Origin: an uncultured virus (IMG/VR IMGVR_UViG_3300035181_000912) | Taxonomy: Duplodnaviria; Heunggongvirae; Uroviricota; Caudoviricetes | DNA: 64,000 nucleotides | Reading direction: 5' to 3' (one strand) | IMG/VR virus record: IMGVR_UViG_3300035181_000912 | In this document: one piece after another, positions 1-64,000 of the stretch | Layout of the letters: each line of letters starts with the position of its first letter | Numbering within the stretch: the stretch's first letter is position 1 | Program-made: the position numbers and the translations under genes | The notes under the pieces: generated by a model | The model's input: the letters and a program-made list of their open reading frames with translations, nothing else | Told to the model about the DNA's origin: nothing | Databases searched by the model: none

Positions 1-20
1 GTCGTTTAAACGGGCAAGAC

Positions 21-662
21 TTACAAGAAGGACTCGCCAGACAGGCGCTCGTAGCAGACGGCCCATGCTTTGCCCGTGTTATCGTCCATCAGGTTCGACA
101 TGGTCGAGGTCGAACGCGACGAGCCGACTTTCGCGGCGCACAACGTCGCACGCAGCGACTCTTCCATCAGTGCCTCGGCCGTCGCGCCGCGCTTGAAGCC
201 CTCGAGCAGCCACTTCGCGACTTCGAACTCGGCAGCGGTTTCGCTGAACGAGCCAGCCCAGGACAGCGCGTAAACGGGAGACTTCTCCAGCTGAGCGGTG
301 AACTTCGCCAGTTCGCTCGGGAACGCAGCGACGGCAGCAGTGGCGCGGCGCACCGCGTTCGCCAAGTAGGCGTCCGGATGATCACCCTTAACCATCTCGC
401 GCCACGCGTCGAAGTCGACGCGGGCCAGCGCGCGGGCTTTTTGCGCGTCGTGATGCACGCGGTCAGCCGCCTCACGGGCTTCCTGGCGCAGCTCGCTTTC
501 GCGGGCCGCGGTCACGGCTTCCAGGACCTTCGTGTAATAGGTCGATTGCGTCCAGTGACGCTGCCACTTGACGTTGTGACGTGCGCCTAGCTCGGCACAC
601 ATAGCGACCGAGACCGAGGAGTTTTCAGCGAAGGCGAGGAAATCTTTGTTCGAGGTGGCCAT
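21..662 (-). CDS. hypothetical (probably early) protein
   Basis: ORF 21..743. The likely start is ATG 662, preceded by the recurrent leader CAACGGAGACTGAC and a TTGACG promoter with an operator-like palindrome. Confidence 0.7.
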   Translation of the reverse strand: MATSNKDFLAFAENSSVSVAMCAELGARHNVKWQRHWTQSTYYTKVLEAVTAARESELRQEAREAADRVHHDAQKARALARVDFDAWREMVKGDHPDAYLANAVRRATAAVAAFPSELAKFTAQLEKSPVYALSWAGSFSETAAEFEVAKWLLEGFKRGATAEALMEESLRATLCAAKVGSSRSTSTMSNLMDDNTGKAWAVCYERLSGESFL

Positions 663-711
663 GTCAGTCTCCGTTGCTGCGGGTCGCCCCATTGGCGGTC
701 CCGTGCCACAA

Positions 712-741
712 CGTATAAGTAAGTTATAGCACCTCGTCAAC
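712..741 (-). promoter_or_regulatory. sigma70-like promoter with embedded TATAA-N5-TTATA palindrome
   Basis: Minus strand reads TTGACG-aggtgc-TATAACTTACTTATA-cg: 17 bp from TTGACG to TATACG. A near-identical cassette lies at 8429-8467. Confidence 0.6.
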
Positions 742-877
742 ACCTTCCTTTCGGTATAACTCGTTTAGGTAGGTCCCAACTTTCACCCTTTTGCGCCCCA
801 ATGCGTTCGCTCATGATGGTAGTGCAAGGGCTTCGAAAGGCGCCTTTTCCATCACTGAACCCTCCAAGGAGCCGCCC

Positions 878-2812
878 ATGTATGGCCCAAGCCATCCAGT
901 TTCGATTGACCAGCATATCCAGAAGTACCGCATCGGGCCCGACGAGCAGTTCAGCGATATGTGCTTCCGCATCGCCCACACCCTCGCCGACGATGAAGGA
1001 CACCAGCGCGATATTTACCTGACCCTCCTTCATCAGAACTTCATGCCCGCGGGTCGCATTCAGCGCGCAGTCGGTGCACCCATGCAGATCTGCGCCCACA
1101 ACTGCTTCGTGTCCGGGACCATCAAGGACGACTCGGTGGACATCATTGACAAGGTGTCCGAAGCGTTCCTGACGATGCGGATGGGCGGCGGGATCGGTTA
1201 CGACTTCTCCACGCTGCGCTGGCGAGGCGCCTTCATCAAGTCTCTGCGTTCGACGGCCTCGGGTGCCGTCTCCTTCATGGAAATCTACAACGCGGCCTGC
1301 AAGACCGTTCGATCAGCAGGCGGACGCCGCGGAGCCCAGATGGGCGTCCTGCGTATCGACCATCCGGATATCGAGGAGTTTATCGACGCGAAGACAGCCG
1401 CCCTCGCTGACGACGTTCAGAAAGCTCAGATGCTCCTGAGCATTAAGCGCGCCGAACTTCAAGCCGAACTCGACCGCGTGGTCGCTGAGCACGGGCCGGC
1501 TTCCAAGAAGTCCTTCAACACTGCTTCGCGACTCGAGTGGTACAAGGAGCTCGAGCCCTTCATCATGGACATAGTCGAGAAGGTCTCGATCCAGAACCGG
1601 CTGTCGGCCTTCAACGTATCAGTGGCGGTCACCGATGACTTCATGAAGGCAGTTTCTGCTCACGGCACCTTCGACCTCGTCTTCAATGGCGAAGTGGTGC
1701 GCACCGTTGAGGCCTTCCCACTCTGGGAGAAGCTGATGCGCGCGACGTGGGATTGGGCGGAACCGGGTGTCTTGTTCATTGACCGGATCAACGACATGAA
1801 CAACCTCTACTACTGCGAGACCATCGCCGCCACCAACCCCTGCGGCGAGCAGCCCCTTCCTCCCTACGGCGCCTGCCTGCTCGGTTCGTTCACTGCGCCC
1901 AAGTACGTTCGCAAGTACGGGAAGCTCTACTTCTTCGACTACGAAGCCTTCAAGGCGGACATCCCTGGCATCGTGCGGATGATGGACAACGTTATCGACG
2001 AGGCACTCTACCCGCTGCCGCAGCAGGAGAAGGAAGCCAAAGACAAGCGCCGGATGGGCTTGGGTATGACGGGCATGGCGAACGCCATCGAAGCCATGGG
2101 CTACCCCTACGGCTCGGAAGCCTACATCACGGCCCAGGGGCAGATCCTGCGCGTCCTACTGAACGAGACCTACCGCGCGTCGGCTCTGCTCGCAAAGGAG
2201 AAGGGTCCGTTCTCGCTGTGGGACGCGGACAAGTTCATGACCGGCAAGTTCGTCACCAGTGGCGTAATCGACGATGACGTGCTGGAGCTGATCAATCGCC
2301 ACGGTCTGCGCAACTCGCACCTGACCAGCATCGCGCCGACGGGGACCATCTCGCTGACCGCGGACAATATGTCGTCCGGGATCGAGCCAGTGTTCTCCTA
2401 CAAGACAGGCCGCGAGATCATCAACGAGGACGGGGTTACCAAGTCCTATGTCGAGATTGACGACTACGGGGTGCGGGAGTTCGGCGTCAAGGGCCGCCGC
2501 GCCGACGACCTGACTGTTTTCGAGCATGTCCGCGTTTACACGGCTGCTCAGACCTTCGTGGACAGCTCGATCAGCAAGACCTGCAACGTCGGTGGCAACG
2601 TGACGTTCCCTGAGTTCATGCAGATCTACGTCCAAGCCTGGGAGCAGGGTGCGAAAGGCTGCACTACGTTCCGTCTCAACGGGAAGCGCTTCGGTATTAT
2701 GAAGTCGCTGGACGACGTCACCCCCGAGCATGAAGTTGAGTCTCTCGCCCTCGAGCCAGTGGGAGAGGCTTGCGTCTATGATCCTACCACCGGCACACGC
2801 TCCTGCGAGTGA
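878..2812 (+). CDS. nrdJ: ribonucleotide reductase, class II (B12-dependent) type
   Basis: Motifs PAGRI, NCFV, GGGIG, RRGAQM, TNPCGEQ, IAPTGTIS and a C-terminal Cys pair. No beta subunit gene nearby. AAGGAG RBS before ATG 878. Confidence 0.9.
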   Translation: MYGPSHPVSIDQHIQKYRIGPDEQFSDMCFRIAHTLADDEGHQRDIYLTLLHQNFMPAGRIQRAVGAPMQICAHNCFVSGTIKDDSVDIIDKVSEAFLTMRMGGGIGYDFSTLRWRGAFIKSLRSTASGAVSFMEIYNAACKTVRSAGGRRGAQMGVLRIDHPDIEEFIDAKTAALADDVQKAQMLLSIKRAELQAELDRVVAEHGPASKKSFNTASRLEWYKELEPFIMDIVEKVSIQNRLSAFNVSVAVTDDFMKAVSAHGTFDLVFNGEVVRTVEAFPLWEKLMRATWDWAEPGVLFIDRINDMNNLYYCETIAATNPCGEQPLPPYGACLLGSFTAPKYVRKYGKLYFFDYEAFKADIPGIVRMMDNVIDEALYPLPQQEKEAKDKRRMGLGMTGMANAIEAMGYPYGSEAYITAQGQILRVLLNETYRASALLAKEKGPFSLWDADKFMTGKFVTSGVIDDDVLELINRHGLRNSHLTSIAPTGTISLTADNMSSGIEPVFSYKTGREIINEDGVTKSYVEIDDYGVREFGVKGRRADDLTVFEHVRVYTAAQTFVDSSISKTCNVGGNVTFPEFMQIYVQAWEQGAKGCTTFRLNGKRFGIMKSLDDVTPEHEVESLALEPVGEACVYDPTTGTRSCE

Positions 2813-2815
2813 ACC

Positions 2816-3076
2816 ATGACCCGCGTCGTCCCCTGGATGGCGCGGGCTTCCATTCGGGCAAACCGAGCTCGGGGTGGTAGGTTCCCGCACCTTACAATCT
2901 GCGCCGAGTTGTGGATCCTGGATCGTCGGTTGACTGTCACAGTCATTGACGCTATGATGCTTCTGATCTACTTCGAGCGCCACCATTGCCGAAAGCAGTA
3001 CTGGACCCATGGACTACAGCGACTACCCCTTGAGCATCACCGAGATCAAGTCGGACAAGACGAACCGCGGATCTGA
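2816..3076 (+). CDS. hypothetical protein
   Basis: ORF starts immediately after nrdJ but overlaps the next ORF by 68 bp. Confidence 0.35.
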   Translation: MTRVVPWMARASIRANRARGGRFPHLTICAELWILDRRLTVTVIDAMMLLIYFERHHCRKQYWTHGLQRLPLEHHRDQVGQDEPRI

Positions 3077-3293
3077 CTGGACGCCTCGAGATGCGTTGAT
3101 TGCGCTCCTGCGCGACATTGACTCGGGCAAACGTGACATCCAAGGCATCTTCATCGCCGCGCGAGTCGCGGGCGCAGGGGAAGGCGCATGTCGGCCCTTC
3201 TTCTCCGCGTGCGCTCGTGATCCCATAGACGCCATAGGTATGATCGAACTCGCCAAGATCGCCTATGTCCTCGCTAGCTACGGTGAGGAGTAG
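3009..3293 (+). CDS. hypothetical protein
   Basis: 94 aa ORF abutting the head morphogenesis gene. Confidence 0.65.
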   Translation: MDYSDYPLSITEIKSDKTNRGSDWTPRDALIALLRDIDSGKRDIQGIFIAARVAGAGEGACRPFFSACARDPIDAIGMIELAKIAYVLASYGEE

Positions 3294-3295
3294 AC

Positions 3296-5428
3296 ATGGC
3301 CCAGACCATCAATGAACGGTTCATGGATTTCCAAATCGCGCAGCAGATCAAATGGATCCGCTTGCAGAATCGAGACGTAGAAGAAGCACTGAGCATCCTG
3401 AACCGCGTCGATACACAACTCGAGAGCGCGCTGATGCGCGCAGGCATCGGGGACGCGCCCTACACGCTGGCACGCCTTGAGGCGCTGAAAGCACAGGTCA
3501 CCAACCTGATCTCGGTCGTGCAGGACGAGGCGGCGGTCGTGATGACCAAGAACATGGGTGCGGCCGCCGAGGCTGCTGCGAACGTCGAGGAGGGGCTGTT
3601 CCGCCGAGAGCTTCCCGCAGGTCTGGACATCACGACGCCCAACCTCGGCGTCCTGCAGAAGGCCGCAACGCTGCGCCCCTTCAACGGTGCAGTAATGTCC
3701 GAGTGGACCCAGCAGCTGAAGGCGTCTGACCTCACGCGGACGTGGAACAGTATCCTAGACGGGATCACGTCAGGCACGACGACTGACGATCTCATCCGCA
3801 GACTGCTAGGCACGAAGGCGCTCCAGTACAAGGATGGCGTCCGCGAGGTGTCACGCCGAGGGATGGAAGCCCTCGTCCGGACGTCCATCAACCACGCGAC
3901 GAACCAGGGCCGTCAGATGGTCTGGGAGAGCAACTCGGACATCCTCAAAGGCGTCCGCTGGGTCTCGACGCTAGACACGCGCACCACGCCCATCTGCCAG
4001 CAGCGGGATGGGAAAGTCGGTCCTGTGGTCGATGACCCGAACTGGTCACCGCCTGAAGGTGCAGACCGGCTAGACCCGCCGTTCGCTCGGCCCCCTGCTC
4101 ACCCGAACTGCCGGTCGACGACGACCGCGGTGACGAAGTCGTGGAAGGAGCTTGGGTTCAACGTGGATGAGCTGCCCGCGGGCACTCGCGCGTCTATGGA
4201 CGGCCAGGTCCCCGCTAACATGACCTATTTCGAGTGGCTCGCCAAGCAGTCGCCCGAACGTCAGAAGGACATCCTAGGCCCCACCCGCTTCGACCTGTGG
4301 CATACCGAAGGTGTCAAACCAGAGCGCTTTGTCAATGATAAAGGGCGGCTCTTAACGCTAGATGAGTTGCGTGCTAACCTTGGGAAAGCTCCTGCGGTTA
4401 GAGTCAAGGGCCCTTCAGCTCCTATCCCCGATCTAACGTCTTACGATACTGCGCGGCCCATGGTCGACGCGTTCCTTGCTGACGCAACTAACCTCCGCTT
4501 CTTAGACCCGAAAGACTACGGTTTGAAAAACTGGCCTAGCGCTGCTGCACTTCAGTCCGCTAACAAGGACGTTATGGCAGCCGCTCTATCACAGGTTAAG
4601 CGGTTCATGGTTTATACCGCTGATGGCGATGCTTCTTCGGCTGCGCGGGGACTTGAAAAGTTCAAACAGTTATTTAAGGACCGCTTGGGCTTTGATTTAT
4701 TCAAGAAAACTGCTGAAGAAATGCTTCCCGAGAATAAACTGGTTGGGTGGGATAAGGTTGGCGGATTTGAGCACTTGAGCCCAGCTGATCGAGTAAAGCT
4801 GTCTAAATATGCCGCCAATGCGGACGACCTGCTGGCGTCAGTTATTGGGTCTGATAAGTACAGAAGCGCTACTATGACAGTATCTAGCGGACCTCGGATA
4901 GACATCAATGCCTATGATAGCTCGACTGTTAAGCGCATTACGCGCACCATCAGACTCGATCAGCGGAAGGTCGACCACGACTACTTCGTGGTCTCTGAGG
5001 GCTCACAAGGGTCTGGCGCAGCGAAGCGGATCCTCAAGGAGGCAGTTGAGGCCTACGTCAAGATGGGCATCGACCAAGTAGACGTCCATGCCAATATCGA
5101 CGTGGGCGGCTACGCCTGGGTCAAGTATGGCTTTCTGCAGACAAGGTCTGACTGGGATGGAATGCGCGCAGTCATGAAGGGCAAGCTCGGGCGCAAGTTC
5201 GGCGTCAAGTCCTTACTGAACGAGTCTGACCAACAAGCTTGGGAGGACGTCGAAGCGATACTAGACAACGGCGACCCCAAGGCAATGTGGCTCCTTGCAG
5301 ACTCAAAACTGACCATTAATGGTGACTCAGTCGGGAAGAAGCTTCTGCTGGGTTCAAACTGGTATGGGTCGCTGAACCTTCGAGATCCTGAGAGCCTCGC
5401 AAGGTTTAGGGCCTATGCGGGCAAGTGA
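3296..5428 (+). CDS. head morphogenesis protein (SPP1 gp7/MuF family) with C-terminal GNAT-like extension
   Basis: MuF motifs WVSTLDTRTTPIC and PPAHPNCRS. The C-terminus has QGSGAAKRIL...HANIDVGGYAWVKYGF, resembling a GNAT acetyl-CoA binding region. Confidence 0.85.
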   Translation: MAQTINERFMDFQIAQQIKWIRLQNRDVEEALSILNRVDTQLESALMRAGIGDAPYTLARLEALKAQVTNLISVVQDEAAVVMTKNMGAAAEAAANVEEGLFRRELPAGLDITTPNLGVLQKAATLRPFNGAVMSEWTQQLKASDLTRTWNSILDGITSGTTTDDLIRRLLGTKALQYKDGVREVSRRGMEALVRTSINHATNQGRQMVWESNSDILKGVRWVSTLDTRTTPICQQRDGKVGPVVDDPNWSPPEGADRLDPPFARPPAHPNCRSTTTAVTKSWKELGFNVDELPAGTRASMDGQVPANMTYFEWLAKQSPERQKDILGPTRFDLWHTEGVKPERFVNDKGRLLTLDELRANLGKAPAVRVKGPSAPIPDLTSYDTARPMVDAFLADATNLRFLDPKDYGLKNWPSAAALQSANKDVMAAALSQVKRFMVYTADGDASSAARGLEKFKQLFKDRLGFDLFKKTAEEMLPENKLVGWDKVGGFEHLSPADRVKLSKYAANADDLLASVIGSDKYRSATMTVSSGPRIDINAYDSSTVKRITRTIRLDQRKVDHDYFVVSEGSQGSGAAKRILKEAVEAYVKMGIDQVDVHANIDVGGYAWVKYGFLQTRSDWDGMRAVMKGKLGRKFGVKSLLNESDQQAWEDVEAILDNGDPKAMWLLADSKLTINGDSVGKKLLLGSNWYGSLNLRDPESLARFRAYAGK

Positions 5429-5430
5429 CC

Positions 5431-5458
5431 TTGAGTTGCTCGCTAAGTGTGATATGAT
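5431..5458 (+). promoter_or_regulatory. putative sigma70 promoter for the small ORF and endolysin
   Basis: TTGAGT-16 bp-TATGAT with an extended -10 TG. Confidence 0.4.
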
Positions 5459-5481
5459 GCGCGTCCAAGGATAGGTAGTAG

Positions 5482-5652
5482 ATGGCCGAAAAAGGCTCCA
5501 ATGAGTTCAAACTAGCAGGTGGCGGTGACGCAGCTCTGCATAACCCCATCTTGAAGGCGGGGTCTGACGACGTGCAGGCGTCGCGCAAGCTAGCAGCCGA
5601 ACTTGGCTTCTCAAAAGACCAGATTAACCGTAGCTTTCCAGAGGAGCTCTAA
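5482..5652 (+). CDS. small hypothetical protein (56 aa), candidate immunity partner of the MuF extension
   Basis: Translated by hand: MAEKGSNEFKLAGGGDAALHNPILKAGSDDVQASRKLAAELGFSKDQINRSFPEEL. It fills the gap and has an AGGATAGG RBS-like sequence. Confidence 0.6.
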   Translation: MAEKGSNEFKLAGGGDAALHNPILKAGSDDVQASRKLAAELGFSKDQINRSFPEEL

Positions 5653-5654
5653 CT

Positions 5655-6470
5655 ATGAAGACCAACTTCGACATAACGACCAGCTGGCTGCTGGTTCACG
5701 AGGGGGGCTACGTCGATAACCCGAAAGACCCCGGGGGCGCCACGAACTACGGCGTGACGCAGAAGACCTATGACGGCTACCGCAAGCGGATGGGCCTCCC
5801 GACGCAGACGGTGCGCTCGATCACGATGGACGAGGTGCTGGCGATCTACAAGACCCAGTACTGGGAGAAGATCATGGGCGACGAACTGCCAGCGGGTTTG
5901 GACTATGCCGTCTACGACTTCGCGGTCAACTCGGGGCCCAAGCGTGCTGTGCAGTGCCTGCAGGAGCTCCTGGGCGCGAACGTCAAGGCGGACGGGATCA
6001 TGGGCAACCAGACCCTGGGCGCGCTGGCTGAGTTAGGCCCCGAGGACATGCGGGCGCTGATCGAAGCCTACTGCGAGAAGCGGTTGAACTGGATGAAGAC
6101 TCTGAAGACGTTCGCGACGTTCGGAACTGGCTGGACGCGTCGCGTGATGGGTGAGCAGCTCGGCGTGCAGGACGCAGACACTGGCGTGATCGACCGTGCA
6201 GTCAAGCTCTACATGGGCCGATCTGTCACGGCTCCGGTGCGTGCTGCGGTCGGGAAGGCCGTCGAGGAAGACACCAAGATGACCGTCAAAGTCGCGGAGG
6301 GCTTCAACCTGAGCACCGTCGGCACTGTCGCCGCGGGCATCGCGCCCACCGCAGTGATTGCGATGATCCAGCAGGAGGGACCGATCCAGTATGCCCTCGC
6401 CGTGGTGGTCGTCATCGCGACGATTCTGGGCGCCGTCGTCTTCTACAAGAAGGTGATCTCCAAGACCTAA
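5655..6470 (+). CDS. endolysin, glycoside hydrolase family 108 with PG-binding domain and C-terminal hydrophobic segment
   Basis: Motifs HEGGYVDNPKDPGGATNYGVT, DFAVNSG and FGTGWTRR. Confidence 0.92.
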   Translation: MKTNFDITTSWLLVHEGGYVDNPKDPGGATNYGVTQKTYDGYRKRMGLPTQTVRSITMDEVLAIYKTQYWEKIMGDELPAGLDYAVYDFAVNSGPKRAVQCLQELLGANVKADGIMGNQTLGALAELGPEDMRALIEAYCEKRLNWMKTLKTFATFGTGWTRRVMGEQLGVQDADTGVIDRAVKLYMGRSVTAPVRAAVGKAVEEDTKMTVKVAEGFNLSTVGTVAAGIAPTAVIAMIQQEGPIQYALAVVVVIATILGAVVFYKKVISKT

Positions 6471-6567
6471 ATCGGTCATCTCAAGAAATGGTGTCAAGCG
6501 CAATGTTCGGTGGACGAGCGCTTGGCACCATCCTAACATCAGGGCACCAGGATAGGGAGTGCGGCTG

Positions 6568-7296
6568 ATGGGTAGTGTCTCGATGCGGAAGCAACGCCAA
6601 GAAGAACGAAACTGGAAACCGCCGCAGATCGAGACCTTGACGCAGAAGCAGGCAACCTACCTGGAACTGCTTTCCCGCTTCGACTGCACCATCACAACAG
6701 GGCCCGCGGGCACAGGCAAGACTTACCTCGCGTGCGCTTGGGCTGGCGAAGCACTCGCGAACCACAACACTCGCGGGATCGTCCTCGCACGTCCCATCGT
6801 GCCCGTTGGGCGCACGCTCGGGATGCTGCCAGGTAAGCTGTCAGTCAAGATCGACCCCTGGGCGCGTCCGCTCGTCGAGGCGTTTAAACGTCAGATGTCT
6901 GCCAAGAAATACGAGGAGCACGTCCAGGCGGGAGCCATCAAGATCGAGGCGCTCGAGCACATCCGCGGCCTGACGTTCGACGACTGCGTGATGATCTTGG
7001 ACGAGGCGCAGAACACGACGCCTGCCGAGATGAAGGCCTTCCTGACTCGCATCGGGGACAACTCGTCGGTGATCATCTCGGGCGACGTGCGCCAGAGTGA
7101 CTTGCACCGCACGAATAACGGGCTGGCTTGGGCGCTGAAGGCGGTAGAGCGCGGCCTGGTACCAGACGTGGGGCTCGTCACGTTCACCAGCGCAGATACC
7201 GTGCGCTCTGAGCTTTGCCGCCTGTGGGGCGAGGCATTCGACACGCTCGAGGACGAGCAGGATACGAACGGTCGGCCTCTGCATCCCGCGTGGTAA
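6568..7296 (+). CDS. phoH: PhoH-like ATPase
   Basis: Motifs GPAGTGKT, RGLTFD, ILDEAQN and GDVRQSD. Confidence 0.92.
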   Translation: MGSVSMRKQRQEERNWKPPQIETLTQKQATYLELLSRFDCTITTGPAGTGKTYLACAWAGEALANHNTRGIVLARPIVPVGRTLGMLPGKLSVKIDPWARPLVEAFKRQMSAKKYEEHVQAGAIKIEALEHIRGLTFDDCVMILDEAQNTTPAEMKAFLTRIGDNSSVIISGDVRQSDLHRTNNGLAWALKAVERGLVPDVGLVTFTSADTVRSELCRLWGEAFDTLEDEQDTNGRPLHPAW

Positions 7297-7318
7297 AGGC
7301 CAGCCTCCGGGCTGGCCT
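7297..7318. terminator. hairpin between convergent genes
   Basis: AGGCCAGCC-tccg-GGCTGGCCT inverted repeat. Confidence 0.55.
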
Positions 7319-7341
7319 ACAAGATCTTGTGGTAGGGTTCC

Positions 7342-7521
7342 TTAAAGTTCCCGCATGATGCGGATCTCCACAATAGATTGCGCCGGGCGGTCAAGCATCA
7401 TCGAAACTTCAACCGTTGAGACCTCGACGACGAGGCCGAACCTCGCAGCGTTGCGGATCTCCTCGTTCAACGTGCTTTCGGCCGCGCGCAGCCGCGCGAC
7501 CACATCTTCTTCGCTTTCCAT
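7342..7521 (-). CDS. hypothetical protein (59 aa)
   Basis: Hand-translated MESEEDVVARLRAAESTLNEEIRNAARFG..., coupled by TGATG to the upstream minus-strand gene. Confidence 0.55.
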   Translation of the reverse strand: MESEEDVVARLRAAESTLNEEIRNAARFGLVVEVSTVEVSMMLDRPAQSIVEIRIMREL

Positions 7522-7838
7522 CAGAAAGGGATCTCCTCGTCGAAGTGCGCATCGAGCAAGCGCGGCTCAAAGACAGCTTCCAGCCGACGCGCGACGCGCG
7601 CAGCGGGGATCTCATCCTCGTAGTCATCGTCTTCCGGATGACGACCACGCGGGCCGGTGTAGTGGGGATTGAGGTGCCAGGTGTCGAACGGCGAGAGGAT
7701 CCACTCGCGCGTGACGTCGACCGCGCCATAGGATCCGGCGTACTGGGACAGCGCGGCGGACATATACTCGCCTTGAGACATCGCGTCTTGCGCCATGTCG
7801 TCCTCGTACTCGAGCTGCTGTGCTTCAGAATAGAACAT
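7521..7838 (-). CDS. small acidic protein ending in DEEIPF
   Basis: ATG 7838 follows the leader CAACGGAGACTAACG. The protein is acidic. Confidence 0.7.
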   Translation of the reverse strand: MFYSEAQQLEYEDDMAQDAMSQGEYMSAALSQYAGSYGAVDVTREWILSPFDTWHLNPHYTGPRGRHPEDDDYEDEIPAARVARRLEAVFEPRLLDAHFDEEIPF

Positions 7839-7890
7839 CGTTAGTCTCCGTTGATAAGGTGGCCCGCGCATCGAGCCGGGCCGGTTTCGT

Positions 7891-8388
7891 TCAGCGATCA
7901 AGCACCTTCACCAGCGTGCGAGCGTGCAGGCACTGGATGTTGTAGCCACCCGCCAGGATGGTTTCGATCTCGACCTTTTTCTTGCCAGCGTCGGTGTTGA
8001 CGATGAAGGTGCCATGGAAGCCATCAGACATGCGAGCGTGGGTCAAGCCGGCCACCGTCGTCACGCTGGCTTTCACCAGCTTCGCGGTGATCGAAGTATT
8101 CCGCGCGGCGATGGTGCGCTTGCAGATCTTCGTCACGACGTCGGCTCGGCCTTCCTCGTTGTGACCGGTCAGCGCGTTGTACCAGGTCTTGCCGCCCATG
8201 ATCTTGAAGTAGCGGTCGTAGACGGCGTAGGAGCCATTCCGGGTCGAGCGGAGTGCTTTGCACTCGTCGGAGGCCTGGAACTCTTTCAGCGCGGCGATGC
8301 ACTCGGTCGCCCAAGTGATCTGCTTCGCGATGAAGTCGGCGTCCATGTCGGCGAAGATCGTTTCGAGCGTGGCTTGGATCGTGGTCAT
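7891..8388 (-). CDS. hypothetical phage protein with C-terminal TILAGGYNIQCLHAR motif
   Basis: 165 aa ORF with the same leader and promoter cassette as 21..662. Confidence 0.75.
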   Translation of the reverse strand: MTTIQATLETIFADMDADFIAKQITWATECIAALKEFQASDECKALRSTRNGSYAVYDRYFKIMGGKTWYNALTGHNEEGRADVVTKICKRTIAARNTSITAKLVKASVTTVAGLTHARMSDGFHGTFIVNTDAGKKKVEIETILAGGYNIQCLHARTLVKVLDR

Positions 8389-8433
8389 GTCAGTCTCCGT
8401 TGCTGTGGGTCTCGACGTGCGCCCAGTTCACAA

Positions 8434-8464
8434 CGAATAAGTGAGTTATACCACCACCGTCAAC
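8434..8464 (-). promoter_or_regulatory. sigma70-like promoter with embedded operator-like palindrome
   Basis: Minus strand reads TTGACG-gtggtgg-TATAACTCACTTATT-cg. Confidence 0.6.
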
Positions 8465-8628
8465 ACCCTTCCACGCGTTTTAGCACCTTATTTTTAAAAT
8501 AACTCGCTTATACCTGATCCCATAACTCGCTTGCGACGCGCACCTACTCCTCCTATCTTCAGGCAGGACCGATAACCTTGAGGGCCTCAAGAGCGGTTAC
8601 TTTGGCAGAGCCATAGAAAGGACTATCC

Positions 8629-9399
8629 ATGCCTGACGATCCGAACCCCAGCCCGGGGAACTCGAGCGACCTGTCCGCAGATCCCGCGATCAAGTCGCTT
8701 ATCGACAAAGCCGTGAAAGAGGCGACCTCTGGACTGGCATCCAATCGCGACGAGATCTTGGCCGAGAAGAAAGCGCTTCAGGCCAAGTTCGAAGAAACTT
8801 CGAAGACGTGGGAGGGTCTCGACCCGGCCGCTGTTCGGAATATCATGTCGCGCCTGGAAAACGACGAGGAAGCACGACTCCTCGCCGAAGGCAAGACGGA
8901 CGCGGTGATCGAGCGTCGCACTGAACGGCTAAAGGCCGACCATGCGAAGCAGCTTGCGAACCTCGAGAAGCAGATCGCTGACCTGTCGACCAACTACACG
9001 GGCGCAGTCAGCACGGTGAAGCAGCTGAAGGTCGAGGGTTCCCTTCGTCAAGCAGCGGTCGAACTGGGTCTGGTGCCGTCGGCCATTGAAGATGCGCTCT
9101 CGCGGGCGATGAACGTCTTCAAAGTCGGTGAAGATGGGAAGCTCCTGGCGGAAGAGAACGGATCGACTGCTTATGGCAAGGATGGCCGCACGCCGCTGAC
9201 ACCGAGCGAGTGGCTCGAGTCGATGAAGGAAAAGGCCCCGCACTGGTTCCCCGCACCCGTTGGTGGTGGGGCAGGTGGCGGGAACGGCCGTGGCGGAAGC
9301 CATACCATCAGCCGCGCCGACGCGCGGGACGTCGCGAAGTACCGGAATGCCCGTGAGGCAGCCGCGAAAGCCGGCGTCCAGCTCCAGATCGTCGAGTAG
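8629..9399 (+). CDS. capsid scaffolding protein
   Basis: Coiled-coil, directly upstream of the capsid gene, with APHWFP followed by a Gly-rich linker. Confidence 0.8.
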   Translation: MPDDPNPSPGNSSDLSADPAIKSLIDKAVKEATSGLASNRDEILAEKKALQAKFEETSKTWEGLDPAAVRNIMSRLENDEEARLLAEGKTDAVIERRTERLKADHAKQLANLEKQIADLSTNYTGAVSTVKQLKVEGSLRQAAVELGLVPSAIEDALSRAMNVFKVGEDGKLLAEENGSTAYGKDGRTPLTPSEWLESMKEKAPHWFPAPVGGGAGGGNGRGGSHTISRADARDVAKYRNAREAAAKAGVQLQIVE

Positions 9400-9478
9400 G
9401 GCTGAGACTACCGAACCGCCGCGCAGATGCGCGGTATCTTGAACCGCGCATCCGCGCAAGCCATCGAAAGGACATAGC

Positions 9479-10708
9479 ATGGCGAATACCCTTGGGAACT
9501 ACAATCCCGAGTTCTACGCTCAGGAGGCCCTGATCCAGCTTTACAAGGCTCTGGGCATGTCTGGCCGCGTTCACCGTGGTGCAGAACAGGACCGGAATGG
9601 CTCTGGGAACCAGAAAGGCGATACCATCAACCTGAAGCGGCCGACCAAGTTCACCGCTCAGACCCACGTCGTCGGCACCGGGACCACGGCTCAAGACGTC
9701 GTGGGCGAGAATATCGCCATCGTCCTGAACAACCACCAGGAAGTGAAGTACAAGCTCACCGACCGCGAGCTGGCTTACACGACCGAGCAGATCATCACCG
9801 ATCACATCACGCCCGCGGCCTATGCGCTGGCTGACAAGATCGACCAGGACCTGCACCTGCTGGGCGCCCGCGTCGGCCCCAAAGCGTTCCTGACGGGCAC
9901 TGCTTCGTCCGCCTTCATCACCGGTCCTCGCAAGGTGCTGCGGAACAACGAAGTGCCGATGGACGCCGGGATGATCCACTACCTGATCGACTCGGGCATG
10001 GAAGCTGCCTTCCTCGACCTGAACATCTTCCACGAGGCCAACACCACCGGTCAAGGCGCCAACACCGCCGCGCTGATGAATGGCACCCTGGGTCAGCGCT
10101 TCGGCGTTGAAGTGTTCGCGTCTCAGAACGCAGACGTTGACGTTGCCGCTCTGACCTCGACCGCGACCGCTTCGACAGGCGCCGGCGACAAGATCGGTTC
10201 CGTGAACAACGCGGCCGGCTACGAAGCCAACACTTCGACCATCGCGGTCGACGGCTTCTCGCTGGTGGAAACCGTTCAGATTGGCGACACCTTCACGGTG
10301 GCTGGCGATCCGACGGTCTACACCCTGACCGCCAACACGACCTTCGCCGCTGGCGCGGGCAACCTTACCTTCTACCCGGCCCTGCGCCGGAACACGGTGG
10401 ACAATGCGGCTGTGACCTTCAAGCAGCTGGACGCCATCGAAGAGGCCGCGAACCTGCGCAACCTTATGTTCCACCACAATGCGTTCGCCCTGGCGTTCGC
10501 TCCGCTGCCCATGACCGGTGACGGTCGCGGCGCTCAGATGGCCACCGTGACCGACCCCCTGACCGGCCTGTCCCTTCGCGCGCGGATGTGGTACGAAGGC
10601 GCCACCGGCACGAACTACGTCGCTCTGGATGCTCTCTATGGCACCCAGGTCCTCGACCCGATGCTCGGTGTCCAGGTCAAGCGCGCGTCTTCGCTCTACC
10701 CGGCGTAA
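9479..10708 (+). CDS. major capsid protein (P22 coat-like)
   Basis: Motifs KGDTINLKRP, PAAYALADKID, NLMFHHNAFALA and LDALYG. Strong codon bias, followed by a terminator. Confidence 0.88.
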   Translation: MANTLGNYNPEFYAQEALIQLYKALGMSGRVHRGAEQDRNGSGNQKGDTINLKRPTKFTAQTHVVGTGTTAQDVVGENIAIVLNNHQEVKYKLTDRELAYTTEQIITDHITPAAYALADKIDQDLHLLGARVGPKAFLTGTASSAFITGPRKVLRNNEVPMDAGMIHYLIDSGMEAAFLDLNIFHEANTTGQGANTAALMNGTLGQRFGVEVFASQNADVDVAALTSTATASTGAGDKIGSVNNAAGYEANTSTIAVDGFSLVETVQIGDTFTVAGDPTVYTLTANTTFAAGAGNLTFYPALRRNTVDNAAVTFKQLDAIEEAANLRNLMFHHNAFALAFAPLPMTGDGRGAQMATVTDPLTGLSLRARMWYEGATGTNYVALDALYGTQVLDPMLGVQVKRASSLYPA

Positions 10709-10713
10709 GCTAC

Positions 10714-10737
10714 TTGGCGGGCCTTCGGGCCCGCCAA
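10714..10737 (+). terminator. hairpin after the capsid gene
   Basis: TTGGCGGGCC-ttcg-GGCCCGCCAA. Confidence 0.65.
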
Positions 10738-10771
10738 CCCCTCCCCTAACATAACCCCGAAAGGATAGTCC

Positions 10772-11026
10772 ATGACAACCCATGGTGAGCTCTATGCCGT
10801 GAGCAAGAACGGTAAGTTCTTTGGCTACGCGGACGCAGGTCAGATTGCGCGCAGCGGCGGCCGTCTGGAACTGTTCGACGAGAATTCTGCGAAGGCCGCT
10901 CGTGCGCTGGCCGAGATCGAAGCAGCCAAGGCCCGCGAAGCGGCCGCTGGCACGAAGATCGACGAGGTCATGAAAGCCGGTGGTGCCGACGCGTCGGCCG
11001 TCAAGAAAGCGCCCTCCGCCACCTGA
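10772..11026 (+). CDS. hypothetical protein, possibly head-associated
   Basis: 84 aa ORF with AAGGA RBS after the capsid gene. Confidence 0.7.
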   Translation: MTTHGELYAVSKNGKFFGYADAGQIARSGGRLELFDENSAKAARALAEIEAAKAREAAAGTKIDEVMKAGGADASAVKKAPSAT

Positions 11027-11093
11027 GGCGCGTTCGACGTTTAAACGTGGGCGCGTTCATCCGAGCGCGCCCTTTCCCATACCTGAGGACGCC

Positions 11094-11363
11094 ATGCCAG
11101 AAGATACGAACCACCTTGAACAGCAACTGGCGGCGCAAGCCGAGCGTCTCCGCACGCTCGAGCTCTGGAAAGCCACGCAGGACACGAACTTCGCTGTCCG
11201 CACCGAACGAGACAAGCACCTCGACCTTCGCTTCGACCGCGTCGAGTTGAGCATCAACGAAGTGAAAGGCTACCTCCTGAAGATCGTCTGGGTGATCATC
11301 TTGGGCGTCCTCGGGGCTTTCATCACTTTTGTGCTCCGTGGCGGCTTGAGTGGACCGACTTAA
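11094..11363 (+). CDS. small membrane protein, holin/antiholin candidate
   Basis: GAGGA RBS, coiled-coil N-terminus and one C-terminal TM helix (IVWVIILGVLGAFITFVL). Confidence 0.6.
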   Translation: MPEDTNHLEQQLAAQAERLRTLELWKATQDTNFAVRTERDKHLDLRFDRVELSINEVKGYLLKIVWVIILGVLGAFITFVLRGGLSGPT

Positions 11364-11481
11364 GTCGCTTGAGTTCCTGCTCAGCAGACGGTCCCTAGTC
11401 GTCATTGTGGCTGTAGGGGTCTTCCCAATTGCTTGCGAGCTGATCAAGTACTTCTCGCGGCAGTAACCCTAGGAGACTGAC

Positions 11482-13146
11482 ATGGTCAAGGACAACCTAG
11501 CGACACCTCAGGAGACCTATGACTCGATGGTCCGGAACCATGGGTCAATGCGCGCCGTCGCTCGGGAGCTGGGCATGGCCCGCGGCTCGGTCAAGTATCG
11601 CCTCGAGCGCGCGGCAGAGATGGGCCTTGTCTACGACCGCCCCACATCTGGGGGCAAGCTGAAAGCTGCCCGTGCACGCCCCATGCTGCTGCCCAAGCAG
11701 GGGCAGATCAAGCGCTACATCATCACCTCAGCGCAGAACAATACCGACGCCTTCGTGCCATTCTTCGAGAACCTGGTCGCCTACGCGGAGATGCTCGATG
11801 CGCAAGTTCTGGTCGGGACCTATTCCTACAATCGCGCGTCCTTCAGCCAGAAGTCGACCAAGCGAGGCCGCGGGCCCACGGATGACGACCGGCGAGACGA
11901 CTGGTACGATCCGATCTTCGAGCCCTACTTCATGGACGAGCCGCTCGAACTCGCGCCCATGCTCGAATGGCGCGGTGAGCTGAACATCCTGCCTACTGCG
12001 AAGCGCCCGCTGAGCTCATTGGAGACCTATACGCAACGGCGGTCAGGCATCTTTCCTCATGCAAAGGTCTCCCTCGCATCTGTCGCGGGGACAGCTGACG
12101 ACGGCGCCAAGATGAACTACACGACGGGCACGGCCACCATGCTCAACTACGTCCAGAAGAAGGCAGGGCTTGAGGCCGAGTTCCACCATACCTATGCCGC
12201 GCTGATCGTGGAGGTCGATCACGAAGGCGACTGGCACGTCCGCCAACTGAACGCAGACAGCAACGGGTCCTTCTACGACATTCCAGATCTCGGAACGACA
12301 GGCGCCTGCTACGTCGACGCGGGCGAGGTCACCGCTGGGATCAACGTCGAGGCCGCGAATTGGGGCGACCTTCACGCGCGAGTCATAGACGAAGAGATCC
12401 GCGACCTGACCTTTCTCCCTAGAGGGATCCTCGACACGCTGCGCCCTGCGCATCAGTTCGCCCACGACATCCTTGACTTCAGAGCCCGCAACCACCACGA
12501 GATCAAGAACCACCACCAGATGTTCCTACGTCACCGCGAGGGGATTGAGGACGTGGCGTCCGAGGTTCAGAACGTGAAGGAACTGCTTGACTTGATGCAC
12601 CGTGACTTCTCGCTGACCGTCGTCGTCGATTCCAACCATGACCGTGCGCTCGAGCGCTGGCTGCAGGAGGCCGACTACAAGAAGGATCCTGTCAATGCGG
12701 TGTTCTTCCTCGAGTGCGAACTCGACTGGCACCGCACCAAAGCAGCCGACCCGAACGCCGACTACCACCACCTCAGGGAAGCTCTTCGTCGCATCGGCGT
12801 GTCCAAGGACGTCCTGTTCCTGGGCCCAGATGACTCCTTCGTCCTGTGCGACGACGGCTCAGGCGGGATCGAGTACGGGATGCACGGGCACCTAGGTCCG
12901 AACGGCGCACGGGGCTCGCCCCTGAACCTGTCGAAGATGGGCAGGCGCGCGAACACCGGCCACACCCACGCCGCTTGCATCGTTGACGGTCTCTATGTCT
13001 CAGGGACGTTCTCCCGGCTGCGCCTCGACTATAACAAAGGCCCGAGCGCGTGGTCCCACTCCTTCATCGTCACCTATCCCAACGGGAAGCGCGCCATCGT
13101 CACCATCTACAATGGGAAGTGGCGAGGCACCTCGTTTTCCACATAA
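11482..13146 (+). CDS. N-terminal HTH plus calcineurin-like metallophosphoesterase protein
   Basis: HTH SMRAVARELGMARGSVKYRL. Metallophosphoesterase-like motifs GDLH, HDILD, SNHD, HGH and GHTH. Confidence 0.75.
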   Translation: MVKDNLATPQETYDSMVRNHGSMRAVARELGMARGSVKYRLERAAEMGLVYDRPTSGGKLKAARARPMLLPKQGQIKRYIITSAQNNTDAFVPFFENLVAYAEMLDAQVLVGTYSYNRASFSQKSTKRGRGPTDDDRRDDWYDPIFEPYFMDEPLELAPMLEWRGELNILPTAKRPLSSLETYTQRRSGIFPHAKVSLASVAGTADDGAKMNYTTGTATMLNYVQKKAGLEAEFHHTYAALIVEVDHEGDWHVRQLNADSNGSFYDIPDLGTTGACYVDAGEVTAGINVEAANWGDLHARVIDEEIRDLTFLPRGILDTLRPAHQFAHDILDFRARNHHEIKNHHQMFLRHREGIEDVASEVQNVKELLDLMHRDFSLTVVVDSNHDRALERWLQEADYKKDPVNAVFFLECELDWHRTKAADPNADYHHLREALRRIGVSKDVLFLGPDDSFVLCDDGSGGIEYGMHGHLGPNGARGSPLNLSKMGRRANTGHTHAACIVDGLYVSGTFSRLRLDYNKGPSAWSHSFIVTYPNGKRAIVTIYNGKWRGTSFST

Positions 13147-13225
13147 GTCGCTTATACCCGGGGTGCATTAAGGTCTAACACTTGGCACTTTTCTGCTGTA
13201 ATCTCGAGGCGAGAAAGGACCCAGC

Positions 13226-13708
13226 ATGACCTTGACCATTGGTACCGACTCTTACTACTCGCTCGCCGATGCGCGTGCCTACTGGGCGTCGCTCGGCGAT
13301 ACTGCTTGGGCGGCCCTTACCGATGCAGCGGCGGAGGTCCTCATTCGCAAGGGCACCAAGTGGGTCGACCGGTCCTTCGAGTTCATCGGTGACAAGGCCA
13401 CCAGCGAGCAGCGTCTCAAATGGCCTCGCTACGGTGCTGAGGTCGAAGGCTTCTGCCTCGACTCGACCGTAATCCCGTGGCAGGTTGAAGAAGCCACCGC
13501 CATCATCGCCGAGATGTATCGCGTGGGCACCTTCGATATGGAAGGAGTCGTCACCAACGACTCTGCATCCATCAACAAGACGAAGGTGGACGTGGTCGAG
13601 GTTGGCTACGACACGAGCAAGCGCCTGCAAGGTGGCTCGATCCCGTCGAACGTGATCGAGCTCTTGCGTCCCGTCACCCGTGGCAGCGGGGGTCTCAAGC
13701 GAGCATGA
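13226..13708 (+). CDS. head-tail adaptor
   Basis: DSYYSLADARAY...QRLKWPR...IPWQVEEA pattern and gene position. Confidence 0.75.
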   Translation: MTLTIGTDSYYSLADARAYWASLGDTAWAALTDAAAEVLIRKGTKWVDRSFEFIGDKATSEQRLKWPRYGAEVEGFCLDSTVIPWQVEEATAIIAEMYRVGTFDMEGVVTNDSASINKTKVDVVEVGYDTSKRLQGGSIPSNVIELLRPVTRGSGGLKRA

Positions 13709-14082
13709 CCTTCTATTCCGGACTTCGTGACGACACGGCAGCTCCGCTGATCAAGCAGTTCGGGCAACCTGCGACCTACCGGGTCTACGGGGCGGGGATC
13801 TACGACAATGACACAGGCACCATGCTGAAAGGCGTGCCCACTGACCTGCCGATCCAGCTCCTGGACCTGCCGATGGACAAGCGCGACTTCTCGGAAGAGG
13901 TCACCGCGAGGGCGAACGCGAAGTTCCTGGTAGAGGCCGCGAGTTTCGCCGCAGCGAACGTGGTTCCCGTGTCCGAGTCGACCATCGTCCTGCGCGGCAA
14001 AAACTACCGCGTGCTCGCGGTCGTTCCCGTGGGCCCGTCGGGCGAAGCCGTGATCTTAAAGATGGCGGTGCAGAATGCCTAG
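13705..14082 (+). CDS. head closure/completion protein
   Basis: Position and size, with LIKQFGQ and YRVLAV-P motifs. Confidence 0.65.
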   Translation: MTFYSGLRDDTAAPLIKQFGQPATYRVYGAGIYDNDTGTMLKGVPTDLPIQLLDLPMDKRDFSEEVTARANAKFLVEAASFAAANVVPVSESTIVLRGKNYRVLAVVPVGPSGEAVILKMAVQNA

Positions 14083-14488
14083 GGGAGTATCAGCACGAAA
14101 CTTCGCCCTCGACCTGAAGAAGTTCGGCGAGGTGACGCGAGAGCAGGCGAAGATCATCTTTCGTAAGATCTCGCTTGAGCTGGACGCACGCATCGTCCTG
14201 AGCACGCCGGTCGACACAGGACGCGCGCGTGGGAACTGGTTCCCGTCGCTCAACTCGCCGTCGTCGCGCATCGAGATGGATGCGCGTGATAAGGGCGGCG
14301 CCGGCGCAATGTCGGCAGCTCAGGGAATCATCAACATAGCCGACCTTGGCGAGACCATTTGGTTCACCAACAACTTGCCTTATATCCTGCCGCTCGAGAA
14401 TGGGCATTCTGGTCAAGCACCTGAAGGCATGGTCGACGTGAACCTGAACGCGGTCGCCGCGCACTACGGTGGGAGGGTCGTAAGATGA
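14075..14488 (+). CDS. neck/tail completion protein (HK97 gp10-like)
   Basis: Motifs TPVDTGRARGNW and NNLPYILPLENGHSGQAPEGMV. Confidence 0.85.
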   Translation: MPRGVSARNFALDLKKFGEVTREQAKIIFRKISLELDARIVLSTPVDTGRARGNWFPSLNSPSSRIEMDARDKGGAGAMSAAQGIINIADLGETIWFTNNLPYILPLENGHSGQAPEGMVDVNLNAVAAHYGGRVVR

Positions 14489-14895
14489 GCCTCAAGGCGC
14501 GACATGCCGCAATCCGAGTGCGGTTCAAAGACTACTGGGATGGCCAGCCGCCTGTGCAGATGCCTGCGCAAAAGTTCGTGCCGCCTGATAACAGCCCCTG
14601 GATACGCTTGACCATTCAAGATGCAGGGTCAGAGTGGGCGTCTATGGGTGACCCGGGGAACAATATTGCCCGCAACGTCGGGCAAGTGACAATCCAGGTC
14701 TTCGTTCCCTCGGGCGAAGGGGAGGGCGACGCCCTCGGGATCGTTGACGAGGCGCTTGCTGTGTTTCGCTCCTGGAGCGACGTGGCAACGGGGCTGCGGT
14801 TCGAGGTACCACCGTATGCTCGCCAGATCGGCATGGAAGGCAAGTGGTACCAAGTCAACGTCGTCGCACCATTCCGGTTCGACGATTTCATCTAG
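14485..14895 (+). CDS. tail terminator protein
   Basis: PWIRLTI...GQVTIQVFVPSGEG...WYQVNVVAPF, directly before the tail tube gene. Confidence 0.75.
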   Translation: MSLKARHAAIRVRFKDYWDGQPPVQMPAQKFVPPDNSPWIRLTIQDAGSEWASMGDPGNNIARNVGQVTIQVFVPSGEGEGDALGIVDEALAVFRSWSDVATGLRFEVPPYARQIGMEGKWYQVNVVAPFRFDDFI

Positions 14896-14913
14896 TGGGA
14901 AAGGAGAAACCCC

Positions 14914-16116
14914 ATGCCTAACTTCGGCACGTCCAACCGGGTGGCGCTCCGTCAGGTCGCGGAAGTGACTTGGGGTGTCACCCCCGCAACGCCGACGCTG
15001 GAAGCAATTCGCTTCACCAGCGAAGGCCTCAATTACAACGCTGACTTCATCACGTCGCAAGAGATCCGCTCTGACCGCATGACCCCCGATACCATCCAGG
15101 TGTCCTCGTCCGCGGGCGGCGACATCTCGGGCGAGTGGTCATACGCTTCCTATGACCAGTTTATCGAAGCGGCACTCTACTCGACCTGGGTCACCACCGG
15201 CACGGCGCTCACGGCGGCTACCACCATCGGGATTACCAAGACGGTCGGCACGCCTAACACCTGGGTTCTGACGGACTCTGCCAACCTTCTGGCAGTCAAC
15301 TCCTGGGTGGTCGGCCAGTTCATCCGGGTGACTGGCTTCGTGACGGCAGGCACCTTCTTCGCTGAGATCCTGAGCATCGCTGCAGGTTCGATCAGCATGG
15401 CGCCCCTGTCGAACGTCGCGACGGAAGCTTCTGGCGCGGCCGTCACCATCACCCCGATGAACTTCGTCCGCAATGGCACGACCAAGAAGTCCTTCACGAT
15501 CCAGAAGGGCTTCACCGACTTGGCCGTTCCTGAGCTGTGGAACTTCTCGGGCTCGCGTATCTCGAAGTGGAACCTCGAGCTGGCGACTGGCTCGATCCTC
15601 AAGACCCAGTTCAGCGTGCTGGCGAAAGACGCCAGCATGACGCAGACCCAGTTCGCGGGTGCTGTGCTGAACGCGGCCAACACCAATACCGTGCTGAATG
15701 CCGTGGACAATATTGCGTCCATCGTCTTTGACAAGGATCCGGGTGGCTCGACCTACTACTTCAACTCGCTGAAGATCAGCCTCGACAACGCGCTGCGCGG
15801 CCAAGAAGCCGTCGGTACGCTGGGGTTCATCGGTGTAGAAGCTGGCCGGTTGAAGCTTGAAGGAGACATCGAGCTCTACTTCGAGAATTCGACCTTGTTC
15901 AACAAGTTCCGAGCGGCCACGGCGTTCTCGCTCTCGTTCCTCGCACGGGATGCGGCGAGCAACTCCTACATCGTCACTATCCCCCGGGCCAAGTATACGT
16001 CCATGGAAATCGTCGCCGGTGGCAACGACCAGGACATCTTCGCGAAAGCGAAGTTCGAGGGGATCATCAATACGGCTGGCAGCTACCAGTACCAAATTAG
16101 CCGGCTGATTGCCTAA
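14914..16116 (+). CDS. major tail (tube) protein
   Basis: EVTWGVTP...SQEIRSDR N-terminus, gene position and strong codon bias. Confidence 0.85.
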   Translation: MPNFGTSNRVALRQVAEVTWGVTPATPTLEAIRFTSEGLNYNADFITSQEIRSDRMTPDTIQVSSSAGGDISGEWSYASYDQFIEAALYSTWVTTGTALTAATTIGITKTVGTPNTWVLTDSANLLAVNSWVVGQFIRVTGFVTAGTFFAEILSIAAGSISMAPLSNVATEASGAAVTITPMNFVRNGTTKKSFTIQKGFTDLAVPELWNFSGSRISKWNLELATGSILKTQFSVLAKDASMTQTQFAGAVLNAANTNTVLNAVDNIASIVFDKDPGGSTYYFNSLKISLDNALRGQEAVGTLGFIGVEAGRLKLEGDIELYFENSTLFNKFRAATAFSLSFLARDAASNSYIVTIPRAKYTSMEIVAGGNDQDIFAKAKFEGIINTAGSYQYQISRLIA

Positions 16117-16139
16117 CCCGACTTTTCTGCGCAGAGAAA

Positions 16140-16168
16140 GGGGCCAGCCGGTCGGGCGGCTGGCCCCA
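16140..16168 (+). terminator. hairpin after the tail tube gene
   Basis: GGGGCCAGCCG...CGGCTGGCCCC. Confidence 0.5.
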
Positions 16169-16197
16169 CCCTAACCCCGACTAAAGGAGACTACCTC

Positions 16198-16590
16198 ATG
16201 AAGTTTGACCTGAATGACTTCCGCACTGACAAGGACGCCAAGACGAATGGCGTCTGGATCGAGTTCGGTGGCAATGCTTCCTTCAAGCTGGCCTCGTTCG
16301 ACAACGCGGCCTTCACCGACGCATTCCGCAAAGCGACCAAACCTTACACCGACCTGGGCCGCAAGATTCCTGACGCCGATCAAGCCGCGATCATGGCCCG
16401 CTGCATGGCGAACCATATCGTCCTCGACTGGAAAGGCGTCTATGATGGCGACAAAGAGCTGAAGTTCTCGGTTGCCGCCGCTGAACGCCTGCTGACCGAG
16501 ATCGAGATGGTGCGTGACCGTCTGATCCAGGAGGCCCGAAGCCTCGAGAACTTCAAGGCACAGGCGCGCGAGGAAACGGAAAAAAACTGA
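16198..16590 (+). CDS. tail assembly chaperone (gpG-like)
   Basis: Lies between tail tube and tape measure genes and ends at a slippery site. Confidence 0.8.
   Translation: MKFDLNDFRTDKDAKTNGVWIEFGGNASFKLASFDNAAFTDAFRKATKPYTDLGRKIPDADQAAIMARCMANHIVLDWKGVYDGDKELKFSVAAAERLLTEIEMVRDRLIQEARSLENFKAQAREETEKN
16581..16587 (+). other. programmed -1 frameshift site A AAA AAC
   Basis: GAA AAA AAC TGA. The -1 frame reads LTECVTWEVEY, continuing into ORF 16599..16919. Confidence 0.8.
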
Positions 16591-16598
16591 CCGAGTGC

Positions 16599-16919
16599 GT
16601 GACCTGGGAAGTCGAGTACGGTGAACGGCTCGGATTCCTTCAGAAGATAGCCGAACGCGAGGGCAGGTTGCCGCCTGCCCTTGCGTCCCGGCCCACACCT
16701 GAAAGTCACGCACTACCTTACTTGGCTGCTTTCAAAAGGTTGCACTCTTCGCGTATGATAAGACCTGACGGGTCACCATGCGGCATTGCTATGAGCGAGA
16801 TAGAGTCTTACTCACGCATGTTCGGTTTCGACTCCTTTGACGACCGCCTAGATCTCGCTCACTTCGTGAGGGTCTGCGATGCGGTCTGGATGGCGGAAAT
16901 GAAGAAGCGGAGAGACTAG
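16599..16919 (+). CDS. tail assembly chaperone, frameshifted C-terminal part (gpT-like)
   Basis: In the -1 frame relative to 16198..16590. Confidence 0.75.
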   Translation: MTWEVEYGERLGFLQKIAEREGRLPPALASRPTPESHALPYLAAFKRLHSSRMIRPDGSPCGIAMSEIESYSRMFGFDSFDDRLDLAHFVRVCDAVWMAEMKKRRD

Positions 16920-19900
16920 GTGGTAACGCAGTCCAGCAGCCTTCGAGTAGGGATCGACTCAACTGACATGGAGTCGGGTGCCCGCAAGGGCGAGTCGGCG
17001 CTCGACCGCTTGGGCCTCAAGGCGCAACAAACTGAAACTCAGATGAGCGGCGTGACGAAGGCCGCGAGCATCCTTGGTAAGACGTTCGGCGCGCTCGTCG
17101 CGGGCATCGGCGTTGCTTCGGTGCTGGAACAGGCCACCACGGCTGCTCTCGACTTCGGCAAAGGCGTGTCGCTCATCTCGACCCAGGTCGATCCGCTCAC
17201 CTTCGATATGGACGCGCTGACCGCCGCGATGCGAGCGCAAGCCGTCGAGTTCGGGTCGCTTCCAACTGATCAGGTGAAAGCCGGCTACGACATTGTCTCG
17301 GCAGGAGCGACATCTGCAGCGAACGCAATCGAGACCCTGGATGCCGCGAACCGACTTGCCATTGGCGGGGCAACGGACGTGGGCACTGCTGCTGACGTTC
17401 TTACGTCGGTCCTCAATTCTTACGGCGACCAGGTCAAGAGCGTTGCTGCTGTGTCGGACACGCTGTTCATTGGTGCGCGTGCAGGTAAGACGACCATCGA
17501 AGAGCTCGCAGGATCTATCGGCAAAGTCGCGCCGCTAGCAGCAACTGCTGGCGTGTCCTTCGATGAACTGGTCGCATCCGTTTCCGCGCTCACCTTGAGC
17601 GGTGTGCGGACCACCGAAGCCGTGACAGGCGTCCGAGCTATCATGGCGTCGATTGTGAAGCCGACCAAGGAGGCTTCCGACCTTGCAGAATCGCTCGGTC
17701 TCCAGTTCGACGCGGCAGGCCTGAAGGCCCTCGGGTTCGCAGGCTTCATGGAGCAAGTGGTCGAAAAGACCCACGGCTCGACTGAGCAGATGGCGCTCCT
17801 GTTTGGGGGCGTTGAAGCTCTAGTCCCGGCCTTGGCGTTTGCAGGTAATGCAGGCGACTCGATGGCCAAGATCCTGCAACAGATGGCAACTGAGACTGGC
17901 GCGACCTCTGAGGCGTTTAAACGCATGTCCGAGGGTGACGCACAGCGCCTTTCCGTTGCCATGGCGCAAATCCGGGACCTTATGATCGACTTGGGGAGTG
18001 CGATCCTGACGGTCCTGGTTCCCGCGGTCGAGGTCATCGCGAAGACCTTCAAGTTCCTCGCCGACAACGTGGACATCTTGGTCATCGCCATGGGCGTGCT
18101 GGCAGCACGTTCGATCCCTGCGCTGATTGGCGGACTGGTCAGCACGGTGACTTTGCTCGGCACCATGGAAGGCATGTTCATCGCAGGCGCCGTCGCTTCG
18201 ACGGCTTTGGGCGTGGCGATGAACCTCATCCCCTTCGTTGCCGTTGTCACGGGTCTGACGCTGGCCTACCGCTGGTATATGTCAACGGGTAAAGCGACCG
18301 ACGCCTACGCGGCAAGCACACAACAGGCAGCCACTCAGAACGTCGAGTTGACAGGCACGCTCAAGAGCGTAGCTGACGGCTTGGCCGTGACGGGCGACGC
18401 GTTGAAAAGTCTCAGCGTCACCGAAGTGCTGACGGCTTCTGCCACGGCAGCAGATCAACTGAGTGAAGCCACAAGCAAAGTGGGCGACTCGATCATCGCC
18501 ATAGGTGAAGCCGCGCGCAGCGTCGCGGGCATCAACATTACCGAGGAAATGAGCGCGCAGTTCTACGACCTGGCAGTCGCAGTGGAAAAAGGTGAAAAGC
18601 CGTTCTCGGAGCTGAAGGGTCAGTTCGACGCACTTGGGCAAGCCTCGCCTGAGCTTCGCCCGTTCATTGCAGACCTGTTCGCAGCCGTCGGGGCCGCGGA
18701 CAAAGCGCGGGGCCACTCTGATCGTCTCGCGGCGGCGCTGCGCTACTTGAAAGGTGAAGCGACGGATGCTGACCAAGTGCTCCTTGGTCTCATCGGTGGG
18801 GCTGAAGGCGTCGCGGGATCTATGTCGAAAGCTGGCGCCGCGACCTATACGGCAATCCCACCCCTGGCCAAACTTCGCGCGCAGTACGGCGACCTTGCGT
18901 TGACCGTTCGCGATCTCCTTCAGGCGCAGAACGACCTCGCCGCGCAAGACGCCTCCGTCGAGATCAAAAATGTGGTGATTGCTACTTCCGCAGCCGTCGA
19001 GAAGATGGGCTTTGCGACGGCGGCTACCGAGACCTTCAAAACCAAGCTGAATGAGATCAAGACGCTCGACACATTCTCGGCGCAGGCGCAGGCTTTGACC
19101 CAAGTCGCAGCAGAGCTCGTCAACGCTACCGGTGGCGTGTCAAAGATGAATGCAGAGACCCGCAAGGTTTACGATAACCTGCTCGAAGCTGCTCTGAAGG
19201 CTGCTGACTTGGGTAGTCAGATCGACCAGGCGAACGGCAAGGCCGTGCCCCTAGCAGGCGACCTGACCAACGCAGGCAACGCAGCTCAAACCGCCGCGGG
19301 TGGAGCCGACGTCCTGGCAAACAAGTTGAACGTGGCATCTGCTGCGGCCTATGCCCTGCTGCGCAACCTCGCGGGGGTGCCTGCGGCCATCGGCGCGCTC
19401 GCCAATCAGGTCGACCAGCAGGTTGCAGCTCTCGCGCAGCAGAACCGCACGCTGACCTACCAGACAACGCAGGGCCTGTCTGCACAGGCCGCGGGTATCA
19501 AGGCGACGCGTGACGAGGCGATAAACCTGGCACTTGCGAACGGCGCCAACATCGACCAAGCGGCTGCTCTAGGCGCTGCGTTCGACGAGCAGGCAGGGAA
19601 AGCCGAGGCCCTCGCGACTGCTAACGCGGACCTGAGTACCGCTTTGAAGGCAACGGCTACTTCGGGCGCGGCTGCTGCGAGAGGCGCGAGTGCCGCGGGC
19701 AGCGCGGCTGCCAATGCGGAGAAAGACCTCGAGACCTTCACCAAGGGACTCGACACTGAGTTCGGCCGGCTGCAAGCGACGATGGGTGGCGCGGTCGATC
19801 AGGTCAACGCCTGGTATGCTGAGCAGAAAGCCAAACTCGACGCGTTGGGCCTCGCCCATACCGAGTACGCGAACAAGCTGGAAGCCATCTATAACGATCA

Positions 19901-20624
19901 GGTAGCTGCTGCTTACAAGACGGACCTACAGAACGCCACCGACTGGCGCTCGGGCATCGAACGAGCTGTCCGGGGCCTTGGTGAAAGCGTCGGCAATGAG
20001 TCAGACCTTGCGGAAACGGCGCTGACTTCGCTGTTCGACAATGCAGCGAAGTCCATCTCTGACTTCGCGAAGACCGGCACGCTCGACTTCAAGTCGTTCG
20101 CGCGGTCGGTGGTAGCTGACATCTTGCAGATGACCACCAAGATGCTCCTGCTAGCCTCTTTGAAAAGCGTCCTCGGGTTCTCTGATGGTGGCCTCGCAGG
20201 CGGTGGTGGCGGGTCGCCCATCCACCTCGCGACGGGCGGGCGTCTGTCGGGTCCCGGCACGGGCACGTCGGACGCCATTCCTGCTATGCTGAGCGATGGC
20301 GAGTTCGTCGTCAATGCGAAAGCCACTGAGCAGTTCCTACCGCTTCTCGAGATGATAAATTCGGGCAAGCAGATCAAACTCGCAGGTGGCGGGTTGGGCT
20401 CTGAAGGCTCCAGCTTGAGCGTGCCGAAGTCGACTGCGACCTCGGACAATAGCGCGCAGGACGTCGCTAAAGGAGATGCAGGTATTGGGGGCAAGAGACT
20501 GGTCATTCAGAACTACGTCACCTCAAAAGCAATCGCCGAGGCTATGGACACGCCCGCGGGTGAGGTTGTAGTCATCAACATTATCGAGCGTAATCGTTCG
20601 ACCGTCAAAGGGGTCCTCAGCTAA
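16920..20624 (+). CDS. tail tape measure protein
   Basis: 1234 aa, Ala-rich helical, with a TP901-type N-terminal core and C-terminal GPGTGTSDAIPAMLSDGEFVVNA. Confidence 0.92.
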   Translation: MVTQSSSLRVGIDSTDMESGARKGESALDRLGLKAQQTETQMSGVTKAASILGKTFGALVAGIGVASVLEQATTAALDFGKGVSLISTQVDPLTFDMDALTAAMRAQAVEFGSLPTDQVKAGYDIVSAGATSAANAIETLDAANRLAIGGATDVGTAADVLTSVLNSYGDQVKSVAAVSDTLFIGARAGKTTIEELAGSIGKVAPLAATAGVSFDELVASVSALTLSGVRTTEAVTGVRAIMASIVKPTKEASDLAESLGLQFDAAGLKALGFAGFMEQVVEKTHGSTEQMALLFGGVEALVPALAFAGNAGDSMAKILQQMATETGATSEAFKRMSEGDAQRLSVAMAQIRDLMIDLGSAILTVLVPAVEVIAKTFKFLADNVDILVIAMGVLAARSIPALIGGLVSTVTLLGTMEGMFIAGAVASTALGVAMNLIPFVAVVTGLTLAYRWYMSTGKATDAYAASTQQAATQNVELTGTLKSVADGLAVTGDALKSLSVTEVLTASATAADQLSEATSKVGDSIIAIGEAARSVAGINITEEMSAQFYDLAVAVEKGEKPFSELKGQFDALGQASPELRPFIADLFAAVGAADKARGHSDRLAAALRYLKGEATDADQVLLGLIGGAEGVAGSMSKAGAATYTAIPPLAKLRAQYGDLALTVRDLLQAQNDLAAQDASVEIKNVVIATSAAVEKMGFATAATETFKTKLNEIKTLDTFSAQAQALTQVAAELVNATGGVSKMNAETRKVYDNLLEAALKAADLGSQIDQANGKAVPLAGDLTNAGNAAQTAAGGADVLANKLNVASAAAYALLRNLAGVPAAIGALANQVDQQVAALAQQNRTLTYQTTQGLSAQAAGIKATRDEAINLALANGANIDQAAALGAAFDEQAGKAEALATANADLSTALKATATSGAAAARGASAAGSAAANAEKDLETFTKGLDTEFGRLQATMGGAVDQVNAWYAEQKAKLDALGLAHTEYANKLEAIYNDQVAAAYKTDLQNATDWRSGIERAVRGLGESVGNESDLAETALTSLFDNAAKSISDFAKTGTLDFKSFARSVVADILQMTTKMLLLASLKSVLGFSDGGLAGGGGGSPIHLATGGRLSGPGTGTSDAIPAMLSDGEFVVNAKATEQFLPLLEMINSGKQIKLAGGGLGSEGSSLSVPKSTATSDNSAQDVAKGDAGIGGKRLVIQNYVTSKAIAEAMDTPAGEVVVINIIERNRSTVKGVLS

Positions 20625-22114
20625 TGCCGTTCACCAGTGGCACCGCCCGCACACCGTCAGAGCTCCTTAATGCAATCAATACGCATCTGGTAGCGAACGG
20701 CTGGACTAAGCTCCGCGGCGAGACGGACATGGCATGCGCTAGCCCAAAGGCTGCACGCTACTGGCGGATCCTTGTCTGGGAGTCGCAGTCGACAACGTCG
20801 ACGATCCGCGGGATCCAGAAGGTTGAACTTCGCACGACTGCTGGCGGTGCGAACCAAGCGACGACGAGCGCAAATTGGACCTCGTCGTCTGTAGGCACAG
20901 GCACGCCGTCCTTGCTTGTTGCGGGAGGCACGTTCCGATCTGCTGTGATCAACAACCAGCCTTGGTGGGTCGAGTACGACTTTGGGTCTGCGACGACGGT
21001 CCGCGAGGTGCTTATTACAGGGGACGCGACGATTGCGAACTCACCTCGTGACTTCGCCCTCCAGTGGTCGAACGACGGTCTTACTTGGACGACGATGGTC
21101 GAGTATACAGGCCAGACTTGGATAGTGTCTGAAGTCAAGACCTTCACGCTCACGGACGGCTTCTTGTTCTCTCGGCACGTTGCGGCAAGCGCGCCGCGCC
21201 GCTCTGGTCAGAACGAGGCCTTCACGATCAACTCCGACTTTACTGGGACGAGCGCGCGTGACTTCAGCGAAGACATCTGGATCTGGCAGGCGCCCGGCTA
21301 CGACGCAGCACGGAGGGTCTTCATTAGTGCTCGAGGGCAGTGCCGCGAAGCATCAAATACCAACATGATCGAGTGGGACTTCCATATCGGCTACAGCGCG
21401 GCACTTAAGGCGTGGAATAGTCAGGATGGGAATACCGCCCTTTCTCGCTCGCATATGATGGACTCCAACACGGTCAACTACTGGATCTACTCGAACTCGA
21501 AGCGACTCATCCTGATCACTCGGTCGGGAGCACAGGACTATACGTCCACCTACATCGGATTCATGTCGGCCTTTGCTGTGCCCGATGACTACCCGTTCCC
21601 GTTGCTCCTTTCGACGACGGGTCCTGACTCAACTACCTTTTCATCGGGCCAAGTCAACGCGCGTCTTTCAATGTGCGCTGATCCCGGTATCAACGCAGCG
21701 ATAGCTAGGCTGTGGGATGGGGTCCTCGTAAACGTCGGCAACAGGCCCGACGACGCAGCCTCGAACCGCTACCTCCAGTTTCCAACCACGAGTTGGGTCT
21801 GGCCGTACCATACAGGAGCTACCAACCGACCAGTTTGGCCTTTTGGTTGGGGCTCTGATTATGCTGATTACTTGGCAGCTCACGCTTTCGACTACTTCGT
21901 CGCCACAGTTCAGAACGACTTGCCGCTTATTCCTTGCACGGTGCAGCACGGAACCTATGGTAACATCGGGGTCATGGACGGTGTGTTCGCGATCCCGTCA
22001 GGAGGAATTCTGACAGCCCTTCAGGTGCTGACCATCGGTGGTGTTAACTACCGTATATTCCCGAACAGGACACGGCGCGAGCAAGTGTCTTGGATGGCCA
22101 TAAGGGAGGACTAA
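20624..22114 (+). CDS. virion structural/tail protein with discoidin (F5/8-type)-like domain
   Basis: ARYWRI...WVEYDFGS...PRDFALQWSNDGLTW. Directly follows the tape measure gene. Confidence 0.7.
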   Translation: MPFTSGTARTPSELLNAINTHLVANGWTKLRGETDMACASPKAARYWRILVWESQSTTSTIRGIQKVELRTTAGGANQATTSANWTSSSVGTGTPSLLVAGGTFRSAVINNQPWWVEYDFGSATTVREVLITGDATIANSPRDFALQWSNDGLTWTTMVEYTGQTWIVSEVKTFTLTDGFLFSRHVAASAPRRSGQNEAFTINSDFTGTSARDFSEDIWIWQAPGYDAARRVFISARGQCREASNTNMIEWDFHIGYSAALKAWNSQDGNTALSRSHMMDSNTVNYWIYSNSKRLILITRSGAQDYTSTYIGFMSAFAVPDDYPFPLLLSTTGPDSTTFSSGQVNARLSMCADPGINAAIARLWDGVLVNVGNRPDDAASNRYLQFPTTSWVWPYHTGATNRPVWPFGWGSDYADYLAAHAFDYFVATVQNDLPLIPCTVQHGTYGNIGVMDGVFAIPSGGILTALQVLTIGGVNYRIFPNRTRREQVSWMAIRED

Positions 22115-22116
22115 GC

Positions 22117-23193
22117 ATGACCTACTCAACTGGATCTGGATCCTACACCGCTTTGATGGCCGCTGTACTTGCTCATGCAATCACGGACGGCTGGACGACG
22201 ACGGGCGGCAACTGGCCAATTTCGAAAGGTGTTGTCCGCGGCGTCGATTGGGCGACGTTCACCGCGTCTGAGACCGACCGAACGTCGCTCGGTGGGGCTA
22301 GTCGAACGGCTCGCTACATTCGGATCGCTGTCGGTACTTCGACGGCGAATGCGACGTCCAATGCAGGTGCCGACGCGACGTCGGCACAAGTAGGTAATAT
22401 GGATTTCACCATCACGTCATGGCATATTTTCTCGAATCCCGCGCTGTGCGACTACATCCATGTCGTCTGTAATTTCTCGAACGGGACGAACTCAGACTGC
22501 TACACCCAGTTTGGCTTTGGCTGCCTCGACAAGCACGGGATGACCTATACAGGGCTCGTCTACGCGACGGGCAACCCTCGACGAGCTTACTCGTCTTTAT
22601 TCACCTCAGCCTTCTACACAGCCATTGACTACAACTGCGGACCGGCTGGTGGTGCACTAACCCCTTGGACAGGTCGTGCAGGTTTCAGCTATACCACGAA
22701 CTACAACAGCAAGCACGCACTGCAGTGGATCATTGATCCAACGCTGTCGCCCTTGCCGGGGTCAGGTTGGCTCTCGACTGACACTGTGCAAAACGCAGCA
22801 CAGGTGCTCAACCCCATCCAGCCCCATGGCTACGCAACCTCCTACCAGTTCACTACTGGTTGGAGGACAGGACCTACTAGCGCAGACATCCAGTACTCAG
22901 CATGGCCGCAGTTTACTCTGCCGCAGCCTTACTCGGGTGCGGTCAGCATGTCGCCGCTACCATTCATGCTGCTTCAGAACACAGCCAACACCTCGCTACT
23001 CATGTTCCTTGGATCCTTCCCTGACGTGCGATCCTGTAGTATGGAAGGCTACGCGCCCCAAAGCATTGTCACCTACGGCTCAGAAGAGTGGATGTTATTC
23101 CCGCTGATGCGCTCTACCGCGTGGGATCAGTGTCAACAACCCGACGTCGTATCGTCGGGTCGCTCTGGGTTCGCCTTCAAGAAGGTACCTTGA
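22117..23193 (+). CDS. virion structural/tail protein
   Basis: GGAGG RBS and tail module position. N-terminus resembles that of the preceding gene. Confidence 0.7.
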   Translation: MTYSTGSGSYTALMAAVLAHAITDGWTTTGGNWPISKGVVRGVDWATFTASETDRTSLGGASRTARYIRIAVGTSTANATSNAGADATSAQVGNMDFTITSWHIFSNPALCDYIHVVCNFSNGTNSDCYTQFGFGCLDKHGMTYTGLVYATGNPRRAYSSLFTSAFYTAIDYNCGPAGGALTPWTGRAGFSYTTNYNSKHALQWIIDPTLSPLPGSGWLSTDTVQNAAQVLNPIQPHGYATSYQFTTGWRTGPTSADIQYSAWPQFTLPQPYSGAVSMSPLPFMLLQNTANTSLLMFLGSFPDVRSCSMEGYAPQSIVTYGSEEWMLFPLMRSTAWDQCQQPDVVSSGRSGFAFKKVP

Positions 23194-24890
23194 TGCCTAA
23201 CTTCGTCGCATCAGGAGCGACAGTAGCGTTCTTCTCGACGGGCGCCACAGGTGACCGCATTGTTTTCAATGGGACTCAGCGGCCGCGACAAGGTCCATCT
23301 TACACCGACCTGTCGAACGACCTCGCGCCGTTCCCGCGAGAGCTCACGCCTGACACCATCGGGTCTCCTGTTGCGGAGTCGGGTGGCTCGGGCACGGGTC
23401 GCCTTGCCGTCACGCAGCACAGCGACTACCACTATCGCTTCTGGCTATTTCCTTCCTCGTTGAACCTGAATAACCCAGTGCTCAACTCGAACATCGGTTT
23501 TAACATCTGGAACACCTTCCCCGTTCCGCAGACCTTGTCTGCCATCAACGTCTTGGGCAGTTCGGTTTTGATGTTCGACCTGACCCCTGGCGTCTTCAAT
23601 ATCAAAGACTTCCAGGTTGGTTCTGGCAACCTGCAGATCGGCGCAGGTGAACCAACGATTGACGCGAAGATCTCTTTTGTCTTCCCACGCGGTACGGGCG
23701 TCCTTCTTCTCAAGGCGCTCGTCGCGTCCACCTTCAGCATCATCCCAGAAGTACCTGTCGAGGAGTCCTGGGAGTTCATCACGGATAGCTTGATCACCTG
23801 GAACGGCGGTGAGTCGAGGCTGTCGCTCCTCAAGGAGCCTCGCCTCGGTCTGGACATGAAGATCACGCTGGTTGACTTCGCCGACCGACGCAGCCTTTAC
23901 GACTTGATTGCGACGGCGATCCGAGCGCCGTCACTCGTGCCCATGTTCCAGTATGCAACGCCGCTTAATGCAACCACAGCCATTGGTGGGAACAGGATCT
24001 ACTTCGATCCTGTCACAGCGAACGTCCGGACGGGTCAGTATGTCGTTCTTCAGAACCGCCTGACTCAGCAGGTGCTTCTGTCGCTTGTTGGCGCACTCTT
24101 TGCAGACGGCTGCTTGCTAGATTTCGCGGTCGGCATTGAGGTATCGGCACCTCTCTGGTATGTCATGCCTGCGGTTCCTTGCTACATCAATGACCAGTCA
24201 GGATTGAATTTCGGGACGATGGCTGGCACATTCTCGCTCAAAGCAGATGCCTTCACCGAGTTCGCGCTCGAACGCCCAGGCGCAACTCGCACGGTGACGA
24301 TGTTCGACTCGCTGCCTGTGCTTGAGTGGGACCAGTTGATCACGACAGATGAGAAGTTCGCTTACCGTCGCCAAGTATTCGATGGCGGTGTTGGTCAGCG
24401 GAAGTTCTCGTCTCGGGATTTCTCGATCAGGGTTACTCGTTCGCTCAAGTTCTCGGTCAGCCGGCTCAACGACGACCTCGACTATTTCCGGAAGTTCTTT
24501 GCGACCGTTCGCGGCTCGCAGAAGCCCTTCCTCAAGAGCACCCAGCTTCCTGACCTCGGGTTGAACGCTGTTCCTGCAATCAGCGGGTCCACATTGACGC
24601 TCGACCGCGGCGACTACGTCTCGAAGTTCTTCCCCTATGACGCGTTTAAACGCATCGAGATCCTCTACAAGAATGGACAGAAATCCTACCACAAAGTGCT
24701 GTCCGGGACTATTGACTCCTTCGGCGTTACTCAGATCGTCATCTCGCCCGCACTCGCGGCGTCGGTTGAGTATACCTTGATCTCCCGCATCTCCTACTTG
24801 CAGAAACTCACCGCTGCCGATACTGTCCTGCTTGAACATTACAATGACTACTCCTACGTCAAGTTCAATGCACAGACAGTGGAAGCCTGA
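23193..24890 (+). CDS. tail (distal tail-like) protein
   Basis: TGATG coupling at both ends and position before the BR0599-like gene. Confidence 0.65.
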   Translation: MPNFVASGATVAFFSTGATGDRIVFNGTQRPRQGPSYTDLSNDLAPFPRELTPDTIGSPVAESGGSGTGRLAVTQHSDYHYRFWLFPSSLNLNNPVLNSNIGFNIWNTFPVPQTLSAINVLGSSVLMFDLTPGVFNIKDFQVGSGNLQIGAGEPTIDAKISFVFPRGTGVLLLKALVASTFSIIPEVPVEESWEFITDSLITWNGGESRLSLLKEPRLGLDMKITLVDFADRRSLYDLIATAIRAPSLVPMFQYATPLNATTAIGGNRIYFDPVTANVRTGQYVVLQNRLTQQVLLSLVGALFADGCLLDFAVGIEVSAPLWYVMPAVPCYINDQSGLNFGTMAGTFSLKADAFTEFALERPGATRTVTMFDSLPVLEWDQLITTDEKFAYRRQVFDGGVGQRKFSSRDFSIRVTRSLKFSVSRLNDDLDYFRKFFATVRGSQKPFLKSTQLPDLGLNAVPAISGSTLTLDRGDYVSKFFPYDAFKRIEILYKNGQKSYHKVLSGTIDSFGVTQIVISPALAASVEYTLISRISYLQKLTAADTVLLEHYNDYSYVKFNAQTVEA

Positions 24891-25699
24891 TGACTTTTGC
24901 AACACTCGAGACATCTCGAACTGACGGCCAGCCCATCGAGCTCTACGAGTTTGTAGGCACGTTCTCGACGTGGCGATTGACGTCCTACCAAAGCACAGTG
25001 ACCGCAGCTGGTGGGACGTTCATACCCCTTGCAGGCCTCGAGCGAGGCGTTCTGAAGGTTGGTACTCAGGAAGAGGACAGTCTCGCGCTAGACATCACAC
25101 TCCCTTTTGACCACCCGATGGTGTCGGCCTACGCCTACATGACGGCACCGCCCCAGCTCGACTTCACTCTCTACCGTGTTCATCTTGGCGACCTTGCGTC
25201 CCCTGTGACCATGTGGAAAGGCAAAGTTACGGCCTTCTCGGTCGAAGGTCGAAAAGCCAAATTCCGCGTCCCCTCGTTGTTCTCCTATATGCTTGGTGGT
25301 GTCGCGCCGCAGCCTCGTTTCCAGGCGCCGTGCAACCACGTCCTCTACGACGTGCGCTGCTCGATCAGTGCGGCTGCGAACTCGCACACCACGACGGTGA
25401 CTGCTATCGCTGATCGGTTGATCTCAGTCGCGTCGAACCCGTACTTAGCCGGTGACTGTAACGCAGGCGAACTCGTCTTCGCAGGAGGTAACCAGTCCCG
25501 AATGATCATGGGCAACACGGGACTCGACTTCACGGTGACCTATCCTTTCGCAGGGCTCACAATCGGCGCCTCTGTGACTCTCCGTAGGGGCTGTGACCAC
25601 TCCTTCGAGACGTGCAAGACGAAGTTCTCGAACGGCATCAACTACGGCGGGACGCCACTGGTTCCCGACCACAACCCTTTCTCGAGTAAAATCAGATGA
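24890..25699 (+). CDS. tail hub protein, BR0599/GTA-like
   Basis: PIELYEF, CNHVLYDVRC and GCDHSFETCKTKFSNGINYGGTP. Confidence 0.88.
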   Translation: MTFATLETSRTDGQPIELYEFVGTFSTWRLTSYQSTVTAAGGTFIPLAGLERGVLKVGTQEEDSLALDITLPFDHPMVSAYAYMTAPPQLDFTLYRVHLGDLASPVTMWKGKVTAFSVEGRKAKFRVPSLFSYMLGGVAPQPRFQAPCNHVLYDVRCSISAAANSHTTTVTAIADRLISVASNPYLAGDCNAGELVFAGGNQSRMIMGNTGLDFTVTYPFAGLTIGASVTLRRGCDHSFETCKTKFSNGINYGGTPLVPDHNPFSSKIR

Positions 25700-28134
25700 T
25701 TTGGTGGACCCTCGCTCTTTTCGTCATCTCGTTTCTTGTCACGGCGGTCCTTGCGCCGAAGCCACACATTGAAGACGCTCGACCCAGCGCGCTCAACCCG
25801 GAAACCTTTCCGCGGGCGACGGAAGACGCGCCGATCCCGCTGGTCCTTGGTAAGGTTCGCTTCACCGCTCCCAACACTATCTGGTATGGAGACTACCAAG
25901 TAGTCCCGCTCACCGAGACCGTCAGGACAGGACTCTTCTCGAAGAAACGAGTGACGGTTGCGTACCAGTACTACCTCGGTATCGACCTCGCCCTCTGCAT
26001 GGGCCCGACTGTGCAGCTTCATGAGATCTACATGGACGACACGCAGATCTGGTCGGATTCGACGTCAACGACGGTTGCCACGAGTGGCTCGGTTTCTGCG
26101 ACTGAATTGTTCGGCGGCTACAAGAACGGTGGTGGGTTCAGCGGTGCCTTTACTTACTATCCCGGATCGTTCGATCAGCCAGTCAACTCCTACGTTGAAG
26201 GTTTCGTTGGTTCTGGCAATGTGCCTGCTTACCGTGGGCTGTCGCACATTGTCTTCCAAGCCTGCAACATTGGTGAGTCCTCCCAGCTGCGAAAGGTGGC
26301 TTTCATAATCTCGTCCCACTCGAACGCGATTGCCGCACCTAACTCAGGCACAGTCGGCGGAGGAGACATGAACCCGATGGAGGCGCTCTACCAGGTGATG
26401 ACCGACGCGTGGCGCGGACTCGGGATTGCCGCGTCGCTGATTGACTTACCGTCCTTCCAGGCTGCGGCAACGACGCTCTACAACGAAGGCAACGGCGTCT
26501 CGGTCCTTGTCACGTCGAGCAGCACGGGCAAGACGATCATATCCGAGATCCTTCGTCAGATAGACGGGATCATGTACCAGGATCCCGAAACAGGCAAGTT
26601 CATGGTCAAGCTGATCCGCTTCGACTACGATCCTGCTTTGATCCCCGTCTATGACGAGGATGACGTGATCCAGATCCGCAACTTCACCAAGACGTCCTGG
26701 GAGGACGTGATCTCTCAAGTCAAGGTCTCATTCCCTCAACGTGACAAGGAGTCGAGCGCGGTTGCTATCTCGATGGATCAAGCAAATGCAAACATGATCG
26801 GTCGCTTGAAGACAAGCACTCTCTCATTCCCGTTCTGCTACGATGTGGACACCGCGAACAAGATCGCCTCCCGCGAGCGCGCCACGTCGTCTATGCCATT
26901 GTTCCGCGTGACCATCGAGATGAACAGGAATGCCTACACCTTGCGACCAGGTGACGTTTTCAAACTCAACTGGCCTGAGTATGGCTTGTCAGAAGCCATC
27001 TTCCGCGTCCAGAAACATGACCTCGGCTCACTCCTGGATAACAAGATTGTCCTCGAGTGCTTGCAGGACTCTTTCGCGCAGTCGACGGTGGTCTTCTCGG
27101 CACCTGTGTCGAGTGCTTGGACGCCTACTGTGATGGCGCCTTCGACCGTCGCGACCTTCGACCTGATTGAGATGACTCGCTTCCACGGGCTCAAGCTGGC
27201 CTATCCCGTCGCGGATGGAAAGGCCTCAGTCGTTCCTCTCGCGCTTAAACCGAGCTCTGCTTCGACGGGGTTCGACCTGCTCGTGGGCGCAACCTCAGGC
27301 ATGCTTGACGTCCTCGAGCCGACAGAAGTGCTCTACCCGGCCACCGGCGTCATCTCGACCAACTACCCTGCAACGGTTGGCTTGACTGGAATCGACGCGA
27401 CTGGGTTCACCATCAACTCGCCTTCAGGCGTCTTCAACGTGCCAACGACCGACGAACTGACCAATGGTGAAGGTGGGTTGCTTTACATCAATGGCGAGTG
27501 GATGAGCTACACAGGAGCGACCGGGACCACCTCGATCACGGTATCAGGCATCCGTCGCGGGTTATTCGGCACGACGCCCAAGGATCACACCTCGGGTACT
27601 CGGATCTGGCATGTGACGTCTGAGCACTTCGGTGAAGGCACGATTGCCTCGACACTCGGTGCGTTGGGAACGGCCTACTACAAGATACTCGATCGAGTAG
27701 GGCCGACGCTGCGGTCAGCCGCTGTCGAAGCACAGCAAAGCCGCGCGATGAGCGATGTTGCTAACCGTCCTGCACGTCCTCGGAACGTGCAGATCTCGGC
27801 CTCGCGGACGCCTACCGTCAACATGGCGGTGGACCGCCCTGTGACCTGGGTCTCTTCGAACCGCAACGCGACCACCGTCACCTACGAGCAGGACGCGGCG
27901 CAGACGCCAGACCAAACTGAGACCTACGACGTCGAGGTCTACTTCGGCGGCGTTCTGCAATCAGGTCTGACTCTGACCGGCGTAGCATCGGGAACCAACG
28001 TCGCTTTCAGCACGCTCAGCGGCCCCCTTGTCGTCGCGAACGCAGAAGCCCGCGTGACGTCGCGGCGCATAGGCGGCGACACCAAGTCCTCGGCCTACTA
28101 CGCCTCCCTGCCGTTCTCGATCAACATCCCGTGA
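25696..28134 (+). CDS. tail tip/central tail protein
   Basis: PIPLVLG...PNTIWYGD, VPAYRGL and LRPGDVF motifs. 812 aa. Confidence 0.82.
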   Translation: MIWWTLALFVISFLVTAVLAPKPHIEDARPSALNPETFPRATEDAPIPLVLGKVRFTAPNTIWYGDYQVVPLTETVRTGLFSKKRVTVAYQYYLGIDLALCMGPTVQLHEIYMDDTQIWSDSTSTTVATSGSVSATELFGGYKNGGGFSGAFTYYPGSFDQPVNSYVEGFVGSGNVPAYRGLSHIVFQACNIGESSQLRKVAFIISSHSNAIAAPNSGTVGGGDMNPMEALYQVMTDAWRGLGIAASLIDLPSFQAAATTLYNEGNGVSVLVTSSSTGKTIISEILRQIDGIMYQDPETGKFMVKLIRFDYDPALIPVYDEDDVIQIRNFTKTSWEDVISQVKVSFPQRDKESSAVAISMDQANANMIGRLKTSTLSFPFCYDVDTANKIASRERATSSMPLFRVTIEMNRNAYTLRPGDVFKLNWPEYGLSEAIFRVQKHDLGSLLDNKIVLECLQDSFAQSTVVFSAPVSSAWTPTVMAPSTVATFDLIEMTRFHGLKLAYPVADGKASVVPLALKPSSASTGFDLLVGATSGMLDVLEPTEVLYPATGVISTNYPATVGLTGIDATGFTINSPSGVFNVPTTDELTNGEGGLLYINGEWMSYTGATGTTSITVSGIRRGLFGTTPKDHTSGTRIWHVTSEHFGEGTIASTLGALGTAYYKILDRVGPTLRSAAVEAQQSRAMSDVANRPARPRNVQISASRTPTVNMAVDRPVTWVSSNRNATTVTYEQDAAQTPDQTETYDVEVYFGGVLQSGLTLTGVASGTNVAFSTLSGPLVVANAEARVTSRRIGGDTKSSAYYASLPFSINIP

Positions 28135-28141
28135 GGATAGA

Positions 28142-28507
28142 ATGCTAGGACTGCTCCTGTCGTCGCTGCCTGTGCCCGAGTGGGTCAAGAAGCTGCTTCC
28201 TTACGTCCTCGCAGCAGCCCTCGTGCTAGGCGGTATCTGGTACGTTGACCACCGAGCATACCAGCGAGGGTTAGCTACCGCAGAGGCTGCGCAAGAGGCT
28301 AAGTCCGCTGCGGAAGCAATCAGAGTCGCTACCGCGAATAAGCGGGCCATCCAGGACGCCCTTCGAACCATCGACCGATTGACCAGTGAAAAGGAGACGC
28401 GCGATGCGCAGATTGCTGACCTACTGCGCGAAGGCGCGGCTGATCCTGGTGCTAGGAGAACTGCCTTTTCTCCTGGCAGCGTGCGGCGACTTAACTCGAT
28501 CCATTGA
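28142..28507 (+). CDS. inner-membrane spanin (Rz-like)
   Basis: N-terminal TM helix plus coiled coil, overlapped by a lipoprotein ORF. Confidence 0.7.
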   Translation: MLGLLLSSLPVPEWVKKLLPYVLAAALVLGGIWYVDHRAYQRGLATAEAAQEAKSAAEAIRVATANKRAIQDALRTIDRLTSEKETRDAQIADLLREGAADPGARRTAFSPGSVRRLNSIH

Positions 28508-28712
28508 GCCTCCGCAACTCGATCCAGTGCCCGCGGCCTTGGCCGAGCCGTGCCCGCGGACGGTTGTGATGCCCGTTCGCAACCTCACGCAGCAGGAGTC
28601 TGAAGCGTTCTGGATCCAGGATCGTCGTCATCTGATCGAGTGCGCAGATTCCAAGCAGGCGGTCGTCAAGTACTATGCGGCTCGAGACGCGGCGATCACA
28701 GGCAAGCCCTAG
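28404..28712 (+). CDS. outer-membrane spanin (Rz1-like lipoprotein)
   Basis: Lipobox LLAAC, Pro-rich, later Cys residues, overlapping the Rz-like gene. Confidence 0.7.
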   Translation: MRRLLTYCAKARLILVLGELPFLLAACGDLTRSIEPPQLDPVPAALAEPCPRTVVMPVRNLTQQESEAFWIQDRRHLIECADSKQAVVKYYAARDAAITGKP

Positions 28713-28735
28713 TAGAGCTCGTCAGCGCTGCGGGG

Positions 28736-28957
28736 TTACTTGGTTTCGCCCATGACTGGGCCCGTGACGGGAACGGCAGGCTTCTCTCGCAAGCTCTTGA
28801 GGGCTGCGTCGAGCAGCACGTTGACGTGCTCGGGGATCTTCTGGCGAGCGTTGCGGTAGTTGGAAATAGATTGCGGAGTCTTGCGCAGGTGGCTCGCCAT
28901 CTTGGCATTGGTCCACCCGAGCGACGACTGCCGACGTTTAAACTCGTCTGGCGTCAT
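28736..28957 (-). CDS. HTH (XRE-like) transcriptional regulator
   Basis: MTPDEFKRRQSSLGWTNAKMASHLRKTPQSISNYRNARQKIP. An operator-like palindrome lies upstream at 28991-29005. Confidence 0.8.
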   Translation of the reverse strand: MTPDEFKRRQSSLGWTNAKMASHLRKTPQSISNYRNARQKIPEHVNVLLDAALKSLREKPAVPVTGPVMGETK

Positions 28958-29039
28958 TCTCGGGCCTTTTGTTGCTTGCACCTTTGATAGCATAAGCGAC
29001 TTATACATCACGACCGGAAAACAAGGTCCAATGGTGCTT

Positions 29040-29240
29040 CAACTGATGCGTGCTTACGCGCGCGCGTGAGACGCGATGCCAAATCGGTTTTCCATCAAAA
29101 TCGCTTGCATCGTCTGCATCATTGCTTAGTTTTCAACGCGTTATGGTGATGCACGCGAAAACTGGGGTTCGCATCAGGTCAACAGAATCAATGGGTTAAG
29201 CGATGCAAGCGGTGCGTCTTGGGGTGCATCACCAGTGGGT
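29040..29240. repeat. repeat-rich intergenic region, possible replication origin
   Basis: Eight GATGC/GCATC pentamers, two interleaved inverted repeats and IHF-consensus-like sites at 29131-29143 and 29186-29198. Confidence 0.5.
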
Positions 29241-29344
29241 CAGAAGCTTCGGACCTGAGTGATCAGGGTTGCTTTCTTGTTTTGTCATTGCGCGAGTGCG
29301 CGTGTAGCCCTAATTTGGAATGAGCACACAACGGAGGCCAACTG

Positions 29345-30190
29345 ATGAACCAAACCCTAATCTGGAACCCCGACCTGACCGTGATCGGTCAGACGCAGTT
29401 CACCCCTGACGGCCTGGCGAACTGGATGGCTTTGAATGGCCTCGACGCGCATATGGAACCTGACTCAGACTCGCCGCTGCACAACCTTTGGCGCGACGTG
29501 TCGGACGACGACGCTTTGGAACGCATGATCGAGTTCGGCGGGCGCCACTGCTATCGTTCCTGGGCCGAGGGACGCAGCCGTTCCGAGTACATCCGGAACA
29601 TCATCGAGATGGAGCACGGATCGGTCCTCGAGCACTCGTCCATCAACATGGCGATCCAGGGCGTGTCCCGCAGCCTCAGCCATGAACTCGTCCGGCATCG
29701 CGTCGGCGTCGCGATCTCGCAGGAGTCGCAGCGCTACGTCTCTGCAGACGAGATCAAGTTCGTCGTGCCGCCGCTCGTCGCGAACCTCGTAGGCGGTGCA
29801 TTCTCGAACGCGGACGAGATCGTCAACTTCTCGGCCGATTGCGAACGTGCACGCGCCTCCTACAAGCGGCTCCAAGCGTCCATCGTGGCGGAAATCAAGC
29901 AGCGGGAATCCTCGATCAAGTCCTTGACCATGATCAAGAAGCGCGCGAACGAAGCAGCGAGGTCGCTCCTGCCGAACGCAGCGGAAACGCGCCTCCTGTG
30001 GTCGCCCAACATGCGACTCCTGCGTCACTTCCTGTGGTTGCGCGGCGGCGAAGGTGCTGACCTGGAAATCCGTCGCCTCGCTGTCCTGATGCTTGGTTAC
30101 GCTCAGCAGGCCGCGCCGTCGGTGTTCTCGGACATGATGCTGGCGCAAGGCGGCTATGGCGTCCCGATCATCGTGTCCACCAATGGCTGA
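29345..30190 (+). CDS. thyX: flavin-dependent thymidylate synthase
   Basis: Motifs HGSVLEH and SHELVRHR...SQESQRY, plus ARSLLPN and LRxxxxADLEIR. Confidence 0.95.
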   Translation: MNQTLIWNPDLTVIGQTQFTPDGLANWMALNGLDAHMEPDSDSPLHNLWRDVSDDDALERMIEFGGRHCYRSWAEGRSRSEYIRNIIEMEHGSVLEHSSINMAIQGVSRSLSHELVRHRVGVAISQESQRYVSADEIKFVVPPLVANLVGGAFSNADEIVNFSADCERARASYKRLQASIVAEIKQRESSIKSLTMIKKRANEAARSLLPNAAETRLLWSPNMRLLRHFLWLRGGEGADLEIRRLAVLMLGYAQQAAPSVFSDMMLAQGGYGVPIIVSTNG

Positions 30191-31952
30191 GGTCCTGGTC
30201 GAGAATGCTTTCGGCGTCGTCGAGGGCCTCGACTACAACCGTTCCAGAGACCTCGGTGATCGTTTAAACACCGAGGTCATCTACCAAGGTACCAGGATCA
30301 AGTTCAAGCCGACCCGCTACGCGCTTGACCTCCTGGTCAAGGAGCTGGGCCGCGACTCGTTCCACCCGGGTTGCCGCTTCGCCTGGTCGTCGTTCTACTC
30401 GACGAAGGAGCAGAAGGACGTCGAGTTCAACTGGGTGACCTCACCCTACAACCACCAGAGGGAGTGGTGGGCGGCCATCAAGGATATGCCCTACTTCGCC
30501 CTCGAGTGGGAGATGGGCCTTGGCAAGTCGAAGACTATCCTGGACATCTGTCAGTGGGCGCACGCTAAGGGCGACCTCGACGGCCTCTTGGTCATCACGC
30601 TGAAAGGCGTCCACCGGAAGTGGGTCGAGAAGGAAGTGCCCGCGCACCTTCCCAAAGGGTTCGCAGACGCCGCCTACTGGAATGCGAACGTGGTGGACAA
30701 CGGTATGTGGACGGGCGCGTCGCGCAACCGAGTCAGCATCGTGGACAGCCCCAAGTTTGCCGTTGCGACCATCAACTTCGAAAGCGTTCACCGCGCGAAA
30801 GGCCTCAAATTCTGCGAAAGGTTCCTGAGGTCGAGGAAGTGCGCCATCGTCATTGACGAGTCGCAGTATATCAAGACCCCTGGGACCGCCATCACCAAGG
30901 CGGCAATGAAACTAGGGAAGATGGCCGAACGACGCTGGATCACCACCGGCACGATGTCCACTGGCTCGACGCTCGACGCATGGTCTCAGTACTCATTCCT
31001 GGATTCTCGCATCGTCAACAATATGCCCTACTGGGCTTTCAAAGCCGAGTTCGCTATCGAGGAACGGGTCGGGGATAAAACCTTCGAGGCCTGGGAGTAC
31101 AACAAGGACACCAAGAAGTCGGTGAAGGTCGAGAAGCCGGTGATGTCCGTCACCGGATTCAAGAACGAGGATAAGCTCCGCGCGATGCTCGACCCTTACA
31201 GGTCGAGGCTTCTGAAAGAGGACTGCCTTGATCTACCGCCGAAACTGTATCGGATGCGGTCCTTCGAGATGACCGATAACATGCACCGCGCCTACATGCA
31301 GATGAGCAAGGAGTTCCTGGTTCAGCTTGAAGGAGGTCGCACAATGACCGCGAAGATGGCAATGACCAAGCTCGTCCGCTTGCAGCAGATCGCGTGCGGT
31401 TACGTCGTGCCCGACGACGCGGACCCCCTCAACGATGCAATCCCAGGGATCCCGCTCGATGCGAAGAACGCGCGCGTCGAGGCGACTATGGAGGAGCTCG
31501 AGAAGGTCCGGAACAAAGGAATAATTTGGTCCTACAAGCGCTACTGCCTGCGGGAGCTCTCGCAAGCATTGAGAACGGCCTACGGTGACAAGAGCGTGGT
31601 CGAGTATCATGGAGGCGTTTCCGACATGGACAAGCAGAAGTCTCTGCTCCTGTTCAAAGAAGACCCAACGCGCTGGTTCCTCGGCAACCCGATGTCCGCG
31701 GGCGTGGGACTCGACCTGGTCGAGGCGGACAACATGCTCTACCACGATAACTCCTTCAACCTCGGTCTCCGCCTCCAGTCGGAAGACCGCTTTCACCGCA
31801 TCGGACAGGAGGCTGATTCATGCACCATCACTGACATTGAATGCCTGGGCACGGTTGACCGCCCGCAACTACGCGCACTGAAGGACAAGCGCGACGTCTC
31901 GGCGGCGGTATCGGGAGACATCCTTAAATCCTGGTTGACCGAGGCGGTCTAA
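30183..31952 (+). CDS. SNF2-family helicase/ATPase
   Basis: Motifs EMGLGKS, DESQYIK, TGT, GVGLDL and QSEDRFHRIGQ. Confidence 0.92.
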   Translation: MAEVLVENAFGVVEGLDYNRSRDLGDRLNTEVIYQGTRIKFKPTRYALDLLVKELGRDSFHPGCRFAWSSFYSTKEQKDVEFNWVTSPYNHQREWWAAIKDMPYFALEWEMGLGKSKTILDICQWAHAKGDLDGLLVITLKGVHRKWVEKEVPAHLPKGFADAAYWNANVVDNGMWTGASRNRVSIVDSPKFAVATINFESVHRAKGLKFCERFLRSRKCAIVIDESQYIKTPGTAITKAAMKLGKMAERRWITTGTMSTGSTLDAWSQYSFLDSRIVNNMPYWAFKAEFAIEERVGDKTFEAWEYNKDTKKSVKVEKPVMSVTGFKNEDKLRAMLDPYRSRLLKEDCLDLPPKLYRMRSFEMTDNMHRAYMQMSKEFLVQLEGGRTMTAKMAMTKLVRLQQIACGYVVPDDADPLNDAIPGIPLDAKNARVEATMEELEKVRNKGIIWSYKRYCLRELSQALRTAYGDKSVVEYHGGVSDMDKQKSLLLFKEDPTRWFLGNPMSAGVGLDLVEADNMLYHDNSFNLGLRLQSEDRFHRIGQEADSCTITDIECLGTVDRPQLRALKDKRDVSAAVSGDILKSWLTEAV

Positions 31953-31991
31953 CCGCCTACAACGAAACTACTAACGGAGCCAAAGAAGAAA

Positions 31992-32354
31992 ATGCCCAGA
32001 GTCTTTATCGTCAACGAACCGGACGAGTCCCGTGTTCCTGCAGGCCGCGCGTCGTGGGATACGTCACCTGCTGCCTACTTTGGGGAGCTCGTCTACATCT
32101 TCACGGCGGACCAACCGCCGCCCGTCCGCGACCGAGAGAGTGCAATCGAGCGCGCCCACGAAGTCCTGGCCGATGCTGAGGATGGCGACTTCCTTGTCTG
32201 GGCAGGTGGCGACCCGTTCGGCATGATCATCGCTGCCGCGGTGATGGCCGACTACACCGATGGTCGGTTCAACTACCTCATGTGGGACCGCATGGCCCGC
32301 GCCTACGCGCCGGTCGAAGTGGATCTCCTTTTCAACAACGGAGAAGAAGAATGA
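31992..32354 (+). CDS. hypothetical protein
   Basis: 120 aa ORF with AACGGAG leader. Confidence 0.7.
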   Translation: MPRVFIVNEPDESRVPAGRASWDTSPAAYFGELVYIFTADQPPPVRDRESAIERAHEVLADAEDGDFLVWAGGDPFGMIIAAAVMADYTDGRFNYLMWDRMARAYAPVEVDLLFNNGEEE

Positions 32355-32893
32355 GTGACCTCGACGAACTGGCTGAGGAGGGTGCGAAAGCCTCCTCGAC
32401 CAACCTTGCGGACGTCGCAGCTTTGGCAATGAAGCAGCTGGAGCTCGAAGGTGCCCTTGCCTCGGCAGAAGCCGTAGTCAAGGACGCCAAAGAGAAGCTG
32501 CGCAAGGTGCAGGAAGGCGAGCTCCCCGCCGCATTGAAGGCCGCAGGCATCCCGTCCTTCACCCTTGCGAATGGCATGACCGTGTCCTACGAAGAGGACT
32601 TGAAAGTCAGCTTGCCGAAGTCTCGCCTGGACAAGATCATCGCTCAGATGAAGTCCTGGGGGTTCGAGTCGAATGTGACCAACACCTTGACCATCGACCT
32701 GGGCAAGGGCAACGAGAACGCGGTGAAGGCCCTCAGGGCCACCGCTGAGGAGATGGGCGTCGAGGTGACCGTGGCGGAGGACATTCCCACCGGCACAGTC
32801 AAGAAGGTGCTCAACCAGCGTATCAGGGAAGGCAAGTCTGACGACCTGACCTTCTTCAATGCGTTCCAGTTCACCAAAGCAACGGTGAAATAA
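32351..32893 (+). CDS. hypothetical replication-region protein
   Basis: ATG 32351 overlaps the previous stop. Coiled coil followed by LPAALKAAGIPSFTL. Confidence 0.7.
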   Translation: MSDLDELAEEGAKASSTNLADVAALAMKQLELEGALASAEAVVKDAKEKLRKVQEGELPAALKAAGIPSFTLANGMTVSYEEDLKVSLPKSRLDKIIAQMKSWGFESNVTNTLTIDLGKGNENAVKALRATAEEMGVEVTVAEDIPTGTVKKVLNQRIREGKSDDLTFFNAFQFTKATVK

Positions 32894-32918
32894 CCACAGC
32901 CCACAGAGGAGACCTTAA

Positions 32919-33806
32919 ATGGCTGCACCCAAGAAAACCACGGACACGAGCGAACTCGTTGCCGCGAAAGAACCCCAGCTGCCCGTCGAGTTCATGGACG
33001 AGCTGGCCGAAGCCGGCGAACAGCATCAGGAAGCAATGGGCAAGGACGATATGTCCATCCCGTTCCTGCAGATCCTGCAGTCGCTGTCGCCGCAGTGCAC
33101 GAAGGGCGAACCCGAGTACATCAAGGGCGCTGAACCTTCCGACCTGCTGAACACCGTGACCCAAACGCTGATCAAGACCCGCAATGACGACGACGCGGCG
33201 ATTGCTGGCTGCCAGGTCATGCCCGTCCACTACAAGCGGTCCTTCATCGAATGGGTTACGCGGGCCAAGGGCGGTGGTATCGTGAAGGAATACTCGGTCG
33301 AGGAAGGCCTTTCGATCATCACGGCCCGCAACGACCAGAACCTGGACATCATCCAGCAGGGGTCGCCGCTTGGCACGCCGGGAAACCAGCTGAATGACAC
33401 TCACACCCACTTCGTGTTCCTGCTGAACCCGGATGGGACTTACGAACCGATGATCTTGACCATGGCCTCGACGCAGATCAAGCCGTCGAAGGACCTGAAC
33501 AACATGGTCAGCAAGCAGGTCCTGCCTGATGGCCGCAAAGCGCCGCGCTTCTTTGGCATCTACGACGTGACGACGCAACGGCGGTCGAACGACCAAGGGT
33601 CCTGGTACATCTGGAAGTTCGAACGTGCGTCCGACGTCCTGACGGCAGGCAAGATGGCCATGTTCCGAGAAGCGAAGAAGTTCGTCGAGGGGATCCAGGC
33701 CGGCGAGCACAAGGCCGACTACTCGAAGGTTGACGGAGAAGTCAACCCGTCGACTCGTGGTGCCACGGGCGGCGCCGGTGGCAAGGACGAAGAAATCCCG
33801 TTCTGA
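32919..33806 (+). CDS. putative single-stranded DNA-binding protein
   Basis: IPFLQILQSLSPQ...NDQGSWY core, Gly linker and acidic tail DEEIPF, upstream of the primase. Confidence 0.7.
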   Translation: MAAPKKTTDTSELVAAKEPQLPVEFMDELAEAGEQHQEAMGKDDMSIPFLQILQSLSPQCTKGEPEYIKGAEPSDLLNTVTQTLIKTRNDDDAAIAGCQVMPVHYKRSFIEWVTRAKGGGIVKEYSVEEGLSIITARNDQNLDIIQQGSPLGTPGNQLNDTHTHFVFLLNPDGTYEPMILTMASTQIKPSKDLNNMVSKQVLPDGRKAPRFFGIYDVTTQRRSNDQGSWYIWKFERASDVLTAGKMAMFREAKKFVEGIQAGEHKADYSKVDGEVNPSTRGATGGAGGKDEEIPF

Positions 33807-33965
33807 TCAAGGCAGGCTGGCGCGTTTAAACGCGCCAACCTATGAGGTCCTCAGGGGTTGAGGATCTTCCCGAACCGGAGGGATAAGCCACCCCAGGCCG
33901 GTGAGCCTAGCAAGGGCCGTTCTGACTAGACTCTGGTCAGTTATCAACAGCAGAAGGGGACGCCA

Positions 33966-35735
33966 GTGAACAACGGCGAACGGTTTGCACGACTATTCAA
34001 GGGCTACACTGCTCGGTATGGTCGGTACGACATTGAAGGCTCTTCGGGCCCTGAGACGAAGGTTGAAGGAAAGGCGAAGACAGTCGACCGCGAGGTGACG
34101 CTTCGGGACTACTCCGACCACATCGCGGGCAAGGTGGGCATCGGAATCATTCCGCTTCAAGGCGATCCTAAGACCCCAGGATTCGTCAACTTCGCTGCTA
34201 TAGACATTGACGTCTACAAGGCTGAGACGCAGGCCGCGAAGAACCTCACCCATGGCGACGTCGCACTGACGCTCCTCGAGACCCCGCTCATTGTCACGAA
34301 GTCGAAGTCAGGCGGGATCCACGTCTGGCTCTTCTCGAAGGATGGCGTATCCGCGAAACTCGCGACCGCCTACCTGCAGATGCAAGCAGCCCTGCTGGGC
34401 GTCGCGGGCACCGAAGTGTTCCCAAAGCAGAACGAGCGCAACTCGGACGAGGACGTCGGCAACTGGATCAACCTGCCGTTCTTCGGTGATACACGTCAGG
34501 CCGTCATTCCCCACAAAAGCGGGTCAGTCGTCGAGTTCCGCGACACTCCCTTAGATCAGTTCTTGGATATCGCAGAGGCCGCAAGCGCTGACGTCACCGA
34601 CGCATGGCTAGAAGCACACACTCAGACGCCGCCGTCGCAGCGCGGCAAAGACTTCGCTCCCGCGCCTGAGAACCTTTTCCTCGACGGCCCACCGTGCCTG
34701 GAGGCGCTCCTGCGTGGGTTCCCCGAACGCGTCGCAGCCATCCAGAAGAAGTTCGAACGCGGCGAGATCACTGCCGATCAGCGGGACAAGCAGATCACCT
34801 TCACCGCGCCTCAGCTCAGTGAAGGCTCCCGCGATGACACCTTCCTGAACGTCGGGCACTACCTCCGTCGCCGCATCAACAGCCACGACCCGGAAGCACC
34901 CATACCGGGCGATGCAGTTCCCCTGCTCGAGGCGCTGAAAGAGGCCCACGACGTCTGGGGACTCGGTCGTTTCGGGAAAGCCGAGTGGGAGAAGCCTCGC
35001 GGGAAGGATATCCACGGGATCTCGTCCGACCTTCCGCGCATCGCGAAGCAGGCCGCAAAAGGCAAGTGGGGCTACGCCTGCACCAAGGAGCCGCTCAAGG
35101 GCTTCTGTGATCGGCGCAAATGCCTGAAGCGCAAGTTCGGCATCGGGACCACGACGTCGGACGCGACCATGCCCATCACCGGCTTCACCATCGTCAATAC
35201 GGCAGACAAGCAGTACTACATGAACCTCAGTGAGAACCGGATCCACGTTCCCGACGTAGCAACGCTGCTGTCCCAGCATGACTTCGCCAAGATCGTAACC
35301 AACGAGACAAACCGCATCTGGCCCATGATGCAGGATGCCAAGTATAAGGAGATGATGGACGCACTCTTGAAGAACGCAGTGGACAAGGGCGACGTGATCG
35401 AAGGGCCGCCTGACTCCGACCGGAATTCCATCGTGCTCGATGCGCTGGCCGAGTTCGTGGACAAGCGAAAGATAGACGCGGGCAAGTCGGACTCCGCGTT
35501 CTTCTCGGGTCGCGTCATCTGGGCGGACGACAACCTCACCGCCATGTTCAAGTTCGACCAATTCATGGCGTATCTCGCCGCGAAGGGGCTGCGCTACTCG
35601 AGCAATCAGATCGCCCACATGCTGGTGAACGAGTTCGACGTTGAAGCCCGTGGCAACACCCATATTGCCAATAGACAAGCACGCCCCTACGTCGTCACAC
35701 TCGCGCGTCTCAATGAACTGATGGGCAAGGACTGA
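33966..35735 (+). CDS. archaeo-eukaryotic primase (AEP)-family protein
   Basis: Motifs AIDID, SKSGGIHVW, EVFPKQ and GNWINLPF, with a Cys cluster C..C....C. Confidence 0.82.
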   Translation: MNNGERFARLFKGYTARYGRYDIEGSSGPETKVEGKAKTVDREVTLRDYSDHIAGKVGIGIIPLQGDPKTPGFVNFAAIDIDVYKAETQAAKNLTHGDVALTLLETPLIVTKSKSGGIHVWLFSKDGVSAKLATAYLQMQAALLGVAGTEVFPKQNERNSDEDVGNWINLPFFGDTRQAVIPHKSGSVVEFRDTPLDQFLDIAEAASADVTDAWLEAHTQTPPSQRGKDFAPAPENLFLDGPPCLEALLRGFPERVAAIQKKFERGEITADQRDKQITFTAPQLSEGSRDDTFLNVGHYLRRRINSHDPEAPIPGDAVPLLEALKEAHDVWGLGRFGKAEWEKPRGKDIHGISSDLPRIAKQAAKGKWGYACTKEPLKGFCDRRKCLKRKFGIGTTTSDATMPITGFTIVNTADKQYYMNLSENRIHVPDVATLLSQHDFAKIVTNETNRIWPMMQDAKYKEMMDALLKNAVDKGDVIEGPPDSDRNSIVLDALAEFVDKRKIDAGKSDSAFFSGRVIWADDNLTAMFKFDQFMAYLAAKGLRYSSNQIAHMLVNEFDVEARGNTHIANRQARPYVVTLARLNELMGKD

Positions 35736-37252
35736 TGGGGCGTCTACGACCAACACTGATCCTCGGCGGTCCCGGGTGTGGCAAGACTACTGCCCTGCTC
35801 AAGATCGTCGAGGAGGCCTTCGCAAAGGGCGTTAAACCTGAGAAGATCGCCTTCGTCGCTTTCACGCGAAAGGCCGCTCAGGAGGCACGGGATCGGATGG
35901 TCGAGAAGTTCGGCGTCGAACGAGATGCCATCCCTTACTTCCGAACCTTACACTCGTTCGCGTTCGCGCATATCGACATCCAGCCCGCACAGATACTGAC
36001 GGGCCCGAAGATGCGGGACTACGCGAAAGCGGAGGGGCTCGACCTGTCGGTCGACTACATTGACGAGTTCGGCCAGATAGTATGCCAACCGCAGACCGCG
36101 GACGAGCAGGCGCTCAACGCGATCTCTTTGGCACGCCTGACGATTCGGGAATTAGAAGAGGTAGTCATCGAGCAGGACCTGCATATCGGACGCGTCCGCG
36201 AGATCAAAGCCGACTACGACGAGTTCAAAGCGGACGCTATCCTTTACGACTTCACCGACATGCTGCAGAAGTTCGTGGACACTGCTGTCCTGCCCGAGTT
36301 CGACTTGCTTATCGTTGACGAGGCTCAGGACCTGTCTCGCCTTCAGTGGAAGATGGTGGACAAGCTGGTCGAGAACTCGAAGGACGTCTACTTCGCAGGC
36401 GACGATGACCAAGCTATCTATTCCTGGGCCGGCGCGGACGTCGAGCACTTCCTGACGATGAAGGCCGACCGCGAAGTCCTGCCTATCTCCTACCGGCTCA
36501 AGTCGAACGTCTTCGACGCGTGCCAGAAGGTCATTGGGTTCTGTTCTGATCGGTACGCGAAAGACTGGAAGCCCCATCAGGACGGCGGCTCCATCGACTT
36601 CGTGTCGTCATTGAGTGCGCTCGACCTCTCACAAGGATCCTGGTTCCTTCTCGCACGGACCAACTCGCTCGTCCGGTCGTTCACCAAGTACATGCACGAG
36701 GAGGGCTTCGCCTACTTAACGCCGGGTCCTCACGGTATGCAGTCGTCGGTGTCTGTCGATTCGGTTCAGGCCGTCCTGATCTACGAGAACCTTCGCCAGG
36801 GTAAGACATTCACCGGCGACAAGCTATCGCTCGTCTGGTCATTCATCGAGCCACGGCTCCGCCCAGCGAGCGCGCCTGTCTTCGAGCCGCTTACCGAGTA
36901 CACGCTCGACGACCTACGTTCCACCGGATTCGACGCTACCCCGAGCTGGCTCGAAGCTCTGCGTATCTCTGGCGCCATGCAAAACTATATCCGGATGCTG
37001 CGCGTTCGCGGTGAGAGCCTGGTGAAGCCTCCGAGGATCACCGTCTCGACAATCCACGGGGTGAAGGGCGGCGAAGCGGACAACGTCGTCGTCTGGCAGA
37101 AGCTGTCGTCCCGGACCTATAAATCCTGGATGAACGCCGATCCGCAGGAGGTGCGCGCGCTATTCACCGCGATGTCTCGCGCGAAGGATCGACTGATCTT
37201 CCTCGACTCCAAGACCCAAATCAACTACGGTATAGAAAGACTCCTCCTATGA
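35735..37252 (+). CDS. UvrD/Rep-like SF1 helicase
   Basis: Motifs GGPGCGKT, FTRKAA, DEAQD, GDDDQAIY and STIHGVKGGE. Confidence 0.92.
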   Translation: MGRLRPTLILGGPGCGKTTALLKIVEEAFAKGVKPEKIAFVAFTRKAAQEARDRMVEKFGVERDAIPYFRTLHSFAFAHIDIQPAQILTGPKMRDYAKAEGLDLSVDYIDEFGQIVCQPQTADEQALNAISLARLTIRELEEVVIEQDLHIGRVREIKADYDEFKADAILYDFTDMLQKFVDTAVLPEFDLLIVDEAQDLSRLQWKMVDKLVENSKDVYFAGDDDQAIYSWAGADVEHFLTMKADREVLPISYRLKSNVFDACQKVIGFCSDRYAKDWKPHQDGGSIDFVSSLSALDLSQGSWFLLARTNSLVRSFTKYMHEEGFAYLTPGPHGMQSSVSVDSVQAVLIYENLRQGKTFTGDKLSLVWSFIEPRLRPASAPVFEPLTEYTLDDLRSTGFDATPSWLEALRISGAMQNYIRMLRVRGESLVKPPRITVSTIHGVKGGEADNVVVWQKLSSRTYKSWMNADPQEVRALFTAMSRAKDRLIFLDSKTQINYGIERLLL

Positions 37253-37839
37253 CCACCATCCTCCTTGACTGCGACGACGTGCTTCTTGACTGGATCGAAG
37301 GCTTTCGGGCCTATGCGTCGGTGCGACTTCAACGCTTCGTGGAAGGCCAACCAGACTCCTGGCAGATGGGCTCTTGGCTTGGCACGACTGATGCCGTCGC
37401 CTTCGAACTCATTGAGGAGTTCAACGCGTCTCCCGGCTTTGGTCAACTTGGTCCCGTCGAGGGCGCGGTCGACGTAGTGACGAAGTGGCACCAACTCCTG
37501 GGACCGCTGTCTGACGTTCGCCTTCACGTCGTCACGTCCTGCTCGTCCGATCCCAAGACCGTCTCCGTGCGGCGTGCCAACCTGGAACGTGTCTTTGGCA
37601 AGGATGTCTTCGACTCGGTCCACTGCCTCGACCTCGGGCAGTCGAAAGTGAAGGTCCTGCAATCCTGGTCTCCAGGAACCATCTGGATCGAGGACAACTA
37701 CAAGAACGCCTTGATGGGCGCCGACGTCGGGCACTTGACGTTCATCCGCAAACGCCCGCACAACAAGGAATACCAGGAGCTGCACGATGCGCGCTTGACC
37801 TGGTTCGAAAACTGGTCAGAACTCGAGGAGCATATCTGA
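37249..37839 (+). CDS. HAD-family 5'(3')-deoxyribonucleotidase-like protein
   Basis: LLDCDDVLLDW, VTS and WIEDN motifs. Confidence 0.8.
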   Translation: MTTILLDCDDVLLDWIEGFRAYASVRLQRFVEGQPDSWQMGSWLGTTDAVAFELIEEFNASPGFGQLGPVEGAVDVVTKWHQLLGPLSDVRLHVVTSCSSDPKTVSVRRANLERVFGKDVFDSVHCLDLGQSKVKVLQSWSPGTIWIEDNYKNALMGADVGHLTFIRKRPHNKEYQELHDARLTWFENWSELEEHI

Positions 37840-38288
37840 TGCCTTTCCAATCTACTAAAACGTATGGTCATGAAGTCGGTCTGTCCGCGTGCTTCCGTCA
37901 GTGGCGCGCGCATTCGCATTGCCGCTTCCTGCACGGCTACGCCCTCGCGGTCAAGCTCGTCTTTGAGGCCGATGACCTCGACGCCCAGAACTGGGTTGTC
38001 GACTTCGGGTCGCTCAAGCCCCTGAAAGGCATCCTCGAGAACACCTTCGACCACAAGACGCTGGTGGCCGAGGATGATCCTGAACTTGAAACCTTCCGCG
38101 ACCTCGACGCGAAGGGCTTGATCCAGATGGTTATCACGCCGTCAAATGGCTGCGAGATGTTCGCCTATATGGTCTACCAGGTCACCGAGCAGTGGCTCAA
38201 GGACGCCGGGTATGGCGACCGCGTTCGAATGGTGTCAGCTGAGGTCTCGGAACACGGCGCGAACTCGGCCCTCTACGTTCGCGGGTAA
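37839..38288 (+). CDS. queD: 6-carboxytetrahydropterin synthase
   Basis: HCRFLHGY, WVVDFG, FDHK and EVSE motifs, near the other que genes. Confidence 0.9.
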   Translation: MPFQSTKTYGHEVGLSACFRQWRAHSHCRFLHGYALAVKLVFEADDLDAQNWVVDFGSLKPLKGILENTFDHKTLVAEDDPELETFRDLDAKGLIQMVITPSNGCEMFAYMVYQVTEQWLKDAGYGDRVRMVSAEVSEHGANSALYVRG

Positions 38289-38316
38289 AGAAATTAGGAG
38301 TGGGTGCATTTTATGC

Positions 38317-38346
38317 TTGCACCCACACCTATAACTCGCTTATACG
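38317..38346 (+). promoter_or_regulatory. promoter with operator-like palindrome
   Basis: TTGCAC-ccacacc-TATAACTCGCTTATA-cg. Confidence 0.55.
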
Positions 38347-38378
38347 TCGAGGACGGAACATCAACGGGACCTACAGAA

Positions 38379-38648
38379 ATGTCTAACACCTCCAAACTAC
38401 TTGCTACCCGCGCGACCGATGCGCAACGCGCCACGGTCGCCCGCATGAAATCCGCGCCCGCCGCGTCGTGGGTTGTCACGAAGATCCTCGGCGGTAGCCT
38501 GCTCGGCGCGCCGCTCGACGGCGTGGCTGTCCAAATCGAAGCGCCCAAATTGGGCATCTGGGGCGTCATACTGCCCAATGGTGACTTCATGAAGCCCAAA
38601 CCCGGGCGCAAGACCATCGACGCTTTGGACATCGCCTTCAAACTCTGA
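38379..38648 (+). CDS. hypothetical protein
   Basis: ATG 38379 follows a CAACGGGA leader and the promoter. Confidence 0.65.
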   Translation: MSNTSKLLATRATDAQRATVARMKSAPAASWVVTKILGGSLLGAPLDGVAVQIEAPKLGIWGVILPNGDFMKPKPGRKTIDALDIAFKL

Positions 38649-38676
38649 TCCTGAACCCCAACCAACGGAGAATACC

Positions 38677-39330
38677 GTGACCCAGTTCATCGCTCACGCC
38701 ACCGCACCTCGCACCTTCGCTGACAAGAAAGGCGCTACCAAAGCCATTAAGCGCGACCTCAACGCGCACTTCGAGAAGCACGGGGACGTGCTGTTCAATA
38801 CCGGCTTCGAAGTCAAGCCGACCGACGGTGATCGCTTCGGCGTCGTCCTGTTCCTCGACTTGACGCCCACCAACGCGCAGAAGCTGGTCGGCAAGGAGCT
38901 CGAGGGCTATGTGATCGAACCCGCGCTGAAGGAAGATCCCGCCAAGATCGAGCCGGCCGCGCCCGTCGAAGCCAAGCCCGAGCCGAAAGCCAAGTCCTCG
39001 AAAGAACCCGCCAAGGGCTCGCGTCGCAAGGGCCAGATCACGGTCGAGCCGAGCGTGCCGTTGCTAGCGTGCCGCGCTGGCTCGAAGCAGCAAGCTATCA
39101 TCGAAACCCTCGCCCGCGAAGGCGGCGCGACGCTCGAAGACCTGCGCAAGGTCTGCTTGAAAAGCGATGGCACGCCGTGGGACGACAACTCGATCCGCTC
39201 GGCGATGTACTTCGACCTCGAGTTGAAGGGCTACGGCACAACTACCCGGTTCGAGAACGACGTGGCGATCTACACGCTCGTCCTGCCCGAGGGCTACACG
39301 ACCTTCCTGCCGCCGAAGGTCAAGTCCTGA
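38677..39330 (+). CDS. two-domain protein with C-terminal winged-HTH (DUF3489-like)
   Basis: Pro/Lys/Ala linker followed by RAGSKQQAIIETLAREGGATLEDL...W...SIRSAM. Confidence 0.65.
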   Translation: MTQFIAHATAPRTFADKKGATKAIKRDLNAHFEKHGDVLFNTGFEVKPTDGDRFGVVLFLDLTPTNAQKLVGKELEGYVIEPALKEDPAKIEPAAPVEAKPEPKAKSSKEPAKGSRRKGQITVEPSVPLLACRAGSKQQAIIETLAREGGATLEDLRKVCLKSDGTPWDDNSIRSAMYFDLELKGYGTTTRFENDVAIYTLVLPEGYTTFLPPKVKS

Positions 39331-39375
39331 GATCACGGTTGCGGACCGCGCGTCGCACCGCATATCGTGAGCGAG

Positions 39376-39410
39376 TTGGCCGGCCTACGGGCCGGTTAAT
39401 TCATTTATAG
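39376..39410 (+). terminator. hairpin with downstream AT-rich tract
   Basis: TTGGCCGGCC-tacg-GGCCGGTTAA-ttcattt. Confidence 0.5.
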
Positions 39411-39471
39411 GCCTGTGCGTTTAAACGAGCAGGCTCCTGTGATGGACAAACCAGGAAAGGAAAACCATCCC

Positions 39472-40308
39472 ATGACTTCGAAAGCACTTGTGGTGCTGTC
39501 CGGTGGACAGGACTCAACTCTTTGCCTCCATTGGGCCCTTCAGCAGGGGTTCGACGAGGTGGCCGCTGTTGCGTTCAACTATGGTCAGAAGCACAGCATC
39601 GAACTGGACATGGCCATCGTCCAGTGCGAAGCAACTGGTGTCGAACTCGAGATCGTCGAACTGGGCCGCATCCTCAAAGGGACGTCGCCGCTGGTCAACC
39701 CCGACGCGGAGCTTGAGCAGTATGTGGACGGCAACCTGCCTGGGGGCCTCGAGAAGACCTTTGTGCCGATGCGCAATCAGCTGTTCTTGACCCTCGCCGC
39801 CAACCGCGCCTATGTGATCGGCGCCACCAACCTGATCACCGGCGTCTGCCAAGCCGACTCGGGTGGGTATCCCGACTGCCGCCAGACGTTCATTGACGCC
39901 CTGGAAGCTTCGATCAACCTCGGGACGTTCACCGGCGAGCCGGGCACCATCTCGCCGTTGAAGATCCACACCCCGCTCATGTTCCTGACCAAGGCTGAGT
40001 CGATTGCCATGGCCATGAAGATCCCAGGCGCTTACGCGGCGTGGGCTTTCAGCCATACCGCCTACGACGGCGCCTATCCGCCTGTTGGGCATGATCACGC
40101 CACCATGCTGCGCGCCCAGGGCTTCGAGGAAGCAGGCGTCCCGGATCCCCTGATCCTGCGCGCGGCTTGCGAGGCGCTCATGGACCTGCCCGAGACCGCC
40201 AACTACGACGTCGCGCGCGACGTGACGGCTGAAGGCCCGAAGGGCCCGAAGAACTGGACCGCCACCGAGTTCGTCCAGCACGTTGCTGACGCAATCGGTG
40301 CAGTATGA
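39472..40308 (+). CDS. queC: 7-cyano-7-deazaguanine synthase
   Basis: Motifs LSGGQDS, YGQKH, TFVPMRN, YPDCR and TPLMFLTKAE. Confidence 0.93.
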   Translation: MTSKALVVLSGGQDSTLCLHWALQQGFDEVAAVAFNYGQKHSIELDMAIVQCEATGVELEIVELGRILKGTSPLVNPDAELEQYVDGNLPGGLEKTFVPMRNQLFLTLAANRAYVIGATNLITGVCQADSGGYPDCRQTFIDALEASINLGTFTGEPGTISPLKIHTPLMFLTKAESIAMAMKIPGAYAAWAFSHTAYDGAYPPVGHDHATMLRAQGFEEAGVPDPLILRAACEALMDLPETANYDVARDVTAEGPKGPKNWTATEFVQHVADAIGAV

Positions 40309-40877
40309 CTGATCCGCGCTCAAGTGAAGAGCTGATCCGTGAAGTCCTCGCGCGCATCGAACCCGGTGCGCGCGAGGGCCTCAACGAGACGCCCAAGCGC
40401 GTGGTCAAGGCGTGGGACACCTGGTTCGGTGGCTATGGCATCGCCCCGACTGAGATCCTGAAAGTATTCGAAGACGGCGCCGAAGGCGTGGACGAGATGG
40501 TCATCGAAGTGGATATCCCCTTCTATACCCATTGCGAGCACCATATGGCGCCCTTCTTTGGGCTGGCCTCGGTCGCCTATATCCCGGATGGCAAGGTACT
40601 CGGACTGTCGAAGATGAACCGTCTGGTCGACATCTTCGCGCGTCGCCTTCAGGTGCAGGAACGCCTGACGAACCAGATTGCCGACGCACTCGAGACCCAC
40701 CTAAAGCCCAAGGGAGTGGGCGTGCTCCTGCGTGCCCGGCATATGTGCGTTGAGTCCCGCGGCGTGCAGCATCGTGGTTGCTCGACGACCACCAGCGCCC
40801 TTCGTGGCGCGATCAAGAAAGAACCAGACGCGCGGATGGAATTCCTGACGCTCGCCAAAACCAACACCCCGATCTAG
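40305..40877 (+). CDS. folE: GTP cyclohydrolase I
   Basis: Motifs ETPKRV, CEHH, GLSK, RRLQVQERLT and HMCVESRG. Confidence 0.95.
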   Translation: MTDPRSSEELIREVLARIEPGAREGLNETPKRVVKAWDTWFGGYGIAPTEILKVFEDGAEGVDEMVIEVDIPFYTHCEHHMAPFFGLASVAYIPDGKVLGLSKMNRLVDIFARRLQVQERLTNQIADALETHLKPKGVGVLLRARHMCVESRGVQHRGCSTTTSALRGAIKKEPDARMEFLTLAKTNTPI

Positions 40878-40886
40878 GAGGACCTG

Positions 40887-41378
40887 ATGGCTTTCAAGCC
40901 CCTTTCCAACCCCGACGACCTGGCGAAGCTGGGCTCTGGCAAAAGCGACTTCGATGGCATTGCCGAACCCGCGGACAAGCGACTGCTCGAAGCGTTCCCG
41001 AACCCGATGGCACTCGTCGCCGGCCATGGCTGCGTCCAGCTCGGTGGATACGACGACCCGAAGGAGTTCACCAGCCTGTGCCCCAAGACCGGCCAGCCTG
41101 ACTTCGCTCGGATCATCGTCGAGTACGTCCCGGATAAGCTCTGCGTCGAGTCGAAGTCGTGGAAGCTCTACCTCGGGTCGTTCCGAGACGCGCGCGAGTT
41201 CCACGAGGCCTGCGTGGCGCGCATCTGCCGCGACCTGGTCGAGCTGCTCAACCCGCACTGGATCCAGGTCTCGGGCGAGTTTACGCCGCGCGGTGGGATC
41301 TCGATCAACCCGACCATAACTTACGACCGCCAGTTCGAGCAAGAACGCGCTTCTGCGCGGATGCCCGAACTGCACTGA
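40887..41378 (+). CDS. queF: preQ0 reductase (unimodular)
   Basis: [15 protein letters not shown], QueF motif [11 protein letters not shown] and PRGGI. Confidence 0.93.
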
Positions 41379-41459
41379 ACAAGAACGGCGCCTGCTTTCA
41401 CCCTTGAGGGCAGGCGCCTTCTGCGCTATCGTTCACCGACACTAGCAACGGAGCCTTGT

Positions 41460-41651
41460 ATGATCCCGCCACTTACCGAAGCACAAGACGCGCTGCTGTC
41501 TGCCCTGCTCATGTCGAATACCGACAACCGCGCGCTGCAGATCATCGAAGCAGCTTTCGCCATTCGTAATTCGTGGTCGCCGAGGAGCGTCGGCTCTTTG
41601 AAAGATGCTCGTCACCAGCTATTCGCGGTCATTGACGAGGTGGCCGGCTGA
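41460..41651 (+). CDS. hypothetical protein
   Basis: CAACGGAG leader, coupled to the next gene. Confidence 0.55.
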   Translation: MIPPLTEAQDALLSALLMSNTDNRALQIIEAAFAIRNSWSPRSVGSLKDARHQLFAVIDEVAG

Positions 41652-41920
41652 TGGCTGAACGCGACTCAATCGTCACCAGCTACTTCTCCACGCTTACGAG
41701 CCAGACCTTCACTTGGAAGGGCAAGGAATACCACCCGCGGGTGGTGTGGGTTAACCTCGGCATCATCCGCGGGTTCACCCAGAAGCTCTTCGGGCGTGGG
41801 TGGATCATGATGCGAGTCGACGGCGAGATCCGCGTGCTGTGCGAGATCAAGCGCCGCCTTCCCGGGATTCAAGCATCGGGCGTCGGCTTCACAATCAGGG
41901 ACAACCCTCTCCACGTTTAA
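41651..41920 (+). CDS. hypothetical protein, possibly an internally deleted remnant
   Basis: 89 aa ORF between queF and the dpdA-like gene. Confidence 0.5.
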   Translation: MAERDSIVTSYFSTLTSQTFTWKGKEYHPRVVWVNLGIIRGFTQKLFGRGWIMMRVDGEIRVLCEIKRRLPGIQASGVGFTIRDNPLHV

Positions 41921-41930
41921 GGACTAACGG

Positions 41931-43286
41931 ATGCACCTCTATATGTCTGGCACCCCTAGGAATGACCCCTATCAGTCGGTCGAGAATCGGATGAATACTC
42001 ACCGCCTGTTCTCGATGCACGGCGAGTATGAGAAGTCGGTCATGCGCTGGGTCAAGGATCTTCGCGACGGTATCATGGATGCAAACCAATACCTGCGCGC
42101 CTACCCGCAGCACATTAACCTGATCAAGAACCGCGACGCGCGCAGGCGTGAACAGCAACGCGACTACGGGCGCACCTTCGACTGGGACACAGCGGAAGTC
42201 CTTGAGACGGTGTGTCAGCGTTTAAACGGGCGCCCCTATCCGAAGGCTATCCTGCTCGACTCGGGCGCGTTCACCGCCTGGAACAAGGGTGAGGAGACAA
42301 CCGTTGACGATGTGAAGCGGAAGTACTCCTCGTTCATTGAGGCCGCGGGTGGCTTGTTCGACGAGATCTGGGGCATCAACCTCGACGTGATCCCAGGCGC
42401 GAAAGGCCGCGACCCGACGCCTGACGAACTGAAGCGCGCGGTCGAGGTTTCGGACGTCAACTTCGAGATCCTGGTCAAGGAGTTCGGCAACATCATCCTG
42501 CCCGTCTATCACCAGGGCGAACCGGTCGAGCGGCTCGCAGAGTGCGCGCAGCAGGTAGATGGCAAGTCGAACTATATCTGCGTGTCACCGCGGAACGACC
42601 TCGCAGAGGGCTACCGCGTCTCTTGGTCGCGCGACGCTCATGCTGAACTCAAGCGTAGCTGGCCTGAGATCAAGACCCACGGCCTCGCGACGACGGGAAA
42701 CAAGATGGTCAGGACCGTACCGTGGTTCTCGGGCGACTCCGCCGCTTGGGTGCAGCATGGCGGCTACGGTATGATAGACATCTTCCACGACGAGGACCAC
42801 TCGTTCGGCCGGAAGAAGGACCCGCACTACATGAACTACTTCGTCTCCTTCGAGAACGTCGGTTACAACCTGGACGCGCAGATCAAGACGAAAGACGGCC
42901 GCATTATCAGGATGCTCGACTTCGGCTTTGTGCCGGATGAGAAGCATACTGATGGTCCTTTGAAGGGGCAAGTCAAGGTCTATGGAACACCTCGACGGGT
43001 CATAGCAGATGCCTTGACGGCCGCAGGTGTTTCTGAGGACAACTTCCCCTACCACCAAGAGTCTGGCCATATGCACGACGCGGGCAAGTCCTACTTCAGT
43101 CTGATGCCGAAGCACCGCGACTACATCAGGGGGCGCGTCGAGGCGCTCGGGTTCCCATTCGAAGTGTGCATCTGGGACTCGCGCGTTCGAAACCTGATCT
43201 GCATGGCCGAGTTCGTCACGTTCTCGGAATGGGCCAAGACGTCAGTGAAGGACCCATGTCAGACCTATCTGCTTGATGACCTCTGA
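41931..43286 (+). CDS. TGT-superfamily (DpdA-like) DNA deazaguanine transglycosylase
   Basis: Motifs LLDSGAFTAW, NLDVIP, PVYHQGE, THGLA and GDSAAW, within the que cluster. Confidence 0.75.
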   Translation: MHLYMSGTPRNDPYQSVENRMNTHRLFSMHGEYEKSVMRWVKDLRDGIMDANQYLRAYPQHINLIKNRDARRREQQRDYGRTFDWDTAEVLETVCQRLNGRPYPKAILLDSGAFTAWNKGEETTVDDVKRKYSSFIEAAGGLFDEIWGINLDVIPGAKGRDPTPDELKRAVEVSDVNFEILVKEFGNIILPVYHQGEPVERLAECAQQVDGKSNYICVSPRNDLAEGYRVSWSRDAHAELKRSWPEIKTHGLATTGNKMVRTVPWFSGDSAAWVQHGGYGMIDIFHDEDHSFGRKKDPHYMNYFVSFENVGYNLDAQIKTKDGRIIRMLDFGFVPDEKHTDGPLKGQVKVYGTPRRVIADALTAAGVSEDNFPYHQESGHMHDAGKSYFSLMPKHRDYIRGRVEALGFPFEVCIWDSRVRNLICMAEFVTFSEWAKTSVKDPCQTYLLDDL

Positions 43287-44497
43287 TGCAGTGGTCATCA
43301 GATCAAGAGCAAGCCTTGCGGGAGATTTCCGCATGGCTCAAGCGTAAGGATGGCACGCGGTTCAGCCTCGGCGGTTACGCGGGCACGGGCAAGACGACAC
43401 TCGCCAAGCACATCGCAGCCAGCCACGGCGGCGAGGTGCGCTTCGCGGCCTTCACGGGCAAGGCGGCATCGGTCCTTCGTCAGAAGGGCTGCCCAGGCGC
43501 GACGACGATCCACAAGCTGATCTACCAGCCCAAGGGCTCGATTGGTGAAACTGAGATCCAGGAACTTCAGAACCTGATTCAGGGGGAGTCTCTCAAACAA
43601 GAGCCCGACGAGATGAACCTACACACTTGGCGAAAGGAGCTCGAGCGGAAGACTGCTAACGCGTCGGCGGTTTTCGAACGCAAGCAGGAATCTGAAATCC
43701 ACGAAGCAGACCTCGTGATCGTCGACGAGTCGTCCATGGTCGACCATCGCATGGGAACCGACCTCGAGTCATTCGGCATCCCGATCCTCTACCTCGGAGA
43801 TCCTGGGCAGCTGCCGCCTGTCAAAGGCAAGCCGCACCTAGGCCCGAACGACTACGACTTCGTCCTCGAGAATATCCACAGGCAGTCCGCAGACAGCCCC
43901 ATCATCTGGCTCGCCAACGAGGTGCGGCACGGCAGGCAACTTGAGTTCGGCTCGTTCGGTGAAGGCCTGGTCAACGTCCTGCGGAAGAACGCGTGGGACA
44001 TGGAGCTGGTGACACAGGCCGACCAAGTCATCACCGGGATGAACACTTCGCGCTACCGCATCACCAAAGCCATGCGGAAGTTCATCGGGTTCGAACAGGA
44101 GTTTCCGCTCGCCAATGACAAATTAATCTGCCGCAAGAACGATCACGAGAAAGGCCTCCTGAACGGAGTGACCTGTCGCGCAATCAACGAGGGCAAGAGG
44201 CGAGGCAACATCATCTACCTGGACGTCGACTACGACGGTCGCGACATGATGGGCAACGTCTGCGACCCAGGCTACTTCCAGGAGCACTATGGCGACCGCA
44301 CCCACTTTCCGAAGGGTGATGGCATCGCGCACTTCGATTATGGCTATGCCATCACCGGGCACAAGAGCCAGGGTTCGCAGTGGAACCACGTCGTCGTGGC
44401 GGACGACCTGATGCGCTCGGATGATCGCTCGCAGCGCCAGAAATGGCTTTACACCGTCATAACCCGAGCCGAGGAACGGCTGACCTATTACGTCTGA
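43286..44497 (+). CDS. RecD/Dda-like SF1B helicase
   Basis: Motifs GYAGTGKT, AFTGKAA, DESSM, GDPGQLPPV and AITGHKSQGS. Confidence 0.92.
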   Translation: MQWSSDQEQALREISAWLKRKDGTRFSLGGYAGTGKTTLAKHIAASHGGEVRFAAFTGKAASVLRQKGCPGATTIHKLIYQPKGSIGETEIQELQNLIQGESLKQEPDEMNLHTWRKELERKTANASAVFERKQESEIHEADLVIVDESSMVDHRMGTDLESFGIPILYLGDPGQLPPVKGKPHLGPNDYDFVLENIHRQSADSPIIWLANEVRHGRQLEFGSFGEGLVNVLRKNAWDMELVTQADQVITGMNTSRYRITKAMRKFIGFEQEFPLANDKLICRKNDHEKGLLNGVTCRAINEGKRRGNIIYLDVDYDGRDMMGNVCDPGYFQEHYGDRTHFPKGDGIAHFDYGYAITGHKSQGSQWNHVVVADDLMRSDDRSQRQKWLYTVITRAEERLTYYV

Positions 44498-44508
44498 AAG
44501 GACCCAAT

Positions 44509-44937
44509 ATGAGTGACCACCAGGACTTCCTTGCGCGTCAGTGTGCTTTCGGGCGTGCCACGTTCGGGCCGGGCGAACGCCGCTTGGGCATTCTCGATCA
44601 CATCCAGAAGGAGATCGAGGAAGTCAAGAACGCCGACGGCAACGAGGCCCGCGCCCTTGAATGGGTTGATCTCGTGATCCTGTCTCAGGATGGACTGCTG
44701 CGTGCGGTGCGCGAGATGCTGCGCGAGGTGATGGCGCATATCGCTGATCAGCCGATGATCCTGCGGGACGGGGTTGTGGTCGGGCGCCTGGGCGAACCTA
44801 CCAACGACTACGTTGCCGAGATCGCCCTCGTGCTGCTGACTGGCAAGCGAGACAAGAACGAGCTGCGCAACTGGCCGAACTGGCGCGACGCTTCCGAGGA
44901 CGAAGCGACCCTGCATGAGAGGGGCACCCATGACTGA
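44509..44937 (+). CDS. DUF550/MazZ-like purine dNTP pyrophosphohydrolase
   Basis: TFGPG....GILDHIQKEIEEV, EWVDLVIL..DG and KN..R.WP.WR pattern. Confidence 0.8.
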   Translation: MSDHQDFLARQCAFGRATFGPGERRLGILDHIQKEIEEVKNADGNEARALEWVDLVILSQDGLLRAVREMLREVMAHIADQPMILRDGVVVGRLGEPTNDYVAEIALVLLTGKRDKNELRNWPNWRDASEDEATLHERGTHD

Positions 44938-45586
44938 CATCCGAACTTTGATTTTCGACACGGAAACCAATGGCAAGCGGGCGAAGGAAAAGAACCCGCC
45001 GTTGGGGTCGGAGCCCGCGATCACTCAGATCGCCGCAATCCTGTTCTGGGGGCGGCGTCCTGTCGCGCACCTGTCCTGCTTCGTGCGCCCGCTGAACTTC
45101 GACGGGACCCCCGCAGTCATCCCGATCGAGCAGTTCTTCATTGACGCCGGGATAACTCAGGATACCGTTGACGCAGTCGGTCGCCCGCTCAAGACGGGAC
45201 TGGCTGAGTTCAACCAGATGGTCAAGTCGGCGGATCGCGTCGTCGCTCACAATATCCAGTTCGATGATCCGATCACTCGGTCGAACTACTGCCGCGTCAC
45301 CGCACCGCAGCGGGACTACTGGGATACACCCAAGTTCTGCACTATGAAGACGCTGGAGCCTGTGCTAAAACTGCCGGGCAAGTACGGCTTCAAGTACCCA
45401 ACGCTCGACGAGTCCTACCGGGCTTTGGTCGATCCCATGGGTTTCTCAGGCGCCCACGATGCAATGGTCGACGTCCAAGCGTGTGCGAGTGTGCTCTGGG
45501 CAATCGAAGACAAGATCGCGGAAGGTGACCCGCGGTTCAACGGACACAAGCTCTGGCAGTTGCCAGAGAGCTGGCCCAAGGAGTAA
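44930..45586 (+). CDS. DEDDh 3'-5' exonuclease (DnaQ-like)
   Basis: FDTETNG, AHNIQFD and AHDAMVDV motifs. Confidence 0.9.
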   Translation: MTDIRTLIFDTETNGKRAKEKNPPLGSEPAITQIAAILFWGRRPVAHLSCFVRPLNFDGTPAVIPIEQFFIDAGITQDTVDAVGRPLKTGLAEFNQMVKSADRVVAHNIQFDDPITRSNYCRVTAPQRDYWDTPKFCTMKTLEPVLKLPGKYGFKYPTLDESYRALVDPMGFSGAHDAMVDVQACASVLWAIEDKIAEGDPRFNGHKLWQLPESWPKE

Positions 45587-45590
45587 CGGA

Positions 45591-46556
45591 ATGAAGGAAG
45601 TCTTCGCCAACGTCAGTCCCGCAACAGACCCACAGGGCGTCCTGTCGGATGAAGCGTCGGTCGGCGTGATCAACAAGCGGATGGAGGCTTACAACAAGCA
45701 CCTGTCCGTCTCGCAGCCCTGCGACCTGCCCAACTTCAACGTGCCGGTTTCCGACTTCGCGTTCGCTATGCGCAAGGTCGAGAACCCCAAGCTGAAGGTG
45801 ACCGACGCGAACGTGACGCTGACTGGTGGCGGGACGACGCGCGTCCGTCGCCTCGGTGATCGGACGGCCTTGAAGAAGCCGGACATCAAGACCAGCCCCA
45901 TTGCGGATATCGACGACCTGCTGAACGCAATCGACGACGTCTTCCCGTTCACCGAGGGAGACCCCGCGCGTCCGTGGTCGGAAGGCGCGCGCTTCGACGG
46001 CAACCTGATCACGGCAACCAATAGCGTCATGCTGTGCCAAGCAGAGCTCGTCAGCTCTTCGGGGTTCAACGGTGTGACGATGTCTCGTGTAGCTCTCGCC
46101 TACATCCGCCAGCGCCGCGCGGATCTGAAGGCGTGGGGCGCGTCGGAACGTGGCATCCTGCTCGAGTTTGCAGACGACGGGTGGGCTCTTGCCACGCGCA
46201 TGGCCATGGAGATGCCTGACTCGGCGCTCAACATCATCAAGATGGTCAACGACTGGGAGGACTTCCAGGTCGTTGATGACTCCTACCGAGGCTCCTTCAT
46301 GCGGGCAGCCGACTGGGCTTCTGAATTGCTGTCCGTCTTTCCTGATCGACTGCTTGCAGGGCGCCTGTCATCCGAGCATGATGAACCAGTGGATACCAAT
46401 CTCGGTGATCACCCGGGTCCTGCACTGTTCGCATCGAAGTCCCTAGTGACCGTCGTATCGACCGCGTCCCAGATCGCGTTCGACCGCTACCCCCACCCCG
46501 TGCCCTTCGTCACGAAGCGCGGATCCAAGGGCCTGATTGCAGGCCGGACATCCTGA
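45591..46556 (+). CDS. putative sliding clamp (beta-like) protein
   Basis: About 320 aa beta-rich repeats with ITATNSVML (clamp ATD/ATN-like). A clamp loader is encoded nearby. Confidence 0.55.
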   Translation: MKEVFANVSPATDPQGVLSDEASVGVINKRMEAYNKHLSVSQPCDLPNFNVPVSDFAFAMRKVENPKLKVTDANVTLTGGGTTRVRRLGDRTALKKPDIKTSPIADIDDLLNAIDDVFPFTEGDPARPWSEGARFDGNLITATNSVMLCQAELVSSSGFNGVTMSRVALAYIRQRRADLKAWGASERGILLEFADDGWALATRMAMEMPDSALNIIKMVNDWEDFQVVDDSYRGSFMRAADWASELLSVFPDRLLAGRLSSEHDEPVDTNLGDHPGPALFASKSLVTVVSTASQIAFDRYPHPVPFVTKRGSKGLIAGRTS

Positions 46557-46568
46557 AGGAGAAAACGG

Positions 46569-46949
46569 ATGAGCATCTTTGGTAACCTGTTCCGCGGCCT
46601 GATCGACTCGATTTTAGGCAAGGCTGAACCCGAAAGCATCTTCCCAGGCGTGATGGGCAAGATCCTTGCTCACGAAGGCATCTACGCCATCGGTCCGCAC
46701 AATCGCACAGGCACGCCCATGTCTGTCCTGAATGGCTGCAAGGAAGAGCTCGTCCTCATTCCTGGCGCGTCGGCGCTGGCTTTCACGAAGGAAGGGAAGC
46801 CTATCATGGCGAAAGCCAAGACCGGTCGCGCTTACCAGGTCACCGAGAATTACGCGGTGACGCGCAAGCAGTGGAAAGCCATGCAGAACGACCAGAAGCG
46901 CAAGGCCGCAGGCAAAGCCGTCGTCTTCGGTTTCCCGGAGTCCGCTTGA
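46569..46949 (+). CDS. hypothetical protein
   Basis: AAGGAG RBS, 126 aa. Confidence 0.7.
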   Translation: MSIFGNLFRGLIDSILGKAEPESIFPGVMGKILAHEGIYAIGPHNRTGTPMSVLNGCKEELVLIPGASALAFTKEGKPIMAKAKTGRAYQVTENYAVTRKQWKAMQNDQKRKAAGKAVVFGFPESA

Positions 46950-47768
46950 ATGTTCGGACACAACGAGATCGTGGGGGCGAGGTCTTTCCAGTCAGAGACT
47001 GAGCTCCTGGTCACCTCGTACTTCGTCACGATGCAGGGGGAGGGACCATACTCGGGCCTTCCCGCTGTCTTTGTGCGACTCGCGAAGTGCAACCTTGCCT
47101 GCTCCTTCTGCGATACCTACTTCGACTCTGGCGACTGGATGACGTTCAAGGAGCTGACTACGCGTTTAAACGACGCGGTGTGGGAACTCCCGCTGTCCAT
47201 GGACGAGTATGTCCTCGTGATCACGGGTGGTGAACCGATGCTGCAGAAGGCACTCGGTCACTGGCTCGAGACCCAGATGGGCGAGTGGCGGAACGTCCAG
47301 ATCGAGTCCAATGGGACCTTGGTTCAGGCGATCCCCGAAGGCGTCACCTTGGTCGTGTCACCAAAGTGTGCCGAGAGGAACGGGAAGGCGACGAAGTACC
47401 TGACCCCACGGGCCGAGATGCTCGACCGCGCGAACTGCCTCAAGTTCGTGATGGAAGCAGATCCCAACTCGCCCTACTCGACTGTGCCCGATTGGGCTCT
47501 GGACTGGAAGAAGGATACGGGTGGTGAGATCTACGTCTCGCCCATGAACGTCTATGCGCGGGAACCCGAGAAAGCCAAGACCTTGCGCTCGAAGAACGAG
47601 TCGACCATCGAGCAACGCTCGACGGTTGAGGAGGTCATCTCGTTCTGGGAACCCGGACTGCTGAACCTTGAGGCGAACCAGCGGAACCACGAGTATGCCG
47701 CCAAGTACTCGATTACCCGCGGCTTGCGTTTCCAGGTTCAGGCGCATCTGTTCGCGTCGGTGGCCTGA
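46950..47768 (+). CDS. queE: 7-carboxy-7-deazaguanine synthase (radical SAM)
   Basis: Motifs TMQGEGP, CNLACSFCDT, ITGGEP, IESNGT and VSPK. Confidence 0.93.
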   Translation: MFGHNEIVGARSFQSETELLVTSYFVTMQGEGPYSGLPAVFVRLAKCNLACSFCDTYFDSGDWMTFKELTTRLNDAVWELPLSMDEYVLVITGGEPMLQKALGHWLETQMGEWRNVQIESNGTLVQAIPEGVTLVVSPKCAERNGKATKYLTPRAEMLDRANCLKFVMEADPNSPYSTVPDWALDWKKDTGGEIYVSPMNVYAREPEKAKTLRSKNESTIEQRSTVEEVISFWEPGLLNLEANQRNHEYAAKYSITRGLRFQVQAHLFASVA

Positions 47769-49783
47769 TGGTGGGAATAGTCAACGGGTCGCTGTTCGCA
47801 GCGGCAACAGTTCAACCTGAGAAGAAGACGCCAGCACAAGCGAAGCGCTCTTTCTCGGTCCCAGGCAACCTTCCTACCGACTACGTCCCACCCGAGTGGC
47901 GGTCAATCGACGGCCTGAAGCGTATCGGGTTGGACATCGAAGGGCATGACCCCAACATCAGCGAGCTCGGGCCTGGCGCGCATCGTCGCAACGCGGACGG
48001 ATCCTGGGAAGGCAAAGTCGTTGGCGTTGCAATCGCGTACTCAGTGCGCGACGCGTCCTACTACCCGACGGACCACGCGGTCGGTCGGAACGTTGATGAT
48101 CCAGACAAGTTCTACGCTCGGTTTAAGGAAGAGGCTTCAACGTTCGAAGGCGAGATCGTCGGCGCCAACCTTCAGTATGATCTCGACTGGCTGCGCACGC
48201 GGCATGGGATCTGGTTCCCGAAAGCGAAGTTCCGCGACGTCCAGATTGCCGAACCGCTCATTGACGAGAACCGCATGACCTACAAGCTAGGGGTCTTGGC
48301 GAAGGACTACCTGAACAAGGTCAAAACCGACGAGGATCTGAGGCTCCTCTACGGCGGTGGCTACATCGAGAACATGCACCTGGTTCACCCTGCGCACGCG
48401 GCCGTCTACGGCTCGGGCGACGTGACCTTGCCGTGGGAGATCATGGACAAGCAGATGGAAAAGCTCGAGGCGGATGGCCTCGTGGACCTGTTCCATCTGG
48501 AGTCTGAACTGACGCCACTTCTGCTCGAGATGCGCTACCGCGGCGTTCGCGTTGACGTCGCGAAGGCAGACGAGTCTTACGAGCGACTCAAGGAAGAGCA
48601 AGCCGCAATCGAGAAGCACCTGTCGGAGGTCACAGAAACTCGAGTCGACATCTGGTCAGCGGATTCCATCGCCATCGCGTTTGACAAGATGGGGCTTGAG
48701 TATGAGAAGACCGCGGGTGGCAAGCCATCCTTCAGGAAGGAATGGCTCGCTGCGTGCGATAATGAAGTGGCGAAGCTGATCAACCGGGCGCGTGAGAACG
48801 ACAAGATCGCTGGCACCTTCATCGACTCCTACATCAGGAAGGGGCACGTCGACGGTCGGATCCACTGCATGTTCAACCAGCTCAAGTCGGACGACTCAGG
48901 CACGGTGTCAGGACGCTTCTCGTCGAGCAACCCGAACCTTCAGAACATCCCTGCGAGGCATCCGGTCCTCGGACCGCTCATGCGCTCTATGTTCATCCCC
49001 GAAGAAGGTATGCTGTGGGGCTCGCTCGACTGGTCCCAGATCGAATACCGCTTGCTCGTGCACTATGCCTCGATCACCAAAGGCATTGACGCGTCCGCGG
49101 CAGTCAGGATGTACCGCAACGACCCTAAGACCGACTTTCACACCATGGCGTCCGAGATCACAGGCGTCCCGCGGAAGCAGGCGAAGAATATCAACTTCGG
49201 CGTCGTCTACGGGATGGGCGTGGCGAAGCTGGCCGCGGACCTCGGGCTGACCGTCGAGGCGGCTCAGGAGATCATGCAGCAGTTCCAAGACAACGCGCCC
49301 TTCATGCGCGGGATGCTGGATCGCTGTTCGAACGCCGCTGCCGAGCGTGGCTTCATCAAGACGATCCTGGGCCGCAAGCGCCGGTTCGACACCTGGGAAG
49401 TCAAGTGGCGGTCGGCTGATCTCGGAACTCAAACCGAGTACGTTGACACAGTCGACCTCGAGAAGCGCGTGGCAGAGCTCGGTTCGAAGATGCGGTCGTC
49501 GCCGCGCCGGGCATTCACCCATAAGGCGCTCAACGCATTGCTTCAGGGGTCTGCCGCCGACCTGATGAAGAAGGCTATGGTTCAGATGTGGGACGCTGGT
49601 TTGTTCAATGTCCTGGTCCCGCACCTCACCGTCCATGACGAGTTCAACTCGTCGGTTCCCGACACGAAGGAAGGGCATGAGGCCTTCAACGAGATGCGAA
49701 ACATCATGGAAACGACGCTCAAGCTAGACATCCCGATCCGTGCGGATGGCTCGCTGGGCAAGAACTGGGACGAGGCGAAGTGA
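47768..49783 (+). CDS. family A DNA polymerase with 3'-5' exonuclease domain
   Basis: LDIE, NLQYD, SGRFSSSNPNLQNIP, DWSQIEYR, KNINFGVVYG and VHDE motifs. Confidence 0.96.
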   Translation: MVGIVNGSLFAAATVQPEKKTPAQAKRSFSVPGNLPTDYVPPEWRSIDGLKRIGLDIEGHDPNISELGPGAHRRNADGSWEGKVVGVAIAYSVRDASYYPTDHAVGRNVDDPDKFYARFKEEASTFEGEIVGANLQYDLDWLRTRHGIWFPKAKFRDVQIAEPLIDENRMTYKLGVLAKDYLNKVKTDEDLRLLYGGGYIENMHLVHPAHAAVYGSGDVTLPWEIMDKQMEKLEADGLVDLFHLESELTPLLLEMRYRGVRVDVAKADESYERLKEEQAAIEKHLSEVTETRVDIWSADSIAIAFDKMGLEYEKTAGGKPSFRKEWLAACDNEVAKLINRARENDKIAGTFIDSYIRKGHVDGRIHCMFNQLKSDDSGTVSGRFSSSNPNLQNIPARHPVLGPLMRSMFIPEEGMLWGSLDWSQIEYRLLVHYASITKGIDASAAVRMYRNDPKTDFHTMASEITGVPRKQAKNINFGVVYGMGVAKLAADLGLTVEAAQEIMQQFQDNAPFMRGMLDRCSNAAAERGFIKTILGRKRRFDTWEVKWRSADLGTQTEYVDTVDLEKRVAELGSKMRSSPRRAFTHKALNALLQGSAADLMKKAMVQMWDAGLFNVLVPHLTVHDEFNSSVPDTKEGHEAFNEMRNIMETTLKLDIPIRADGSLGKNWDEAK

Positions 49784-50010
49784 CCCAAGAGCAAGAAGAG
49801 ACCGTGAGCGTCGATCCGCTCCTGATGGACCCGCCAAACTTCATCTTCGAAGTTTGGGCGGGAAGCACGCTCCACGCGCTAGTATTCGGGGACTTTTCGA
49901 AGCTTTCTCAATACGCCATTGCGTTGGAAGATACTGGCATTGTATCAGTCAAGCGATACATCAACGGAACATGGGAGAATGCCGATGACTGGCGAAGCCT
50001 TGCATACTAA
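49780..50010 (+). CDS. hypothetical protein
   Basis: GTG start overlaps the polymerase stop. Confidence 0.55.
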   Translation: MTQEQEETVSVDPLLMDPPNFIFEVWAGSTLHALVFGDFSKLSQYAIALEDTGIVSVKRYINGTWENADDWRSLAY

Positions 50011-50911
50011 GTACCGTCCGACGACGCTCGACGACGTTGTGGGGCAGGATCATATCAAAGCAGGCTTGAGCGCCGTGCTCGCTGCAGGCAAGCAACAGGC
50101 GTTCCTGTTCGAGGGGCCCAGTGGAACGGGCAAGACGACACTCGCCCGGATCTGCGCGAAAGCGCTGGGTTGCACCGACCCGCGCGAGATTGACGCGGCG
50201 ACCCATACTGGCGTCGATTCGATGCGAGAAGTCGCTGAAGGGGCGCGGTTCGTGTCAATGGACGGCGGCGCCAAGGCCTTCATCGTTGACGAGTGCCACC
50301 GACTGTCGAAGCAGGCATGGGAGTCCCTCCTGAAAGACATCGAAGAGCCTCCCGTGGGCGTCTATTGGTTCTTCTGCACGACCGAAGGCAACAAGGTCCC
50401 GAATACCATCCAGACGCGCTGCGTGACCTACTCGCTGCAGGAGGTGTCTTGGCGCAAGCTTCTGGGGTTGCTCTCGAAGGTCGCAACCGCAGAAGGCCTC
50501 GACATTGCGGACGACGTCCTCGACGTCTGCGCGGAAGAAGCGAGTGGTTCACCTCGGAAGGCTCTGGTCAACCTGACGATGGTTTCCCACTGCAAGTCAG
50601 CAGACGAGGCCCGGCAGTCCCTGAACCGCATGAAGGGTGGCAAGGAGGCCTTCGACCTCGCCCAACTCCTGATCAAGAAGGAGTATACGTTTGAAGCGGC
50701 TTGCGCGATCTTGAAGGAACTGAAGGAGGTCACACCTGAGTCGATCAGGCACACCGTCCGCGCCTATGCGACGACGACGGTCCTGGGCTCTCCTGGCAAC
50801 ACCTGGGCCCGCGGCGTCCTGATGGCGTTCGAAGCGCCATGCGTCGACCAGAACCAGATCTCAGACATCCTGTGCAGGGTGATTACGCTCGAGAAGTGGA
50901 AGCGCGCGTGA
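49985..50911 (+). CDS. clamp loader subunit (DnaX gamma/tau-like AAA+)
   Basis: KYRPTTLDDVVGQ, GPSGTGKT, DECH, LLKDIEEPP and TIQTRC motifs. Confidence 0.92.
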   Translation: MTGEALHTKYRPTTLDDVVGQDHIKAGLSAVLAAGKQQAFLFEGPSGTGKTTLARICAKALGCTDPREIDAATHTGVDSMREVAEGARFVSMDGGAKAFIVDECHRLSKQAWESLLKDIEEPPVGVYWFFCTTEGNKVPNTIQTRCVTYSLQEVSWRKLLGLLSKVATAEGLDIADDVLDVCAEEASGSPRKALVNLTMVSHCKSADEARQSLNRMKGGKEAFDLAQLLIKKEYTFEAACAILKELKEVTPESIRHTVRAYATTTVLGSPGNTWARGVLMAFEAPCVDQNQISDILCRVITLEKWKRA

Positions 50912-51339
50912 TGGACAAGTGGGACGAGCGCTTTCTGCTACTGGCTGCGCACGTTGCGGCGTGGTCTAAGGATCCATCAACCCAGGTCGGATGCGTCCTG
51001 GTCGATGACCGCCGCCGCGTGATCGGCATGGGATACAATGGCTTCCCGCGCGGCGTTGACGACAACGCGGCGCGCTACAACGACCGCCCAACCAAGTACC
51101 TGATGGTTCAGCACGCGGAAGCGAATGCCGTGCTGAACGCGACCCACGACGTCCGCGGCGCGACCGCTTACGTCACTCACCACCCCTGCGCTACCTGCGC
51201 TGGCCTCTTGATCCAGGCAGGGGTTTCGCGCATCGTGTCCTTCTCGCCCGCGGGCGGTATTGCCGAGCGTTTCGCGGACAGCTTCAAGGCCGCATCAACC
51301 ATGCTCGACGAGGCAGGTGTCTCGGTCGAGCTCCACTGA
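50911..51339 (+). CDS. dCMP deaminase
   Basis: WSKDPSTQVG, GYNGFPRG, HAEANA and PCATC motifs. Confidence 0.93.
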   Translation: MDKWDERFLLLAAHVAAWSKDPSTQVGCVLVDDRRRVIGMGYNGFPRGVDDNAARYNDRPTKYLMVQHAEANAVLNATHDVRGATAYVTHHPCATCAGLLIQAGVSRIVSFSPAGGIAERFADSFKAASTMLDEAGVSVELH

Positions 51340-51349
51340 GGAGGGCCTG

Positions 51350-51613
51350 ATGGGCAACAAGATCCGCATCGTCAAGCGGTATAAGGATTGGTCGCCCTTC
51401 GCAGGGATGGAAGAAGCGGACACCGTCGAGATCGAGGACGGGGCCGAGGGCGCCGCGCGGTTCATCACCGCGGTCAACGCGTCCGACCAGCTCGACTACC
51501 AGATCATCGACTACGAGGTGGCGCTCGTAACCACGATGAACCGGCCGGAGCTGATCACGAATCCGACCGGCGGTGGAGTCGGAAAACTGCTGCTACCCGG
51601 TAAGGACTATTGA
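51350..51613 (+). CDS. hypothetical protein
   Basis: GAGGAG RBS. Confidence 0.6.
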   Translation: MGNKIRIVKRYKDWSPFAGMEEADTVEIEDGAEGAARFITAVNASDQLDYQIIDYEVALVTTMNRPELITNPTGGGVGKLLLPGKDY

Positions 51614-51663
51614 CAGTGACTGGGGTGCATTCCATCGTTCAACCTATCAACGGAGGGACTGGA

Positions 51664-52188
51664 ATGCACCTACGAGTTGCACACCGCCAGATAGGGGATA
51701 CCGCGATCCAATGCGGTCCTGATCTCGAGCACTACTTCATCATCGGATCCCGCTTCGAAGCCATCTACCTGGACGAGCTGAAAGCGCTCTACGTCACGCG
51801 ATGCGCCCGCGGGTCGATCTGCATGGCTGACCAGACGGTCTACAGAAACAAGGGCTACTCCCGCACTGTGATAGTCAACTCGCTTCCGGAATGGATCCCT
51901 GCATTCACCATCAAGGCGGTTGAGTTCACCCTCGACGGGGATCTACTCGTCTGGCGGCGCCCGCCCATCTGGACTCTTGGCTGGCCGCAGAAGGGGATTA
52001 TGACCGATCCCGCCCGCAACCATCAGGCGGTGGTCAAAGGTCTGCAAGAGCGCCTAAGATCTGCGAAACGCAACGGCATAGATCCGCGCAAGGTCACTTG
52101 CGCCGTGCCGGCCTGGGCAAAGTCATCGCTTGCACCAGGTGAGTGGATGGCCGTCGTTCGCGAAGTGTTTCCGGGTCACCATGTTTAA
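51664..52188 (+). CDS. hypothetical protein
   Basis: CAACGGAGG leader. Confidence 0.6.
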   Translation: MHLRVAHRQIGDTAIQCGPDLEHYFIIGSRFEAIYLDELKALYVTRCARGSICMADQTVYRNKGYSRTVIVNSLPEWIPAFTIKAVEFTLDGDLLVWRRPPIWTLGWPQKGIMTDPARNHQAVVKGLQERLRSAKRNGIDPRKVTCAVPAWAKSSLAPGEWMAVVREVFPGHHV

Positions 52189-52193
52189 ACGGG

Positions 52194-52232
52194 TTGACGG
52201 GCTCCTGTGGGCGCGCGTATAAGCCAGTTATA
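52194..52232 (+). promoter_or_regulatory. promoter with operator-like palindrome
   Basis: TTGACG-18 bp-TATAAGCCAGTTATA. Confidence 0.55.
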
Positions 52233-52262
52233 CGGTGACGCATCGTCACCTATCAACGGAGA

Positions 52263-52853
52263 ATGATAATGCCCTGCACCTTCAAAAACCGCGAAGCATG
52301 GCTAAATGAGTTCACTAGCCGTGCCGCCCCCGTGTTCAAGAAGCATGGACTTGAACTCCCGCCCGTTCGCATGGCGGTCGGCTTCACGTCGAAAGGCGCG
52401 AAGACGAAGAGCATTGGCGAATGCTGGTCGAACAAGTGCTCCGAGGACGGCGCCTGTGAGATCTTCATCACCCCGCTGCTGTCCGACGCGTCGCGCATCG
52501 CGGACGTCCTGACCCACGAACTGATCCACGCCGTGCTCGGCGCCGAAGTCGGCCATAAGAAGCCCTTCGTGGACGCCATGAAGAAGCTGGGCCTGACCGG
52601 CAAGTCGACCGCGACCGTAGCTGGGCCTGAATGGCACGCCTGGGCGGACAAGATCGTCTCAGACCTCGGCCCGCTGCCCCACGCGGCGCTCGTGCCTGGC
52701 GGCAACGGCGAGAAGAAGCAGTCGACCCGAATGCTCAAGTGCGAGTGCGCGGCTTGTGGCTTCACCTTCCGCACGACCGCGAAGTGGCTCGAGGCCGCGC
52801 CCGAGGTGACATGCCCCGATCCGAACTGCCGAGGGGAGCTCAATATCGGGTGA
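52263..52853 (+). CDS. SprT-like zinc metalloprotease with C-terminal Zn ribbon
   Basis: HELIH...GH motif and CECAAC...CPDPNC. Confidence 0.8.
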   Translation: MIMPCTFKNREAWLNEFTSRAAPVFKKHGLELPPVRMAVGFTSKGAKTKSIGECWSNKCSEDGACEIFITPLLSDASRIADVLTHELIHAVLGAEVGHKKPFVDAMKKLGLTGKSTATVAGPEWHAWADKIVSDLGPLPHAALVPGGNGEKKQSTRMLKCECAACGFTFRTTAKWLEAAPEVTCPDPNCRGELNIG

Positions 52854-52925
52854 ATCCTCACGCCGCGCTCGACACTCGAGCGCGGCGCCTCTATCATTCG
52901 TCAACCAACCGAGAAAGTAACCGCT

Positions 52926-53414
52926 ATGTCCGACGCCTTCGACTTTTCCAAGTTCCTCGCGAACTCGGGGTCCCCTGACGATGACACCAAGAACGCGATG
53001 CTGCGCGACGCCGTGTCCGACGAGATGGACACCGTGATGGGCGAGGTTGCCCCGCGCATTTGGTGCGTGATCCAGGAGCAGATGCTCAAGGACCCCCATA
53101 ACAATATCTACCTCAACGCCGTGATGAACTCGGCCATCTTCGCCCTGCTCGGGTGGGTCTGCGCTGTGACGCCGCGTGGGGGACGCGACGGGACGGACAA
53201 CGATGCTGCGATCCGCTCGAAGATCCTGGCAAACCTTGACAACGCGCTGGCGAACTCACGCGACGCAGGCGGGCAGATGTCCATGATCGGGCACAACGTC
53301 GGCAAGTTGAAACTGATGGAAGACTCCTGCAAAGGACTCGCGAGCGTCCTGGTCGGCAACTCGATGGTGGTCAAGGGCGTTCATGCTTACATCGAAGCTC
53401 AGAAGAAGGGTTGA
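52926..53414 (+). CDS. hypothetical protein
   Basis: 162 aa ORF with typical codon usage. Confidence 0.7.
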   Translation: MSDAFDFSKFLANSGSPDDDTKNAMLRDAVSDEMDTVMGEVAPRIWCVIQEQMLKDPHNNIYLNAVMNSAIFALLGWVCAVTPRGGRDGTDNDAAIRSKILANLDNALANSRDAGGQMSMIGHNVGKLKLMEDSCKGLASVLVGNSMVVKGVHAYIEAQKKG

Positions 53415-53463
53415 AACTCAACCGAGACGATGCACAATAGTCACACAAGCAACGGAGCCAACT

Positions 53464-53988
53464 ATGAAAGCCCTCGCCATGACTGCCCTGGGTGGAATAG
53501 CCGTCAACAAGACGATGACGGTGTCCATCTACATCCCCGACGAGTTCGTGGAACTGTTCGGGGATGAAGCCACTCTCCGCTACTCGAACGGACTGATCTA
53601 CGTCCTCCCGAAGGAAGGCGGCTACTCAATCCATAACAGCATGAAGGGGACTGCGCGTAAACGTGTAACCGTACCGCTTAAAGTAGTCCCAGGGCTCATG
53701 GCATCTTTCCACTTCGGCAAGACAGACGCCGAGTTCACCCGGACGACGTTCGACGGTATGAACGCGATCAGCACGCCGCTCGTCGGGACGCTAAAGCCAG
53801 CAGCGAAACCCGCGGCCTCCATACTGAAAGACAAGTGGCCGGGACTGACCGATGCGCAGGTGCTTGATGCGATCAGGACCGACCTGCGAACTGCTGCTGA
53901 AACTCGCGCCTTTTCCGACTACTGCTTCGAGGACGGCGTCCTTCAGGCGAGTGTCTCAGTCGTCGTAACCATGAAAGAGAGGATCTGA
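53464..53988 (+). CDS. hypothetical protein
   Basis: CAACGGAG leader before ATG 53464. Confidence 0.65.
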   Translation: MKALAMTALGGIAVNKTMTVSIYIPDEFVELFGDEATLRYSNGLIYVLPKEGGYSIHNSMKGTARKRVTVPLKVVPGLMASFHFGKTDAEFTRTTFDGMNAISTPLVGTLKPAAKPAASILKDKWPGLTDAQVLDAIRTDLRTAAETRAFSDYCFEDGVLQASVSVVVTMKERI

Positions 53989-54410
53989 TGGTAACCTTAC
54001 AATTCTATGCCCCTGCAGGAGAGCGCGCACGCGCGAACCTATCCAGAAAGGACCTCGCTGTGCTTGGACTGACTCTCGGCAAAGAGCTCGGGTATGCTGT
54101 CCTGAGTGGCGACCCCTACCACATCCTCCTGAGCCACAACCTCGTCTCGGCAGGGAAGGGGACCTATAACGTCGCAGACGCTACGGGTCGCGCGCATAGC
54201 GGTTATGCGGCCGTTCCCCACCACAAAGGAGCCGAAGCACTTCGCATCGAACGCGCAAGCACGAACCAAGGCTACATGCTGCCCGACAACTGGAAGGGCG
54301 AGGCGCGGGTCGTTGAGTCGTGGGAAGGCGGCGTCATCCTTGAGCTGGTCGGTTACAAGACGCTCATGCCTTTCAAGAAGGCTCCCGTTCAGCAGCTGCT
54401 GGCGATCTGA
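53988..54410 (+). CDS. hypothetical protein
   Basis: TGATG-coupled ORF. Confidence 0.65.
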   Translation: MVTLQFYAPAGERARANLSRKDLAVLGLTLGKELGYAVLSGDPYHILLSHNLVSAGKGTYNVADATGRAHSGYAAVPHHKGAEALRIERASTNQGYMLPDNWKGEARVVESWEGGVILELVGYKTLMPFKKAPVQQLLAI

Positions 54411-54512
54411 TGCTCGACAACTTCACCTGGGTGCTCGCCATGTCCTTCGCCGCAGGGCTTGGATGGCACTTCTCGGCTGTGCTGGTCGACTTCGCATTGG
54501 GAATCTTAGGCG

Positions 54513-54737
54513 ATGATGACTGAACAGGAAGCGCTCGTTCCGACCATGATGGCCGAGATCCGCCACTCACTCAGAGCCCGACTCGGGTCATGCGATATCC
54601 GCGCGGAGGGCGGCGAGTTCGTCGTCACGCATGGGTCGAAGACGGCCCGGGCAGACATCCCGCATATCCAGAACGTCTTCGTAGACGCGTTCGAGGTTGC
54701 GGGTGAGCTTGAAGCACTGTTGACAGGTCAGGCATAA
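54513..54737 (+). CDS. hypothetical protein
   Basis: 74 aa ORF in a tightly packed run. Confidence 0.55.
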   Translation: MMTEQEALVPTMMAEIRHSLRARLGSCDIRAEGGEFVVTHGSKTARADIPHIQNVFVDAFEVAGELEALLTGQA

Positions 54738-54749
54738 CTGGCTTATGCG
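54720..54749 (+). promoter_or_regulatory. promoter with operator-like palindrome
   Basis: TTGACA-ggtcagg-CATAACTGGCTTATG-cg. Confidence 0.6.
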
Positions 54750-54799
54750 TTCGGTGCGGGCGTCACGTCGTCGCCCGCATCATCAACGGGAACACTGAC

Positions 54800-56446
54800 A
54801 TGGCCGCCTTCAAACCTTCGCTCGCTCAGCAGCGCTTCTACGACTGGGTCTCCAAAGAGACCGGGAACTGCATCCTGAACGCCGTCGCCGGCGCGGGCAA
54901 GACGACCACTCTCCTCAACGGCATCGCCATGATGCGCGGCAAGGTCTGGTTCGGCGTCTACAACAAGAAGATGGCCGACGAGATCAAAGAGAAACTGTCC
55001 GCCCGCAAGGACCTGGCTGCCCGCACCCAATTTTCCGAGAAGCTGGAGCGCGTCGAGTCCTCGACGTTCCACTCGCTCGGCTTCAGCATCGTCCGCTCGC
55101 ACGCCGGAAAAGGCGTCAATGTCACAATCAACGACCGCAAAGTGAAGCGCATCGTCGAAGCCATGATCCTGGAAAAGGAAGCCGAGGGCCAGTGCGAACG
55201 CGAAGACCTGCGACAGATCGCAGGTGCGGTCGAGTCGCTCGTGTCAATGGCGAAGAATCGCGGTTTCGTCCCATCGTCGCAGGTTCGCGAGGGCTTGTCT
55301 GACATGCGCGACTTCGCGGCTTGGGAGCATATGGTCGCGCACTTCGACTTGGCGGATTCGATCCCGGAGGGCATGGAAGGCGTCGCCATGAAGTTCGCCC
55401 TCTCGGTCCTGACGCGTTCGAACCGCGACTTGGCGACTATCGACATGGACGACATGGTTTACTTGCCGCTCGCGCTGCCCGTGCGCCTCGCACCGTGGCA
55501 CAAGTTCGACTGGGTGCTCGTTGACGAGGCCCAGGACACCAACCCGACGCGCCGCGCGCTGGCTCGTCTCGTGATGGGCCCGCGGGCACGCTTGGTTGCC
55601 GTCGGCGACCCCCACCAGGCGATCTTTGGCTTCACCGGCGCGGACAACGACGCTCTCGAGCAGATCGCTGCTGCGTTCGACGCGGTGCAGCTGCCGCTGA
55701 CCGTGTCCTATCGCTGCCCGCAAGCTGTCGTCGCTCACGCCCGCAAGTGGGTGGATCACATCCAGGCGCACGAGAACGCGCCGATTGGTTCGGTGACGGA
55801 GCTGGCCTATCAGGACCTGCTCGACATGCTGCCGACCATCGAACGCGCCGACTACTCCGAGATGGCGATCCTGTGCCGGTACAACAAGTACCTGGTAAGT
55901 CTGTGCTTCAAGATGATCCGCATGGGCCTGCCCGCGAAGATCGAAGGTCGTTCCATCGGGGAAAACCTGATCAAGATGGCGACCCGCTGGTCCTCGATCA
56001 AAACGGTGAATGCGCTCGAGACGAAGGTCCGCGAGTACGAAGAGCGCGAAGTCGCCAAGGCGATCAAAGCCGAGAAGGAAAACAAAGCCGACCGCATCGC
56101 CGACGAGTGCCAGACCCTGCTGACCCTGATCGAGCGCAGCCGCGCCGAAGGCAAGTCGCAGATCTCCGAGATGGTCGAGATGATCCAGGAGATGTTCGCG
56201 GACAACGTGTCAGGCAAAGGCTTGATTACGCTTTGCTCGGCGCACAAGTCGAAAGGCCTCGAGTGGAACACGGTCTACCTTCTCGACCGTCAAGCCTTCA
56301 TGCCGTCGAAGTTCGCGAAGCAGGACTGGCAGGTCGCGCAGGAGATGAACTTGATCTACGTCGCCGTGACCCGCGCGAAGCAGGCCCTGGTCGAAGTGAC
56401 CGGCGTCCGCGAAGAAAAAGACCCGACCAAGAAGGAGGGGCAGTGA
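54800..56446 (+). CDS. UvrD/Rep-like SF1 helicase (second copy)
   Basis: AVAGAGKT, DEAQD, GDPHQAIFGF, SYRCP, AHKSKGLE and YVAVTRAK motifs. Confidence 0.92.
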   Translation: MAAFKPSLAQQRFYDWVSKETGNCILNAVAGAGKTTTLLNGIAMMRGKVWFGVYNKKMADEIKEKLSARKDLAARTQFSEKLERVESSTFHSLGFSIVRSHAGKGVNVTINDRKVKRIVEAMILEKEAEGQCEREDLRQIAGAVESLVSMAKNRGFVPSSQVREGLSDMRDFAAWEHMVAHFDLADSIPEGMEGVAMKFALSVLTRSNRDLATIDMDDMVYLPLALPVRLAPWHKFDWVLVDEAQDTNPTRRALARLVMGPRARLVAVGDPHQAIFGFTGADNDALEQIAAAFDAVQLPLTVSYRCPQAVVAHARKWVDHIQAHENAPIGSVTELAYQDLLDMLPTIERADYSEMAILCRYNKYLVSLCFKMIRMGLPAKIEGRSIGENLIKMATRWSSIKTVNALETKVREYEEREVAKAIKAEKENKADRIADECQTLLTLIERSRAEGKSQISEMVEMIQEMFADNVSGKGLITLCSAHKSKGLEWNTVYLLDRQAFMPSKFAKQDWQVAQEMNLIYVAVTRAKQALVEVTGVREEKDPTKKEGQ

Positions 56447-56691
56447 TGCCGGGGGACGTCATAAACCTTCAGCAGCACGCGTCTAAGGCGGGACGCGCGT
56501 TTCCCCGCCTCGTTGCACAGGAAGACATCGACCGCGCAAGCGCTGACGAAAAGCGCCGGGCGGATCTGCGGGCTCTTGGTGTGCTCCTGTGCATCGGTGC
56601 GCTTGCGTGCTTCTACTTCGGCCATCTCGTGGTGGGATGGCTGTTTCTCGGCGGCTACGCTGCCACAACCCTGAAAAGGACTACCGCATGA
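56446..56691 (+). CDS. small membrane protein
   Basis: GGAGG RBS and two hydrophobic segments. Confidence 0.55.
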   Translation: MPGDVINLQQHASKAGRAFPRLVAQEDIDRASADEKRRADLRALGVLLCIGALACFYFGHLVVGWLFLGGYAATTLKRTTA

Positions 56692-57266
56692 AAGCCATCT
56701 CGCTCGACATTGAGACGCTGGGCACGAACTCGGACGCTGTCGTCCTGAGCATCGGCGCCTGCGTCGTCACGCCCGACGGGGTTCAGAAGGAGGGCACGTT
56801 CTACTCCTGCGTTAACATCCAGCAGCAGATCGACCTGGGTCGCTCGATCACGGAGGGCACGCTGCGCTTCTGGTTCGAGCAGGAGCAGGGCGTGATCCAG
56901 AACTCATTCGGCGTCGCGAACGGCCCGTCCATTCGCGAAGTCATGTCCAACCTGCTCACTTGGATCAAGTCGAACGGCAGCCCCTCGGTCTACTGCAAGG
57001 GTCCTCAGTTCGACGCGGCGATCCTGGACAGCATGGCGGATTCCGCGAAGGTCGAGCGGCCTATCGGCTACCGCAAGTGGCGTGATATCCGCACGCTCGA
57101 GGAGACCATCACCTGGGCGGGTCACGAGGACATGCTCAACGCGCAGCAGGAAAACGCGTCGCTGCTGCACGCTCACGACGCCCTGGACGACGCATTCGCA
57201 CAAGGCGAGACCATCCACCTCGCCATGTTGCTCTGTGTAATGGAGAACCCTGATGCAACAAGGTGA
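56688..57266 (+). CDS. DEDD 3'-5' exo(ribo)nuclease (Rv2179c-like)
   Basis: LDIETLG, SIGA, FDAAIL, RDIRT and HDALDDA motifs. Confidence 0.88.
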   Translation: MKAISLDIETLGTNSDAVVLSIGACVVTPDGVQKEGTFYSCVNIQQQIDLGRSITEGTLRFWFEQEQGVIQNSFGVANGPSIREVMSNLLTWIKSNGSPSVYCKGPQFDAAILDSMADSAKVERPIGYRKWRDIRTLEETITWAGHEDMLNAQQENASLLHAHDALDDAFAQGETIHLAMLLCVMENPDATR

Positions 57267-57627
57267 CAACCACGGCGAACTGGCCGAGTCTATTGCGGAA
57301 CGTGACGCGCGGTTGGTCGCTCCCACGACTGACTACATGGATCAAGGCGCCGACCCCAAGCCCGATCACGCGGGCCTGTCTACGGGGATGCTCGTGGGCA
57401 TGTCGCCCGGCTGGGAGCCTGTGGTCACGCTCGGCGGGCAGGCGCAGATCGTGCACCCCGGCTGGTCAATCACTCGGATGTGGGCGACGATGTACCAGGC
57501 GATTGCCGAGTCGTCGAAGTACCGCTTCTGCGGTCAGGGGACGACTCCCGGAGAGGCGCTTGAAGACGCCCGGAAGCAGATGATAACCTTCCGGGATGAA
57601 CTCGACAAGCACCTGGAAACCTACTGA
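57253..57627 (+). CDS. hypothetical protein
   Basis: GGAG RBS, coupled to neighbouring genes. Confidence 0.6.
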   Translation: MQQGDNHGELAESIAERDARLVAPTTDYMDQGADPKPDHAGLSTGMLVGMSPGWEPVVTLGGQAQIVHPGWSITRMWATMYQAIAESSKYRFCGQGTTPGEALEDARKQMITFRDELDKHLETY

Positions 57628-58073
57628 TGTCTGAAACCAGCGCGACACGCACCCTCCGCACCCACCTGCAGGCCGATGGAGCCCACTGTCAGCGGTTCGA
57701 GGACAAGCTGTCCTCCGGCATCCCTGACACCATGGCCTGCATCAACGGCCTGACCATCTTCCTCGAAGGGAAGTTCCTCAAGGACCTGCCAATCAAGGAC
57801 ACGACCTTGATCCGCTTCGGTTCAACCGGTGAGCCTCGACTCGCGCACCAGCGCAACTGGCTGGTCGCGCATCGCAAGGCGGGTGGGTTGGCATTCTGGT
57901 GGGTGCGCGTTCGCGATGCTGGATGGTACCTGTTCGAGGACAAGTTCAACTGGCTCGTTGACGGCGTGCCGAAGAAGATCTTCCTCGAGCAGGAAAACCT
58001 GGGCTCCGCGAAGGCAATGGCGGCACGTTTAAACGCGCTGGTGGACAAGCAGATCAAGGAGGGTTGGCTTTGA
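57627..58073 (+). CDS. PD-(D/E)XK nuclease, Holliday junction resolvase/VRR-NUC-like
   Basis: GIPD...FLEGK...Q..WL......GG pattern. Confidence 0.8.
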   Translation: MSETSATRTLRTHLQADGAHCQRFEDKLSSGIPDTMACINGLTIFLEGKFLKDLPIKDTTLIRFGSTGEPRLAHQRNWLVAHRKAGGLAFWWVRVRDAGWYLFEDKFNWLVDGVPKKIFLEQENLGSAKAMAARLNALVDKQIKEGWL

Positions 58074-58297
58074 ACGTCACACAACTGCACCCGGCGAAAC
58101 CCATCACCCGCGGCCTGATGGTCGTCTACGGGAACACCGCGGTCGTGATCGGTGAACCTGGTCAGCTGCACCGCGACTTCTTCGCCCAGGTCAAGTACTG
58201 GTCTCTGCAGCACGTCCAGTCAGGTTCTCCTCGTTCTGGTGGTATGCGAGGCGAGCAGTATGATCTATAACTGAGTTATTAGCAACGGAGGACCGAC

Positions 58298-58714
58298 ATG
58301 ATCAGAATGAGCAACGCAGACGGGTTCTGGTGGACCCGAGACACGGAAACCTACCACGGTGGGCCTTGCGCGACGCGCGAGGAGGCCATCCGTGACGCCA
58401 TCAACGACGGCGACCTTGACGTTGGCGACGTCGTGACCACCGAGTGGTGCACGATCCGGCACATTGCCCTCTCCCAGTCGTTCGACGCGGACAGCTTCCT
58501 CGAAGGTGCGGAAGATGGCGCTGAGGACTTCTCGAACGAGGACGGCGAGCCGGTCTTTGACGTGTCAGGCGAGCAGAAGGCCGACCTGCAAGTCATGGTT
58601 CGCGCAGCCATCGACGAGTGGCAGAAGAAGCACAACCTGGGCTTCTCGTCCTGGTATTTCCACTCCTGCACTCAGGAGGAGCAGCATACCATCACCGAGG
58701 AGGACTTGAAGTGA
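58298..58714 (+). CDS. acidic hypothetical protein
   Basis: CAACGGAGG leader, with an operator-like site at 58266-58280. Confidence 0.7.
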   Translation: MIRMSNADGFWWTRDTETYHGGPCATREEAIRDAINDGDLDVGDVVTTEWCTIRHIALSQSFDADSFLEGAEDGAEDFSNEDGEPVFDVSGEQKADLQVMVRAAIDEWQKKHNLGFSSWYFHSCTQEEQHTITEEDLK

Positions 58715-59061
58715 AGAAGTGGATCTATATTCCTGGGGCGGGCGAGTTCCTAGGCGAAGGCACCTGGCACGAAGTGCGCGGCGACCTGATGGAACAGGAC
58801 TTCGCCGCGTGCAAAGCGGCGAACTCCCTACCCGCGGTCTGGGAGGTTTCGGAAGCCGAGATTATTGCTGATCCGCGTGGCAAGGAACCGAACTTCATCA
58901 TGCGCGCGGGCATGCTCGTGCACCAGTTCCACCGCGTCGCAATCGCTATCCCGGCCGTCGCTGATCAGCGCGCGATCCAGTTCGCGCGCCTCCAGCTGAA
59001 GGACTTCCTTGAGAAGGTCTTGGCGGTAGATGGCACGGTGAACAAGGAGTGCTCGTCGTGA
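58711..59061 (+). CDS. hypothetical protein
   Basis: GTG start overlaps the previous stop. GAGGAGG RBS. Confidence 0.6.
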   Translation: MKKWIYIPGAGEFLGEGTWHEVRGDLMEQDFAACKAANSLPAVWEVSEAEIIADPRGKEPNFIMRAGMLVHQFHRVAIAIPAVADQRAIQFARLQLKDFLEKVLAVDGTVNKECSS

Positions 59062-59215
59062 AGTTCTGGTACTTCAATGCAGGCATGGTAACCGCCGTCG
59101 TCGTGCTACTGGCTGGCTACGGACTTCACTCGTTGCAGGACGACATTGCCCGCGCGCGGCAAGGGCTCATTGTCACTTCGATCATCCAGGACATCCTCAA
59201 CACTGGTACCAAGAA

Positions 59216-59539
59216 ATGATCATCTTCCGCAACGACGGAGTAGTGCCTATCGCGGCTTTCACCACCTTTGGCATGTCAGCCAAGCCTGGGTCGACCAACC
59301 CCAATGGCTTGTCCGCGACCGAGGAAGTGAAGATCGAGATGGAAGTGCACGCCTGGGCGCGCATCCTGAAACTGCTCGAGGACAACGAGGACGCGGCAGC
59401 CCCCGGTCTCCGTGAGCAGCTCGAGGAGGCGGGCTGGAAGGACGTCGAAAAGCAGTCCGAGGACGTCGAAGACGAGGACGAAGAGCCGCTCGTCGTCGCG
59501 CCCGTCGAGCTGGAGGCTATCGAGGATATGCCGTTCTAA
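59216..59539 (+). CDS. hypothetical protein, possible deletion remnant of a GHKL-type ATPase gene
   Basis: N-terminus IFRNDG...FTTFGMSAK...NP-G, then an abrupt acidic tail ending EDMPF. Confidence 0.5.
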   Translation: MIIFRNDGVVPIAAFTTFGMSAKPGSTNPNGLSATEEVKIEMEVHAWARILKLLEDNEDAAAPGLREQLEEAGWKDVEKQSEDVEDEDEEPLVVAPVELEAIEDMPF

Positions 59540-59630
59540 GATCTGAAACTGACATTGCGTATAACTCGCTTATGCCCGAACGTGATTCCACTAGATCAAC
59601 CGTGCTAAAACCGCATCAACGGAGCCCCCG

Positions 59631-61613
59631 ATGAACGACTTCCAAGCCTTCTCGAAAGCAGTCGAAGCGAAGTTCGCCGCCATGTCACAGGGTGAGCTCT
59701 TCGTCGTCGAGGTCGAAGACATCTTCGACTCCTACCTCGCGGCATTCCCTGCGGGATCGAACCCGATCTACCGCGAACGCACCGAGCACGACTGCTCCTG
59801 CTGCAAGCACTTTGTGCGGCACCTGGGTCACGTCGTCGCGTTCGGCGCGGGTGACCAGCGCACGTCGATCTGGGACATTGACGGCCTACCCGAGCCCTAC
59901 GCGACGGTCGCCGCGCGCATGTCGGCCCTGGTTGATCAAATGCCGATCAAGACGGTCTACCGCACGAAGGAGCACCGGTTCGGCATTGAATCGAACCTGG
60001 GACTGGTCGACGGTGAGACCCGCAAGTTTAACCACTTTGTCGGTCAGATCGCGTCGCGGCACTACGCAGCGGAACCCGACACCGCGCGGTCGAACCTTGA
60101 AGCCGTCGCGCAGGTCCTGCGCCGTGGCCTTGAGGAGCTCAAGATCGAGGCCTTCGATGCGGTACTCGACCTGATCGACTCGAAAGCAATCTACCGCGGT
60201 GCTGAGTTCCGTGAGCAGGTCACCTCGTTTAAACGGCTCGTCCAGGCGTTCGCGGTGAAGTCGCCGTCCGACCGCGAGGCCTTCGTCTGGGATCACCTGG
60301 ACGAACCGGCTGCGCGCTTCCGGAACACTGCAATCGGAACACTGCTCGTGGACCTGTCCGAAGGTGTCGAGATCGAACACGCGGTGAAGTCCTTCGAGGC
60401 GAAGGTGGCGCCGACGAACTACAAGCGCCCGACCGCGCTGATCACGGCGAAGATGGTGGACCTTGCGGTAGCCAAACTGAGCGAGCTCGGATTGACGACT
60501 GCAGTTGAGCGTCGGTTCGCTCGCCTGTCTGACGTGACGGTGAACAACGTGCTCTGGGTGGACAACTCGGTCAAGGGCTCGATGAAGGGTGGAATTTCTG
60601 GTCTCTTGTCCGGCGACGTTAAGGTGCCGTCGGTCGACCTGCGGACGGCTTCGCTGATCATGATGGATGACTTCCTGACCGACGTGATCCCGACGGCGAC
60701 CAGCATCAAGCTGGCCCTCGAGAACAAGCACCTGAGCAACTTCATGTCGCTCACCGCGCCTGTTCACCCGGACGCGGGGAACCTGTTCAAGTGGGATAAC
60801 AACTTCGCTTGGTCTTACGACGGCGAGGTGACCGACTCGATCAAGGAACGCGTCAAGGCCGCGGGCGGTAACGTCACTGGCACGATGCGCGTCTCGCTCG
60901 GGTGGCACAATTTCGACGACCTCGACCTCCATGTGATCGAACCCAACGGGAACCGAATCTCCTTCTACAACAAGTGCAACAAGCTGGACGTGGACATGAA
61001 CGCGGGCGGCCATCATTCGCGTGATCCCGTCGAGAACGTGACGTGGCAAGGCAAGCTGGCCGATGGTGAGTACCAGGTCATCGTCAACCAGTACATGAAG
61101 CGGGAATCCGTTGACGTCGGGTTCACGCTCGAGGTTGAGTATGCCGGATACATCAAGCAGTACTCGATGCCGACGTCCCCGACTGGTGAACTGTACTGCC
61201 TCAAGCTGAAGGTCCAGTCGGGCAAGCTGGCTGAGGTCACCATGCTGAAGAAGATGACCGTCGGGTCGTCGTCGCAAGAGAAGTGGGGCGTATCGTCGCA
61301 GAGGCTCATCCCGGTCGACACGCTGATGCTGTCCCCGAACTTCTGGGATGGGCAGACCATCGGCAACAAGCACTGGTTCTTCATGCTTCACGGCCTGAAG
61401 AACCCCAACGCCACCCGCGGGATCTACAACGAGTTCCTGCGTTCGACCCTCGACCCGCACCGGAAGGTCTTCGAGGTGCTGGGCGCGCGGACCAAGTGCC
61501 TGCCTGCCGATGACCAGCTGTCTGGTGTCGGCTTCTCGTCAACCCGTGGCGACCGGGCTACCGTCGTCGTCAATGAGTCGGGCAAGTCCCACGCATTCAA
61601 CGTCCAATTCTGA
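59631..61613 (+). CDS. large phage protein with CSCC motif and YfaP-like domain
   Basis: HDCSCCKHF, and DLDLHVIEP...LDVDMNAG...PVENV. Operator-like site at 59560-59574. Confidence 0.8.
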   Translation: MNDFQAFSKAVEAKFAAMSQGELFVVEVEDIFDSYLAAFPAGSNPIYRERTEHDCSCCKHFVRHLGHVVAFGAGDQRTSIWDIDGLPEPYATVAARMSALVDQMPIKTVYRTKEHRFGIESNLGLVDGETRKFNHFVGQIASRHYAAEPDTARSNLEAVAQVLRRGLEELKIEAFDAVLDLIDSKAIYRGAEFREQVTSFKRLVQAFAVKSPSDREAFVWDHLDEPAARFRNTAIGTLLVDLSEGVEIEHAVKSFEAKVAPTNYKRPTALITAKMVDLAVAKLSELGLTTAVERRFARLSDVTVNNVLWVDNSVKGSMKGGISGLLSGDVKVPSVDLRTASLIMMDDFLTDVIPTATSIKLALENKHLSNFMSLTAPVHPDAGNLFKWDNNFAWSYDGEVTDSIKERVKAAGGNVTGTMRVSLGWHNFDDLDLHVIEPNGNRISFYNKCNKLDVDMNAGGHHSRDPVENVTWQGKLADGEYQVIVNQYMKRESVDVGFTLEVEYAGYIKQYSMPTSPTGELYCLKLKVQSGKLAEVTMLKKMTVGSSSQEKWGVSSQRLIPVDTLMLSPNFWDGQTIGNKHWFFMLHGLKNPNATRGIYNEFLRSTLDPHRKVFEVLGARTKCLPADDQLSGVGFSSTRGDRATVVVNESGKSHAFNVQF

Positions 61614-61624
61614 GGAGAACAGCC

Positions 61625-62041
61625 ATGGACATCTTCGAAACTGCTTCCCGCAAGAAGCTCCGCTTCGCCTCCGTCAAGGGAGAGCTGACCACCGAGCAGC
61701 TGTGGGATCTGCCGTTGCTCATGGGCGGCGTCACTCGTGATGTCAAGGCCGACCTGGACACCATCGCGCGCGACGTGAACTCGGCGCTGAAGGTGGTCAC
61801 GGAAGAATCCTTCGTCGCCATTCAGGTCAACCCGCGCAAGGCGGAGCTGACGCTCAAACTGGATATCCTGAAGCATATCATCTCGGTGAAGCTCGAGGAG
61901 CAGGAAACCCGCAAGGCCGCGGCGGCGAAAGCCGAGAAGCGCCAGAAGCTGCTCGAGGCGCTGGCCGCAAAGGAGGATGCTGAACTCGGCGCCAAGTCGA
62001 AGGAAGACATCCTGAAGGAGCTGGCCGCGCTCGACGCATAG
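61625..62041 (+). CDS. coiled-coil phage protein, partner of the upstream gene
   Basis: KLRFASVKGELTTEQLWDLPL. GAGGAG RBS. Confidence 0.8.
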   Translation: MDIFETASRKKLRFASVKGELTTEQLWDLPLLMGGVTRDVKADLDTIARDVNSALKVVTEESFVAIQVNPRKAELTLKLDILKHIISVKLEEQETRKAAAAKAEKRQKLLEALAAKEDAELGAKSKEDILKELAALDA

Positions 62042-62203
62042 GCCCGCCCTGAGTGCATAGCACCGAGCAGGTGAAAGGCCTGCATCTTATTCCGTGGTTG
62101 CCTAACGTGCGGTAGCAACCGTATAACTTACTTATCAGCAACAGAGATGAACCATGAAAGCAAGTGAACTCGCTACCATCGAGCATGTGGAGTCGCTAGT
62201 CCA

Positions 62204-62584
62204 ATGAACCGCAGATCACTCCTCGCGCTGATGGGCGGCGCTGTGACAGTTCCATCCATCGGTGTGAAGGCCGCGGCGTCCGCCTTAGGCGTCGAGACGG
62301 CCTTGCTCTCGGGCGCTCTCGACGGTCCTGAGCCAGGAGCTTACGCGACGGGCCTCAACAGCAATGGCTGGTGGGGCTCGCCCCTACAGATGGCCCTCGA
62401 CGCGAGAGAGAGCACGAACCACGACATGGCCAACGGGAACGCTTATCCCCATATGAAGTCCTGGGGCCGCGGCTTCCGCACGTCGGTGGTCGAACTGGAC
62501 AATCTCATCCTGATGATGTATCGCCAGAAGATGCGGGAGGATGCCGACTTCCGAGAGCGCGTCCTCGCTGCCTTTGGAGTGTGA
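62204..62584 (+). CDS. hypothetical protein with twin-arginine-like N-terminus
   Basis: MNRRSLLALMGGA. Confidence 0.6.
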   Translation: MNRRSLLALMGGAVTVPSIGVKAAASALGVETALLSGALDGPEPGAYATGLNSNGWWGSPLQMALDARESTNHDMANGNAYPHMKSWGRGFRTSVVELDNLILMMYRQKMREDADFRERVLAAFGV

Positions 62585-62588
62585 ACCC

Positions 62589-63011
62589 ATGACCCTTTCC
62601 AATCGCGCGCAGAAGCTGCTCGAACGCGTCAAGGTCGGCGAGTGGTACCGCGCCTATGAACCCAACCTGCCAAAGTCCATGCAGGAGCTGGTCGAGGCGG
62701 GCCTCGTCACAATCGGCTGCCGCCATCCTGTCCTCGTTTCGGCCTACATCCCGACCAGCGACTATACGCCGGGGATCGAAGAGAAGTTTGGTACGTCGGC
62801 GGGATCAGTCGACCTGACCTTGCCCGCGGGCTGGTGGTTGTACCGGCTCGATCACGAGCACACCCGAATCATCTACGCGGTCGACATCCACAAACCGATG
62901 GGATGGTACTGCGCGATCCAGCACACCAGCGGCGGTCGCCTGTCTGAAGGTCACGGCGAGACGCCACAGGCTGCTGTCCAAGCAGCCATCAACGGGAGGC
63001 AAGAGCCGTGA
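62589..63011 (+). CDS. hypothetical protein
   Basis: GGAG RBS before ATG 62589. Confidence 0.6.
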   Translation: MTLSNRAQKLLERVKVGEWYRAYEPNLPKSMQELVEAGLVTIGCRHPVLVSAYIPTSDYTPGIEEKFGTSAGSVDLTLPAGWWLYRLDHEHTRIIYAVDIHKPMGWYCAIQHTSGGRLSEGHGETPQAAVQAAINGRQEP

Positions 63012-63105
63012 TCCGAGACGACAAGCGCTTCCGCGTCTGCCAGGTCGTCTACCGACCAATCTAGGGCACCTACTGGCCCTTCATCATACTACAGGAGGAA
63101 ATCCG

Positions 63106-63330
63106 ATGAAGTGCATAGTTCGACACTGGGGTGGGGCTGGCTGGTGCTACCTAACCCCACGTCGCAACACTGGTCGGATGTATGAGGACCGCTCGACCTG
63201 GGCAGACAGCGTCGAGGAGGCGAAGGTCTTCCAATCGAAAGGCGCCGCGTCGAATTCCGCGCGTCAGAACTTGGGGCATGACAACTTCGAGGTCTGCCCT
63301 ATCACCTTTACAGTAGGAGAACCGATATGA
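63106..63330 (+). CDS. hypothetical protein
   Basis: AGGAGG RBS. Confidence 0.65.
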   Translation: MKCIVRHWGGAGWCYLTPRRNTGRMYEDRSTWADSVEEAKVFQSKGAASNSARQNLGHDNFEVCPITFTVGEPI

Positions 63331-63650
63331 TCAAGATCTCTGAGGACCCACTGACTCTTGCCGATACAGAGCTCCTCGTGATGCTCATGGAAGAAGCTGC
63401 CGAGGTGCAGCAGGCCATTGCGAAAGTTCTCCGGCATGGCTTCTACAGCTACCACCCGGACGACCTCGAGCAGAAGACAAACCGAGAGCTCCTTGAAAAA
63501 GAGCTGGCCGATGTCTTCACCGTTCACCGCATGCTGACAGACGCCAACGTGCTCCGTGAGGTCACCGAGAAAGACATCCATGACACTTGCCTCCGCAAGA
63601 TCGTCTGGACACACTACCAAGAACCTGAAGGGGTTGAGGATGACGACTGA
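63327..63650 (+). CDS. MazG-like NTP pyrophosphohydrolase
   Basis: LMEEAAEVQQAIAK...LEKELADV (EExxE...ExxD). Confidence 0.75.
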   Translation: MIKISEDPLTLADTELLVMLMEEAAEVQQAIAKVLRHGFYSYHPDDLEQKTNRELLEKELADVFTVHRMLTDANVLREVTEKDIHDTCLRKIVWTHYQEPEGVEDDD

Positions 63651-63942
63651 GAAACCAGAGCTGACCTACGAGACTCTCGACGTCGACCGCTGGAAGCCGG
63701 ACGACGATCTCCTGGGCATCAAACTGCTGCACCTAGGCAACCGGAAGACCTATATCGTGGTCGGGTTCGCCTGGATGGGTGCGACGGATCACTGGGGCTT
63801 CCTTCACCAGGAGGTGCGGCCTGACGGTCAACGCGGCGTGATGCTGTGCCGACCCATGTCCCACATTGAGGGCGAACGCTCGAACGGCGAAAGGCGCTAC
63901 CATGTCCTCAACCACCGCCGCGGGCAGGAGCAGATCCTGTAA
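63640..63942 (+). CDS. hypothetical protein
   Basis: ATG 63640 overlaps the previous gene. Confidence 0.6.
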   Translation: MTTEKPELTYETLDVDRWKPDDDLLGIKLLHLGNRKTYIVVGFAWMGATDHWGFLHQEVRPDGQRGVMLCRPMSHIEGERSNGERRYHVLNHRRGQEQIL

Positions 63943-63971
63943 TCCCGTCTACTCAACGTCAAGGAGTTGAC

Positions 63972-64000
63972 ATGCTGAAAGATACCAACCCGAAGGACGC
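63972..64000 (+). CDS. start of a gene truncated by the window edge (MLKDTNPKD..., DUF5664-like N-terminus)
   Basis: AAGGAG RBS. Only 9 codons are visible. Confidence 0.4.

Follow-up and report, generated by a model that had tools for sequence, protein, structure and literature searches.

Among described systems, the closest in layout are the stoperators and operators of the Cluster A mycobacteriophages, which are reported to comprise tens of copies of a short word dispersed genome-wide, in and between genes, with one copy at a promoter and a single phage-encoded reader, the immunity repressor of the L5 gp71 type (PMC9283540, PMC6550527). Another is HIP1, the highly iterated palindrome GCGATCGC of cyanobacteria, an octamer held far above chance by DNA-level selection, also within genes, at about one copy per gene of these cellular genomes, and with a function described as still open (PMC5861425). 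On the protein side, SPRTN, Wss1 and the SprT family are DNA-dependent metalloproteases (PF10263; PDB 6MDW, 6MDX; PMC5127644), and an 'SprT-like protease' of Cluster AZ actinobacteriophages (Lizalica gp46, Powerpuff gp49) is described by its authors as a second, conserved DNA-binding protein encoded close to the integrase (bioRxiv 10.1101/2025.05.26.655371). In the available part of that preprint a dispersed word is not mentioned, whereas we count 27 copies of GTGTAAAC in Powerpuff. Our literature search found neither a cognate-word array for the SPRTN family nor a paper describing the pairing of an SprT-like gene with a dispersed word.

The DNA analysed here, a stretch of 64,000 nucleotides from an uncultured virus (IMG/VR IMGVR_UViG_3300035181_000912), hereafter the window, belongs to a siphophage resembling Nanhaivirus; the phage is marine and reported to be lytic. 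The octamer palindrome GTTTAAAC occurs 14 times in the window against 0.22 expected (sd 0.48; at most two in 100 dinucleotide shuffles), in keeping with the original prediction of well under one chance copy per 64 kb. The copies lie exactly where that prediction had put them, eleven as the 10-mer CGTTTAAACG and three (28935, 30261, 52182) deviating at one flank, and the gap limit of ~6.9 kb is borne out by a largest gap of 6878 bp; the GC content, taken as ~62%, had been overestimated (59.8%). We propose, with a probability of roughly 0.7, that these copies constitute a selected docking array for the phage's own SprT-like protein, a pairing for which we draw on co-occurrence, position and co-variation.

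The array is selected at the DNA level, is evenly spaced and shows positional turnover. On our own gene list of the window, which is 94% coding, nine of the 14 copies fall fully within ORFs, and, as had been claimed, in two reading frames, five as F-K (TTT AAA) and four as L-N (TTA AAC); a codon-shuffle null yields 0.55 +/- 0.71 intragenic copies (maximum 4 in 2000 shuffles). The remaining five are not fully in ORFs, a large share for a window with only ~6% non-coding DNA (binomial P=1e-3). The codons involved are rare elsewhere, as predicted, with TTT making up 11% of Phe, AAA 21.5% of Lys and TTA 1.7% of Leu codons, and of 15 occurrences of TTTAAA just one, at 8493, lies outside the word. 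Spacing is under-dispersed relative to random placement (CV 0.37, P=1.5e-4), and in the four named Nanhaivirus genomes, where the word is without exception the top over-represented 8-mer and 10-mer, the CV is 0.37, 0.36, 0.59 and 0.51 (P = 1.5e-4 to 0.016). Half-site information is limited to 10-12 bp (+1 G in 87%, +2 C in 43%, nothing further out), and flanks of the REP or MITE type were not seen, conservation stopping +/-2 nt from the octamer and nine copies being in frame in genes. An origin in cloning or assembly is excluded, since the word also occurs in three relatives in culture and in many known from metagenomes.

Comparison with relatives, in which both conservation and turnover of positions are seen, indicates what is being selected. 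R26L, R5C and Pan1 carry 20, 17 and 16 copies of GTTTAAAC, at positions partly common with the window and partly turned over. The phoH site (6881..6890, F-K frame) is common to R5C and Pan1 and is synonymously erased in R26L, G002 and G004, such that GCG TTT AAA CGT in the window corresponds to GCG TTC AAG CGC in G004. Likewise, the site CGTTTAAACA in the SNF2 helicase gene (30261..30270, L-N frame), whose flanks form a 10-nt inverted repeat, is present in all four named genomes and G004, and is synonymously erased in G002 (CGT TTA AAC in the window, CGC CTG AAC in G002). Since sites are thus gained and lost by synonymous change, selection acts on the DNA word and not on the protein, as originally inferred. 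In dpdA the site occupies three different places in three genomes, the window's own copy (42219..42228, L-N frame) being found only there and in G003, as is the copy in queE (47163..47172, L-N frame).

Other genic copies lie in the tape measure gene (17914..17923, F-K frame), in a 600-aa tail gene (24643..24652, F-K frame; common to Pan1), near the end of ORF 57627..58073 (58026..58035, L-N frame; all four named genomes and G003) and in a 660-aa gene, 59631..61613 (60226..60235, F-K frame). The copy CGTTTAAACT (28935..28944; common to R26L) sits in a small ORF of the minus strand, 28736..29011, within a divergent region separating lysis/tail from replication genes, 47 nt ahead of a TATAAGCGAGTTATA-type element at 28991. 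The names 'HTH' and 'resolvase' earlier given to 28736..29011 and 57627..58073 find no Pfam support. Between genes, one copy (11038..11047; common to R26L) lies 12 nt past the stop of ORF 10772..11026 and directly precedes a GC hairpin followed by a T-rich stretch, another (33823..33832; common to R26L) follows ORF 32919..33806 within an 18-bp perfect palindrome, and a third (39418..39427; all four named genomes, G003 and G004) is immediately upstream of queC. The first site, CGTTTAAACG at 3..12, is outside ORFs, a short way beyond where the minus-strand ORF 21..743 ends; as an independent contig of 80,465 bp continues through it, the window's start there is not a physical end. Finally, TGTTTAAACG (52182..52191) provides, from 52183, the TAA stop codon of ORF 51610..52188, again as predicted, and stands 3 nt ahead of the -35 hexamer of the SprT-like promoter.

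Variant 10-mers are located in the large gaps of the array. The largest gap holds, within the ribonucleotide reductase gene, the one-letter variant CGTTTACACG (2533..2542; CGTGTAAACG on the other strand), a 10-mer that is the array word of the relative G002. This close relative, which has most genes in common with the window, has switched its whole array to CGTGTAAACG: it contains 11 copies of GTGTAAAC, ten of them as CGTGTAAACG, evenly spaced (CV 0.47, P=0.009), and retains a single GTTTAAAC, the homologue of site 52182, upstream of the SprT operon. Asymmetric variant words in relatives lie in both orientations (7:4, 12:4, 11:8), and the 27 evenly spaced copies in Powerpuff, nearly all of whose genes are on one strand, are oriented 20:7, a partial bias. 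Stoperators, by comparison, are asymmetric and oriented with transcription, whereas the window's word is a palindrome. They differ further in that the present array is evenly spaced and its word persists in phages whose hosts belong to several phyla, and in that their reader is a helix-turn-helix repressor of temperate phages, where here the candidate is a zinc-ribbon, protease-like protein of a phage reported to be lytic; a Pfam search of the window found no repressor or integrase family. Compared with the cyanobacterial HIP1, the array is carried by phages at a much lower density, with even spacing and a tie to a single phage gene.

This tie holds in both directions: the gene predicts the word, and the word predicts the gene. 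Taking the word family as [GC]T-N-TA-N-A-[CG] (20 words) and enrichment as Bonferroni P<0.01, we find an enriched family word at 31 of the 38 SprT-like loci drawn from IMG/VR and at none of 73 control loci selected by PhoH; at P<1e-4 the figures are 27/38 and 0/73. Many of the SprT-like loci are related, so that the independent lineages number about ten rather than 38. In seven of the 38 (L012, L014, L043, L056, L058, L063, L066) no family word reaches P<0.01, and L012 carries instead ~20 copies of the unrelated word ATTAATAC. In 44 SprT-negative control records, GTTTAAAC occurs 26 times and the reversed control word 75 times. In the reverse test, 76 loci were chosen solely by two nearby copies of GTTTAAAC; 34 hold arrays, of which 20 have an SprT-like gene in the locus, while none of 40 non-array loci, searched within the locus, has one. 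A whole-record search of the other 14 array loci recovered three full-length genes and three mini-ORFs consisting of the zinc ribbon only, the eight records without a match in that search being fragments of 5-13.5 kb.

The candidate reader is a predicted SprT-like zinc protease of 196 aa with a C-terminal zinc ribbon (52263..52853, plus strand), homologous to the Cluster AZ protein at 45% identity. It exceeds the curated PF10263 cut-off of 25.6 bits, scoring 28.4 (E 1.6e-6), and matches phrog_6361 (E 3.2e-55); its HExxH motif (H85-E-L-I-H89) and third histidine, H98, are invariant in all four Nanhaivirus proteins. Directly before the cysteines C160/C162/C165 ... C184/C189 it has the segment Q153-x-T155-R156-M-x-K159. 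As in SPRTN, a zinc-binding part appears to follow the protease part, and human SPRTN is the best fold match of the AF2 model (pLDDT 88.7, with a minimum of 74-79 around the proposed reading segment): Foldseek places 6MDW and 6MDX on top (probability 0.99 and 0.97), over 217-219 columns spanning both parts, at a TM of only 0.31-0.37 and an rmsd of 13 A, so that the domains are either arranged differently or placed with uncertainty. To our knowledge, known members of the SPRTN family bind DNA by structure and not by sequence, and the zinc-binding part of SPRTN is known for single-stranded DNA rather than for word reading. We regard the protein as a plausible reader of DNA.

Upstream of the gene lies a promoter-like element, TTGACG, 18 nt, TATAAG (52194..52232, plus strand), whose -10 part is inside the near-palindrome TATAAGCCAGTTATA. 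A site 20-80 bp upstream of the SprT-like gene recurs in Pan1, G005, L061/62/64, L065, Powerpuff, ep3 and Persinger, the last two having just 4 sites in 42-44 kb; like that of the window, these upstream sites adjoin or sit within a TTGAC(A) promoter, and in L046-54, L061/62/64 and L065 the site is inside the promoter spacer, all promoters being read from sequence.

In the mechanism we propose, the product of ORF 52263..52853 would dock on double-stranded phage DNA, reading the word by its C-terminal zinc-ribbon module, with the Q-x-T-R-M-x-K segment before the first cysteine taking part and Arg156 reading the outer G. Lineages with an outer G have Arg at window position 156 in every case, and in the two that have an outer C (L059-64, L013/G007) the residue is Ala, Ser or Tyr. 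The code has exceptions, since G002 and Powerpuff share the Q-T-T-R-M segment with the GTTTAAAC phages, yet their word is GTGTAAAC. Because a site lies against the -35 hexamer of its own promoter, the SprT-like protein probably regulates its own synthesis by feedback, and the remaining sites would station it about every 4.5 kb along the chromosome, inside genes where intergenic DNA is lacking.

One question then is whether the word has another reader, an unrecognised phage protein or a conserved host protein, with the SprT-like protein travelling along or acting on, even cleaving, that factor. We consider this improbable. It draws on the fact that word binding by the SprT-like protein is something we infer, on the identical segments accompanying different words in G002 and Powerpuff, on the ten sites kept in G004 despite an in-frame TGA in its SprT-like gene, and on the seven SprT-like loci without a family word. 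However, at least nine array-bearing lineages have in common, within +/-10 kb, only the SprT ORF and no second ORF family, G010 has just the SprT-like gene in common with the window, and arrays are kept alongside zinc-ribbon-only mini-proteins. The one Nanhaivirus gene seemingly absent from G002, ORF 46569..46949, has a divergent homologue in that genome, and other lineages carry none; the binders originally put forward (38677..39330, 11482..13146, 28736..28957) fail to track the word outside the Nanhaivirus genus. Hosts of array phages include a cyanobacterium (PMC9837993), an alphaproteobacterium, Methylophilales, E. coli, Pseudomonas and Arthrobacter; since they span phyla, a host-specific factor is unlikely. 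The sites resemble those bound by a phage protein, in line with that half of the earlier suggestion of binding sites for a phage or host protein. An interaction with the host, either as a Chi-like signal for a break-processing nuclease or as decoy or target of a restriction system recognising GTTTAAAC, is very unlikely. The density, about one per 4.5 kb, resembles that of Chi in E. coli, and a palindrome would work from either end; but phages from five or more host groups carry the word family, control phages lack enrichment, the close relative G002 changed its whole array to another word, and in two bacterial genomes, of 2.8 and 0.6 Mb and not hosts of this phage, the word occurs only 7 and 4 times, against 26 and 21 for the reversed control word. 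A Chi-like recombination signal was rejected on the palindromic nature of the word, its presence in phages of several phyla and its scarcity in these two genomes.

Signals acting at the level of DNA without a dedicated reader, such as programmed nick or cut sites, AT melting islands for replication or recombination starts, or packaging and ejection signals, are quite unlikely in our estimation. An AT core in 60% GC DNA, genome-wide even spacing without ties to gene boundaries, the long palindromic flanks of some sites (18 bp at 33823) and a window that begins 2 nt ahead of a site would all suit them. Against this, the information is confined to 10-12 bp, asymmetric variants lie both ways, the independent contig crosses the first site, the AT-rich phage Venkman (34% GC) has the same word, so that local melting is not the point, and the complete genomes G007 and G009 keep arrays (21 and 16 sites) with no replication or packaging gene in common with the window. 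Nor, except with very low probability, are the copies loading or target sites for the window's 7-deazaguanine (DpdA/Que) DNA-modification machinery, as had also been entertained. The window does encode QueC, QueD, QueE, QueF, GTP cyclohydrolase I and a DpdA-like protein, has sites upstream of queC and within dpdA and queE, and the word has G at both ends; but the dpdA and queE sites are restricted to the window and G003, arrays occur in G007 and G009, both complete, and in the fragment G010 without homologues of the window's dpdA/que genes at E<1e-5, and the annotations of Powerpuff, Venkman, ep3 and Persinger list none.

If the copies are, as we propose, docking sites for the SprT-like protein, the consequences of docking may be of two kinds. 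The one we favour, though only tentatively, is that in this phage the bound protein would be a DNA-activated, SPRTN-type protease kept on phage DNA, where it would clear DNA-bound or travelling proteins or cut itself. A role in binding only, as roadblock or global regulator, seems somewhat less likely; it is suggested by lineages that keep the array with the zinc-ribbon part only or with HExxH lost. Three dense-array phages have just a zinc-ribbon protein of ~55 aa, and HExxH is missing in the SprT-like proteins of G010/G011, and both observations count against a core role for proteolysis. The R5C virion proteome, which lists 19 proteins (Table S8 of PMC12014285), does not include the SprT-like protein, so that this protein, unless missed there, could not act at injection. 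The pairing of gene and word is common to phages of several bacterial phyla.

The 64-kb window contains 14 copies of the 8-bp word GTTTAAAC, all where originally reported, against a mean of 0.22 and a maximum of 2 after dinucleotide shuffling; eleven copies form the full 10-mer CGTTTAAACG and the other three deviate at one flank. Impressions first gained by eye were borne out on counting: TTTAAA is nearly confined to the word (14 of its 15 occurrences), the largest gap between sites is 6878 bp, and the DNA is GC-rich, the measured content being 59.8% and not the estimated ~62%. On a gene list made for this analysis, which has 78 ORFs and makes 94% of the window coding, nine copies fall wholly within genes; five of the nine are in the F-K frame and four in the L-N frame, and the copy at 52183 supplies the stop codon of ORF 51610..52188. 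The codons entailed by the word are rare in the window, as had been suspected, with TTT accounting for 11% of Phe, AAA for 21.5% of Lys and TTA for 1.7% of Leu; TTTAAA is used by 5 of the 42 F-K dipeptides and TTAAAC by 4 of the 72 L-N dipeptides. The original prediction, that selection acts on the DNA site and not on the protein, is supported against a codon-aware null, in which synonymous shuffling within each gene gave 0.55 ± 0.71 intragenic copies (maximum 4 in 2000 trials) against the nine observed. Five of the 14 copies are not wholly intragenic, compared with a non-coding share of about 6% (P=1e-3), and the gaps are much more even than under random placement (CV 0.37, P=1.5e-4). Their presence limits which codons essential genes can use, and they are also PmeI sites.

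The window derives from a Nanhaivirus-like siphophage, whose relatives at ~75% nucleotide identity are the Dinoroseobacter phages R26L and R5C and the Pseudanabaena phage Pan1. Its genes encode ribonucleotide reductase, PhoH, structural and tail proteins, ThyX, an SNF2 helicase, primase, helicases, DNA polymerase A and a clamp loader, together with a full 7-deazaguanine set (QueC, QueD, QueE, QueF, GTP cyclohydrolase I and a DpdA-like protein). The DpdA-like protein (41931-43286, 451 aa) has no Pfam family at E<=1e-3 and matches phrog_887 (queuine tRNA-ribosyltransferase) at 2e-55; given QueF alongside it, DNA modification may extend past preQ0. An independent metagenome contig of 80,465 bp crosses the first bases of the window and wraps round them, so that the genome is a circular assembly of ~80.4 kb in which the window start is not a physical end. 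The window begins 2 nt before a site (1-12), a coincidence with a chance of about a few in a thousand. Contigs from four sequencing runs differ from the window at 5 positions in 20 kb, none of them at a site.

Conservation in relatives was one of the checks to which the original prediction lent itself. In all four named genomes GTTTAAAC is the top over-represented 8-mer and CGTTTAAACG the top 10-mer. R26L holds 20 copies, accounting for 20 of 20 TTTAAA, Pan1 holds 16 (16 of 16) and R5C holds 17 against 19 TTTAAA in total, with under-dispersed spacing in each (CV 0.36 in R26L, 0.59 in R5C and 0.51 in Pan1). Sites at window positions 30262 (SNF2), 39419 (before queC) and 58027 are homologous in all four genomes and the phoH site is common to three; the dpdA site lies at three different, private places in the window, R26L and R5C. 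Where sites are lost, identical amino acids are encoded by common codons, for example GCG TTC AAG CGC for GCG TTT AAA CGT in phoH. The one-letter variant CGTGTAAACG is found in the window, R26L and G004, a single time in each and always within one of the largest gaps. This combination of shared, private and synonymously lost sites, with variants in large gaps, fits selection on the density and spacing of sites and not on particular places. G004, a complete Nanhaivirus-like genome, has the sparsest array in the group (10 copies over 67 kb, plus 3 variant sites). Its SprT-like gene (13471-13848, minus strand) contains TGA, in frame, where a Trp is conserved, which could reflect a mistake in sequencing, read-through of the codon or decay of the system.

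One question then is what reads the word. The candidate is the product of the SprT-like gene at 52263..52853, which scores above the PF10263 cut-off, matches phrog_6361 at E 3e-55 and combines HExxH and a third His with a Cys-rich zinc ribbon at the C-terminus. Its AlphaFold2 model has a pLDDT of 88.7, and the top structural match is human SPRTN (6MDW/6MDX, probability 0.99/0.97, with a low TM). Among cultured phages, 164 records carry a homologue, under the annotation 'SprT-like protease' or 'transcription elongation protein'; a scan of bacterial genome contigs found only two bacterial homologues (L147 and L148), neither with the Q-x-T-R segment or an array.

The association of gene and word was examined in both directions. 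Two IMG/VR scans built on alignments of the SprT-like protein gave 38 usable SprT-like loci (+/-10 kb), after exclusion of L010 (identical to R5C) and L018 (a false match), and an unbiased 8-mer screen was used, since palindrome-only screening misses the words of several loci. Loci seemingly wordless by palindromes, the close relative G002 among them, hold asymmetric one-letter variants in this screen. G002 has 11 GTGTAAAC, 10 of these as CGTGTAAACG, G009 has 16 GTGTAAAC, G007 has 19 CTGTAAAG and 2 CTTTAAAG, G005 has 7 GTGTACAC, L055 has 6 GTCTAAAC, L059-64 have CTGTAAAG and CTTTAAAG, and G010 has 11 GTTTAAAC and 10 GTGTAAAC. When the family [GC]T-N-TA-N-A-[CG], 20 words in all, was tested with Bonferroni correction, a family word was enriched at P<0.01 in 31 of the 38 loci (27 at P<1e-4), against none of 73 control loci picked by PhoH from unrelated phages. 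The single strong phrog_6361 match among 49 PhoH-selected whole records fell in G017, which has 15 GTTTAAAC in 62 kb; 44 non-Nanhaivirus-like records without such a match together hold 26 GTTTAAAC, against 75 copies of the reversed control word. The SprT ORF is the sole ORF common to about ten lineages within +/-10 kb, and the SprT-like gene is the only one that the fragment G010 has in common with the whole window. The locus L012 (G006) has no family word and about 20 copies of ATTAATAC / GGTATTAA (0.4 expected), and its protein reads Q-T-F-Q at the place of the others' Q-x-T-R; here the word may have shifted further away from the family.

For the reverse test, 76 IMG/VR loci were chosen only for two GTTTAAAC 25-55 bp apart (79 loci minus 3 duplicates). 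Arrays (P<1e-8) were present in 34 of them and the SprT-like gene lay within the locus in 20 of these 34, against 0 of 40 loci without an array. Whole-record searches of the other 14 arrays recovered a full-length gene in all three records of 41-63 kb and a zinc-ribbon-only ORF (~55 residues) in three short ones; no match was found in the remaining eight, all fragments of 5-13.5 kb, 9-31% complete. Arthrobacter phage Powerpuff (68% GC) has 27 GTGTAAAC against 0.13 expected, evenly spaced (CV 0.54, P=6e-4), and Methylophilales phage Venkman (34% GC) has 34 GTTTAAAC, of which its first 14.6 kb contains 30. Many Venkman (L152) copies, such as those at 2154, 2375, 2611, 3789 and 4002, sit exactly at the 2-3 nt junctions of small early genes, where the word's TAA can act as a stop codon, as at window 52183. 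Five of the 27 Powerpuff (L149) sites (34931, 35656, 41032, 41449 and 41702), all in the right arm, have C-T-A-G-A-C-T immediately before the word, and one of the five precedes the SprT-like gene by 44 bp; these are probably a promoter class carrying the word.

A site also stands directly upstream of the SprT-like gene in every Nanhaivirus genome, and in G002 this is the sole surviving GTTTAAAC. In the window it lies 3 nt ahead of a predicted promoter (TTGACG-18 nt-TATAAG), in other lineages it falls within the predicted promoter spacer, and in phages ep3 and Persinger, with four sites each, one site is 20 bp and 26 bp, respectively, before the gene. The protein in turn appears to vary with the word. 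Q-[STG]-T-R precedes the first zinc-ribbon cysteine in all GTTTAAAC lineages; Arg (156 in the window protein) is kept in every lineage in which the outer base of the word is G, and the two lineages with outer C have Ala, Ser or Tyr instead. The residue before Arg tends to track the third base, T going with T and N, C or S going with G or C; G002 and Powerpuff are exceptions. A second repeat, the near-palindrome TATAAGCGAGTTATA, is matched 14 times in the window when <=3 mismatches are allowed (0.3 expected), at 714-769, 8436-8512, 13142, 28991, 38330, 52218, 54733, 58266, 59560 and 62122, almost all intergenic and including two pairs in divergent regions; R26L has ~10 copies of a related 10-mer. 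The TATAAG part of TATAAGCGAGTTATA resembles a -10 hexamer, and the element may represent the type of promoter or operator that the phage uses.

Several other readings of the array can be set against these data. U UUA AAC is a slippery heptamer, and a frameshift signal was rejected since the word is present in all three frames and also between genes. A hairpin or terminator was also set aside: flanking pairs lengthen the palindrome by >=3 in only 14% of 87 sites, and a promoter and terminator scan of window 28000-40000 found no excess. The ~4.5-kb spacing resembles the headful size of gene-transfer agents, a cause which was dropped because intervals in other lineages are 1-2.3 kb. A polar signal is argued against by asymmetric variants in both orientations, and a host-specific signal cannot explain the word because the arrays span phages of diverse hosts: besides the Arthrobacter and Methylophilales phages above, an alphaproteobacterium for R5C and R26L (sequence records) and, according to the Pan1 paper, a cyanobacterium for Pan1 (PMC9837993). 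The 126-aa product of 46569-46949, without a family match and restricted to the Nanhaivirus group, was considered as a rival reader; its R5C homologue (gp94, 130 aa) belongs to the proteins of purified virions, with a share of 0.26% and a coverage of 44% (Table S8, PMC12014285). This candidate was rejected: it has a divergent copy in G002, seen by profile and missed by tblastn, and none in other lineages.

We prefer the reading in which the SprT-like protein would be stationed along the phage chromosome at regular intervals, would control its own promoter and, in the window's phage, would work as a DNA-tethered, DNA-activated protease. The next most likely is a roadblock or regulator that acts by binding only. 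That binding alone can keep an array follows from G010 and G011, whose SprT-like proteins lack HExxH, and from the three phages with the densest GTTTAAAC arrays (L195, L197 and L207; 15-40 copies in 7-18 kb), which have the reading head alone; that proteolysis matters is argued from the retention of HExxH in most lineages. In the array-bearing G010 (18927-19541) and L017 (10007-10621) the motif is replaced by C-D-S-L-C-H, with the zinc ribbon and Q-T-T-R-M retained. The ~55-residue proteins of the dense-array phages comprise the Q-x-T-R segment and zinc ribbon without the protease part (L195 5782-5964, L197 2211-2396 and L207, record 2895-3038, minus strand), each with sites 40-60 bp or less upstream. 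Table S8 of PMC12014285 gives 19 proteins for R5C virions; the SprT-like protein is absent from these and therefore probably acts after its own expression.

More generally, we propose, tentatively and with a probability of roughly 0.3, that phages of many phyla possess a two-part 'address system' made up of a small zinc-ribbon reading head, usually fused to an SPRTN-type protease, and a cognate word that marks phage DNA, the two being linked by a head-word code. The 8-bp word [GC]T-N-TAAA-[CG] would be written at intervals along the chromosome and would mark it as the site of protease retention and activation; the protease would clear host proteins binding to or travelling on the DNA, or self-destruct as a switch. 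Word and reading residues would co-evolve by a simple code (Arg156 with outer G), a change of reader bringing about the rewriting of the whole array, as in G002. Our literature search (the word, variant words, phage SprT-like proteins and dispersed over-represented palindromes), with most subscription journals outside its scope, found no description of such arrays, and the word is not mentioned in the available parts of the R5C and R26L genome papers, the Pan1 paper (PMC9837993) and the Cluster AZ preprint (bioRxiv 10.1101/2025.05.26.655371). Among described systems, stoperator arrays of Cluster A mycobacteriophages come closest; the window's array differs from them in reader, symmetry, spacing and range. 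The window contributes a cultured Nanhaivirus genus, the evenness of the spacing, the switch of a whole array in G002 and a two-way association test with controls.

If the pairing holds, it would give a concrete function to a very common phage gene of unassigned role (164 cultured phage records) and, if true, would mean that a protease fold dependent on DNA can be directed to a particular sequence. Even spacing, whole-array rewriting in a close relative and one-residue/one-base co-variation together provide a natural experiment on the co-evolution of a protein with its dispersed sites. The array is likewise a simple sequence signature for finding phages of this kind, of which R5C and R26L (Dinoroseobacter), Powerpuff (Arthrobacter) and ep3 (E. 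coli) are cultured models with harmless hosts.
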